Source of the DNA: Candidatus Nanohaloarchaea archaeon | Lineage (GTDB): Archaea; Nanohalarchaeota; Nanosalinia; Nanosalinales; Nanosalinaceae | Direction: 5' to 3' | Length of the DNA: 38,061 nt | Assembly: GCA_046497485.1 (NCBI GenBank) | Contig: JAWOFP010000056.1 | Coordinates: forward strand, 1-38,061 | Part shown: positions 1 through 38,061 of the stretch, piece after piece | Layout of the letters: the number at the start of each line of letters is the position of its first letter | Position numbering within the stretch: position 1 is the first letter of the stretch | Translations under genes and position numbers: made by a program | Notes under the pieces: generated by a model | Seen by the model: only the letters and a program-made list of their open reading frames with translations | Databases searched by the model: none | Told to the model about the DNA's origin: nothing

Positions 1-648
1 GTTTTCGCAGTAGGCCGCTCACAGGAGGTTCTTGCTTTGCTCGCTGATGAGATGGATCGAAGCTACTTTGATTACAATGTCTATGTCGATGGAATGATCA
101 ATGACGCCAACGCACTGCATACAGCTTACCCAGAGTTTTTATCAAAGAAGATCCAGAACAAAGTAAACCGGAAGAACTCGCCTTTCCTCAAAGAGAATAT
201 CAAAGCAATTGGCAGCTACAATGAGAGGCAAGAAGTCTACGATGACGATGCATGCATCATTTTAACCACTTCAGGATCAATTACAGGAGGCCCAATTATG
301 TCATACTTGAAAAGAGAGGCCTCAGAACCTGACAACACCTTGATCTTTGTTGGTTACCAGTTCGAAGGCTCACTAGGTAGAGAAATTCAGAATGGAGCGG
401 ACGAAGTTGAGATAGATGGAGACAAAGTTGAGATCAATCTTGATACTTTGAGCGTCTCAGGATTCTCAGCTCACAGCGATAGACAGCAGATAATCAACTT
501 CACCAAGAACCTGAGATCCACTCCGAACAAAGTCTTGACAAATCATGGAGAGAAGAAGAACTGCTTCTCACTGGCTTCAGGCCTTCACAAAGCCCTTAGA
601 ATTGATACTTCTGCACCGCAAAACCTAGAGGTCAACAGGTTAAACTAG
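1..648 (+). CDS. fttA: beta-CASP metallo-beta-lactamase ribonuclease, aCPSF1/FttA (5'-truncated by window edge)
   Basis: Frame is open from base 1 (VFAVGRSQE). Motifs FAVGRSQE, VGYQ, SGFSAHSD and NHGE, and a C-terminal APQNLE..RL typical of aCPSF1. The N-terminal KH/MBL part lies outside the window. Confidence 0.85.
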   Translation, partial: VFAVGRSQEVLALLADEMDRSYFDYNVYVDGMINDANALHTAYPEFLSKKIQNKVNRKNSPFLKENIKAIGSYNERQEVYDDDACIILTTSGSITGGPIMSYLKREASEPDNTLIFVGYQFEGSLGREIQNGADEVEIDGDKVEINLDTLSVSGFSAHSDRQQIINFTKNLRSTPNKVLTNHGEKKNCFSLASGLHKALRIDTSAPQNLEVNRLN

Positions 649-675
649 TTAAGATTTACAGGAGAATTTGATAAC

Positions 676-2079
676 ATGGTAATGATAGGCCTGGAAACAC
701 ATGTCCAGTTAGATACTAAATCCAAGCTTTTCTGCGGATGCAGGAACAGTAAAGACGAGGAACCGAACGAAAATGTCTGTGAGACCTGTCTTGGTATGCC
801 AGGCTCAAAGCCTAGAATCAACGGAAAAGTATTGAAACAGGCCTTGAAGACTTCTCTTGCTCTTGAATGTGATGTGAATGAGGATTACTTTTTCTCCCGT
901 AAAACATATTTCTACCCTGACATGTCGAAAAATTATCAGATAACTCAGTTTGAGCTTCCTGTTGGTGAAAAGGGAGAGTTTGAAGTTAAAGTAGAGGATG
1001 ACAAAATTAATGTAGGGATTACTCGGCTACATATTGAGGAAGATCCCGCCAAGCTAGTGCATGAAGGAGGATCTGTCAAAAAATCAGATTATACTAAAGT
1101 AGATTACAATAGAGCAGGCACACCTTTACTTGAAATCGTTACAGACCCTGATTTTGAGACTCCTGAACAAGCTAGAGCTTATCTTCAGCAGTTGAGCCAG
1201 ATGCTTGAATACCTAGGAATCTATGATCCAGAATCAGATTTTGCGATCAAGAGTGACGCCAACATTTCTATTGAAGGCGGAGAGAGAATTGAGGTCAAGA
1301 ACATTACTGGAACTTCAGATATTGAGAAGGCCTTAAACTATGAGATAAGCCGTCAAAAGCAGATGAAGAAAAGGGGTAAAGAAATTACTCAGGAGACCCG
1401 AGGATTCAATCCTGGAATGGGCTCAACTGAGAAGATGAGAGAAAAAGAGACTGAGGAAGACTATGGATATATCTTCGACCCTGATTTAACCAGGCAGAGA
1501 AATAATGATAATAAGATTAAACAGGCCTCAAAAGAGATACCAGAGCTTCCAAAGGAGAAGCTTGAGCGATACATGAGCAAAGGCCTGAAACCGAAGATGG
1601 CGGAAGCCCTTGTCTCAGATCCTGAGATTGCGGATTTATTTGAGATGCTGGAGTCTGATTTCGATTCAGTTATGACTGCTTCTCTCTTAACCGGAGACCT
1701 GAAGAAAGTACTGAACTACCACGAAATCAGGTTCAGTGAGTCAGGCCTCAAAAAGAAATGGTTTAAGCACTTACTAAAATTAGTTGAAGAAGAAAAGATA
1801 AGCGATAGAAACGCTGAGGAGGCATTGCGTGAAGCAGTCGATAACCCTAGACCATTCAAGAAGATTGTTGAGGATGAAGATCTTCTGAAGTCTGGTGAAG
1901 ATGAGACTGCCCAAGTAGTGGAGCAAGTGATTGAAGAGGAAGACGATGCTGTAGAGGACTACCATGACGGCGATGAAGGAGCATTGAACTATCTGGTAGG
2001 CCAAGTTATGTCTACAAGCGGCGGTAAGGCAGATCCTAAAAACGCCCGAGAACTTTTGAAAGAACAGCTTGAAAATTAG
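676..2079 (+). CDS. gatB: Asp-tRNA(Asn)/Glu-tRNA(Gln) amidotransferase subunit B
   Basis: IGLETHVQL, RKTYFYPD, NYQITQ, HIEEDPAK, DYNRAGTPLLEIVT, and a C-terminal YqeY-like tail (LVGQVM...GKADP). Confidence 0.97.
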   Translation: MVMIGLETHVQLDTKSKLFCGCRNSKDEEPNENVCETCLGMPGSKPRINGKVLKQALKTSLALECDVNEDYFFSRKTYFYPDMSKNYQITQFELPVGEKGEFEVKVEDDKINVGITRLHIEEDPAKLVHEGGSVKKSDYTKVDYNRAGTPLLEIVTDPDFETPEQARAYLQQLSQMLEYLGIYDPESDFAIKSDANISIEGGERIEVKNITGTSDIEKALNYEISRQKQMKKRGKEITQETRGFNPGMGSTEKMREKETEEDYGYIFDPDLTRQRNNDNKIKQASKEIPELPKEKLERYMSKGLKPKMAEALVSDPEIADLFEMLESDFDSVMTASLLTGDLKKVLNYHEIRFSESGLKKKWFKHLLKLVEEEKISDRNAEEALREAVDNPRPFKKIVEDEDLLKSGEDETAQVVEQVIEEEDDAVEDYHDGDEGALNYLVGQVMSTSGGKADPKNARELLKEQLEN

Positions 2080-2084
2080 ATAAT

Positions 2085-2420
2085 ATGAAGTTCGAGCCTA
2101 AAGAATCAAACTTAGTAGATAAAAACACCGAAATCACTTCTCTATTCGATAAGGAAGACGCTAATTTTGACGCAGTAATCTCTAAGGTAGATGGTTATCA
2201 TCCTGAAGAAGGAGAAAAGGTAATTAATGAGGAAAGTGAGCGTGCTTACTATGTCTTGGAAGGAGAAGGCACCATATATGTTCGTGACAATGATTTCTCT
2301 GTAAGCTCCGGAGATCTAATATTTATTGAGAAAGGGAAAGGCCATGCACTGGAAGGAGATATCAGAACTTTAGTAATTACTAGTCCTCCTTTCAACCCTG
2401 AAAATGAGAGGATAGAATGA
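2085..2420 (+). CDS. cupin-domain protein
   Basis: YYVLEGEG...GDLIFIEKGKGH cupin motifs; ATGA overlap with the next gene. Confidence 0.8.
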   Translation: MKFEPKESNLVDKNTEITSLFDKEDANFDAVISKVDGYHPEEGEKVINEESERAYYVLEGEGTIYVRDNDFSVSSGDLIFIEKGKGHALEGDIRTLVITSPPFNPENERIE

Positions 2421-3328
2421 AAGCACACAATTTTTTGGAGGGAAATGGCCTTGATTTTGAGGTAGTTGAACAGGATAATCCGACTAAGGACTGTGATGAC
2501 GCAGCTCAGGAACGAGGAGTAGAAACTTCTCAGATTGTCAAGAGTTTGATAGTTGAGAGACATAAAGAGAAAGGAGTGAAAAAAGGTGATTTGATTCATG
2601 TCTTACTGCCTGGAGACCGAGAAATTAGCGAGAAAAAGTTTGGGGAACATCATCTAATCTCTCCAGAAAAATCCAAGGAACTTACGGGATTTGAATCAGG
2701 CACGGTACATCCATTCTCCACAGAAATTGAACATGTTATAGATTACAGAGTACTGGAAAACGAGGAAGTATCATTTACAGTCGGAGAACAGCTTAAAGGA
2801 GTAATAATAAACTCAAAAGAATTCAGGAAAGGCCTAGAAAAATCAAATTTTGATTATGAAATCAAGGATATCTCCCTAACTAAACAGGAAGATATTGATC
2901 TTCTTGAATCTGAAAGCCTGGACAAGGAGGATGCAATGTTTGTCGCGGATAAAGGCCTAGCACCACTCTATTTAGAGCTAAATTATGATTCTGAGGATGT
3001 AATTAAGTCTTTTCAGGAGCTTCTACGCCGCGACATAAGACCTGAGAAAGAGATAGTTACTGAAATAATTGAAGCTTCAGAGAACCTGAATCATTTGCAG
3101 AAACTAGTTGAAACTTATGCTGAGACAGGCAAGATTGAAGATTCAGGAAGCTTTGAATTAGAGGAAGTTATAGATGAGATATTGGATGAAAATTCTGAGG
3201 CCTTAGAAGATTTGAAGGAGGGAAAGCAGTCAGTTGAAAACTTTATAATCGGACAGGTTATGCAGAGGACATCTGGTAGAGCCAGGCCTGAAAGAGTTAA
3301 GGAGGTTCTAAATAATGAGTTCAGATGA
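2417..3328 (+). CDS. YbaK/ProX-family aminoacyl-tRNA deacylase domain fused to GatB/YqeY C-terminal tRNA-binding domain
   Basis: N-terminal ~150 aa has QIVKSLIV (conserved Lys) and TGFESGTVHPF. C-terminal NFIIGQVMQRTSGRARP aligns by eye with the GatB tail NYLVGQVMSTSGGKADP. Confidence 0.8.
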   Translation: MKAHNFLEGNGLDFEVVEQDNPTKDCDDAAQERGVETSQIVKSLIVERHKEKGVKKGDLIHVLLPGDREISEKKFGEHHLISPEKSKELTGFESGTVHPFSTEIEHVIDYRVLENEEVSFTVGEQLKGVIINSKEFRKGLEKSNFDYEIKDISLTKQEDIDLLESESLDKEDAMFVADKGLAPLYLELNYDSEDVIKSFQELLRRDIRPEKEIVTEIIEASENLNHLQKLVETYAETGKIEDSGSFELEEVIDEILDENSEALEDLKEGKQSVENFIIGQVMQRTSGRARPERVKEVLNNEFR

Positions 3329-4004
3329 GTTAGTAGATGAAAAAGTTGATGAATTAAAAAATAGAGATAATGTTAGAGCAGTAGCTATTGTGGGTAGTTA
3401 TGCTCGTGAGCCAGACATGAACCACAATGATATAGATATCTATGTGATTGTAGAAGGTGACTGGAGAAGAAGAGAAACTTTTGAAGAAGATGGACAAGTT
3501 TGGGAGATTTTCTATAATTCGATGAACTGGATAAAGTCGTACTTTGATGAAGAGAAATGGTATATGTATCATTGGATTAAAAATAGAGATGTACGCTATG
3601 ATCCTGAAAACCTATTTAATGAGTTAGAAGAGCTTAGTGAAGAGTTTAAACGAGAACAATTTGATATTGATGCCGAAAGAATTAGTTATGCAGTATGGGA
3701 TTTTATTCAAGATATTGAGTCAAAGGATGTGGCACAAAAGAGATTCATGATGTACCATGCATTTGATTATATTTTGAAAAAGCACTATTTAGTCTGTGAA
3801 CAACCACTAGTTAAGGAAAACTATAGACTAGAAAAGCTTAAAGATTTTGACGGGTATATGTACAAGCTTTCTCAAGAATTTCTTAATTCTTCTAGTACAG
3901 TAGAAAAGCGTAGAAAATTAGATGATATAACTAAACACTTCTGTAAGAAACTTGGTAAAGAACCAAATCCTAGATGGAAAACAGATAAAGAAAAATTAAA
4001 TTAG
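3315..4004 (+). CDS. Pol-beta superfamily nucleotidyltransferase with C-terminal helical domain
   Basis: GSYAR...DIDIYV motif; overlaps the upstream gene by 14 nt. Confidence 0.75.
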   Translation: MSSDELVDEKVDELKNRDNVRAVAIVGSYAREPDMNHNDIDIYVIVEGDWRRRETFEEDGQVWEIFYNSMNWIKSYFDEEKWYMYHWIKNRDVRYDPENLFNELEELSEEFKREQFDIDAERISYAVWDFIQDIESKDVAQKRFMMYHAFDYILKKHYLVCEQPLVKENYRLEKLKDFDGYMYKLSQEFLNSSSTVEKRRKLDDITKHFCKKLGKEPNPRWKTDKEKLN

Positions 4005-4213
4005 ACCTGATTCTGTTTCTTCCTGAGAATCTTGAAGCCTATCTCAGTGCCTTGATCATCTGAATGAATCCGCATCGGCACTTCTTTATCTGTTTCATGG
4101 TAGACTTTCCAGTTTTCTCCGTCAAGCGCGATGCTTCCACCTTCTATAGAATCGGCTACATCTCTCAGCAGTTCGGCCGCATCTTTCCTTGTCAGGTTAA
4201 ATTCCTTATCCAT
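4001..4213 (-). CDS. small amphi-Trp-like domain protein
   Basis: LTRKDAAELLRDVADSIEGG resembles the amphi-Trp family N-terminus; abuts the stop codon of the AAA gene. Confidence 0.55.
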   Translation of the reverse strand: MDKEFNLTRKDAAELLRDVADSIEGGSIALDGENWKVYHETDKEVPMRIHSDDQGTEIGFKILRKKQNQV

Positions 4214-5392
4214 TTATGCGAACATCTCATCTGGGTGATGGCTTGCCTTGTTGAGGAAGTCCTTCTCTACTCCGAGATTTCCTTCCTTCAGGTCTTTGAC
4301 AGCTTCATTGAAGTCATCCATCGAGACTTTGGCATTTTCTATATCGTCTGATTCTTCAAGTGCATTGACTGCTGCCTGTCTAACAACCTGCTGGATATCT
4401 CTTCCAGTGAACTCATCCTGTAGTTCATCTGCTACTAATTCAAGATTAACATCTTCCTGAAGATCAAGTTTTCTGGTGTGAACCTGGAGAATCTCCATTC
4501 TCGCTTCTTTGTCAGGTACTGGGACTTCAATCGCTGAAGTACGGTTAAGTAGTGCTGGATCCATGATGTCAGGAGTATTCGTTGCGAAAATCGAGATTAC
4601 GCTCTGGTCTCCATCTGAATCTAATCCGTCAAGCTCGGATAGAAGCTGAGACATTGTCCTCTCAACCTCTTCTCCGCCGTGTCTTCTATCATCTAGTCTT
4701 TTCTTAGCTATCGCATCTATCTCGTCAATAAATACGATTGCAGGCCTCTCAGAGGCTCTTGCTTGTTCATAGAGTCTTTTGACTTTCTTGGCTCCTTCTC
4801 CAATGAACTTCTCAACTAGCTGAGGTCCGTTAATCATGAACATATCAGCGTCATATTCATTTGAGAGAGCCTTTACCATATGTGTTTTACCTGTTCCAGG
4901 CCTTCCAATTAGGAGCAGACTTTTGTCCATGTCCATTCCCCATTCTTGGATTTTCTCAAGTTTTTCTCCGTTAAGCTGTGCGCCTACATTAGAGTTAAGT
5001 GATTTAATTACGTGGTCTAGGCCTCCGATATCCTGGAAAGTTACATCTGTTTCTACAGGATTAAATTCGGAGTCTTTGACTTTTTCTACAATATCTGTTA
5101 CTTTGAAACTGTTAGGGTCTAATGCTACTTCTGTTCCGGGTGTGAAGTCTTCTGGTTCGTAGTTTGAAGGTACTTCTACTCCGTAGCGGCCTTTCATGTT
5201 TCCGCTTGCTTCTACCCAGATTCTGTTTCCGTCGTATTCTGAAACTATTACTCCTCTAAGCACCGGAGTCTTCAATTGGGTGCCGTTAGGATTCTGATTT
5301 CCTCCAGTTTTCTTCTGATTAAAGTACTGTGGGAACTGGACTTTCTGTTTTTTACCGTCTTCATTCTTCTCGTTCTCTTCTTTATCTGTCAT
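4214..5392 (-). CDS. PAN-like AAA+ ATPase (divergent proteasome-activating nucleotidase homologue)
   Basis: TFQDIGGL, Walker A GRPGTGKT, pore loop KFIGEG, Walker B VFIDEIDAI, EVERTMSQLLSELDG, OB-like N domain, C-terminal MFA. Start moved to ATG 5392, which is preceded by a GGTGA SD. Confidence 0.8.
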   Translation of the reverse strand: MTDKEENEKNEDGKKQKVQFPQYFNQKKTGGNQNPNGTQLKTPVLRGVIVSEYDGNRIWVEASGNMKGRYGVEVPSNYEPEDFTPGTEVALDPNSFKVTDIVEKVKDSEFNPVETDVTFQDIGGLDHVIKSLNSNVGAQLNGEKLEKIQEWGMDMDKSLLLIGRPGTGKTHMVKALSNEYDADMFMINGPQLVEKFIGEGAKKVKRLYEQARASERPAIVFIDEIDAIAKKRLDDRRHGGEEVERTMSQLLSELDGLDSDGDQSVISIFATNTPDIMDPALLNRTSAIEVPVPDKEARMEILQVHTRKLDLQEDVNLELVADELQDEFTGRDIQQVVRQAAVNALEESDDIENAKVSMDDFNEAVKDLKEGNLGVEKDFLNKASHHPDEMFA

Positions 5393-5473
5393 TTTACTTT
5401 CACCTGAAAGAAAATCCTTCAGCTTTTCCAGCCAACTGCCCGGATTCACTACTTGAAAAACATCTTCTTATCT

Positions 5474-5704
5474 TTATAAATCAAATTCATCCAAAGAATC
5501 CGAAAACCCATCTCTCAAAAAGGCCTTATAACTGAAGGTTTCAGAACCTTTCCCTACATCATATTTTCTGGTATCAGGAAAATCTTCCGGATCTGAAACA
5601 GAATAGACTTTTTCATTTCGATCAATATCCATTTTTGAGGCCTTGTAGATTGTTCCTGCTGCTACTCCTGCTGAAAGATATGATAGAACTTTTCTTCTTT
5701 CCAC
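5474..5704 (-). CDS. small protein with twin-arginine-like signal peptide
   Basis: MERRKVLSYLSAGVAAG; GTG start; acidic C-terminus. Confidence 0.45.
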   Translation of the reverse strand: MERRKVLSYLSAGVAAGTIYKASKMDIDRNEKVYSVSDPEDFPDTRKYDVGKGSETFSYKAFLRDGFSDSLDEFDL

Positions 5705-5757
5705 GGAAAAACTGGTGAGGCCTTTCTGTTATAAAAATCGGTTCAGATTTATAGGAT

Positions 5758-7173
5758 ATGAAGAAGACTAAAATTGTCTCAACTATAGGTCCAGCAACAA
5801 ACTCAAAGAAAAAGATAGATGCTATAATCGACTCTGGCGTCGATGTGATCCGTCAGAACTTCTCTCATGTAGACCACGAGGTTCACGGCGAGATATTTGA
5901 CAGGGTTCGAGAGACCTCAGAGAAGACGGCTATAATGGCTGATACGAAAGGCCCGGAAATCAGGCTCGGAGAAGTAGAAGAGGATACATTTCTAGAACAA
6001 GGCCATCAAATAAAAATCACTACGGAAGAAATTGTGGGAGATTCTGAAAAGATATCAGTGAACTATGAAGGCCTATTAGATAATGTAGAAGCCGGAGACG
6101 AAATCAGGATCGACGATGGGAAGATAGAGTTAGAAGTAGATAATGTACGAGAAGAAATCGAAGCTACTGTGATTTTCGGAGGAGAAATCTCTTCAAGAAA
6201 GGCAGTCAATGTACCTGGGAAAGATATTGGTCTTTCAGCACCGACAGAAAAAGACAGGAAAGATATCGAATTTGCTGCCGAAAAAGGATACGACTTCCTA
6301 TCCTTGAGCTTCGTGAAAGAGGCCTCCGATGTAGAAGAAGTCAGAGAAATTCTAGATAGACACGACTCGGATATGCATATTATTTCAAAGATTGAACATC
6401 GGAAAGCGGTTGAGAACTTTGATGAGATTCTTGAGGCCTCCGATGCCATAATGGTGGCTAGAGGAGATTTAGGTGTCGAAATGCCTCCTGCAAAGCTTCC
6501 AAGACTTCAAAAAGAAATGATCGAGAAATGTAACAACGCTGGTAAGCCAGTTATCACTGCAACTCAAATGCTGGAATCAATGACAGAAAATGCAACAGCT
6601 ACCAGGGCAGAGATCTCAGATGTTGGAAACGCAGTACTGGACGGAACAGATGCAGTCATGCTTTCAGGAGAAACAGCGATCGGAGACTACCCAGTTAAGA
6701 CCGTAGAATTCATGGCGGAAGTCGTCAGAGAAGTCGAACAGTCCATGAACGGAAATATTCATCATACAGTTAAGCAGAGACCTGATAGTACAAGAGAGAT
6801 TATCTGTAAAAATGTATGGCAGGCCTCAAGAGACGGAAATGCAGAGTATATCGTTGCTCATACAACTTCTGGCAGCACCGCAAGAAACATCTCAAAGTAT
6901 AGGCCTAAAACGCCGATAATTGGATTTACAGATACTGAAATCACTGAGCGCCAGCTTCAACTGGTCTGGGGTGTCAGGCCTTACTATCAGGAGACTTATG
7001 ATTCAGTCGATGAGATGATCGAAAGTTCAGCTCAGAGAATGAAATCCCTTAATCTAGCAGAAAATAATGATAAGCTAGTTTTAAGCGCAGGAATTCCAGC
7101 ATCAGTGACGGGCACCACGAACATGATGCAGATCAGAAAAGTAGAGGAAATACTGGATAATACGAGCCCGTAG
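5758..7173 (+). CDS. pyk: pyruvate kinase
   Basis: KTKIVSTIGPA, RQNFSH, DTKGPEIR, IMVARGDLGVE, TATQMLESM, DAVMLSGETA. Confidence 0.98.
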   Translation: MKKTKIVSTIGPATNSKKKIDAIIDSGVDVIRQNFSHVDHEVHGEIFDRVRETSEKTAIMADTKGPEIRLGEVEEDTFLEQGHQIKITTEEIVGDSEKISVNYEGLLDNVEAGDEIRIDDGKIELEVDNVREEIEATVIFGGEISSRKAVNVPGKDIGLSAPTEKDRKDIEFAAEKGYDFLSLSFVKEASDVEEVREILDRHDSDMHIISKIEHRKAVENFDEILEASDAIMVARGDLGVEMPPAKLPRLQKEMIEKCNNAGKPVITATQMLESMTENATATRAEISDVGNAVLDGTDAVMLSGETAIGDYPVKTVEFMAEVVREVEQSMNGNIHHTVKQRPDSTREIICKNVWQASRDGNAEYIVAHTTSGSTARNISKYRPKTPIIGFTDTEITERQLQLVWGVRPYYQETYDSVDEMIESSAQRMKSLNLAENNDKLVLSAGIPASVTGTTNMMQIRKVEEILDNTSP

Positions 7174-7237
7174 GGATTTGAACCCTAGACCTAGCGGTCC
7201 GAAGCCGCTCGCTCTGTCCAGGCTGAGCTACGGGCCC
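7163..7237 (-). tRNA. tRNA-Arg(UCG)
   Basis: Reverse complement GGGCCCGTAGCTCAGCCTGGACAGAGCG AGCGG CT TCG GA CCGCT ...GGTTCAAATCC...CGGGCTCG folds as a cloverleaf; no encoded CCA. Confidence 0.95.
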
Positions 7238-7359
7238 ACAAAAATTACAGGCCTTGGAATTCTTTTATAGATGAAAAGTTTTGCATAATACTAGGCTTCA
7301 ACATAAGCCAAATCTACCTGATATCTTATTTATTCAGATAGATTCAAAGATATCATGAA

Positions 7360-8946
7360 ATGGTCTTTCTTGTAACTAATAGCGACCTTGATGAAGAAAG
7401 TGTTGAAGGCCTAAATCAGCAGGTTACTGAAGAATTCAGTATATACTACGATAATAATATAGAAATAACCGAATTAAATGATAACATCTGTGTTTTTGAT
7501 GGTCTACTGATTAACGAGAGGAAAATAGAAGAAATTTTAAGTGAGGAAGTCGAAAGTTTAGAGAATTTATTCCTCAAGCTAGATGGTTATTTTACTGCTT
7601 TAATTATAGATAATCAAGAGATAAAAATATTTAGAGATATTTTCGGATCCAGGCCAGTCTACTATTCAAAAGATGACGATTCTTTATTCATATCGTCTAA
7701 TATAAGGTCTATAATACATTCAATGCCTATTGAGCCTGATTTATGCAAGTCTGTGGCCGCGGATTATCTTGCTAACGGAATGGCAGATCACCGTAGAAAA
7801 ACCTTTTTTGACGGAGTAAACCGCCTCAAACCCAAGGAGAAACTAATTGTCAAAAAAGGCGAGGTCAATATTAAAGAAGCCTCATATTCTCTAACAAGCC
7901 ATTCGAGAGATTTAAGGTCTACAGTAGAGAAAAATATTCAAAATCTTCAACCTGAAGAAGAGAAATACTACTGTCCTGTGAGTGGAGGGCTTGACTCAAC
8001 AATAACGGCTTCGAAATGCGGTGACGCAGAAAATATCTTCATTTCGTTTAAACAAGGTACGGGTGATAGCAAATATCTTTCGTCCGTTCAGAAGGAATAT
8101 AATCTAGATATTGAGAAGATAGAAGTCAGGCCTATTGATCTGATCAACGAAGTAAAACAAACTATTGAAACACAGGAAGAACCTACAGCTTATCCTGCTG
8201 TACCGGCCCAATCGCTGCTCTACAAGAAAATAGATGATGGCAGTAAAATAATCTCTGGTACGGGGGCAGATGAACTTTTCTATGGTTATACATGGTTTCT
8301 ACCCTTCTATATCTCCGATAAATTCAAGGAAGGAAGCTATATAGAATTTATACGGCTTTTGATAAATTACAGGAAAAGTCTTGGTAAAAGCCATCTCAAA
8401 GGAATAAAGGAAATACTTTTAGAAGGTTCTACAACAGTTTCAGCTAAGGCTAGTGACCTCGTAAAAATGGATGCCAAATCAGTTAAGATTGAAAATTTGG
8501 ATGAAGCAAGAAAGAAACATTTGGAAAAATTCTACGCCCCTCATATGCTTAAATCCACTCAAAAAAACTCAAACCATCATAATGTAGATGTAAGACCTGT
8601 GTTTTTATCTAAAAAACTGCTAGAGCTTTCAGAACAAATAGATTTTAGGGAGAACTTTGAGAAAGGTCTGAAAAAATACTCGCTTCGAAAAGAGTTTAGA
8701 GAAGATATTCCAGAAAAAATCTTTAAAAGGAAAGTTAAGACAGGTTTTGTCCATTCAGGAGAGGATTTATTTACAGATAAGGTTAAGCGAAAGTTCTACA
8801 AAATCTTTAATTCTAAATCGTTCCAAAGAAGAGATTTAATTAAGGGTAAGAGAACCCTAAGATTGCTAGAGAACGATAAATTAAGTTTTGAAATAGCCTA
8901 CAGATTTTACAGTTACGAAATATGGATGAGAGAATTCATAGATTAA
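7360..8946 (+). CDS. asparagine synthetase B-like ATP pyrophosphatase / amide ligase lacking the N-terminal Cys
   Basis: RDIFGSRPVYY, PP-loop SGGLDS, SGTGADELFYGY, RKVKTGF; AT-rich. Confidence 0.8.
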   Translation: MVFLVTNSDLDEESVEGLNQQVTEEFSIYYDNNIEITELNDNICVFDGLLINERKIEEILSEEVESLENLFLKLDGYFTALIIDNQEIKIFRDIFGSRPVYYSKDDDSLFISSNIRSIIHSMPIEPDLCKSVAADYLANGMADHRRKTFFDGVNRLKPKEKLIVKKGEVNIKEASYSLTSHSRDLRSTVEKNIQNLQPEEEKYYCPVSGGLDSTITASKCGDAENIFISFKQGTGDSKYLSSVQKEYNLDIEKIEVRPIDLINEVKQTIETQEEPTAYPAVPAQSLLYKKIDDGSKIISGTGADELFYGYTWFLPFYISDKFKEGSYIEFIRLLINYRKSLGKSHLKGIKEILLEGSTTVSAKASDLVKMDAKSVKIENLDEARKKHLEKFYAPHMLKSTQKNSNHHNVDVRPVFLSKKLLELSEQIDFRENFEKGLKKYSLRKEFREDIPEKIFKRKVKTGFVHSGEDLFTDKVKRKFYKIFNSKSFQRRDLIKGKRTLRLLENDKLSFEIAYRFYSYEIWMREFID

Positions 8947-8964
8947 ACGATAATTACTGTAAAA

Positions 8965-9110
8965 TGGACCCTTGGGGATTTGAACCCCAGGCCTCCTGCT
9001 ATTCCGCTATTTTCCGAAAGCAGTTAAACAATGCGAATGCCGCATTTGATGATCGAACTTTCAGAAGTTCGTTGCGAAGCAGGCGTTCTGCCGGACTGAA
9101 CTAAGAGCCC
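8965..9110 (-). tRNA. tRNA-Ala(CGC) with 72-nt intron at 37/38 (intron 9001-9072)
   Basis: Acceptor stem GGGCTCT/AGGGTCC with the G3:U70 Ala determinant; anticodon stem CCTGC/GCAGG, loop TT-CGC-A; BHB central helix TTCG/CGGA; T-loop TTCAAAT. Confidence 0.9.
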
Positions 9111-9146
9111 TAAAATAAAACAAATATTGAAGATTTAAGAGAGGCC

Positions 9147-10115
9147 TCAATTAACAATGTTAATTTTGAAACCGGAGCCAACTCTTTCATTATGCTCTTC
9201 TATAGCTTTCTTCAATCTTTCTGACTTTTCTGAGGACTTAACTTTTTCTCCATTTTCAAGGAATGGCGGATCAACTGCTCGGGCCTTAGTACTTCCATCA
9301 ATGTCTGGGTCTTCCACACCAGTCTCAATTTCAAGGCCTTCATCTAATAACTTGAATTTCATCTGGATTTCTTCACATTCAATCCCTCTTAGTTTCTCCA
9401 TAAGCTCTCTGTCAGTCGTGAATAGATCCTCTTCACTGATTTGATTAAGTTCTAAGGCCTTTCTAATTATATCTGCGAACAGTTCATATATCGCCACTTC
9501 TTTTGGACTGGCATAAACTGTTGAGTCTAGCTCTATGAATCTCATTCCGAACTCTTCAGCTGTTTCAAATTCCTCAAACACAAACTCTCCTTCTTCTACA
9601 GTTAGGCCTTCAATAAATTTCTCCATGTCATATCCTTTGTGAGATTTGAGATCTCTCATTGAATAGTCCAGTCTATCAGCACATAATTTAGGCAGGTCTC
9701 TTTCAAGAAGCCCGAAGTTTGACTCATCTAAAATATATTCAATATCATATCCATGTTTTTCCAGTATTTCCGGGATTTCAGAGTCATATACCATTTCATC
9801 TAAAAACTTCTCATGATATTCATGTCCTTCGTCCTCAAACACGAAATCCGCAACATGAGAGAATGCTGTATGCGGCACATCATGTAACAGACCTGCTATC
9901 TGCTCTTCAATAGACGCATTAAATCTTCTGAGAAGAAGCAATACCCCAATTGAATGTTCGTATCTAGTAGTATATGGTTTCCAGTCCAAGAAAAAAGGCG
10001 ATGGACCGGCTTGATGAACACCTTTCAACCTTTGGACAGGCCTTGATTCAATTAGTTCAATTAGGACTTTTTCCTCTAGTTCGCGGGTTCCATGGACAGG
10101 ATCTTCGATCTCCAT
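9147..10115 (-). CDS. HD-domain phosphohydrolase (dNTPase-like)
   Basis: DPVHG, VQRLKGVHQ, TRYEHSIG, GLLHDVPHTAFSH, ADRLDY. Confidence 0.9.
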   Translation of the reverse strand: MEIEDPVHGTRELEEKVLIELIESRPVQRLKGVHQAGPSPFFLDWKPYTTRYEHSIGVLLLLRRFNASIEEQIAGLLHDVPHTAFSHVADFVFEDEGHEYHEKFLDEMVYDSEIPEILEKHGYDIEYILDESNFGLLERDLPKLCADRLDYSMRDLKSHKGYDMEKFIEGLTVEEGEFVFEEFETAEEFGMRFIELDSTVYASPKEVAIYELFADIIRKALELNQISEEDLFTTDRELMEKLRGIECEEIQMKFKLLDEGLEIETGVEDPDIDGSTKARAVDPPFLENGEKVKSSEKSERLKKAIEEHNERVGSGFKINIVN

Positions 10116-10195
10116 TAATTTCTGATTGAGGAATTACTGTTTTCTATCCATCGGCATGAACCAAGTTTTTATTCAGAGATATCTCTACTATTTGT

Positions 10196-11779
10196 ATGAG
10201 CAGATCGGTAGCGTACTTTTCGATGGAGATAGGAGTCAAACCTGAGATCAAGACTTACAGTGGAGGCCTAGGTATTTTGGCTGGCGACACTTTGAAGTCC
10301 GCTGCTGATCTAGGAGAGGATTTTACAGCTGTTACTCTGCTTTATAGGGACGGTTACTTTTCTCAGAGGTTTGAGGATGGCTATCAGAAGGAAGAAAACG
10401 ACAACTGGAACTACTCGGAACTACTGGAAGATACCGGCGAAAGCATAACAATAGAAATATTTGAAGAAGAAGTTGAGGCAAAGATTTGGAAACATACTAT
10501 TGAAAGTAAATCAAATGTTGATATCTATTTCCTGGATACAGGCCTAGAAAAGAACTCTGAAGAAGCTAAGAATTTGACTTCACAGCTTTATGGTGGCGAT
10601 GATAGGACAAGGCTGGGACAGGAAGTATTACTTGGAATTGGCGGGGTTAAAGCCTTAAATCAGCTAGAAATTAATCCAGAGTTTTACCATATGAACGAAG
10701 GTCACTCCGCGCTTTCGACTCTTGAAGCAGATGGAGAGTTCATTTTTACCACACATACTCCAGTGGCTGCTGGTCACGATAAATTCGATAGAGGTCTAGT
10801 GGATGAAGTTTTAGGAAATCGAGCTTCTGATCTTGATATTGAGGATGAATTGAATATGACGGAGCAGGCCTTAAAACATGCTTCTTACTCCAATGCTGTC
10901 TCAAAGAAGCATGAAGAAGTAACAGAACAGATGTTCCCGAACTATGAGTTTGGCTCAGTGACTAACGGGGTTCATTCAGAGAGTTGGACATCAGAAGAGT
11001 TCCAAGATCTCTTCGATAATTATGTTGATGGATGGCGAGATGAATCTGCAAGACTGGGTCAGGCTTTGAAGATTCCTGATAGCGAGATATGGGATGCTAA
11101 GATTAAATCCAAGAAAGAACTTCAGAGACTTGTGAAGGAAAAGAATGGGGGAGAAATAGATCTAGGTTCTCTCACAATCGGCTTTGCACGGAGAATGACT
11201 GGTTACAAGAGGCCTACACTTATTTTCAAGGATCTTGAGTCTCTAGACAAGCTCGGTGAAAAGTATGGAGGCCTCCAACTAGTTTTCGGTGGAAAAGCTC
11301 ATCCAGCCGACACCCAAGGAAAAGAATTGATCCAGAAGATCATTAAGTATGGAGACATGCTTGACCATGTAGATGTATACTTTGTAGAGGATTACTCAAT
11401 AGAGGATTCTCTCACAATGATCGCAGGATCAGATGTCTGGCTAAATACCCCGCATAGAGGTCAAGAGGCCTCAGGTACTTCAGGAATGAAAGCCATGCAT
11501 AATGCAACTCCTCAGCTTTCAGTGCTTGATGGTTGGTGGCTTGAAGGACATATTGAGGATGTCACCGGTTGGAGTATTGGAGAAGACTATGTTGAGGGAG
11601 AAAATGAAGATGAGATCGACTCGAAATCAGTCTACAGGAAACTTGACCACATTATTTCGATGTATGAGAATGAACGGCAGGAATGGCTGGAGATAATGAA
11701 AAACTGCATCGCAATAAATGCAGCATACTTCAACACGGACAGAATGGTGAAGGAATACATCAACGAGGCCTACAAATAA
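10196..11779 (+). CDS. glgP: alpha-glucan (glycogen/starch) phosphorylase
   Basis: AYFSMEIG, YSGGLGILAGD, HMNEGH, FTTHTP, GFARR..YKR, PLP site EASGTSGMKA. Confidence 0.95.
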   Translation: MSRSVAYFSMEIGVKPEIKTYSGGLGILAGDTLKSAADLGEDFTAVTLLYRDGYFSQRFEDGYQKEENDNWNYSELLEDTGESITIEIFEEEVEAKIWKHTIESKSNVDIYFLDTGLEKNSEEAKNLTSQLYGGDDRTRLGQEVLLGIGGVKALNQLEINPEFYHMNEGHSALSTLEADGEFIFTTHTPVAAGHDKFDRGLVDEVLGNRASDLDIEDELNMTEQALKHASYSNAVSKKHEEVTEQMFPNYEFGSVTNGVHSESWTSEEFQDLFDNYVDGWRDESARLGQALKIPDSEIWDAKIKSKKELQRLVKEKNGGEIDLGSLTIGFARRMTGYKRPTLIFKDLESLDKLGEKYGGLQLVFGGKAHPADTQGKELIQKIIKYGDMLDHVDVYFVEDYSIEDSLTMIAGSDVWLNTPHRGQEASGTSGMKAMHNATPQLSVLDGWWLEGHIEDVTGWSIGEDYVEGENEDEIDSKSVYRKLDHIISMYENERQEWLEIMKNCIAINAAYFNTDRMVKEYINEAYK

Positions 11780-11791
11780 GGCCTAAAAGAG

Positions 11792-11865
11792 CGGACCTGA
11801 AGGGATTCGAACCCTCGACTTCAAGGTTAGGAACCTTGCGCTCTGTCCAGCTGAGCTACAGGCCC
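11792..11865 (-). tRNA. tRNA-Arg(CCU)
   Basis: Reverse complement GGGCCTGTAGCTCAGCTGGACAGAGCG CAAGG TT CCT AA CCTTG ...GGTTCGAATCC...CAGGTCCG. Confidence 0.95.
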
Positions 11866-11965
11866 TTTATTGTTGTTATTTCTATTTTCCAACTGAGAAC
11901 ATATAACTCTCTAATGTTTACTACCAGTTAATAATTAAAGATTTCGTTGATATTTTCCAGTTTTA

Positions 11966-12406
11966 ATGACTAGGAATCTTTACCATGGCCGTGGAGAAGA
12001 AGGCCTCAGAAATATTGCTGAAACAGGTTTTATCCAAGGTTCAACAATTGAAGAGGAAGAGGTATTTACTCAGATGTCTCCTGAAATGAATGTCTATGGA
12101 AAAGAGAAAGCTATATGGGTTACTGATAGTAGAGAATGTGCAGAAATTTATGCTTGGGGTGGAGGCTATCTAGAATTAGATCCTACAAATGTTAAGGTTA
12201 TAGAAGACCCTGATTCTTGCTATGGAGTAATAATGCGAGATAAACTTCCAATAGACCATTTTAATCGTATAATGGTTGAAGAACAGGAAGGAGCTAGAGG
12301 TGAACCACAAAAAAACTTAGATATCGAAATAGCAGATCTCCTAGACGAAAAATATAATGACATACGGATAGGCTCATATGAGTCAAAAGATTTTACTGTA
12401 GAATAA
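11966..12406 (+). CDS. hypothetical protein, possible ADP-ribosyltransferase fold
   Basis: LYHG...L..I...G and IWVTDS...A..YA patterns resemble strands 1 and 2 of H-Y-type ART domains. Confidence 0.5.
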   Translation: MTRNLYHGRGEEGLRNIAETGFIQGSTIEEEEVFTQMSPEMNVYGKEKAIWVTDSRECAEIYAWGGGYLELDPTNVKVIEDPDSCYGVIMRDKLPIDHFNRIMVEEQEGARGEPQKNLDIEIADLLDEKYNDIRIGSYESKDFTVE

Positions 12407-12407
12407 C

Positions 12408-12665
12408 TTACTCCTCATCCTTATACTCATCCTCGATCAAGGCCTCAATCTGGTAAGTCTGGGAACATTGTGGATATCCTTCACAGCCCCAGAAGAATCC
12501 GTAGCGGCCTTCCTTGATCTTCATCGGCATACCGCATTCAGGGCAGCCTACATCTTTGGGTTCTTTCTCCCTATGCTCTTGGCACACAGGCTGTCCTGCA
12601 GAATTTTTGGTTGTGGCATTGTTTCCACAGAAGACACATTTTGTCATCTTGGTTTCTGGAGTCAT
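12408..12665 (-). CDS. small double zinc-finger protein with topoisomerase-type C4 zinc ribbon
   Basis: CVFC...CQEH followed by CPECG.PM..KEGRYGFFWGC..YPQC. Confidence 0.8.
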   Translation of the reverse strand: MTPETKMTKCVFCGNNATTKNSAGQPVCQEHREKEPKDVGCPECGMPMKIKEGRYGFFWGCEGYPQCSQTYQIEALIEDEYKDEE

Positions 12666-12715
12666 TATAGAAGAAATAAGAGAAAATAAGAATTATATAA
12701 TGAACTTGCAGTCCA

Positions 12716-13306
12716 TTACTTTGTGATGTGGTAGTCTTCCATTACCTCATTAGTGGAGTAACTATCTAAACTGAATGTCTCTGGCTCCAGTCGATCCCAT
12801 GCAAACTTCTCATCACGGCCGTTAAATCTTATCAGTACATCGCCAATCTCGGGCATATCCTTTTGAGTCTCCAGAAGACTTCCATTAAACCGGTCCTCAG
12901 ACTCAATATCTGATCTTTCACCGTAAACCTCTTGAACTTGAGAAACCATCTGAGCTGTTACATCTCTAACCATCTCTGCATAATCGTCCTCAAACTCTCC
13001 CAAGAGATCTCCGCCAGAATCATAACTATCAAAGTTAATATCGGTATCTACATCCAGTATAACATCTGTATGAGGTTCATTACCGTCCTCAGAATCTAGA
13101 TCAATTTGATATCCATTAACTTCTCTGTACTGGCCTTCCAAATCAATGCCTTCACTAAGATCTGAGGATCTATTCTCTATTTCTTGATCTAGTAACTCAG
13201 GTAAAGAAAGTTCTTCCTCTTGAATACCTGAACATCCTGCTACTCCGGCAACTCCAGCAGCCGTTAATCCATTCAACAAACTTCTCCTATTCAATTCTCG
13301 TTCCAT
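12716..13306 (-). CDS. Tat-exported lipoprotein, unknown function
   Basis: NRRSLL twin-arginine motif and VAGC lipobox; very acidic mature part. Confidence 0.75.
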   Translation of the reverse strand: MERELNRRSLLNGLTAAGVAGVAGCSGIQEEELSLPELLDQEIENRSSDLSEGIDLEGQYREVNGYQIDLDSEDGNEPHTDVILDVDTDINFDSYDSGGDLLGEFEDDYAEMVRDVTAQMVSQVQEVYGERSDIESEDRFNGSLLETQKDMPEIGDVLIRFNGRDEKFAWDRLEPETFSLDSYSTNEVMEDYHITK

Positions 13307-13351
13307 AAATTAACTAACTCAAAATTAAAAGTTAAATCTTTAATTGAAATA

Positions 13352-14263
13352 TCAGGATCTTACCTCTTTCACATACTCTGCAGCATTGAGGCCTGCCATA
13401 CATCCTTCTCCGGCAGAAACTACCAGTTGTTGAACCCCTCTATTTGTCACGTCTCCTGCTGCGAACAGGCCTTCTTCAGCCGTTTCCATATCTTCGTCTA
13501 CTTCTATTCTCATAGAATCAGTTCTCTCAACTAGATCAGAAATCTGGGAGTTAGGCTTCGTCCCGATCTCAATAAATGCTCCAGGTACTTCAATATCTTT
13601 CATTTCTCCGTCATGATCTACTTTTAGGCCTTCCATCAAGTTATCGCCGTAAAATTCTTCCACTTCCGCATTTTCTAAGTGGTCAACATTATCCAGGCTT
13701 TTGATTCTTTCAATTGTTATTTCTTCACCAGAGTATCCTTCGCTCCGGTTTATTACATAGATTTTTTCGGCAATATCAGATAGGTAATCGATTGCCTCTG
13801 TTGCAGCATAGCCTGCCCCTATCACTGCGACCTCCTCACCTTGATACAATGGACCGTCGCATACAGCACAGTAACCTACGCCTTTAGAAGCAAACTCTTG
13901 TTCTCCTTCTGCGCCTAGCTTTCTTCTGGAACCGCCTGTCGCAATCACAACACTCAAGGCCTCAAGGGTAGAACCATCCTCCAGCTCGACTACAAAATTA
14001 TCTCCAGGCCTCCTCACATCGACAGCCTTCTGACCCGTAACCTCATCCACATCATAATCTCTCATATGTTCAGTGAATTTCTCCGCCAGTTCAGGACCAG
14101 AAATTGATTTAGTGCCAAGCCAGTTCTCTACCACATCAGTATTGTTTATCTGTCCTCCGTACTCGTCCGCTACCACAGTCACATCGACTCCGGCACGAGA
14201 AGCATAGATTGCAGCACTTTGAGCGGCAGAAGCCCCTCCAATAATAACCAGTTCTCTAGTCAT
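13352..14263 (-). CDS. trxB: thioredoxin reductase (low-Mr type)
   Basis: FAD motif IIGG, VIATG, active site YCAVCDG, GLFAAGD; ATG at 14263 preferred over the upstream TTG. Confidence 0.88.
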   Translation of the reverse strand: MTRELVIIGGASAAQSAAIYASRAGVDVTVVADEYGGQINNTDVVENWLGTKSISGPELAEKFTEHMRDYDVDEVTGQKAVDVRRPGDNFVVELEDGSTLEALSVVIATGGSRRKLGAEGEQEFASKGVGYCAVCDGPLYQGEEVAVIGAGYAATEAIDYLSDIAEKIYVINRSEGYSGEEITIERIKSLDNVDHLENAEVEEFYGDNLMEGLKVDHDGEMKDIEVPGAFIEIGTKPNSQISDLVERTDSMRIEVDEDMETAEEGLFAAGDVTNRGVQQLVVSAGEGCMAGLNAAEYVKEVRS

Positions 14264-14344
14264 AAACAATTCTTTAGGCCTGAATATTCAAAAAGTTCTA
14301 CTTGATTAATTCATTTTCAAAAAAGCCCATAAACATTTTAATTT

Positions 14345-14821
14345 CTAATTCTCTAAATTTTCTGAAATAACTTTCTCTGCATAATCAATAACATCTTCGC
14401 CATCATCCCACCATAATTCTTCTTTGGCTTCTGAAGGCTTCATCCATCTGTATTCTTTATGTTCTGGTTCACCCATCTCAACTTCGCCTCCCTCATACTC
14501 GGCAACGTAAAGCCAAGAATGAACCGGTACATCATCTTCATCATCTTTCGGAATAAGTGCATCAAAAGGGTCTTCTCTCTTGTCAACTATTCTATAGTCT
14601 ACACCTGTTTCTTCGTCAATCTCTCTTTCTACCGCCTCTATATTGGTCTCGCCTTCATCCACACTACCTTTTACAATTTCCCAGCCAGTATCCCAGTCCT
14701 CATTCTCTCTATACAGCATCAAGATCTCTCCATCAGAATTATAGATAGCTGATCTAACTCCCTGATGCACTCTTCTTAACTCTCCTCTAAACTCTTGTTT
14801 TTCGAATCTAGGCTCTGGCAT
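14345..14821 (-). CDS. NUDIX hydrolase
   Basis: Nudix box KGSVDEGETNIEAVEREIDEETG; EH..YRW. Confidence 0.9.
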   Translation of the reverse strand: MPEPRFEKQEFRGELRRVHQGVRSAIYNSDGEILMLYRENEDWDTGWEIVKGSVDEGETNIEAVEREIDEETGVDYRIVDKREDPFDALIPKDDEDDVPVHSWLYVAEYEGGEVEMGEPEHKEYRWMKPSEAKEELWWDDGEDVIDYAEKVISENLEN

Positions 14822-14921
14822 GCAAATATCTTCATTCCAAAAAATTTTATATTTACTGCAAATATTTGAACTAAATTTAGTTAAGTACTAAATCTGCAAT
14901 CAACAAATTACCTTTCAGTTA

Positions 14922-14936
14922 GAAAAGGGTTTATAA
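14922..14936 (+). promoter_or_regulatory. BRE/TATA promoter of tRNA-Gly
   Basis: GAAAAGGG-TTTATAA about 30 nt upstream of the tRNA 5' end at 14967. Confidence 0.6.
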
Positions 14937-14966
14937 TTCCTAGAGGCCTAATCAATTATTACAAAC

Positions 14967-15069
14967 GCGGTGTTGGTCCAGTGGCCCACGACCCCACCTT
15001 GCCAGGCACCATATCTCTGATATGTTGCGTAAAGTGGTGGAGACCGGGGTTCAAATCCCCGACACCGCA
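14967..15069 (+). tRNA. tRNA-Gly(GCC) with 30-nt intron at 37/38 (intron 15005-15034)
   Basis: Acceptor stem GCGGTGT/ACACCGC, anticodon stem CCACC/GGTGG, loop TT-GCC-A; clean BHB (TTGC/GTAA central helix, bulges CAG and AGT, GCA/TGC outer helix). Confidence 0.93.
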
Positions 15070-15071
15070 TT

Positions 15072-15803
15072 TTAATACTTTCTTTTAGGTTTTCTAGGAT
15101 TAATATCTTGGTTAAATCTGTTTACATCATTCCCAGTTATCCTCAGCTTAAACTTTATACTATGATGTTCTTTACCTGGTTTTTCTTCAAATTTATGAGA
15201 TTTTATATCAAGATCATTAAGCACATCATATAAATCATCTCTGAGATATTTACTAGCTGAACTAAATACATATCTTTTGTGTTCAGGACGCCGATAACCA
15301 TCTGTGTCTATTAAACCTCTTGCAAAACCTCTTTTAAAATCCTTTGAACAATTCTTCCCCAATCTAATAGAATATGTCTTATTTTCTGTCCAGTCTAGGC
15401 ATCTATCAAATAAGTTATACAGCGTTTTAGAATTGTATAATAGTTCAACCTTACTTTCCCTATTATCGCAGATAAAAGGAGATTTCCCTAATTTCTCTTT
15501 TAGAAACCTTTCTAATATCTCCCAATATTCTTCCTTATAATTCAAATGAAATTTTATTTTATAATTTCCATTCTTAGTGTAATGATAACTACCGTCACCT
15601 GCAAAAATACCGCACAACTCACCCCTGATCTCTTCGTCTTCAGGTATAACTATTTTATTTTCCTTCTGCTTTTGTCCAACTTCCTTCCTGAAATGATAAT
15701 AAACCGTGGATTTCGGAAGATCCAAAATTTCTTTTATTTGATTTACTGATTCTCCTTCTCTTACAAGCGTTTTTATTTGAGAAATTTCAATCTCTGAAGC
15801 CAT
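15072..15803 (-). CDS. free-standing two-motif LAGLIDADG homing endonuclease with N-terminal HTH
   Basis: LCGIFAGDG and FARGLIDTDG motifs; HTH-like SVNQIKEILDLPKSTVYYH; basic and AT-rich unlike neighbours; ATG 15803 preferred. Confidence 0.85.
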   Translation of the reverse strand: MASEIEISQIKTLVREGESVNQIKEILDLPKSTVYYHFRKEVGQKQKENKIVIPEDEEIRGELCGIFAGDGSYHYTKNGNYKIKFHLNYKEEYWEILERFLKEKLGKSPFICDNRESKVELLYNSKTLYNLFDRCLDWTENKTYSIRLGKNCSKDFKRGFARGLIDTDGYRRPEHKRYVFSSASKYLRDDLYDVLNDLDIKSHKFEEKPGKEHHSIKFKLRITGNDVNRFNQDINPRKPKRKY

Positions 15804-15895
15804 ACATCGTATAATTTTAATTGAAACTTTAAGCTCATTTGGAGAATACCAAAACTCCAACTCTCAAAGTATAAAGTATATTGCCTAAGGAAATA

Positions 15896-16008
15896 GCGGA
15901 CAATGAGAGTGAGGATAGTATACGGCTTGAACGGATAATTTCCAGTGTTTTAATCGTGATATAGCGGTAGCCGATTCAAATCCTGAGTTCAAACCCTGGA
16001 CGCCGCAT
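15896..16008 (+). pseudogene. decayed tRNA-like sequence / degenerate copy of the tRNA-Gly 3' end
   Basis: 15985-16008 GAGTTCAAACCCTGGACGCCGCAT matches 15047-15070 GGGTTCAAATCCCCGACACCGCAT at 19/24. The segment begins GCGG, has a CGGCT/AGCCG stem and a second TTCAAATCC at 15975-15983. Confidence 0.45.
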
Positions 16009-16066
16009 CAATTCAAACATTTGACTCAACCTAAGTTATTAATTTAGATAAAGAGAAAGATTTTCT

Positions 16067-16420
16067 ATGCCCAAGGAAATGATGATTGATAAGAGCGAGG
16101 AAGATGTAGGCCTAGAGAGAAAGATTGCAGGAGCTTTAATCGCGATATGGGGTCTTTTAGGCCTAAGTATTATTTCCTATGAAATCACAGTTCTGCTTAA
16201 TGGTTTTGAAAGCTATACTTTAGCGAGATTTACATTAAATACAGGAATCGTATTCGGAGGCCTTGGCATATTGTTTAACCTTAAAATGGGTTATACCGTG
16301 GCGCTTTTCTTAATCTCTCTGAAGATCGCCATTGACATTGCGTCTTCCAGCTTTATCCAGTTAGCGGTAGATGTAATCTTGTTCTTGGGGATTGTCACAG
16401 CTTATATTTCAAAGGATTAA
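16067..16420 (+). CDS. small integral membrane protein
   Basis: About four hydrophobic segments. Confidence 0.7.
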   Translation: MPKEMMIDKSEEDVGLERKIAGALIAIWGLLGLSIISYEITVLLNGFESYTLARFTLNTGIVFGGLGILFNLKMGYTVALFLISLKIAIDIASSSFIQLAVDVILFLGIVTAYISKD

Positions 16421-17007
16421 ACGTTTTGATTTATCCAGTCTATCTCGTCATCCACTATTCCATGGAATGATCCTTCATAAATTCTTTTCTCGACTTCAGC
16501 GTTTAGGCCTTCAAGTTCTTCAGCAGTTTCATCTACTCGGCTTTTCGGAATATGCGGATCATTTTCACTGCATCCGATAAATACTGGAGTCTCATTTAGA
16601 TCGCCCGAATAATTAAAGTCTGTTCCTTCTGGCCCGATTAGTCCTCCGCTAAGGCCTATAACTGCTTTAAATCTAGCAGGGTTTCTAGCTGCGTACTCCG
16701 TTACTAGGCATGCGCCTTGAGAGAATCCCAGTAAGAAAATGTTTTCTTTTTCAAATCCTTTTGCCTCTAAATCTTCAATACATTCTTCAACTGTCTTCAA
16801 GGCCTGATCAAGTTCAGGCTGATTATCTTCAATCGGGTTTAGAAAGCTGTTTGGGTACCATTCCCTTTTTTCTGCCTGTGGAGCTATATAGTAAATATCG
16901 TTGTTCTCTATCTGGTTTTTCAGGCCTAAAATGCTTTTTGCGGTTGCGCCTCTCCCGTGTATAAGTATTCCGGCGGTTTCTGCGTCTTCGTCTCCGAATG
17001 TTTCCAT
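16417..17007 (-). CDS. phospholipase/carboxylesterase (alpha/beta hydrolase)
   Basis: IHGRG, APQA, nucleophile elbow GFSQG, DPHIP, catalytic His in FHGI. Confidence 0.9.
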   Translation of the reverse strand: METFGDEDAETAGILIHGRGATAKSILGLKNQIENNDIYYIAPQAEKREWYPNSFLNPIEDNQPELDQALKTVEECIEDLEAKGFEKENIFLLGFSQGACLVTEYAARNPARFKAVIGLSGGLIGPEGTDFNYSGDLNETPVFIGCSENDPHIPKSRVDETAEELEGLNAEVEKRIYEGSFHGIVDDEIDWINQNV

Positions 17008-17089
17008 ATTGTATAGCTGTGTTGCGAGTTTTTTATAGAAAAAATAATAGATAGGGAAATATGTAATTCCTTTTAATTTTGTGTGTAAT

Positions 17090-17281
17090 TTATACTTCTA
17101 CGACGTTTGTTGCCTTAGGTCCTCTGTCGCCGTCTTCTTGATCGAATTCGACTTCAGTACCTTCGTCAATTGAATCGCCTTCAATTTCACTAACGTGGAA
17201 GAAAACATCCTCGTCCATATCTTCGGTTTCGATGAAACCAAAGTTACTCTGTGACTTGAATAGCTTAACTGTACCTTTCAT
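17090..17281 (-). CDS. csp: cold-shock domain protein
   Basis: MKGTVK.F....FGFI...DVFFHVS...[19 protein letters not shown] before ATG 17281. Confidence 0.95.
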
Positions 17282-17384
17282 AAATAAAAACACCTCCTTG
17301 TCTAAGTATACATTTGATGGGTACCTTTATACATGGACCCGGTTACAAAAAGATAACCGCCTCAATATGATATGTGGATTTTAG

Positions 17385-18491
17385 ATGAGTTTTCAAGAAC
17401 TAGAGCTTTCTCAGGAGATTGTAGAACGACTTTCTGAGAACGATATTACAGAACCAACAGAGATACAGGAAAAAGCAATACCCAAGATTTTCGAAGGAAA
17501 AGATATACTAGCAGAATCAGAGACAGGATCGGGTAAGACCCTTGCATTCTCTCTCCCGATAATTGAAAAATTAGACGGAAACGGAGTCAAAGCCATGATT
17601 CTATCTCCTACAAGAGAACTGGCAAAACAGATAGCCGCGGAGATTAACATGGCCTCAGAAGAGACGGAGACTGTCACAATTTACGGCGGGGTAAGCTATG
17701 AACCACAGATTAAAGGTGCAAAGTCTGCTGACATAGTAGTAGGAACTCCAGGAAGAACCCTGGATTTACTGAAAAAATCAAAGATAGATGTTTCAGGCCT
17801 AGAATACTTTGTACTAGATGAAGCCGATAGAATGCTTGACATGGGGTTCCAGGACGAACTAGAGCAAATTATTGGCTTTCTACCGGAGAAAAGACAGAAT
17901 TTATTATTTGGAGCAACTATCCCTTCAGGCCTCAAAAGGATGTGTGATAAGTACGATATCGAGCCTGAGATGATCAGAATCAAGGCCTCAGAGCATACAA
18001 GGAATCTTGATGAGAAATATATTAACGTGAAAAATAATGAAAAACTCTCGATGCTTTACACTTTCCTCAAGAAGAGGGATAGAGATCTTTCAATAGTTTT
18101 CTGTAAGACGAAGAATACTACTCGATGGCTTGCCGACAAATTAAGGAAGAACGACATAGATGCTCAGGAGATGAACGGCGATATGAGCCAGCATAAACGA
18201 GAACAGACACTTGATAAATTTGAGAAAGGAGGTATCAAGGTTATTGTAGCGACTGATGTAGCCGCCAGAGGAATCGACGTAGACAGTGTAACACACGTCT
18301 TCAACTACGATGTACCTGACACAGCAGATACTTACACTCATAGAATCGGTAGAGCTGGACGCCAGGGACGGGAAGGAGAAGCAATCACCTTGCTAGAACC
18401 AAAGGATCACCAGACTTTCAGAAGAATCAAGAAGAAAGTGAGCATCCCTAGAATCGATGATAAGCCAGACCTGATTGACGCTCAAGTCTAA
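17385..18491 (+). CDS. DEAD-box RNA helicase
   Basis: Q motif PTEIQ, TGSGKT, PTRELA, TPGR, LDEADRM, ARGID, HRIGRAGR. Confidence 0.96.
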   Translation: MSFQELELSQEIVERLSENDITEPTEIQEKAIPKIFEGKDILAESETGSGKTLAFSLPIIEKLDGNGVKAMILSPTRELAKQIAAEINMASEETETVTIYGGVSYEPQIKGAKSADIVVGTPGRTLDLLKKSKIDVSGLEYFVLDEADRMLDMGFQDELEQIIGFLPEKRQNLLFGATIPSGLKRMCDKYDIEPEMIRIKASEHTRNLDEKYINVKNNEKLSMLYTFLKKRDRDLSIVFCKTKNTTRWLADKLRKNDIDAQEMNGDMSQHKREQTLDKFEKGGIKVIVATDVAARGIDVDSVTHVFNYDVPDTADTYTHRIGRAGRQGREGEAITLLEPKDHQTFRRIKKKVSIPRIDDKPDLIDAQV

Positions 18492-18568
18492 ATTACATTT
18501 TTCCTATCTCTAATTTTTCTCCTCTTATTTAGGCCTGAAATTATAAACAATGGCGATAAATATTATTT

Positions 18569-18937
18569 ATGCCAATTGACTTGTCAGCAGGCCTTATTGT
18601 ACGAGATAAAAAATTATTCATGGTTTTCAATGAAGAAAAAGAGAAATGGGATGTTCCAAAAGCAGCAGGCGAATCCGGAGAGCTTTCGTCCGATACAGCG
18701 GAGAGAGCAGTTAAGGAACACTTAGACTGCGAAGTAAATGTCACTAAGTATAGAGGAAAACTTAAGACGGAGGTTTCCCATGAAGAGAAGCTTATTAACT
18801 GGCAGCCTTATTCAGTGGAGATTGATGAAGAAGCAGACCCTGAGAACGGAAAATGGATTTCATTTGATGACATTACTGAAGATGAAGTGGTGGAACCTCT
18901 TCCACAGCTTGCTGAGCAGATGTCTAAGAAATTCTAA
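18569..18937 (+). CDS. NUDIX-fold protein with degenerate Nudix box
   Basis: WDVPKAAGESGELSSDTAERAVKEHL has Nudix spacing, but key Gly/Glu residues are replaced. Confidence 0.6.
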   Translation: MPIDLSAGLIVRDKKLFMVFNEEKEKWDVPKAAGESGELSSDTAERAVKEHLDCEVNVTKYRGKLKTEVSHEEKLINWQPYSVEIDEEADPENGKWISFDDITEDEVVEPLPQLAEQMSKKF

Positions 18938-19020
18938 AAAACATTTTCTTTTTCCCTTAATTATCCATTTTAGGCCTCAAAATAGTATTTGCTAGTTTAC
19001 ATTTAAGATCTAAAACTTCT

Positions 19021-19611
19021 TCATGATGCATATAGATCTTCAAATCCTTCGTTCTCGTCTTCCTCTTCTTCAGGCGCCATAAGGTTAATTACCAGAATAG
19101 AAGCGAAAGCTGTCAAGGCCATCAATGGAATAGTAACGTGTTCGACTATTATAGGGACTTCTCCTATTGGTAGATGAGCAGTTGAACATGATATCCCTGT
19201 TGAACAGCCTGAACTGATGCTTCCTATCATCTGTACTGCATAATGGTAAGCTGAAATACCCCCTCCAATCAACGCCATCGGAACTACATAGGTCTGAACA
19301 TCTTTCTTCATCATCAGTATAGCTGAAAGGAATAATACGACTAAAGGATACATGAAGATTCTCTGATACCAGCAAAGAGGACATGGCTCAAATGCCATAA
19401 CCTCCGACATGTAAAGACTTCCAGTAGTAGCTGACAATGCTATAAAGAAAGAAGTTTCACGGTAGAACTGCTGAACAATTTTCTTCGGACCTTCCAAAAT
19501 ATTATTCATTCCTATAGGCGTTCTATTAACTAGAAATGCTGCTAAAGCAACCACGCCTATTCCATGAGCTACTAAGGTTGAATATGTCAGCAGATCTACG
19601 ACTACCGTCAT
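19021..19611 (-). CDS. disulfide bond formation protein, DsbB/BdbC family
   Basis: GSLYMSE....PCPLCWYQRIFMYPL, second Cys pair GCSTGISC, TIPLMAL; multiple TM segments. Confidence 0.9.
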   Translation of the reverse strand: MTVVVDLLTYSTLVAHGIGVVALAAFLVNRTPIGMNNILEGPKKIVQQFYRETSFFIALSATTGSLYMSEVMAFEPCPLCWYQRIFMYPLVVLFLSAILMMKKDVQTYVVPMALIGGGISAYHYAVQMIGSISSGCSTGISCSTAHLPIGEVPIIVEHVTIPLMALTAFASILVINLMAPEEEEDENEGFEDLYAS

Positions 19612-19661
19612 AGCAATCAATTATGCTCTTTCTTATATAAATCCTGATATCAGGCCTAAAT

Positions 19662-20435
19662 CTAGTTCCAAGGCCCGAACTCTGGATCTACCATCCTCTC
19701 CTCTCTATCTATAGAGTCAATTTTCTGAATATCTTCATTATCTAGCTCGACTTCCAAGGCCTCTAAATTATCACGGATATGGTCTTCCGACGAGGCCTTA
19801 GGGATTGGAGTTGCTCCTTTCTCAATAACCCAAGCTAGTGAAACCTGTGCCTCGGAAACTCCATGCTTTTCAGCAACTTCCTGAATCTCTTCCACACTGA
19901 AGACTTCTCCACGAGCTAAAGGCGAATACGCAACAAGTTCAATATCGTTTTCTTTACAGGCCTGTAAAAGCTCTTCCTGAGGAAGCAAAGGATGCATCTC
20001 AACCTGGTTAGCGAATATCTCGGCATGTTCCATAGCTTCTTTCATCTGCTTGACTGTAAAGTTACTGACACCGATATTTTCGATTAGGCCTCTCTCCTTC
20101 AACTGTTTGAACCCTTCAAATGTTTCTTCAGGGCTATATTCTCCCGCAGGCCAATGGATATACATTAAATTAACATAATCTGTCCCTAGTTTTTCCAGGC
20201 TTTCCTCTGTGCTCTTAATTATATCTTCTTTGTTTAACTGGTCTATCCACACTTTTGAAGCTAGGAAGAAATCTTCTCTACTTACATCAGCGTTTTCAAT
20301 TCCTTTCCCTACCTGATCCTCATTTTCATAAATCTGTGCAGTATCGATATGTTTGTAACCCATGTTTAAGGCCTGTTTAACTGATTTTGCGCAGGATTCT
20401 TCTTTGTTCTGCCAAGTTCCAAGTCCTAGTTCCAT
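19662..20435 (-). CDS. aldo/keto reductase
   Basis: LGLGTW, IDTAQIYENE, YIHWP, IGVSNF, NQVEMHP, AYSPLARG, PIPKAS. Confidence 0.95.
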   Translation of the reverse strand: MELGLGTWQNKEESCAKSVKQALNMGYKHIDTAQIYENEDQVGKGIENADVSREDFFLASKVWIDQLNKEDIIKSTEESLEKLGTDYVNLMYIHWPAGEYSPEETFEGFKQLKERGLIENIGVSNFTVKQMKEAMEHAEIFANQVEMHPLLPQEELLQACKENDIELVAYSPLARGEVFSVEEIQEVAEKHGVSEAQVSLAWVIEKGATPIPKASSEDHIRDNLEALEVELDNEDIQKIDSIDREERMVDPEFGPWN

Positions 20436-20473
20436 GCAAAGGTTTTATCTTCAAAACATCTAAAATGTTAGGT

Positions 20474-20770
20474 ATGGACGGCGACGAAATCCTTTCAGAG
20501 ATGAATGAAGCGGAATATAAAATCGAGAAACTGAAAGACCAGAGAAACAAACTGATAGAAGCCAACAAGGCCTTGCTCCAATTAGTTGAAAAAATGGAGC
20601 CATACATTGAGATGGACGATGAAGGATTCGAATACAGCTTCAAGGACGGCTGGAATGAGAAAGATGTGATGAGAGGTCTGAAAATCGATCCTCAAAACTA
20701 TTCTGAAGAACAGCTTGAGCGTCAAGTAAACGAGATTATTCAGACTGTTAACAATCTAGATAACCTTTAA
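20474..20770 (+). CDS. hypothetical protein with short coiled coil
   Basis: Acidic ORF; ATG 20474 (or 20465) avoids overlap with the divergent AKR gene. Confidence 0.6.
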   Translation: MDGDEILSEMNEAEYKIEKLKDQRNKLIEANKALLQLVEKMEPYIEMDDEGFEYSFKDGWNEKDVMRGLKIDPQNYSEEQLERQVNEIIQTVNNLDNL

Positions 20771-20812
20771 ACAGCGAGAATGTTACTTGTTAGTTATAGG
20801 TGAAATAACTTA

Positions 20813-21334
20813 ATGGCAGATAATAACGATTCAAATAACGGCGATGAAACCCTCGAATGCCCAGTATGTGGAGAAGAATTTGACACAGAGTCAGGCCTAA
20901 ATATTCATGAAGGCCAGATGCATCCAAACAAGCAAATTGATGAGTTACAGGATCTTGTAGATACTTTTGAAGAAGAAACGGACAAAGCTCTGGACATCAA
21001 GAAAGAGAAAGAATCTCTCAAACAGAGAGTCGACAGCTTAAAACACGAAAAGGAGGAACTAGAAGATACTGTAGGAGATCTTAAAGAGACAAAGGAAAAG
21101 CTTAGACAGGGTATTGAGGACAAAGAAGAAACAGTAAATGAAATGAAGAACAAGCTCGATAACTTGAAAGACGATCGTGAAGAGCTTAAGTCTGAGAAAC
21201 ACTCGATGGAGCGAAAGATCGAGGACTTAGAAAGCGAGAAAGAATCACTTCAGAACTCTCTAGAACAGACAGAGAATCTACTGCTGAAGTTAAAGCACCA
21301 GGTAAAGGAGTTCAACGAAGAACTAGACGAATAA
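20813..21334 (+). CDS. C2H2 zinc-finger plus long coiled-coil protein
   Basis: CPVCGEEFDTESGLNIHEGQMH followed by about 130 aa of heptad repeats; GGTGA SD. Confidence 0.8.
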   Translation: MADNNDSNNGDETLECPVCGEEFDTESGLNIHEGQMHPNKQIDELQDLVDTFEEETDKALDIKKEKESLKQRVDSLKHEKEELEDTVGDLKETKEKLRQGIEDKEETVNEMKNKLDNLKDDREELKSEKHSMERKIEDLESEKESLQNSLEQTENLLLKLKHQVKEFNEELDE

Positions 21335-21347
21335 ACATATTTCTCAC

Positions 21348-22568
21348 TTATTCTTTCTTTATTTCTATTTCATGCCGAGTAAGCTCATTAGCATCGTTTT
21401 CAAGATCCTTAATCAATTTAGATTCCTTTTCTTTCAGGCCTGAAATCTCTTCCTGAAGATTTTCTCGATCAATCTTTTTCTCTCTAAGCTCTTCCTCCTT
21501 GGAACTTAGCTTATTGACAAGCTTTCTCCTTTCCTCATCGACTTCAAGATCATCAAGTTCTCCTTCTTTTTTCTCAATTCTTTCTTCAAGCTCAGCTATC
21601 TTATCCTTCCGATCAGAGAAATTTTCCAGCGCATTAGATACTTCTTCAAGTTTCTTAACCTGGTTATCTTCAATGAAATCCGCTTTTTTGGATAAATCAT
21701 AGGCCTCAGATAAATCAATAGAACCTAGTTTCTCAAACTCCTGATCCCTCATCCTTCTTAACTGGTCAACTGAACCTTCAAAGTCTACATCTCCTGATTC
21801 TATATTATATACAAGCTTCTTCATAGGCCTTTCAATCCTTGAAAGCTGTCGGTCTAACTCTGACTCTATACTATTTTTCTCATCTCTCAAGTCCTCTAAC
21901 TTCTTCTCGATTTTCTCTTTCTTTTTCCATTCCTCACTTTCCTTCAACTGCTCAATCTGGCTTTCAAGGCCTGAAATTTCGTTTTTGATTTCCTCTATAC
22001 CTATATCGCTTTTTTCTTCAACAAGTTGCTCCTTTCTATCTAAAACTCCTTCTATCTCTTCTACCTGGCTTTCCATATCTTCAATAGAAGTCACGGTACT
22101 GTAATTCTCTTCAAGAAATTCATTGAACTCTTCCAAATGTTCATGGATGTCTTTAATCGCTCGGAAAAGCGAATTGGCCTCATTTTTTACTCTCTTCATT
22201 ACTGCCTCTTCTTTCCGAGAGACATCCTCAAACTCTTCAATAAACTCTTTGAGATCTTTTTTATGCTGAATAGGCCTATCTGAAAGCTCTAAATCTTCAA
22301 TCAATTTTCTTCTAGAATTGTAGAAGTTATTTGCTACATCTTCCACTGCCTCTATTCCTTGACGATCTTCATAATCTTTGACCTCTTCAAGAGAATCCTC
22401 AAGCTCATCCAGAAGTTCTGAAGATTTACTCATAAGGTCTCCAACCTCTTCCTCAGCTCTTTCTATCTCTTCACTTTTCAAGTCTCTCAATAGTTCAGGA
22501 GCTTCCCTCCATTCAGTTGAGAACTCCTTTTCTTCTTCTCCAAATATTTTTTTCAGAAAATCGATCAT
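21348..22568 (-). CDS. large coiled-coil hypothetical protein
   Basis: E/K/L-rich heptads; N-terminal amphipathic MIDFLKKIFG; no NTPase motif seen. Confidence 0.75.
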   Translation of the reverse strand: MIDFLKKIFGEEEKEFSTEWREAPELLRDLKSEEIERAEEEVGDLMSKSSELLDELEDSLEEVKDYEDRQGIEAVEDVANNFYNSRRKLIEDLELSDRPIQHKKDLKEFIEEFEDVSRKEEAVMKRVKNEANSLFRAIKDIHEHLEEFNEFLEENYSTVTSIEDMESQVEEIEGVLDRKEQLVEEKSDIGIEEIKNEISGLESQIEQLKESEEWKKKEKIEKKLEDLRDEKNSIESELDRQLSRIERPMKKLVYNIESGDVDFEGSVDQLRRMRDQEFEKLGSIDLSEAYDLSKKADFIEDNQVKKLEEVSNALENFSDRKDKIAELEERIEKKEGELDDLEVDEERRKLVNKLSSKEEELREKKIDRENLQEEISGLKEKESKLIKDLENDANELTRHEIEIKKE

Positions 22569-22605
22569 AAAATTATTTCAGGTTCGGATCAATTTATAAT
22601 TCATT

Positions 22606-22944
22606 TCAACCTTGGAACTCCCTAATCTCTTTACTCTCTAGAAGAATTTTTTCAATCTCTAGCATCTTCTCTAAATCAACTTTCTGAGGCATATACCTTT
22701 CAGGCTTAGAGCCTCTTGACTCTATCACATCTAGTTCATCTAAAACTTTCAAGCTAGAGCCTGCTACCGGAATGGAAATTGGAAAGTTGTCAGAAACCTT
22801 GGAAGAAGTGAAAGACATCCCTTTTTTTACTGTGAAATACCTTAGACAGGCCTTCATAATGTAGAAATTTGATGTCAGATAATTGAACTCTCGCTCAAAA
22901 TGGTTCTTGGCATCAACTACTTCTTCTCTGAGGCCTTCGCTCAT
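22606..22944 (-). CDS. hypothetical protein, possible winged-helix
   Basis: FTSSKVS....SIPVAGSSLKVLDELDVIE wHTH-like pattern. Confidence 0.6.
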   Translation of the reverse strand: MSEGLREEVVDAKNHFEREFNYLTSNFYIMKACLRYFTVKKGMSFTSSKVSDNFPISIPVAGSSLKVLDELDVIESRGSKPERYMPQKVDLEKMLEIEKILLESKEIREFQG

Positions 22945-23022
22945 AACAATATTTTCCTCTACAGTATTTTAAATTCGGTACGATTTAACTCAGCTAATAA
23001 GATTTGAGAACAGGTCTCAATT

Positions 23023-23538
23023 ATGGAGAGTTATAGTCCTGAAGATATTCTTGGAAGAAGTTATCCGAAAGTTCTTGAAGATCCGGGATCCTATGATTTT
23101 GGCTACTCGGGCTTAGGAAATATTTCTCCTGATGTTGAAAGTATCAAAGAGTCTGAAGATTTTGAAATAGTAGATTCTGACGGTTTCTTTGAATTCATCG
23201 CATTAGACAAGTCTAATCAAAATATAGTATTCAGTCTCGAAAACTACGGCGGCGCTAAATTTTATAGAGCGGTAGATTTCGGGGAAGATTACACTTTAAT
23301 TCAAAGCGTCAGCAAAAACTCCAGTCCAAAACCCATAAACATTGACTCCGATTTTTCACAGGAAAAAGAGTTTACTGTATTACATTATCTAACTACTGGA
23401 GATGAAAACTACATATTCACTGAAGAAGAATATGAAAAATTCACAAATGACAGAATTCAAAGAGCTCATAGAACTTTCCAAGAAATACTGAATGAAAGGC
23501 CTTTTTCCAAAGAAATTCTTGAACCTGCTGACGACTAA
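23023..23538 (+). CDS. hypothetical protein
   Basis: 171-aa acidic ORF with ATG start; no recognised motif. Confidence 0.65.
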   Translation: MESYSPEDILGRSYPKVLEDPGSYDFGYSGLGNISPDVESIKESEDFEIVDSDGFFEFIALDKSNQNIVFSLENYGGAKFYRAVDFGEDYTLIQSVSKNSSPKPINIDSDFSQEKEFTVLHYLTTGDENYIFTEEEYEKFTNDRIQRAHRTFQEILNERPFSKEILEPADD

Positions 23539-23580
23539 GACCTAATATCTCTTATTCAGCCAGATTCAACTTTTTCTTAG

Positions 23581-24309
23581 ATGCTTGGAAGACAACACCT
23601 GAAACTCACAGTAATGACCTATACCGCATTGATAATACCGTTCCTTCAAGAACACTCTACTCAGGCCTTGATAGGATTAATAGGAGTATCTATAGGCTCA
23701 CTTATACCCGATATTGACTCAGTTGATTCAGCAGTATTTCATTCAAATGTAAAAGGCCTAGGCAGCCCAGGAATAGCTTTCAATGATTTCATAGGGCCAG
23801 TATTACCTCTTTTTGCTTATGTCTCAAAGTATCTAATATACAAACCTGTCGTTCATCTACTCAACTTTTTGACCCCATACAAGTTTCATGAAAGCCATAG
23901 AAGCTTCACTCACTCGATAACCGGGGTCGCCACATTAACTTTGGTGACAGGCCTACTGCTCTATATGCCTCTAAATTACATAGGTTTGAGCACTGCTTTG
24001 CTGCCGGTTTTCCTAACTGCTTACTGTGGCGGAGCTTTCATGCATATGCTCCAAGACAGCTGCACAAAATCAGGGATCGCGTGGAACCAACCATTCAACA
24101 AATCCAAAATCAAAGGAGAACTGATAACAGGAAAATCAAATAGAAGGCCTAAAATCTTGCTTTACTGCCTAACAGCCTTAACGCTTTTAATTAGTTATCA
24201 AACCTTGATAGGAAATCCTGTTGAAGAAACAGCGAAGGCCTCAATATTATTGACAGGTATAACCTGGAGTCTATTTATGATGATTTCAGGAGTTAGAATC
24301 AAGAAGTAA
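23581..24309 (+). CDS. membrane-bound metal-dependent hydrolase (YdjM family)
   Basis: N-terminal His, GSLIPDID, HRSFTHS, HMLQD; hydrophobic segments. Confidence 0.85.
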   Translation: MLGRQHLKLTVMTYTALIIPFLQEHSTQALIGLIGVSIGSLIPDIDSVDSAVFHSNVKGLGSPGIAFNDFIGPVLPLFAYVSKYLIYKPVVHLLNFLTPYKFHESHRSFTHSITGVATLTLVTGLLLYMPLNYIGLSTALLPVFLTAYCGGAFMHMLQDSCTKSGIAWNQPFNKSKIKGELITGKSNRRPKILLYCLTALTLLISYQTLIGNPVEETAKASILLTGITWSLFMMISGVRIKK

Positions 24310-24321
24310 AATTATGGAAAA

Positions 24322-24393
24322 AGCCACATCCGGGATTTGAACCCGGGGCCTCGTCCTTACCAAGGACGCGCTCTACCGCTGAGCTAATGCGGC
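24322..24393 (-). tRNA. tRNA-Thr(GGU)
   Basis: Reverse complement GCCGCATTAGCTCAGCGGTAGAGCG CGTCC TT GGT AA GGACG AGGCCCCGGGTTCAAATCCCGGATGTGGCT. Confidence 0.96.
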
Positions 24394-24435
24394 GACTATA
24401 GTAAATGAGGTGAGGCCTATTTTCTTAAACCTCTC

Positions 24436-25314
24436 TCATAATGCCGTTAATCCGATTCCTGCTATCAGAATTATTGAACCTGCCAATTTTCTGAGTAGGT
24501 CTCCTTCATCGAACATAAGTACTCCCGCAACGACAGGTATCAGAACCTGGAACTGTTGAACCGTTGTGACCTGTGCGGCTGAGGCCTGTGAAAATGCCTT
24601 GAATATTGCTAGAGTTGCTGTTGCCGCTATTAACCCTGTTAAAATGTAGAGGCCGGTATATTCTCTGAAAGTAGATATTATTTCTTCTTTTGGATTCTGG
24701 AACTTTAGGCGGACGAAAATCATCATTCCCGTCGTAAGTGCTAAATATGTAAAAATTGTATATATTTCAGGCTTTATGATCTGTGTTGCGTATCTATCAG
24801 CGACCGATGTAGCTCCATAAAGCACTGAGCTTAAGACTGCGGCCTGTAAGGCCTTGACATGTAAGCCATCTTCCACTGATTTCAGGTATGAAATATTTTT
24901 TTCTTTCAAAACTATGATTGCTCCGGATGTCGCAAGTAAAATCCCTGCAGCGAGCTGTAGATCGACATTTTCTCCGAGAACTAATGCTGCAATTGCTGCA
25001 GCAAAGATAGGTGTTAAACGAGTCATGGGGATTACTCTTGACAGCTGACCTTCTTTCACTGAATAATTGTAGACCGTGAACGCCAATACATTTCCTATCA
25101 TTGAAGCTCCCAATGCAGTCAATGCCAGAGCCGTGAAATTAATCCCTGAATTCAGAAAGTAATACAGAAATACCGGCAAATAAAATATCAGGCCTAGAAA
25201 ACTGTATAAAGCTGTATAAATCTCGGCATAGGTATCCTGCATAATATTCTTTGCAATCACGCTGAGGACTCCGAATCCTGTGGCGGCGTATAAAGTGTAG
25301 AATATCCATTCCAT
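24436..25314 (-). CDS. DMT/EamA family transporter
   Basis: About 10 TM segments in two repeats; PIFAAAIAALVLGE and PVVAGVLMFDE. Confidence 0.88.
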   Translation of the reverse strand: MEWIFYTLYAATGFGVLSVIAKNIMQDTYAEIYTALYSFLGLIFYLPVFLYYFLNSGINFTALALTALGASMIGNVLAFTVYNYSVKEGQLSRVIPMTRLTPIFAAAIAALVLGENVDLQLAAGILLATSGAIIVLKEKNISYLKSVEDGLHVKALQAAVLSSVLYGATSVADRYATQIIKPEIYTIFTYLALTTGMMIFVRLKFQNPKEEIISTFREYTGLYILTGLIAATATLAIFKAFSQASAAQVTTVQQFQVLIPVVAGVLMFDEGDLLRKLAGSIILIAGIGLTAL

Positions 25315-25368
25315 TAATTAAGGCCTCTGTCTACTGCAAAGAATTACCGGTTCTGGACAAAAGCTATT

Positions 25369-25530
25369 TTATCCTGCAAACTGTTCGTTCTTCTTTCTAA
25401 GGTGTCTGTAACCGCATTTTCTGCAAGATGTCTTCTCAGGATTAGTCGTCTTGTTCTTTGCGTTGCATCTCCTGCATACATAGACATTCTTGAAGACGCG
25501 TTCTTCAGCTTCCTCAAATTTCTGTGCCAT
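25369..25530 (-). CDS. rpl40e: 50S ribosomal protein eL40 (L40e), 53 aa; absent from the ORF track
   Basis: Manual translation MAQKFEEAEERVFKNVYVCRRCNAKNKTTNPEKTSCRKCGYRHLRKKNEQFAG; CxxC...CRKCGY..LR signature. Confidence 0.92.
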   Translation of the reverse strand: MAQKFEEAEERVFKNVYVCRRCNAKNKTTNPEKTSCRKCGYRHLRKKNEQFAG

Positions 25531-25582
25531 GAATAGATTGTAAAACTTTAATTTTAAGTACCTCTAACACATTTACAGGAAA

Positions 25583-26152
25583 ATGGCGGAGTTCAATTAC
25601 ATCCTGGCAGAAATGCTTCGAGGCCTGACAGGAATAAATCAAATTTTTGATATGTCAGTAGTCTTCCTAGCTGAAGCTCCAATCATTCTAATACCGTTAA
25701 TTTTGATAGGCCTGTACCTGAAAAGAGATAAATTAAGGGAGGATAGCCTCTTCGTCTTCACAGCCACAGTTCTCTCAATAGGCATATCTTACCTAGTTGG
25801 ACTGTTTTACTATCAGGAAGCCCCTTTCATGATATATGATGCGCTTCTAGGTTCAGGGGTAGAGAATAGTTTTCCAAGCCAGCACGCAGCCACAATGTTC
25901 ACCTTTGCAATCGCCTTAATCTACAGAAACAGGGATAAAATAGGTTACAGTTTTTTAGGCCTCGCAGTTTTAAACGGCCTAGCAAGAGTAATTGGCGGAG
26001 AACACTTCCCGCTAGATATTACAGTTTCAGCATTTTTAGGTCTAATAATAGTTCAGCTTGTATCAGAATTTGAAAGCTATATAGAAAGATTTTCCAGTTG
26101 GACTGAAGAATTAGAAGATCAAATCATCTCAAAATTCAGGAATATTGTTTAA
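25583..26152 (+). CDS. PAP2-family phosphatase (undecaprenyl/dolichyl-PP phosphatase-like)
   Basis: SFPSQH and ARV..GEHFPLD motifs; TM segments. Confidence 0.85.
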   Translation: MAEFNYILAEMLRGLTGINQIFDMSVVFLAEAPIILIPLILIGLYLKRDKLREDSLFVFTATVLSIGISYLVGLFYYQEAPFMIYDALLGSGVENSFPSQHAATMFTFAIALIYRNRDKIGYSFLGLAVLNGLARVIGGEHFPLDITVSAFLGLIIVQLVSEFESYIERFSSWTEELEDQIISKFRNIV

Positions 26153-26713
26153 CTGTTGCTCAGCTTTCCTGTAAATCTGTTCAGCTTTCTCACTGTTCTG
26201 ATGGAAAGAATTAATTCTAGCACTTATCTCATTTTCAAAGGCCTCTTTATCTGGTTCTTCCCCATCTAGTTGAATTTTCTGAAGCGAGACCTCTTCAAAA
26301 TCAAAATTATTGAAATCATAAGATTGGACCACTGATAGACACCTGTCGAAAATTCTTTCAGCCTCGACTGCTTCCTGTCGCATCTCCACAAGGCCTGAAT
26401 CAGCTAAATCCTCGGAATTGTATTTTTCCTCAGCTTTTTCCAAGTGTGTTTCTGCCATCTCTCCGCCTTTCAAAATCCAGATCAGCCCAATTTCTTCCTC
26501 TGAATATTCTCTATCAGTTACTTCTTCCAGCCTCTCTTTGATTTCCTTGATTATCTCTTCGACCGGATCTGTCCTATCAAAGTTAATGGCTTTTTTGATT
26601 TCTTTTTGTACTATTTGGTCTTCATTACCGAGTTTGACTGATACTTTATCTTTGGCTATTCCAAGTCTATCTAGAAGACTATTCTTTGAGGCCTGATTTT
26701 CTAATGGATTCAC
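26129..26713 (-). CDS. hypothetical helical protein
   Basis: Acidic ORF; start uncertain (GTG 26713, about 25 nt after TTTAAA, or TTG 26761). Confidence 0.6.
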   Translation of the reverse strand: MNPLENQASKNSLLDRLGIAKDKVSVKLGNEDQIVQKEIKKAINFDRTDPVEEIIKEIKERLEEVTDREYSEEEIGLIWILKGGEMAETHLEKAEEKYNSEDLADSGLVEMRQEAVEAERIFDRCLSVVQSYDFNNFDFEEVSLQKIQLDGEEPDKEAFENEISARINSFHQNSEKAEQIYRKAEQQLNNIPEF

Positions 26714-26903
26714 AGTTCTAGATTCGAGTTTGAGAGATTTAAATTCCCACAGCCTTCCCAAAGAGGTTTATAAGTAATCTGAGTAAATGGAGTTATAGTT
26801 GATTCACAATGCAAGGTGGATACGTTCACAAAAGACCAAGTATCAAAAGATGAAAACCTTTTAACCAGCTCTAACTATAGATCTCAGGCCTCCTCAACAA
26901 AGG

Positions 26904-27215
26904 GTGGCCGCTTTCACCTCCTCAAAAGAGGAGTTGAATAAAGCAGATACCTCAGACAAAAAATCTGCAGCGTTCACAAAGGTCTCTTTCTCAGGGAAAA
27001 TTGATTCGAAAGGCCGCATCACTATACCCTCAAGAATTAGAGACAGACTAGGCCTAAGTTCTGGAGACAGGATTAATCTATCGATAAATTCCTCCAGAGT
27101 TATTAGGAAAGAGTTTGACTCTCAGAGAGAAGCTCTGGTATTTCTTTCAGGCCTAGAAAATGTTGAGGGCTTTAATTTCGATGGAGAAGTTCTGGAGGCG
27201 ATTCTCAGTGAGTAA
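26904..27215 (+). CDS. AbrB/MazE/SpoVT-family DNA-binding protein
   Basis: KIDSKGRITIPSRIRDRLGLSSGDRINL; start uncertain. Confidence 0.82.
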   Translation: MAAFTSSKEELNKADTSDKKSAAFTKVSFSGKIDSKGRITIPSRIRDRLGLSSGDRINLSINSSRVIRKEFDSQREALVFLSGLENVEGFNFDGEVLEAILSE

Positions 27216-27873
27216 ATCGTCGGGGAAACAAAGTGCTTTATCTCCTAGCTACAGAGAATTCGGATTTAATCCAACTGAGACTAGCTATCCCTTGAATGAT
27301 CCTAGTAATCGTGGTTCTCTGATCGGTTCTTTCCAGACCGTTTTCACGGAAGAGAACTCGCCCTACGATGAGAACTGGGACTATCAAACAACAGATGATT
27401 TCCTAGAATGGACTAGCGATCAGGACTATGAAGGCCTCTTAGCTGTCGAGGACGGAAGAGTTGTTGGATTTGCATGGGGTTACCGCATAGATCCTGAATC
27501 TGTCTATGTAGACGGAAAGTTTCCGGAAGAACTTAGAGAAGTAGAGCCTGATGTCTACGATGGAGAAACTTTCATGATCGATGAAGTAGGAGTAATGCCT
27601 GAACCATACAGAGGAAATGGTATAGGGACTCAATTGGAAGAAGGCCTACTGGAGAAACTTGACAGCCGAGAAGATATTTCCAGGGCTATGCAGAGAACCC
27701 AGTGGAGCGGAGAAAACACAGGAAAACTCTGGCTTGATGGAAAATCAGGTTTCGAGGCCTTTCTTTATGGAGAAGAAAATGATCCTGTAACCCAAGAAGT
27801 AGAGTTTGTTGGAAAAGAAGGCGGCGATGAAAGAATCTATCTATGGAAAGACCTGGAGAGTGAATTGGAATGA
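27208..27873 (+). CDS. GNAT-family N-acetyltransferase
   Basis: VVGFAWG, IDEVGVMPE, acetyl-CoA motif YRGNGIGTQL; GTG 27208 after a GGAGG SD, overlapping the AbrB stop. Confidence 0.82.
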   Translation: MSKSSGKQSALSPSYREFGFNPTETSYPLNDPSNRGSLIGSFQTVFTEENSPYDENWDYQTTDDFLEWTSDQDYEGLLAVEDGRVVGFAWGYRIDPESVYVDGKFPEELREVEPDVYDGETFMIDEVGVMPEPYRGNGIGTQLEEGLLEKLDSREDISRAMQRTQWSGENTGKLWLDGKSGFEAFLYGEENDPVTQEVEFVGKEGGDERIYLWKDLESELE

Positions 27874-28664
27874 AGGCTTTCCAGAAAGGAGAAGGAGAGC
27901 CTGAGCTAGCAGTTGTCTACTGCACCCACGGAAATGAGGTGGAGGGAAAAAAGGCTGTAGAGAATTTTATTAACTCCAGGACAGAGTTCAAAGAACCTGT
28001 CAAATTTGTGATGGCGAACGAGAAGGCCTATGAGAAAGGAGAAAGATTCGTTGACTCAGATCTGAACCGGAGCTTTCCTGGAAGTAAAGACAGAGAGTTA
28101 TATGAGGAAAGAATCGCAGCCGAGATGATAGAAGAACTTGAAGATCTGAAGGTTCTGGACATTCACTCGACGGAATCCAGGCCTACTCCTTTCTCCCTTT
28201 TCACCTCGAAAGATGAAGAGGTTCTAGAGGCCTTAACAGAGTTGAATGTAAGTAAAGCGGTCGAAATCAGTTTTACTCCTGATTGCGGCATCAACCTTTA
28301 TGGAGGCGTGGAGGTAGAAGTAGGGCCTCGTGGAACCGATGAAGCAGTTAAACAGGCAGAAAAAGTATTGAGACAGTTCTTGGTTAACAACGGAGTCATT
28401 GAGGGGGAAAAGAACAGAAATGTTCCTGAAGTCTTCGAAGTCACTGGAGAAGTGGATAGGCCTGACGGCGACTGGGAATTTCTGGGAGAAAACTTTGTAG
28501 AAATTAAGAAAAAAGAAACTTTTGCTCAATCCGATAAAGGTACTTTAGAGGCCTTGGAATCTTTCTACCCTGTGTTGATGTCGGAGTCATATGACGATAT
28601 CCTTGGATTCAAATCAGTCAAGAATGAAAAGCTAACGGAACTAATACAGTATTATGAATGTTAA
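27870..28664 (+). CDS. succinylglutamate desuccinylase/aspartoacylase family (M14-like) deacylase
   Basis: THGNE, DLNRSFPG, LDIHST; ATGA overlap with the GNAT gene. Confidence 0.88.
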   Translation: MKAFQKGEGEPELAVVYCTHGNEVEGKKAVENFINSRTEFKEPVKFVMANEKAYEKGERFVDSDLNRSFPGSKDRELYEERIAAEMIEELEDLKVLDIHSTESRPTPFSLFTSKDEEVLEALTELNVSKAVEISFTPDCGINLYGGVEVEVGPRGTDEAVKQAEKVLRQFLVNNGVIEGEKNRNVPEVFEVTGEVDRPDGDWEFLGENFVEIKKKETFAQSDKGTLEALESFYPVLMSESYDDILGFKSVKNEKLTELIQYYEC

Positions 28665-29955
28665 TCTTGAGAGTCTGAAAGGAACATATGACCGTTACCC
28701 GAATGAATGGGCATCGTGGAAAAAATTGATTGAAACAGTTGAAGAAACAGCCGATGAATTCGGTTTCAGGCATTTCAACCCTCCGACAATTGAAAGACAG
28801 GAACTTTGGACGGAGAAAGAGGAAGACTCTGTCACAGATGAGATGTACGCTTTCACAGATAAAGGAGGAAATGAGATAACTTTAATACCAGAGCAGACGC
28901 CTACACGAGCTAGATTAATTCAGAAGAGAAAGGATCTCAAGACCCCAGTGAAATGGTATGATACTTCCAAGAGATGGAGATATGAGGACGTTACAAAAGG
29001 CAGGGATCGAGAGTTTCTTCAGGGAGACTTTGACATATTTGGGATAGAATCAGTTGAGGCCGACGCGGAAGTTATATCAGCTGCTGCAACAGTATTCAAA
29101 AAATTAGATTTAGAGGATAGAGTCAAGTTCCTGGTAAATGATAGAGCATTGCTTGAATCAATTCTGGAAGCCCATGGCATTGAGGAGACAGAGGCCTCCA
29201 TGAAGGTAATTGACGATAAAGAGAAAATGAGTGAAGATGAGTTCCTTAAAGATTTAATGGATCGAGGCCTTTCAAAGAAAGATGCTGAACAGGTCGATGA
29301 ATTAACGGATATTTCAGGTCCGATTTTGGAGAATATAGATGAGTTAAGGGAGAAAGCTCCGGAAGAGGTTCAGGACAGAGTAGATAGAATGGAGAGTTTG
29401 GGAGAAGCATTGGAGAGTTATGATGTGGCAGATATGTGTAAATTTGATTTATCTATTGTCAGAGGCCTCGCATACTATACAGGCCTGGTTTTTGAAGCAT
29501 TTGACTCTGAGGGAGAGCTTAGAGCACTATTCGGCGGAGGCCGTTACGATGAGTTGGTCGGTGTTTTTGGAGATAGAGATGTTCCCGCAGTAGGATTCGC
29601 ATTTGGTTACTCTCCGACCGTTGAACTGCTGAAAAAAGAGGGCAGATGGCCTCTCAAAGAGATTGAGACTGATGTCTATGTCCTGACAGTTTCCGATTCT
29701 GTCCGAGATGTCGGACTTGAGTATGCCAGAGAACTAAGAGAACAAGGCCTAAAGGTAGAGACTGATTTAAGCAGCAGAGGTTTTGGCTCTCAGCTAGAGT
29801 ATGCTGACTCAATCAACGCTGAGAGAGTCCTGATTGTCGGTGAGCGAGACCTTGAGAACGGCGAAGTAACTATGAAGCATATGGACTCTGGAGAAGAAGA
29901 GAACCTGGATGAAGATAAAGTAGTTGAACACTTGAAAGGCGAGGACTTTATCTGA
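28654..29955 (+). CDS. hisS: histidine--tRNA ligase
   Basis: LKGTYD, LIPEQT, WRYE...GRDREFLQ, VRGLAYYTG, GGGRYD, AVGFAFG, C-terminal anticodon-binding domain. Confidence 0.97.
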   Translation: MNVNLESLKGTYDRYPNEWASWKKLIETVEETADEFGFRHFNPPTIERQELWTEKEEDSVTDEMYAFTDKGGNEITLIPEQTPTRARLIQKRKDLKTPVKWYDTSKRWRYEDVTKGRDREFLQGDFDIFGIESVEADAEVISAAATVFKKLDLEDRVKFLVNDRALLESILEAHGIEETEASMKVIDDKEKMSEDEFLKDLMDRGLSKKDAEQVDELTDISGPILENIDELREKAPEEVQDRVDRMESLGEALESYDVADMCKFDLSIVRGLAYYTGLVFEAFDSEGELRALFGGGRYDELVGVFGDRDVPAVGFAFGYSPTVELLKKEGRWPLKEIETDVYVLTVSDSVRDVGLEYARELREQGLKVETDLSSRGFGSQLEYADSINAERVLIVGERDLENGEVTMKHMDSGEEENLDEDKVVEHLKGEDFI

Positions 29956-30328
29956 ACTCTTTCAGGTTCTTCTGCTCTTTTTCTTCCTCCTTATAGAAAT
30001 TATACTCTCTTACAATCCATCTAGTAATTAAATTAACTATAGAATCTACTTCCTTATCTGTTAGAGGCCTTCCAGCAGGTATTCTATGTGCTCTAGAAAG
30101 TTCTTTTCTATATGAGCAACGGCATGCATGCATCGCCTTATAAACCGGGTTTCCTGCGTTAGGAGTCTGAACACCGTCATTTTTAGGCTGCTTACGGAGC
30201 TTTTGCTCTACTATATCTCTTACCTGCTCCTTAATTCCCGGAACTCCTAGCTCCTTGATTAGAGCGATATCTCTATCCTCTAACCTAGGCATATCTTCTC
30301 CTCTTCCAGGAAGTTCCAAACGGCGCAT
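29948..30328 (-). CDS. DUF4186-like protein
   Basis: NDGVQTP..GNPVYKAMHA....R..L...H.IP.GRPLT..E...IV..I.RW pattern. Confidence 0.7.
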   Translation of the reverse strand: MRRLELPGRGEDMPRLEDRDIALIKELGVPGIKEQVRDIVEQKLRKQPKNDGVQTPNAGNPVYKAMHACRCSYRKELSRAHRIPAGRPLTDKEVDSIVNLITRWIVREYNFYKEEEKEQKNLKEFR

Positions 30329-30390
30329 ATCTAGGTTTAGTCCTCTGAATGTTAAAACAGTATTTAAAAATCAATCCGACTTCTCTAGAT

Positions 30391-31590
30391 ATGCCATACA
30401 AGATAGGCCTCGTAGGAAAGCCAAGCGTTGGAAAGTCTACGTTTTTCAACGCAGCGACGATGAACACAGTGAATGAAGCAAACTATCCTTTCACAACAAT
30501 CGAACCTTCAGTGGGAGAGGCCTATGTAAGAGTCCAAGACGCGGCCCCAGACTTTGGAGAAGAGCCGGATCCACGGGTCGGATACTACCACCACGGCACA
30601 AGGTACGTGCCTGTGAAGCTAGTCGATGTCGCAGGACTAGTACCGGGAGCACATGAGGGTAAAGGCCTCGGAAACCAGTTTTTAACAGACTTGAATGAAG
30701 CTGATGTACTTATACATGTGGTCGATTTCTCCGGCGAGACCGATATAGAGGGCGAACCGACTTCAGGCCACGACCCAAGAGAAGACATAGATTTTCTGGA
30801 AAACGAACTAGACCAATGGTACCTAGATATCCTCAAGAAAGGAATTGAACGCTACGATGGAAAACAGAGACAACAAGATGTCAAGCTTGAGGAAGAACTA
30901 GCCGAACAAATGTCAGCTTTCAAGGTAAACAAGAACCAGATCAAACAACTAATACTGAGACAAGATCTAGAGCTAGATCCAGATACCTGGGATGATAAAG
31001 ACAAGCTAGGCCTGGCAAGAGCAGTAAGAAAAGATACTAAACCGATCGTTATCGCAGCCAACAAGATGGACCTAGAAAAGTCACAGGAGAATTTTAAGGA
31101 AATCAAAAACGATGAAGAATACGAACACCTTGAATTTGTCCCTTGCAGCGCTCACGCAGAAAAGGCCTTGAAAAACGCGGATGAAAAAGAACTGATCGAG
31201 TACTGGCCTGGAAATGATTATTTTGAGATTTTACAGGAAGATGAAATGAATGACCAGCAGAAAAAGGCCTTGGAAGATGTCAGAGATTTCATAAATGAAT
31301 TCGGAAGCACAGGAGTGCAAGAAGTCATGGAGAAGGCCTTATTCGATGTATTAGAAGTTATAGCAGTCTTCCCTGGAGGAGCAGATGGATTAGGTGACAA
31401 GCATGGAAATATTTTGCCTGATTGTTTCCTGATTCCAGGAGGATCAACGGCAGAAGACTTCGCATATGAGATCCACTCAGATATAGGAGACGGATTTATT
31501 CATGCGATTGACTGCCGAGATAACCGCCAAATCGGCGGAGACCACGAATTAGAGCATAGAGATGTTATCGAAATTATTACCTCAAATTAA
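30391..31590 (+). CDS. ychF: Obg-family YchF/Ola1-like ATPase (archaeal type)
   Basis: GKPSVGKST, NYPFTTIEP, DVAGLVPGA, GLGNQFL, NKMD, C-terminal TGS domain; ATG 30391. Confidence 0.93.
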   Translation: MPYKIGLVGKPSVGKSTFFNAATMNTVNEANYPFTTIEPSVGEAYVRVQDAAPDFGEEPDPRVGYYHHGTRYVPVKLVDVAGLVPGAHEGKGLGNQFLTDLNEADVLIHVVDFSGETDIEGEPTSGHDPREDIDFLENELDQWYLDILKKGIERYDGKQRQQDVKLEEELAEQMSAFKVNKNQIKQLILRQDLELDPDTWDDKDKLGLARAVRKDTKPIVIAANKMDLEKSQENFKEIKNDEEYEHLEFVPCSAHAEKALKNADEKELIEYWPGNDYFEILQEDEMNDQQKKALEDVRDFINEFGSTGVQEVMEKALFDVLEVIAVFPGGADGLGDKHGNILPDCFLIPGGSTAEDFAYEIHSDIGDGFIHAIDCRDNRQIGGDHELEHRDVIEIITSN

Positions 31591-31603
31591 AGTCTCAATT
31601 GAT

Positions 31604-32083
31604 TTAGCTGAAAAATCCTGAAATCCAGGTTCTAAACCTTGCCATCATACTAGTACTTTGAGACTCTTCAATTTGGACAGTTGAATTATCTGAGTTAACA
31701 ACTTCTTCATCTACTATAACTTCATAACTTACATCATACTCTCCGTCCTCAAACTCATCCAAGGCCTCAAACTCTACAGGAGTAATAACCTGGGTCACAA
31801 ACTCTTGATCGCTTGGAGAACTCAATCTGAAAACTGCGTTAATTTCATCTCCGTCCTGAGTTATACTCTGTTCCAGCAAACCATACCCACCAGTATTAGC
31901 GCAGTAAAGGCCTTCAACCGATACTTCAGAACCATTTACAGAGATATTCGCATCAGCCTCACCAATACCTACACCATTACAGCCATCAGACTCCGACTGA
32001 ACAAAAACAGTAGAACTGGAAAAACCCATTGAAAGGCCTAAAAGCATAGTAACTCCAATCGCAAGGCCTAGATATTTCTTCAT
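31604..32083 (-). CDS. secreted protein with PrcB C-terminal-like domain
   Basis: Sec-type signal peptide; NTGGY...P....VTQVITP pattern. Confidence 0.6.
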   Translation of the reverse strand: MKKYLGLAIGVTMLLGLSMGFSSSTVFVQSESDGCNGVGIGEADANISVNGSEVSVEGLYCANTGGYGLLEQSITQDGDEINAVFRLSSPSDQEFVTQVITPVEFEALDEFEDGEYDVSYEVIVDEEVVNSDNSTVQIEESQSTSMMARFRTWISGFFS

Positions 32084-32196
32084 AATTATTTATTATCAAT
32101 CTGATGGTTTATATTTAACTATTATCCTCTATTTTGGAACTGATTAATTCCATAATAATTACTCAAAAATAGAAGAAAAAGGTTAGACCGTTAGGC

Positions 32197-35145
32197 CTAA
32201 CATTTGCTCCATCCACATGAAGGGCATTTTTTGCAGCCTTCTTGTAGTTCGAGCATTCCTCCGCAGTCTGGGCATTCTGGATTGTCGCCTCCGCTGATTA
32301 TGGATGCGACATCACCTGTGCTGTCTGCGAATTCTTCTGTCTCGGTTTTGGCTTGGACTTGTCCTTGGTCGAACTCGTCAACTTTTTGCTGGCTTCCTGA
32401 TTCCATTCCGAGGTGTCGCTTCATTGCTTCTGCGACTGCGTCAGGAACTGAGTGGATCTGTTTTCCGCCGTCCCATGAGATCTGAGGGCTTCGGATGTCA
32501 TCTAACTGGTTGATGACGTCTTCTCCTGATGCACCTGATCTTAGGGCGAGTGAGATCGTTCTTCCTAGGCCTTCTGTGAAAGACTGTGTGTAGCCTCCTG
32601 CTTTCCCGATTTGTGCGAATACTTCGAAAGGTCCGTCCTCGTCATCATTGATGGTGACGAAGAGGTCTCCATAGGCTGTCTCGATTTCCTGTGTTGTGCC
32701 TTGGATTACTTTAGGCCTTTCTCTTGCGCCTTCTTTGCTCATGGAGGTTGAAGCTGCCTGTTCTTCTGTATCTGCTTCTATTCCTTCCTGAGTTACTTCT
32801 TGGGAAAGATCTTCTGACTCGGTTTCTGCTTCTACTCCTGAGGCATTTGATCCTTCTTCCTGTAGCTGTAGGCCTGTCTGGCTTACTACTTCCTCGAATT
32901 CGTTGGATTGGACTAATTCTTCTGCACCTCCGAACTCTTCAACTATTTCGGAGAGCATATCGACCTTGTCCATGTCTGTCAACGTGTTTTCTTTGTTGGT
33001 CTGCATGACCTGTGTGTCACGTGTTCCGTCACGGTAGACCGTCATACCTTTGATTCCTTTGTCGTAAGCTCTCATGTAGGCCTCTCTTACGTCTTCCTTA
33101 GTTGCTGAGTTAGGGAAGTTGCATGTCTTTGAGATGCCTGAATGGTTGTAGTACTGGAAAGCCGCCTGGATATCGACGTGCTCCTCAGCGCTTACCTGAT
33201 TAGCTGTGGCGAAGATTTCCTTTACATGAGGCGGTAGAATTTCGTCAGGGATTGATTTGACTCCGTCCCATTCGTTGTTCTCCATCTTCTCCTGTGCAGC
33301 AGCTTTGACTTCTTCTACATCTACATCGTTAGCTTCTAATGCTTTGATGAAGTAGTCGTCGAACTCGACAAGCATGTCTTCTCCCTGAATGTCTTTTGCA
33401 ACATTCTTGAAGTATGCCAGGCTGAAGATTGGCTCGCATCCTCCGGAGGTGTTTCCGATCATACTTGTTGTTCCGGTCGGTGCGATTGTCACAGTATTGT
33501 GGTTTCTCAACTTGAGACCGTCTTCGAAATCTTGTGGGTCTAGGCCTCCTGTGTACTGTTCGAACCATTCTGGGTACTCTGTTGGGTTTGCCCATTTTGA
33601 GTCATCCCATTCACTGAATGCTCCTCTTTCTTCTGCTAGAGAGTGTGATGCTTCGATTGAGTATCTTGTGATCTGTCTCTGGATTTCTTTTGCGGCTGCA
33701 ATCGATTCATCGCTTCCGTAACGAATTCCAAGCTGCATCATCATCTGTGCGTATCCCATTAATCCGAGTCCGACTTTTCTCATCGAACTGACTTTGTCTT
33801 CGATCTTTTCGAGTGGGAAATCGCTCATTGTTACAACGTTGTCGAGGAATCTAAGCCCTGTCTTTGCGACATATTCAAATTCTTCCATATCAACTGCTTC
33901 AGGGACGTAGTCCTGCATTGCTCTTTCAAGGCCGTCCTGAGTATCTAAATCATAGGCTGAGCCTTTCTTCTCCTTCCATTCATCGAAAGTTAAAGCGGTT
34001 CCGTCGCCTTGATCATCGACAAGCAATGATAGATTGATGTGTCCTAGATTACAGGCCTCATAGTTTTCAAGAGGCTGTTCACCACAAGGGTTTGTGGCCT
34101 CTACTTTGTGTTCCGGATGTTTTTCGACGTCAAATGAGTGCATGTCATTGGTTTCATCGTACATGTATAGGCCTGGTTCTCCGTTTCTCCATGCGCCGTC
34201 GATAAGTGTTTCCCAGATGAATCGTGCTGGAAGCGTCATTTCTTCTCCTGGCTCTAGATCTATATCGTATTCCTTGACTTCTTCTCCAAATGTTGGTGCG
34301 AAGTCTCTCCAGAAGTTGTCGTTTCTTCCTGAATCAGATCCTGCGGCTTCAGGATACCAGTCTTCGTCCCTGTTGTAGAACTCTGCTGTTTTCTCGTTTA
34401 CAATATGAGGTTCGTCGGTTCTCGGGTTGATTAGTGTGTATTCTTCATCGTTTTTGACTGCTTCCATGAAGTCTTCTGTGAGTCCGACTGAGATGTTGAA
34501 GTTGGATAGGTTTCCTTCCTTTCTCTTTGAGGTTACGAAACGCAGTACGTCAGGGTGGTCGACTCGCATGATCCCCATCTGTGCTCCACGTCTTTTCCCT
34601 CCTTGCTTGATTGTTCCACACATGGTGTCGAATACTTGCTGGAATGTCATAGGTCCGGAAGCGATTCCTCCTGTGGACTTGACTTGATCTCCTTTAGGCC
34701 TCAGTAAATGGAAAGGGTATCCCATTCCTCCTCCGCTCTGGAAGATCTTTGCAGCGTCGTGAACAGTATTGAAAATTGAATCCATGTCGTCCTTAGGATG
34801 CGCTACGAAACATGCGGAAAGCTGCTGTAGTTCTGCTCCAGCGTTCATCAGTGTTGGACTGTTAGGCATGAAGGCCTGGTGTGTCATCAGGTCGAAGAAT
34901 TCTTTCCAGGATTCCTCGTAGTCTGTGTGTTCAAATTCTTTGTCTGGCTGTGCAACGTTTTTTGCTACGCGTTCAAACATTTCTTCTGGAGTTTCAGTTA
35001 CGTCACCGTTCTCGTCTTTGAGAAGGTATCGGGCCGGCAGAATGCGTTCGTACGCATTCTCTGTCAGCCTTTCTTCAACTGTATCTCCTGTTACTCTTTT
35101 TACAGGTAGTTTAAAGTCTGTCTTCGATTCTAATTTATTCGGCAT
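32197..35145 (-). CDS. nrdJ: class II (adenosylcobalamin-dependent) ribonucleotide reductase with C-terminal TSCPD-like and Zn-ribbon domains
   Basis: [53 protein letters not shown], terminal CPDC...CPSC; no intein seen. Confidence 0.96.
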
Positions 35146-35170
35146 TGTGTCACCTTAATATAGGATTGAG

Positions 35171-35608
35171 TTATTCTTTTAGCGACTCTACTTCCTTCTG
35201 GAACGATTCCAGGTCTTCAAATGAGTCATAGACTGATGCAAATCTGATATAGGCCACTTCGTTTCTCTTTTTGAGTTCTTCCTTGATTATTTGGCCTATT
35301 TCTTTGGAGGGTACTTTTTTCCTGTTTTTAACCTCCGATTTCACTTTTTCAATAATCTCGTCTATCTGGTCTTCTTCTACAGATGTATTTTTGACCGCCT
35401 TTTCGAGGCCTGCTCTTATTTTATCTTCACTGAACTGTTCGATTTCCCCATCGCTTTTCTCGACTTTCAGATTCAGTGATTCGACTTCCTCGTAAGTTGT
35501 AAATCTTTCCTCACATTCCTTGCATTCTCTTCGTCTTCTGACACGGTGTTCGCTTTCACGAGTGTCCACTACTTTCGTGTCTCCTTCTTCACAGTAGATG
35601 CATTTCAC
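35171..35608 (-). CDS. nrdR: transcriptional repressor NrdR
   Basis: CIYC...VVDTR...RRRRECKEC..RFTTYE zinc ribbon, ATP-cone, VAYIRFASVY. Confidence 0.96.
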   Translation of the reverse strand: MKCIYCEEGDTKVVDTRESEHRVRRRRECKECEERFTTYEEVESLNLKVEKSDGEIEQFSEDKIRAGLEKAVKNTSVEEDQIDEIIEKVKSEVKNRKKVPSKEIGQIIKEELKKRNEVAYIRFASVYDSFEDLESFQKEVESLKE

Positions 35609-35637
35609 TATAGTTACCTCTAACCGATTTAATTGAT

Positions 35638-35706
35638 GTACTACATATAGGTAGAATTCTCTACCCTCCCCACTACATATCGTAGTTCCTTACCTAGATG
35701 TTGTGG
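35638..35706. promoter_or_regulatory. three NrdR boxes: 35638-35653 GTACTACATATAGGTA, 35670-35685 CCACTACATATCGTAG, 35691-35706 TACCTAGATGTTGTGG
   Basis: Match to the bacterial NrdR-box consensus (acaCwAtATaTwGtgt), spaced 32 and 21 bp, just downstream of a minus-strand TATAAAAG (35714-35721). Confidence 0.8.
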
Positions 35707-35808
35707 GTTACTCCTTTTATACTCTTTCATGTTCAGGCCTAACGAATATTCATCAGAAGGTAGCGAAAGCTGTAACAGATTATAACCTTTAGGTTAGACT
35801 AAATTAAC

Positions 35809-36225
35809 ATGGCACATCACTACGCTGGTGGGACCCCCGAAGAACATGAACTAAACAAACAGGAAAGAATGAATTACGTTGTAGAAACTATAGGAGATGA
35901 AGAATCTGGCGAAATAAACTTTGAAGGCGTTAGAGAAGCACTAACACAAGATATTCGTCAAGATACCATAGCAAGAATTGAAGGAATGGAACTAGCTAAA
36001 AAAGATGATAACTACTTCCACGTGCTTGAAACGGTAGCACACAGCGACACACAGTATACTGAAGAGATGGCGAAAGAGTCAAACCTATCTAGAGGAGAAT
36101 TTTTTGCAACACTCGGCCAAATGGCGGAAGAGGGTTATCTTGTACAAAACGGTTCAACAGAATTAACTGATCAAGGAGAAAGCGCACTAATAGGGACATA
36201 CATCCTGATGGACGAACACGAGTAA
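35809..36225 (+). CDS. hypothetical protein, possible C-terminal winged-helix
   Basis: TEEMAKESNLSRGEFFATLGQMAEEGYL...ELTDQG wHTH-like pattern. Confidence 0.65.
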   Translation: MAHHYAGGTPEEHELNKQERMNYVVETIGDEESGEINFEGVREALTQDIRQDTIARIEGMELAKKDDNYFHVLETVAHSDTQYTEEMAKESNLSRGEFFATLGQMAEEGYLVQNGSTELTDQGESALIGTYILMDEHE

Positions 36226-36269
36226 CCTATCTTTTGAAAACATTAGACCCCAATGAAGTTAATATAAAG

Positions 36270-38057
36270 ATGAAAATAGTACCTGATACCTCCGCAATTA
36301 TAGACGGAAGACTGATGGAAGAGATAGATGAAGGCCTAGAAGCAGAGATAATTATACCAGAGTTTGTGGTCGATGAAGTAGAGAACCAGGCTAACAAAGG
36401 CCTGGAAATCGGGTTCACAGGAATAGAAGAAATTAGGAGATTGACAGAAAAGGCATCGGCGAGCGAGGGAATTTCTGTAGAGTTCACAGGTAGAAAGCCT
36501 AGTATGGAGGAAATTAACTTGGCATCCTCCGGTAGGATTGATGCATTAATTCGAGATGTCGCCGAAGAAATTGATGCGATTCTTTATACTGCTGATATTG
36601 TCCAGTCGAAGATCGCTGAAGCTAAAGGTATAGATGTCGTACTTATTGAAAAAGAAGATGCTCCAGAAGAACTTGATATTGAGAAATACTTTGATGATGA
36701 GACTATGAGCATCCATTTGACTCAGAATGCTAGGCCTAAAGCCAAGCGTGGAATGCCTGGTAACTTCAAGTTAGAGAAGATCGGCGAAGAGGTAATGGAG
36801 AAAGAAGAACTAGAGGAATTAATTCATAATATAATGGATGTGGCCGAGAACAGTGAGAAAGGCCTCATCGAGATGGAAGGTAACGGCGCGACAGTTGTCC
36901 AGTACGGGCGTTACAGAATTGCTATGACTCGACCGCCTTTCTCATCTGCAGCAGAGATAACAGCTGTCAGGCCTGTTGCAAAAGTAGGATTAGAAGATTA
37001 TGGGCTATCTGAAAAACTGATTCAAAGGTTAGATCAAAAGGCTGAAGGAATTCTCGTTGCGGGAGCGCCAGGACACGGTAAATCGACTTTCGCCCAGGCT
37101 CTTGCAGAACATTACGAAGATCAGGATCAAGTTGTCAAGACGATGGAGAAACCCAGGGATCTTGATGTAAGTTCTGATATCACTCAGTATACTGCTTTAG
37201 ATGAATCGATGGAAAATACTGGTGACTTTCTATTATTAGTGAGGCCTGACTTCACTGTATTTGATGAAGTTAGAAGGACCTCGGACTTCGAAGTCTTCAG
37301 CGATATGAGGATGGCAGGAGTTGGAATGATCGGAATTGTCCACGCATCCGAAGCAGTAGATGCAGTTCAAAGATTGATTGGAAGAGTTGAGCTTGGAATG
37401 ATTCCACAGGTCTGTGACACTGTAATATTTATCGAAGATGCAGAAGTAGCGGAAGTCTACGAGCTTGAAATGGTTGTAAAAGTTCCAGAAGGAATGACGG
37501 AAGAAGACTTGGCAAGGCCGGTTATCCAGATTAGGACATTTGAGGACTCTAGGCCTGTTTATGAAGTCTATACTTATGGTGAGGAAACCGTTGTTATTCC
37601 TGTGGATGATCGGGAAGAATCCGGAGCTGAAAAACTTGCAAAGGAACAAATCGAACACTTTCTAAGAGGCATAGTAGACAATCCAGAAATTGAGTTCATC
37701 TCAGATAACCACATTAAAATGTTTGTAGAGGAAGATGAGATTTCCCAGGTTATAGGTAAAGGTGGAGAAAATATAGACAAACTTGAAAAGGATTTAGGCC
37801 TGAACATAACAGTTGAGCCTAAGTCTCAGACCTTGAAGTCCGAAGTTGACTTTGATGTCCGTGAATCTGGTAACTCAGTCGTAGTAGATGTGGCAGAGTC
37901 CTTATCTGGTAAAGAAGTAGATGTCTATGATGGAGATGAGTTCCTATTTACGGCTACAGTAGGGAAGTCTGGAGAAGTTTCACTGACTAAAAGCAGTGAG
38001 TTATCAGGAAGAATTTTGAGCGCTTATCAAAGAGATAACCTCAAAGTCAGGTCCTGA
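36270..38057 (+). CDS. pina: PIN-domain ATPase PINA (PIN + P-loop ATPase + KH)
   Basis: MKIVPDTS PIN start, Walker A GAPGHGKST, FDEVR, GRVELGMIPQV, KH motif IGKGG; ATG 36270. Confidence 0.92.
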   Translation: MKIVPDTSAIIDGRLMEEIDEGLEAEIIIPEFVVDEVENQANKGLEIGFTGIEEIRRLTEKASASEGISVEFTGRKPSMEEINLASSGRIDALIRDVAEEIDAILYTADIVQSKIAEAKGIDVVLIEKEDAPEELDIEKYFDDETMSIHLTQNARPKAKRGMPGNFKLEKIGEEVMEKEELEELIHNIMDVAENSEKGLIEMEGNGATVVQYGRYRIAMTRPPFSSAAEITAVRPVAKVGLEDYGLSEKLIQRLDQKAEGILVAGAPGHGKSTFAQALAEHYEDQDQVVKTMEKPRDLDVSSDITQYTALDESMENTGDFLLLVRPDFTVFDEVRRTSDFEVFSDMRMAGVGMIGIVHASEAVDAVQRLIGRVELGMIPQVCDTVIFIEDAEVAEVYELEMVVKVPEGMTEEDLARPVIQIRTFEDSRPVYEVYTYGEETVVIPVDDREESGAEKLAKEQIEHFLRGIVDNPEIEFISDNHIKMFVEEDEISQVIGKGGENIDKLEKDLGLNITVEPKSQTLKSEVDFDVRESGNSVVVDVAESLSGKEVDVYDGDEFLFTATVGKSGEVSLTKSSELSGRILSAYQRDNLKVRS

Positions 38058-38061
38058 AATT

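Follow-up and report, generated by a model that had tools for sequence, protein, structure and literature searches.

Why should a single 6-bp palindrome be repeated far beyond expectation throughout a 38,061-nucleotide stretch of DNA (hereafter the window; contig C17)? The source organism is a tiny salt-lake archaeon. The initial annotation likened the word, AGGCCT, to the highly iterated palindrome of cyanobacteria (i.e. HIP1, GCGATCGC; described in Xu et al. 2018, PMC5861425, and Elhai 2015, PMC4390886) and knew of no description of such a word in DPANN archaea. A literature search likewise found no paper describing AGGCCT hyper-abundance.

Abundance and specificity of AGGCCT

Exact matching located 143 AGGCCT sites in the window (317..37801; 3.76 per kb), the first at 317 and the last at 37796-37801, as had been counted by eye. 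The zero-order expectation was 5.7, within the 5–6 given previously, and 100 dinucleotide-preserving shuffles produced a mean of 8.31 and a maximum of 16 sites, with 0/100 reaching 143. GGCC occurred 192 times in the window as compared to 64 expected; 49 copies lay outside AGGCCT, close to the earlier figure of 50. The genome (G000) contained 3249 sites in 967,558 bp, a 21-fold excess over zero-order expectation that makes AGGCCT the commonest hexamer of this 0.97-Mb genome and upholds its description as a HIP1-like palindrome. Sites were present on 66/66 contigs (range 1.8–5.8 per kb), indicating that the enrichment is not confined to the contig of the window. The 15 other NGGCCN contexts had 18–173 copies each in the genome as compared to 3249 for AGGCCT, and observed/expected ratios of the one-mismatch variants were 0.8–2.4. 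Both the enrichment and its specificity for the hexamer are real. A weak symmetric bias of ~1.3-fold in the flanks (T at -4/-3, A at +3/+4) may be a by-product of coding.

An enrichment arising artefactually from assembly or binning, or secondarily from composition or codon-pair usage, would accord with the maximal-order Markov ratio for AGGCCT of only 1.09. This ratio is circular, however, because the 5-mers AGGCC and GGCCT are almost wholly derived from the hexamer. Masked-word Markov models of order 0–3 predicted 146–210 sites in the genome as compared to 3249 observed, and synonymous-codon shuffling (20 shuffles; gene models being plain ORF calls with a 100-aa minimum) yielded 394 ± 22 as compared to 2868 coding sites. 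The enrichment therefore persists under both types of null model proposed in the initial annotation, whose statement that codon or amino-acid bias is an insufficient cause holds. Densities in G000 were equal in coding (3.35 per kb) and non-coding (3.43 per kb) DNA, and the single-contig relatives G005, G010, G047 and G048 were all enriched. These controls, together with the enrichment of every contig, refute an artefact, the probability of which is negligible.

Coding context and individual loci

Sites occurred in all three reading frames, as previously noted, with genome-wide counts of 523 (AGG|CCT), 961 (xAG|GCC|Txx) and 1382 (xxA|GGC|CTx). RNA genes were also affected, the 23S rRNA having four sites in enriched G010 and one in non-enriched G018. 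An intron-containing tRNA-Ala(CGC)-like gene was read by eye on the minus strand of the window at ~8966..9112 (boundaries approximate) and was called by neither ARAGORN nor Rfam. This gene has a G3:U70 acceptor stem, the anticodon loop CTTCGCAA and the T arm TGGGGTTCAAATCCCCA, and the by-eye reading places AGGCCT (8989-8994) at the border of the variable loop and T-stem, consistent with the variable-loop location first reported. All seven intergenic examples of the initial annotation lie between ORFs or tRNAs, including those at 5718..5723 (between one ORF that stops at 5449 and another that begins at 5758), 7249..7254 (between tRNA-Arg, 7162-7238, and an ORF starting at 7360), 24413..24418 (between tRNA-Thr, 24322-24393, and the ORF 24436-25314) and 35735..35740 (between an NrdR-like ORF, 35171-35608, and an ORF starting at 35809). 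By our ORF set, 20 window sites were not fully within a called gene, as compared to the ~14 intergenic gaps noted initially. The force favouring AGGCCT acts at the DNA level and is independent of coding.

A ribonucleotide reductase gene identified with Pfam (32197..35145, minus strand; nine sites) was used as a marker for codon-level comparison with relatives. Orthologues had 9–12 sites in enriched and 0–4 in non-enriched relatives, the latter exhibiting synonymous alternatives at matching codons.

Saturation and short-range interference

Permissive codon contexts were filled in 2856/4275 cases (67%) in G000 and 3786/5130 in G010 as compared to 169/2597 (6.5%) in G018. Amino acids have been changed too, since permissive contexts are more numerous in G000 and G010 than in G018. 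For xxA-GGN-CTx contexts, the third base was C in 1376, T in 142, A in 87 and G in 55 cases in G000, as compared to 80, 174, 183 and 86, respectively, in G018. Every alternative base, and not T alone, is thus disfavoured, for which recognition of the complete AGGCCT is the sole explanation that we can offer.

Permissive places were less often filled when another AGGCCT lay within ~50–75 bp. Occupancy in G000 was 0.11, 0.29, 0.51, 0.57 and 0.61 with a neighbouring site at <10, 10–20, 20–30, 30–50 and 50–75 bp, respectively, and 0.70–0.78 at 75–300 bp; the curve for G010 had the same shape. Gaps of <50 bp numbered 197 as compared to ~500 expected. No 10–11 bp phasing of sites was seen, the only periodicity being the 3-bp period of coding.

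Distribution among relatives

Enrichment was detected in 13/70 genomes of the phylum, all of one family and spread over four genera. The ratio of AGGCCT to the reversed word was 4.3–17 in these 13 genomes and ≤1.6 in the rest. Differences in this trait occurred within two of the four genera (e.g. two of six genomes of genus g2 were enriched), and enriched and non-enriched genera were intermixed at 80–82% ribonucleotide reductase identity. At 20 positions having a site in nearly all enriched relatives, the congener G004 had the site at three and a one-letter variant at 11, whilst leave-one-out controls kept the site at 13–16 of 20–28 positions. The sites of G004 look to be decaying.

A gene island that is saturated in G000, with 20 sites across 4.6 kb, is nearly devoid of them in enriched G010 (four in 6.8 kb), and the lowest densities were found on CRISPR-cas and methylase contigs. 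The widest stretch of the window without a site (1458 bp; 3290..4741) separates the sites at 3284 and 4742. Another gap (1158 bp; 14950..16107; GC 0.368), flanked by sites at 14944 and 16108, contains a minus-strand ORF (15072-15860) with a LAGLIDADG_3 domain (PF14528, E 8e-14) and no tblastn match in G010 or G018. This gap is probably recently acquired DNA that is still 'unwritten'.

Methyltransferases and repair enzymes

Sites might be generated and kept by an orphan (A)GGCC(T) methyltransferase acting with methyl-directed or deamination repair, a version of the methylase with biased repair suggested in the initial annotation. Cyanobacterial HIPs are the closest precedent: the alternate HIP hexamers and pentamers (i.e. 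GGCGCC in Calothrix PCC 7103, GCsGC in Cyanothece PCC 7822 and rCCGGy in Oscillatoria PCC 10802) are G+C-core palindromes of 5–6 bp, each an extreme outlier confined to a single lineage, that reach 500–2500 per Mb, comparable to the density of AGGCCT, and accompany matching methyltransferases (Elhai 2015, PMC4390886). AGGCCT-specific restriction-modification systems exist in bacteria (PMC12128166), and the word fell below its reversed control in non-enriched G034 (55 versus 362), G056 (73 versus 491) and G042 (97 versus 344), as expected from exposure to an AGGCCT restriction system. G000 itself encodes an m5C methyltransferase (PF00145). This gene lies, however, on the contig with the lowest AGGCCT density, and the family was absent from the six other enriched genomes searched, including complete G005 and G010. 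No above-cut-off match to PF01555 was found in any enriched genome, and PF02086 matched 0/5. PF02384 (HsdM) was restricted to G005 and G047, and PF07669 enzymes to G005 plus a broken copy in a site-poor island of G010, with no G000 homologue; both families are sporadic rather than common to enriched genomes. Weak methyltransferase matches corresponded to a THUMP tRNA methylase with a housekeeping role, which non-enriched G018 encodes as well. Phylogenetic profiling, as had been suggested, thus showed that none of these five families tracks the trait, in contrast to the alternate HIPs. A deamination-repair signature was not seen either, T variants being the least rather than the most depleted of the one-offs. 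An origin through methylation with biased repair is accordingly very doubtful, and maintenance of AGGCCT seemingly requires none of the known DNA-methylating enzymes. A methyltransferase could nevertheless be responsible if it came from the host or belonged to a family without a model. The other causes named in the initial annotation, a nucleoid-protein site and an uptake/self-recognition tag, may still apply.

Repair tied to short G+C palindromes is known to skew word frequencies, as in Dcm/Vsr very-short-patch repair (CCWGG), and a GGCC methylase, M.MthTI, with the same core as AGGCCT, is paired with the T:G glycosylase Mig.Mth. Such skews are modest and limited to C-to-T products, unlike the 21-fold excess and the disfavouring of all alternative bases seen here. 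Biased gene conversion without methylation, in which a nicking or mismatch enzyme that recognises AGGCCT steers the repair of heteroduplexes between site and near-site alleles to the perfect palindrome, would match the drive of each of the six positions and every alternative base towards AGGCCT, the overriding of weak amino-acid constraints and the decay in G004 after a presumed loss. Several accessory repair nucleases were found (two EndoQ-like genes, VRR-NUC and an extra EndoIII-like gene), but each, the EndoIII-like gene included, failed the on/off test. A per-site bias, moreover, does not predict reduced occupancy beside existing sites, and we know of no enzyme class that directs repair to a site for all mismatch types. 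We consider gene conversion quite unlikely, although it and selection predict one equilibrium and the present data fit both.

Pfam searches of the 37 window ORFs found no responsible enzyme, as the initial annotation had stated. Genes common to G000 and G010 and missing from G018 numbered 85 + 17, with 27 further paralogue-masked pairs; ten candidates from these sets were tested against the on/off pattern and 0/10 fitted.

Comparison with DNA uptake signals and HIP1

USS of Pasteurellaceae and DUS of Neisseriaceae occur in thousands of fairly evenly spaced, lineage-specific copies that are tolerated in genes, features shared with AGGCCT, and are explicable by drive without benefit to the cell. 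AGGCCT-bearing fragments could similarly spread, with no gain to the cell, through preferential import or recombination among cells or genome copies. Such molecular drive makes a methyltransferase unnecessary and agrees with the equal coding and non-coding densities, the even spacing with few close pairs, the tolerated amino-acid changes and the lineage-specific distribution. In G010, 2/21 CRISPR spacers (764 nt) contained AGGCCT as compared to ~0.15 expected, a hint that incoming DNA stems from AGGCCT-rich sources. Acquired islands are, in contrast, site-poor, so that DNA enters without the word. USS and DUS are also longer (9–12 bp), asymmetric, present at ~1 per kb and dependent on competence machinery and a receptor, unlike a 6-bp palindrome. 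Neither ComEC (0/50 genomes) nor a trait-linked DprA (1/50, in a non-enriched genome) was detected, the ComEC result carrying little weight as the model matched no archaeal control genome. Interference was strongest at <50 bp, far below the usual size of uptake fragments, but at the 50–100 bp scale could reflect short recombination tracts. Drive is, on balance, unlikely.

Two recent sources link HIP1 itself to transformation and gene transfer (10.1101/2024.09.10.611283; PMC13756078), which favours drive. Set against the HIP1 of Xu et al. 2018 (PMC5861425) and Elhai 2015 (PMC4390886), both words are short palindromes, 15–300-fold over-represented for HIP1, that occur within genes in every frame as well as in intergenic DNA, are kept beyond codon and peptide constraints, are non-randomly spaced and are present or absent among relatives. 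AGGCCT is a hexamer of Archaea whereas HIP1 is a cyanobacterial octamer, and is denser (3.4–4.0 per kb versus 0.3–2.7 per kb for HIP1 in Elhai 2015). It further differs from HIP1 in lacking a cognate methyltransferase among the five families and in filling ~70% of permissive codon contexts.

A proposed reading: a landmark site under selection

Our preferred explanation, a tentative one with a probability of about 0.4, is that AGGCCT serves as a landmark. A putative double-strand-DNA protein, sequence-specific and probably dimeric, would read it, and selection for coverage of each region would maintain it. A persistent directional force would favour the complete word wherever the DNA tolerates it, overriding codon choice and some amino acids. 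We infer weak selection per site, similar in strength to that on codon usage, with a scaled advantage of perhaps ~3.5 as a rough estimate from the rise in occupancy from 6.5% to ~70%. The benefit would lie in roughly one site per 100–300 bp, a second site within ~50–75 bp adding little. Newly acquired DNA would enter without AGGCCT and be gradually 'written', and loss of the system would leave the sites to decay. The system may be dispensable and gained or lost as a unit. Its likely function is chromosome maintenance, either by organising the nucleoid or by marking DNA as self for a system of repair, recombination or nuclease action.

AGGCCT is over-represented as a complete word throughout the genome

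The hexamer AGGCCT occurs 143 times in the window (positions 317–37801), as compared to a zero-order expectation of 5.7 and a mean of 8.3 (maximum 16) in 100 dinucleotide-preserving shuffles. GGCC was present in 192 copies versus 64 expected, just 49 of which lay outside AGGCCT, indicating that the excess is a property of the hexamer. Examination of the whole assembly of this nanohaloarchaeon (G000; 967,558 bp, 66 contigs, 41.5% G+C) identified 3249 copies versus 154 expected at zero order. This excess of ~21-fold surpasses the >10-fold genome-wide enrichment by which a highly iterated palindrome (HIP, HIP1 being the classic cyanobacterial case) is recognized. AGGCCT ranked first by count among all 4096 hexamers, the runner-up palindrome reached only 2.15-fold of expectation and the other 15 NGGCCN contexts numbered 18–173 copies apiece. 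Markov models of order 0–3 with the word masked predicted 146–210 copies; the maximal-order ratio of 1.09 is circular, as the 5-mers AGGCC and GGCCT are almost wholly made up of the hexamer. Words with one mismatch to AGGCCT exhibited observed/expected ratios of 0.8–2.4 and none was depleted.

Site densities were 1.8–5.8/kb per contig and the excess, initially described for the window contig (C17), was carried by all 66 contigs. The window was contained in contigs of 21 public runs from hypersaline lake and brine metagenomes, and the 1-Mb genome encodes proteins with a median pI of 4.6; these features fit a nanohaloarchaeon, albeit only indirectly. None of 40 listed differences (of 3679) between public contigs and the window fell within AGGCCT, with ~0.9 expected, too few for the comparison to have power. 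That the excess is an artefact is hardly conceivable.

Sites are independent of coding and close to saturation

Coding was separated from non-coding DNA with a set of 977 simple ORFs (≥100 aa) that together span 88.5% of the G000 genome. AGGCCT densities were 3.35/kb and 3.43/kb, respectively, and coding sites occupied all three frames (AGG|CCT, 523; xAG|GCC|Txx, 961; xxA|GGC|CTx, 1382). The 2868 coding sites compare to 394 ± 22 in 20 synonymous-codon shuffles and 187 in codon-order shuffles. The excess therefore survives synonymous as well as masked Markov nulls and, as for HIPs, extends over all frames and non-coding DNA beyond codon or peptide usage. The intergenic copies cited in the initial annotation for the window were borne out against ORF and tRNA positions. 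One further copy, at 8989, lies in a tRNA-Ala(CGC)-like gene (8966–9112, minus strand) that was read by eye; this gene contains an intron of ~70 nt placed after the anticodon loop and was missed by both ARAGORN and Rfam. The 23S rRNA contains four AGGCCT sites in an enriched relative (G010) versus one in a non-enriched relative (G018).

Permissive contexts, in which the encoded amino acids allow AGGCCT synonymously, were filled in 2856 of 4275 cases in G000 (66.8%) and 3786 of 5130 in G010 (73.8%) as compared to 169 of 2597 in G018 (6.5%). Occupancies of 67–74% versus 6.5%, taken with the decay pattern of a further relative (G004), mark these sites as actively maintained, as in HIPs. The totals of permissive contexts (Arg-Pro, Gly-Leu and (K/Q/E)-Ala-x) were 1.6–2.0-fold greater in G000 and G010 than in G018, indicating that proteins are altered too. 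For xxA-GGN-CTx, the third base was C in 1376, T in 142, A in 87 and G in 55 cases in G000, versus 80, 174, 183 and 86, respectively, in G018. All alternative bases were disfavoured at the synonymous positions in G000 whilst one-mismatch words had ordinary frequencies, indicating that the force targets the complete hexamer and not C/T transitions.

Neighbouring sites interfere over short distances

Gaps between sites in G000 (n = 3183) averaged 291 bp, with a coefficient of variation of 0.90. Gaps of <50 bp were depleted (197 versus ~500 expected; 0.06–0.65-fold by class), those of 100–400 bp occurred at 1.2–1.4-fold and those of 700–1500 bp at 0.66–0.78-fold of expectation. Permissive occupancy increased with distance to the nearest site, from 0.11 at <10 bp to 0.29 at 10–20 bp, 0.51 at 20–30 bp, 0.57 at 30–50 bp and 0.61 at 50–75 bp, with a plateau of 0.70–0.78 at 75–300 bp; the G010 curve had the same shape. 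Independent writing of each context, which predicts no dependence on distance, and regional heterogeneity, which predicts the opposite sign, are both ruled against. No helical (10–11 bp) phasing of site pairs was detected for distances up to 150 bp, where just a 3-bp coding period was present. Flanking bases in G000 and G010 exhibited a weak symmetric preference, T(-4,-3)/A(+3,+4), that may be a by-product of coding; stop-codon effects aside, flanks deviated at most 1.4-fold from background. Along the complete G010 chromosome, 20-kb bins contained 46–100 sites, uniform apart from site-poor islands.

The even spacing is a feature shared with the DNA uptake signals USS and DUS. Spread of AGGCCT by an uptake or recombination drive is an unlikely source of the excess. 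These signals combine an asymmetric core of 9–12 bp with a flanking consensus, and AGGCCT is a 6-bp palindrome. ComEC was detected in none and DprA in one of 50 genomes of the family, the ComEC model being also silent in archaeal controls. Archaeal DNA uptake systems are poorly known. A CRISPR array of 22 repeats adjoins type I-B cas genes in G010 (798759–800182), and AGGCCT is present in two of its 21 spacers (764 nt) as compared to ~0.15 expected by composition; this content suggests that invaders of G010 may also be AGGCCT-rich. One further spacer begins with GCCT right behind the terminal AG of the repeat. An IMG/VR search with four of the 21 spacers produced no matches.

Enrichment is patchy within one family

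AGGCCT counts were compared to those of a reversed control word in 70 genomes of the phylum. Thirteen were enriched, with ratios of 4.3–17, and the highest ratio among the rest was 1.6. All enriched genomes belong to one family (13 of 50, versus none of 20 across four other families). In the genus of G000 (g1), G000–G003 exhibited high ratios and G004 one of just 5-fold; three of three genomes were enriched in each of genera g7 and g28, and two of six in g2. Over 406 orthologue triplets, G000 proteins were 60.3% identical to enriched G010 and 57.5% to non-enriched G018. A single band of 80–83% ribonucleotide reductase (RNR) identity to G000 contains both enriched (G005, G010, G047, G048 and G051) and non-enriched genomes (G042, G045, G056, G057, G041, G050, G052 and G053), indicating that the trait is patchy within a deep clade. 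In non-enriched G034, G056, G042, G024 and G069, AGGCCT was far below the reversed control (e.g. 55 versus 362 and 73 versus 491), and some lineages may shun the word that others accumulate.

The RNR gene of the window (32197–35145) has orthologues in G004, G013, G014, G024, G037 and G059, some of which are split by long in-frame insertions. Open frames with insertions span 1285–1923 aa versus 982 in the window copy, which has no insertion; these insertions are probably inteins.

Sites are maintained by saturation and acquired DNA is site-poor

Alignment of G010 orthologues with 1411 G000 sites revealed a site in 540 cases, an empty permissive context in 97 and non-permissive amino acids in 774. 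The 540 shared sites were dropped as a sign of descent, since independent saturation predicts most of them: in contexts permissive in both genomes (n = 836), co-occupancy was 64.6% versus 60.8% under independence, indicating that shared positions, e.g. in the RNR alignment, are for the most part due to each lineage being saturated and not to inheritance. Maintenance of AGGCCT is thus by saturation rather than descent. At 20 positions with a site in nearly all other enriched relatives, G004 contained a site at three, a one-letter variant at 11 and a more distant sequence at six, as compared to 13–16 sites kept of 20–28 positions in leave-one-out controls. In this small sample of ~20 kb, the G004 pattern resembles decay that followed loss of the force.

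Acquired DNA is site-poor. This held for the CRISPR-cas contig (2.18/kb) and the methylase contig (C53, 1.83/kb) of G000, for an island of G010 with a broken type IIG gene and for an ORF of the window with a LAGLIDADG_3 domain (15072–15860, minus strand). The latter is free-standing in low-GC DNA, contains no AGGCCT, has no homologue in G010 or G018 and is probably a recent mobile insertion. The clearest naive case is a metal-acquisition-like island conserved between G000 (contig C50, 10530–15114) and G010 (889770–896544), with 20 sites over 4.6 kb in the former versus four over 6.8 kb in the latter. Its genes encode PALP-rhodanese, PLP decarboxylase, CbiA-like, CobW-like, SerK/ParB-like and NikR-like proteins, a set reminiscent of staphyloferrin-type precursor genes (SbnA/SbnH/SbnI-like); the two genomes share 87% identity in the NikR-like protein.

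No profiled methyltransferase family matches the enrichment

A Pfam search of 37 window ORFs detected housekeeping genes and no DNA-modification enzyme, in agreement with the initial annotation. The expectation that a methyltransferase would co-occur with the enrichment failed for all five Pfam families profiled, none being common to the enriched genomes as a cognate orphan enzyme of the HIP type would be. PF00145 (m5C) was present in G000 only of seven enriched genomes searched, where it is encoded on the contig on which sites are sparsest. PF01555 gave no match above cut-off in enriched genomes and PF02086 none in five. PF02384 was detected as a type I HsdM in enriched G005 and G047 only, and PF07669 as an enzyme of 1239 aa in G005 and, broken, within the site-poor G010 island; G000 had no homologue. 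Weak methyltransferase matches were attributable to a tRNA methylase of the THUMP type, which non-enriched G018 encodes as well. The broken gene (489427–493636 in G010) is an Eco57I-like type IIG restriction-methylase gene interrupted by a stop; the N-terminal nuclease-like domain of this enzyme occurs in G000 as a stand-alone ORF of 245 aa (contig C39, 6975–7709).

A deficit of C-to-T products of AGGCCT was not observed in G000, the ratios being 1.08–1.59 for AGGTCT/AGACCT and 1.02–1.50 for AGGCTT/AAGCCT, and T was the commonest synonymous alternative in AGGCCT contexts. An m5C methyltransferase paired with T:G repair was not supported, with PF00145 in G000 only of the enriched genomes searched and the EndoIII-like Nth2 off the pattern of enrichment. 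A methylation-linked origin, as proposed for cyanobacterial HIPs and offered in the initial annotation, is quite improbable here; with no matching methyltransferase found in the five families, this usual explanation is unsupported. AGGCCT as an avoided type II restriction target was also rejected, the 21-fold excess being the opposite pattern. ACGT-containing hexamers (ACGTTC, ACGTAC, TACGTA and others), CTTAAG and GGTACC were strongly avoided in G000 (ratios of 0.28–0.43 under a second-order model), a pattern that would be expected under restriction pressure directed at ACGT-type sites.

Gene-content contrasts exclude ten candidate determinants

Genes shared by G000 and G010 and absent from G018 comprised 85 genes, 17 small ORFs and 27 paralogue-masked pairs; in the reverse contrast, 210 G018 ORFs had no counterpart in G000 and G010. 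The former were annotated with Pfam, NCBIfam and PADLOC, and ten candidates were checked against the presence or absence of enrichment, none of which fitted. An endonuclease Q-like PHP-domain protein (TIGR00375) was missing from G005, an enriched genome, and occurred in many that are not enriched. An OGG/HhH-like 175-aa protein occurred in G052 and G053, orthologues of an IetA-like AAA ATPase were missing from G005, G047 and G051, and the NikR-like RHH protein had only 41–53% identical paralogues in G005 and G051. The EndoIII-like Nth2 had 81–93% identical orthologues in non-enriched G042, G056, G039 and G014 and was missing from enriched G048 and G037. A VRR-NUC nuclease, archaeal DnaG, a 303-aa protein of no annotated family, a basic 96-aa ORF and a 124-aa ORF were likewise off the pattern. 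Biased gene conversion without methylation, which would produce the excess with no methyltransferase, is improbable, and the repair and nuclease genes among these candidates did not follow the enrichment.

The type I-B CRISPR-Cas cluster of G000 (contig C45) gave no lead, PDB sequence searches with four proteins of no annotated family produced no useful matches and PADLOC returned only generic matches for 41 candidates. TIGR00375 is present in G000 as two paralogues (contig C31, 2126–3379; contig C12, 4679–5923) that are 81% identical, and in relatives as one copy or none. The accessory EndoIII-like glycosylase gene (contig C12, 22941–23720) adjoins two photolyase genes; its 81–93% identity across genera, versus an average protein identity of ~60%, is suggestive of either recent horizontal spread or exceptionally strong constraint.

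Discussion

To account for these data, a DNA-level force is needed that is persistent and lineage-specific and recognizes the whole hexamer AGGCCT. This force must act on all resident DNA over time, saturate, weaken beside an existing site and be losable. Our leading reading, to which we assign a probability of roughly 0.4, is that AGGCCT serves as a landmark for a putative sequence-specific DNA protein and is under weak selection for regional coverage. The rise in occupancy odds from 0.07 to ~2.3 corresponds to a rough scaled advantage of ~3.5 per site, of the order of codon-usage selection. A fuller form of the landmark reading, namely a methylation-independent, genome-saturating archaeal system with a dispensable, horizontally mobile putative reader, is tentative. 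Such a reader would lead the host to place AGGCCT at intervals of about 300 bp in genes, spacers and even rRNA, altering codons in their thousands and amino acids in their hundreds, and repeated acquisition and loss of the system inside genera would leave saturated, decaying or naive genomes.

To our knowledge, HIPs have gone unexplained for three decades and were essentially cyanobacterial until now; this case brings the phenomenon to another domain of life, in 1-Mb genomes. In openly searchable full texts, no description of AGGCCT enrichment in archaea, nanohaloarchaea or DPANN was found. The closest analogues are HIP1 and, closer still, the alternate 5–6-bp HIPs of single cyanobacteria (PMC4390886). 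AGGCCT shares the descriptive properties of cyanobacterial HIPs, with no matching methyltransferase in the families profiled; it belongs to another domain of life, and its word length, density and degree of saturation are different too. HIP1 also has a kilobase-scale chromosomal periodicity (Xu et al. 2018, PMC5861425). Nanohaloarchaeal methylomes report GDGCHC methylation, with GGCC and AGGCCT unmentioned in the available portions of PMC11001535 and PMC10266531, and an archaeal restriction-modification survey includes two nanohaloarchaeal genomes and gives no persistent system for DPANN (PMC10609329, accessible text).

The enriched family offers a natural series of states: saturated genomes, a decaying one (G004), congeners that were never or are no longer enriched (four of six in g2) and a naive island in a saturated genome. 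With this series and no matching methyltransferase, the cause of the excess is directly testable. AGGCCT skews the codon, dipeptide and k-mer statistics of the enriched archaea, a bias with consequences for binning, for recognizing horizontal transfer and for modelling how proteins evolve in these organisms. If true, the landmark system would represent a novel type of chromosome-wide self-mark and offer a tractable model in which to address the HIP1 puzzle, now 30 years old.

Follow-up and report, generated by a model that had tools for sequence, protein, structure and literature searches.

Next to gatB, the nanohaloarchaeal DNA analysed here carries a gene in which a YbaK-type editing domain is joined to the C-terminal part of GatB, which raises the question of the role that such a protein would play in the handling of aminoacyl-tRNAs. 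The window, i.e. the whole stretch that was analysed, is the 38,061-nucleotide contig JAWOFP010000056.1 of a Candidatus Nanohaloarchaea archaeon (assembly GCA_046497485.1, hereafter G000, 97% complete). An initial annotation of this DNA had proposed a deacylase carrying its own tRNA-selection module, possibly clearing the Asp-tRNA(Asn) or Glu-tRNA(Gln) intermediates of the transamidation pathway. The motifs and both C-terminal stretches that it quoted are present letter for letter in a single open frame at 2417-3328 (+), which encodes a protein of 303 aa (P0001).

Architecture of the fusion protein

Pfam detected both domains in the one protein, tRNA_edit (PF04073) at residues 21-138 (E 4e-15, 56 bits, cut-off 25.5) and GatB_Yqey at residues 212-300 (E 7e-17, above cut-off), and the AlphaFold2 model, built with 106 aligned homologues, is confident, with a mean pLDDT of 92.8 and a pTM of 0.82. 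The joining of a YbaK-type domain and a GatB tail, as initially read, therefore stands. An artefact or a chance fusion was rejected, as 194 homologues were found and both Pfam domains occur in all of the 120 listed. Pfam, AlphaFold2, Foldseek and structure comparison together divide the gene into an INS/YbaK-fold editing domain, a GatB helical domain and a GatB tail.

The editing domain (residues 1-153; 2417-2875, +), identified by Pfam, carries K42 and the loop G95-T-V-H98-P99. Residues 1-155 of the model superpose on 2cx5_A with a Z of 17.3 (143 aligned, rmsd 2.0), the Z values over the INS-family structures 2cx5, 1wdv, 1dbx, 2dxa and 1vjf range from 14.7 to 17.3 (16.1 for 1dbx_A), and the Foldseek match of the model to the INS/YbaK fold has an E of 3e-10. 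K42 aligns with the Lys of E. coli YbaK, YeaK and INS, a residue which, in the portion of PMC10164551 available, is strictly conserved across the INS superfamily, is required for deacylation and also has a binding role. The catalytic signature is intact, K42 and the G95 and P99 of the GXXXP loop being invariant in 106/106 aligned homologues, as are R33, H61 and H98. The protein has the fold, the A76-positioning Lys and the GXXXP loop by which the INS superfamily is recognized, with deacylation as its putative activity.

The signature of this editing clade consists of C26, R33, K42, H61, H98 and GxVHP. The His of the loop (H98) is present in 32/32 clade members; at the same position, 60 stand-alone matches most commonly have Ser (18) or Pro (17), His not being among these two. 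C26, R33 and K42 align with the C, R and K of E. coli YeaK (ProXp-ST1), the loop reading GTVHP against GAIPP in YeaK; the fusion clade does not group with YeaK, whose tree branch is long. At a threshold of 90%, conserved columns number 54/146 in the editing domain, 6/87 in the helical part and 11/62 in the tail, so that conservation is highest in the editing domain and lowest in the helical part. Source databases label the homologues YbaK/EbsC. The YbaK label, which the initial annotation also used, does not hold, considering that TIGR00011 gives 30.6 bits against a cut-off of 153.25, that the fusion domains form a clade of their own in both trees described below and that the protein has two Pfam domains; the current YbaK annotations of these fusion genes are likely wrong.

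The C-terminal half corresponds to GatB. The fusion protein shows 31% identity over 87 aa (BLASTP, E 1e-10) with the GatB encoded in the window (676-2079, +; 467 aa; TIGR00133 483 bits, cut-off 315), and profile-profile comparison of the C-half with 32 GatB sequences gave probabilities of 99.6-99.7. Residues 154-303 of the model superpose on GatB 295-474 of 9a6e_A (Z 8.8, 150 aligned, rmsd 3.8) and on GatB 301-480 of 3al0_B (Z 7.9, 150 aligned, rmsd 3.5), Z values that are middling for the helical domain, and the C-terminus thus matches the GatB/YqeY fold. The likeness to GatB first noticed was right for the tail and too short in extent, since the whole helical-plus-tail module (154-303) matches. 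Profile-profile and structure comparison identify residues 154-240 (2876-3136, +) as a diverged GatB helical domain, which is followed by the GatB-type, YqeY-like tail (residues 241-303; 3137-3328, +). In the passages of PMC2811023 available, S. aureus GatB consists of a cradle (1-294), a helical domain (295-407) and a tail (412-475); considering these limits and the start of the model alignment at GatB 295, the junction of the fusion lies at the cradle boundary. In the fusion protein, Pfam gave no match to the cradle domain PF02934 at E 0.1, and there is therefore no kinase or amidation site. The fusion protein is a GatB whose catalytic cradle is swapped for an editing domain.

The tail was scored against two profiles, one made with 48 GatB tails of Nanohaloarchaea and the other with 16 GatE tails. 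It is GatB-type, not GatE-type: 130/130 fusion tails scored higher on the GatB-tail profile, with medians of 75 vs 17 bits. The hydrophobic pocket of the S. aureus GatB tail, given in the same portion of PMC2811023 as V449, M452, G457, A459 and P461 (by our own count the Val is residue 448), corresponds in an ungapped alignment to I278, M282, G287, A289 and P291 of the fusion. Across 23 pairs of fusion and GatB, M282 and G287 are kept in 23/23 and A289 in 22/23; this conservation of the elbow-pocket residues agrees with the putative tRNA-selection module proposed initially. In 18/23 fusions, G or A replaces the pocket Pro (291). Position 270 is K or R in 18/23 fusions and D or E in 20/23 GatBs of the same genomes; it is taken here as part of the Lys-rich motif of PMC2811023, which the passages available describe without residue numbers. 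Recent duplication of the end of the neighbouring gatB, or gene conversion, is unsupported, as the fusion tail is 49% identical to the GatB of its own genome vs 47% to that of other genomes (own higher in 14/23) and the C-halves are placed apart from the clade of Nanohaloarchaeal GatBs (SH-aLRT 91 in a quick tree with long branches).

Gene context, distribution and related fusions

In the window, gatB and the fusion gene are separated by an optional insert, a 111-aa cupin detected by Pfam (2085-2420, +), with a gap of 5 nt between gatB and the cupin and an overlap of 4 nt between the cupin and the fusion gene. From this spacing we infer co-transcription of the fusion gene with gatB. A promoter and terminator scan, with models of bacterial type only, gave results near shuffle level. 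Downstream lies a 229-aa Pol-beta-type nucleotidyltransferase-like ORF (3315-4004, +), which, by Pfam and the loci of relatives, is the usual neighbour with or without the fusion. Among the loci of relatives (L008-L089), this ORF is of ~230 aa in some, and in many it is cut down to a piece of 80-100 aa that corresponds to its C-terminal helical half only; two such pieces have no Pfam match. Elsewhere, the window encodes a stand-alone protein of 243 aa that has a LAGLIDADG-like domain at its C-terminus (15072-15803, -; E 6e-14), an AsnB-like glutamine amidotransferase flanked by two tRNA genes (7360-8946, +) and a tRNA-Ala(CGC) (8965-9110, -) with a 72-nt intron, its boundaries being as called by ARAGORN.

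We surveyed 70 genomes of the phylum for the fusion and its linkage to gatB. The gene is shared by relatives: it was found at full length in 32/70 genomes (17/28 of the high-quality ones), with a partial match in 2, and lies within 0.5 kb of gatB in 30/32. Of the gatB operon claimed initially, the adjoining gatB is thus upheld; a gatCAB operon is not present, gatA and gatC of G000 being on contig C32, apart from gatB. The fusion directly follows gatB at 21 of the 32 loci (14 overlapping) and is separated from it by one small ORF at 9, this ORF being cupin-like only in some; the remaining two loci are one at a contig edge and one (G005) unlinked to gatB.

The fusion is missing from 11/28 high-quality genomes, three of which are single-contig and 10 of which still have gatB. 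No remnant of it was found at 26 gatB loci of genomes without the fusion; at 12 of these, gatB is followed by the same nucleotidyltransferase-like ORF, directly or past one insert, and the others have a different gene order or a contig end. Presence and absence occur inside the same genera. Considering this patchiness, i.e. no remnants, absence from single-contig genomes and variation within genera, the gene is dispensable, and since the gene order around gatB is syntenic with or without the fusion, the linkage carries less weight. In the 42 genomes that are 85% or more complete, none of the genes for glutamine synthetase, DTD1 and DTD2 tracked the presence of the fusion. Six genomes without the fusion (G013, G015, G019, G020, G063 and G064), from only two lineages, carry a PF00152 frame about as long as a bacterial-type AspRS (~600 aa), and two more (G001, G002), also without it, have a GatE-sized match, no GatB-sized match and extra PF00152 matches. 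A record titled Colwellia polaris (L044) shows gatB and the fusion gene in the same order as in Nanohaloarchaea and is probably mistitled.

A profile search was run over 1.84 billion representatives, from which the best 150 matches were taken and 57 were scanned with Pfam. Further two-domain members among these best 150 include P0129, P0131 and P0135, and some sequences have long N-terminal leaders; P0129 and P0329 are less acidic orthologues of the fusion protein. The fusion clade also has eukaryote-like members, P0140, P0139, P0146, P0160, P0297, P0330 and P0147. P0140 is Guillardia theta GUITHDRAFT_111965, which has 185 aa and, as the gene is modelled, the editing domain only; of the six further eukaryote-like rows, five fall into one group with it (SH-aLRT 100). 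Four eukaryote-like members have N-terminal leaders with LRGG-like motifs, which we take to be typical of cryptophyte proteins targeted to the plastid or periplastid space, and their tails have degenerated further (14-30 bits). The ESM Atlas holds one cluster with this architecture, possibly the fusion protein's own, and a metagenome scan for non-Nanohaloarchaeal fusion loci gave one match, of 22 residues.

By this search and a follow-up to it, the editing domain was found on full-length archaeal GatB in 21 clusters (P0138 and P0298-P0317; related P0142 and P0374). In 14 of them it sits within the cradle, behind the first Cys pair, and in 7 at the N-terminus; Diapherotrites is the named source of one cluster member and of one related fragment. 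A full-length GatB with an INS-fold domain is possibly a cis-editing amidotransferase. Additionally, the profile search yielded a fragment of AspRS with the editing domain at its C-terminus, and AspRS with a C-terminal, YeaK-like editing domain accounts for 38/38 matches (P0331-P0368) among 183 candidates of 567-2000 aa, the named sources being Dojkabacteria, Patescibacteria and WS6 of the CPR, and Woesearchaeota. Eight of these fusions were scanned for AspRS type; six are bacterial-type and two aspartate--tRNA(Asn) ligase, the domain thus occurring on AspRS of the bacterial and of the archaeal type. RDHG, the His of which we take to be the mark of a non-discriminating AspRS, is present in 35/38. 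To our knowledge, AspRS is not usually considered to bear an editing domain. The occurrence of related domains on complete GatB and on AspRS strengthens the connection with the Asn route beyond what was visible to the initial annotation; domain content, gene context and these related fusions all tie the protein to Asn transamidation.

Two quick IQ-TREE phylogenies of 114 and 52 rows, with SH-aLRT support only, included E. coli YbaK, YeaK and INS and the host's stand-alone YbaK-like gene as INS-superfamily references. The fusion editing domains form one clade in both (SH-aLRT 100 and 95, respectively), apart from all these references. The GatB-fused editing domains form a separate clade (SH-aLRT 96), which stands apart from the fusion clade in the first tree and is its sister, at 84, in the second. 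An origin of the fusion independent of the Diapherotrites GatB fusions is not upheld, as the two quick trees disagree; one simple history would be an N-terminal fusion of editing domain and GatB, then loss of the cradle. Rather than joining the fusion clade, the AspRS-fused editing domains lie in loose association with the Ser/Thr deacylase YeaK of E. coli, and they may therefore be no evidence on the substrate of the fusion protein.

Host pathway and proposed function

The host genome has a non-discriminating AspRS together with GatCAB and no AsnRS, its one PF00152 match being a contig-truncated AspRS whose best models, over cut-off, are aspartate--tRNA(Asn) ligase. It also has gatD and gatE; gatE is found on two contig ends, C12 and C14 (frames of 570 aa and 297 aa), probably through an assembly break. 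With GatDE in the genome and a GatB-type tail in 130/130 fusions, Glu-tRNA(Gln), which the initial annotation had included among the possible substrates, is unlikely. Both tRNA(Asn) and tRNA(Asp) of the host have G1-C72, C2-G71 and G73; their variable loops are of 5 nt and 4 nt, respectively, and the D-loop is longer in tRNA(Asp). According to the available parts of PMC2811023 and PMC2330236, archaeal GatCAB is an Asp-AdT that reads the D-loop and the 5-nt vs 4-nt variable loop, not the first pair. For the tRNA-Asp at G000:C51:42462-42567, ARAGORN placed a 31-nt intron at 40/41, the boundaries being as called. Of the 42 phylum genomes with a completeness of 85% or more, 3 have a match for glutamine synthetase and none has one for DTD1 or DTD2, the archaeal controls for DTD2 being positive in 4/4. 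A second YbaK-like gene of the host, the stand-alone gene of the trees, encodes 168 aa on contig C2 upstream of tyrS (L004:1393-1899, -); it scores below the YbaK cut-off, and similar matches occur in most genomes of the phylum.

We propose, at a probability of about 45%, that the fusion protein is a free-standing deacylase that would take L-Asp, in trans, off Asp-tRNA(Asn) left unconverted by GatCAB. The host AspRS would make Asp-tRNA(Asp) and also Asp-tRNA(Asn); since these symbionts are mostly without glutamine synthetase, the amide donor may run short, and Asp-tRNA(Asn) would accumulate. By docking on the tRNA(Asn) elbow, the tail would exclude tRNA(Asp) with its larger D-loop and shorter variable loop. 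K42 would guide the CCA end into the pocket for hydrolysis of the ester, with a residue specific to the clade (H98, R33 or H61) perhaps binding the carboxylate. An elbow reader would be needed because the amino acid and the acceptor end are both alike in Asp-tRNA(Asn) and Asp-tRNA(Asp); the need of an editing domain for a tRNA reader is greatest where the amino acid gives no clue to the error, as in this pair, and the fusion retains the module with which GatB makes the choice. Hydrolysis would beat GatCAB only without amide donor. A precedent for the clearing of a transamidation intermediate is H. pylori GluRS2, which, in the passages of PMC3241645 available, hydrolyses excess Glu-tRNA(Gln).

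Several observations speak against L-Asp. The substrates of characterised INS members in the portions of the literature available are Ala, Cys, Ser, Thr, Gly, Pro, aminobutyrate and fluorothreonine, i.e. small and neutral, none acidic; the gene is dispensable and the synteny holds regardless of the fusion; and, as judged from the alignments, the pocket Pro is mostly lost and the helical domain diverged. In addition, a domain that removes L-Asp would, when fused in cis to GatB or AspRS, act on the substrate or product of its own partner and risk a futile cycle. The YqeY domain of Deinococcus GlnRS is an affinity enhancer in the parts of PMC1865053 available, and so shows binding help, not selection.

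No futile cycle would arise if a putative deacylase directed to tRNA(Asn) by the same GatB-type tail removed D-Asp, a small residue (Ser, Thr, Ala or Gly) or a dead-end GatB product that jams GatCAB. AspRS charges D-Asp, and with DTD1 and DTD2 found in none of the 42 genomes of the phylum, D-aminoacyl-tRNAs would be without their usual remover; the alignment of C26, R33 and K42 with YeaK also agrees with a substrate other than L-Asp. However, D-Asp or Ser would land on tRNA(Asp) too, so that selectivity of the arm for tRNA(Asn) would be a disadvantage, and DTD is absent from fusion-bearing and fusion-less genomes alike. We consider a substrate of this kind the chief rival to L-Asp, possible and somewhat unlikely. 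The GatB arm could also be a general affinity booster, for instance in molar salt, for an enzyme with a classical substrate, Ala- or Cys-tRNA(Pro) or Ser/Thr-tRNAs. The ProRS of the host is archaeal-type (TIGR00408 over cut-off) and has no PF04073 match, appended affinity domains are known from plant ProXp-ala as well as Deinococcus YqeY in the portions of the literature available, and the nearest solved structure, 2cx5, is a ProXp-x in the available text of a review (PMC11295145). Such a booster is nevertheless improbable, as it leaves the GatB-type tail, the gatB link and the whole-GatB fusions unexplained, the host has the second, stand-alone YbaK-like gene beside tyrS, and the clade has members outside Nanohaloarchaeota, e.g. 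in Guillardia theta.

A non-hydrolytic carrier, which would grip Asp-tRNA(Asn) at both ends, shield it from aEF1A and pass it to GatCAB, would likewise run no futile cycle; it would draw on the binding role of the conserved Lys described in part of the literature, and the overlap with gatB in 14/32 genomes suggests matched amounts. Yet the tails of the fusion and of GatB would be rivals for one elbow, and the complete catalytic loop and the pocket show no variation, which makes a carrier very doubtful. The putative Asp-tRNA(Asn) deacylase is thus the reading that we prefer. As a tentative generalization, the INS-fold domains of DPANN and CPR may serve in dedicated proofreading of transamidation, by putative hydrolysis of Asp-tRNA(Asn), being placed on AspRS, on or inside GatB, or free with a GatB elbow reader, the last also in a cryptophyte alga.

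Relation to known systems and significance

The fusion has in common with the INS superfamily the fold, the invariant Lys and the GXXXP loop. It differs by the added GatB helical-plus-tail module of 150 aa, members other than INS being single-domain in the available text of the 2024 review, and by the separate clade of its editing domains (SH-aLRT 100 and 95) with GxVHP. With the GatB of archaeal GatCAB it shares the helical and tail domains and the tail pocket, whereas it is without the cradle and its helical domain is diverged. Archaeal ThrRS-ed, in the portions of PMC11295145 and PMC8762117 available, is of the same design, a free editing domain with a tRNA-selecting module taken from the pathway enzyme; unlike the fusion, it has a DTD-like fold, an anticodon-binding domain and Ser-tRNA(Thr) as substrate. 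Deinococcus GlnRS-YqeY and the N-terminal domain of yeast GlnRS (3tl4) also reuse a GatB-like helical/tail module in cis, but there the partner is a synthetase and not a hydrolase fold; the Foldseek match of the fusion model to 3tl4 has a TM of 0.51 by target, but an E of 0.45. H. pylori GluRS2, as far as the text available describes it, clears an excess transamidation intermediate, as proposed for the fusion, but is the synthetase itself and no dedicated deacylase.

This architecture of a known enzyme superfamily is real and conserved, and apparently undescribed. No description of the fusion was found by title or abstract opening; the clade may figure as an unnamed cluster in the chapter defining ProXp-7 to -9 (Kuzmishin Nagy 2020). 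Neither GatB nor Asp-tRNA occurs in the available text of PMC11295145. The literature drawn on further includes, in part, PMC12449066, PMC3367201, PMC11415595, PMC9437257 and PMC11286415.

According to the available part of PMC2330236, the barrier that keeps Asp-tRNA(Asn) off the ribosome in vivo is unclear, discrimination by the elongation factor and channelling having been proposed. If the Asp-tRNA(Asn) reading is true, a dedicated deacylase would be a third barrier besides these two. Such an enzyme would be without precedent both as an INS-family member acting on an acidic residue and as a deacylase dedicated to a transamidation intermediate, and INS chemistry would extend to acidic or D-residues, with the specificity of editing set by a borrowed elbow reader. 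The fusion protein is small and soluble, which makes the deacylase idea directly testable. Whatever the substrate, the INS fusions to GatB and AspRS represent uncharted quality control in reduced-genome symbionts.
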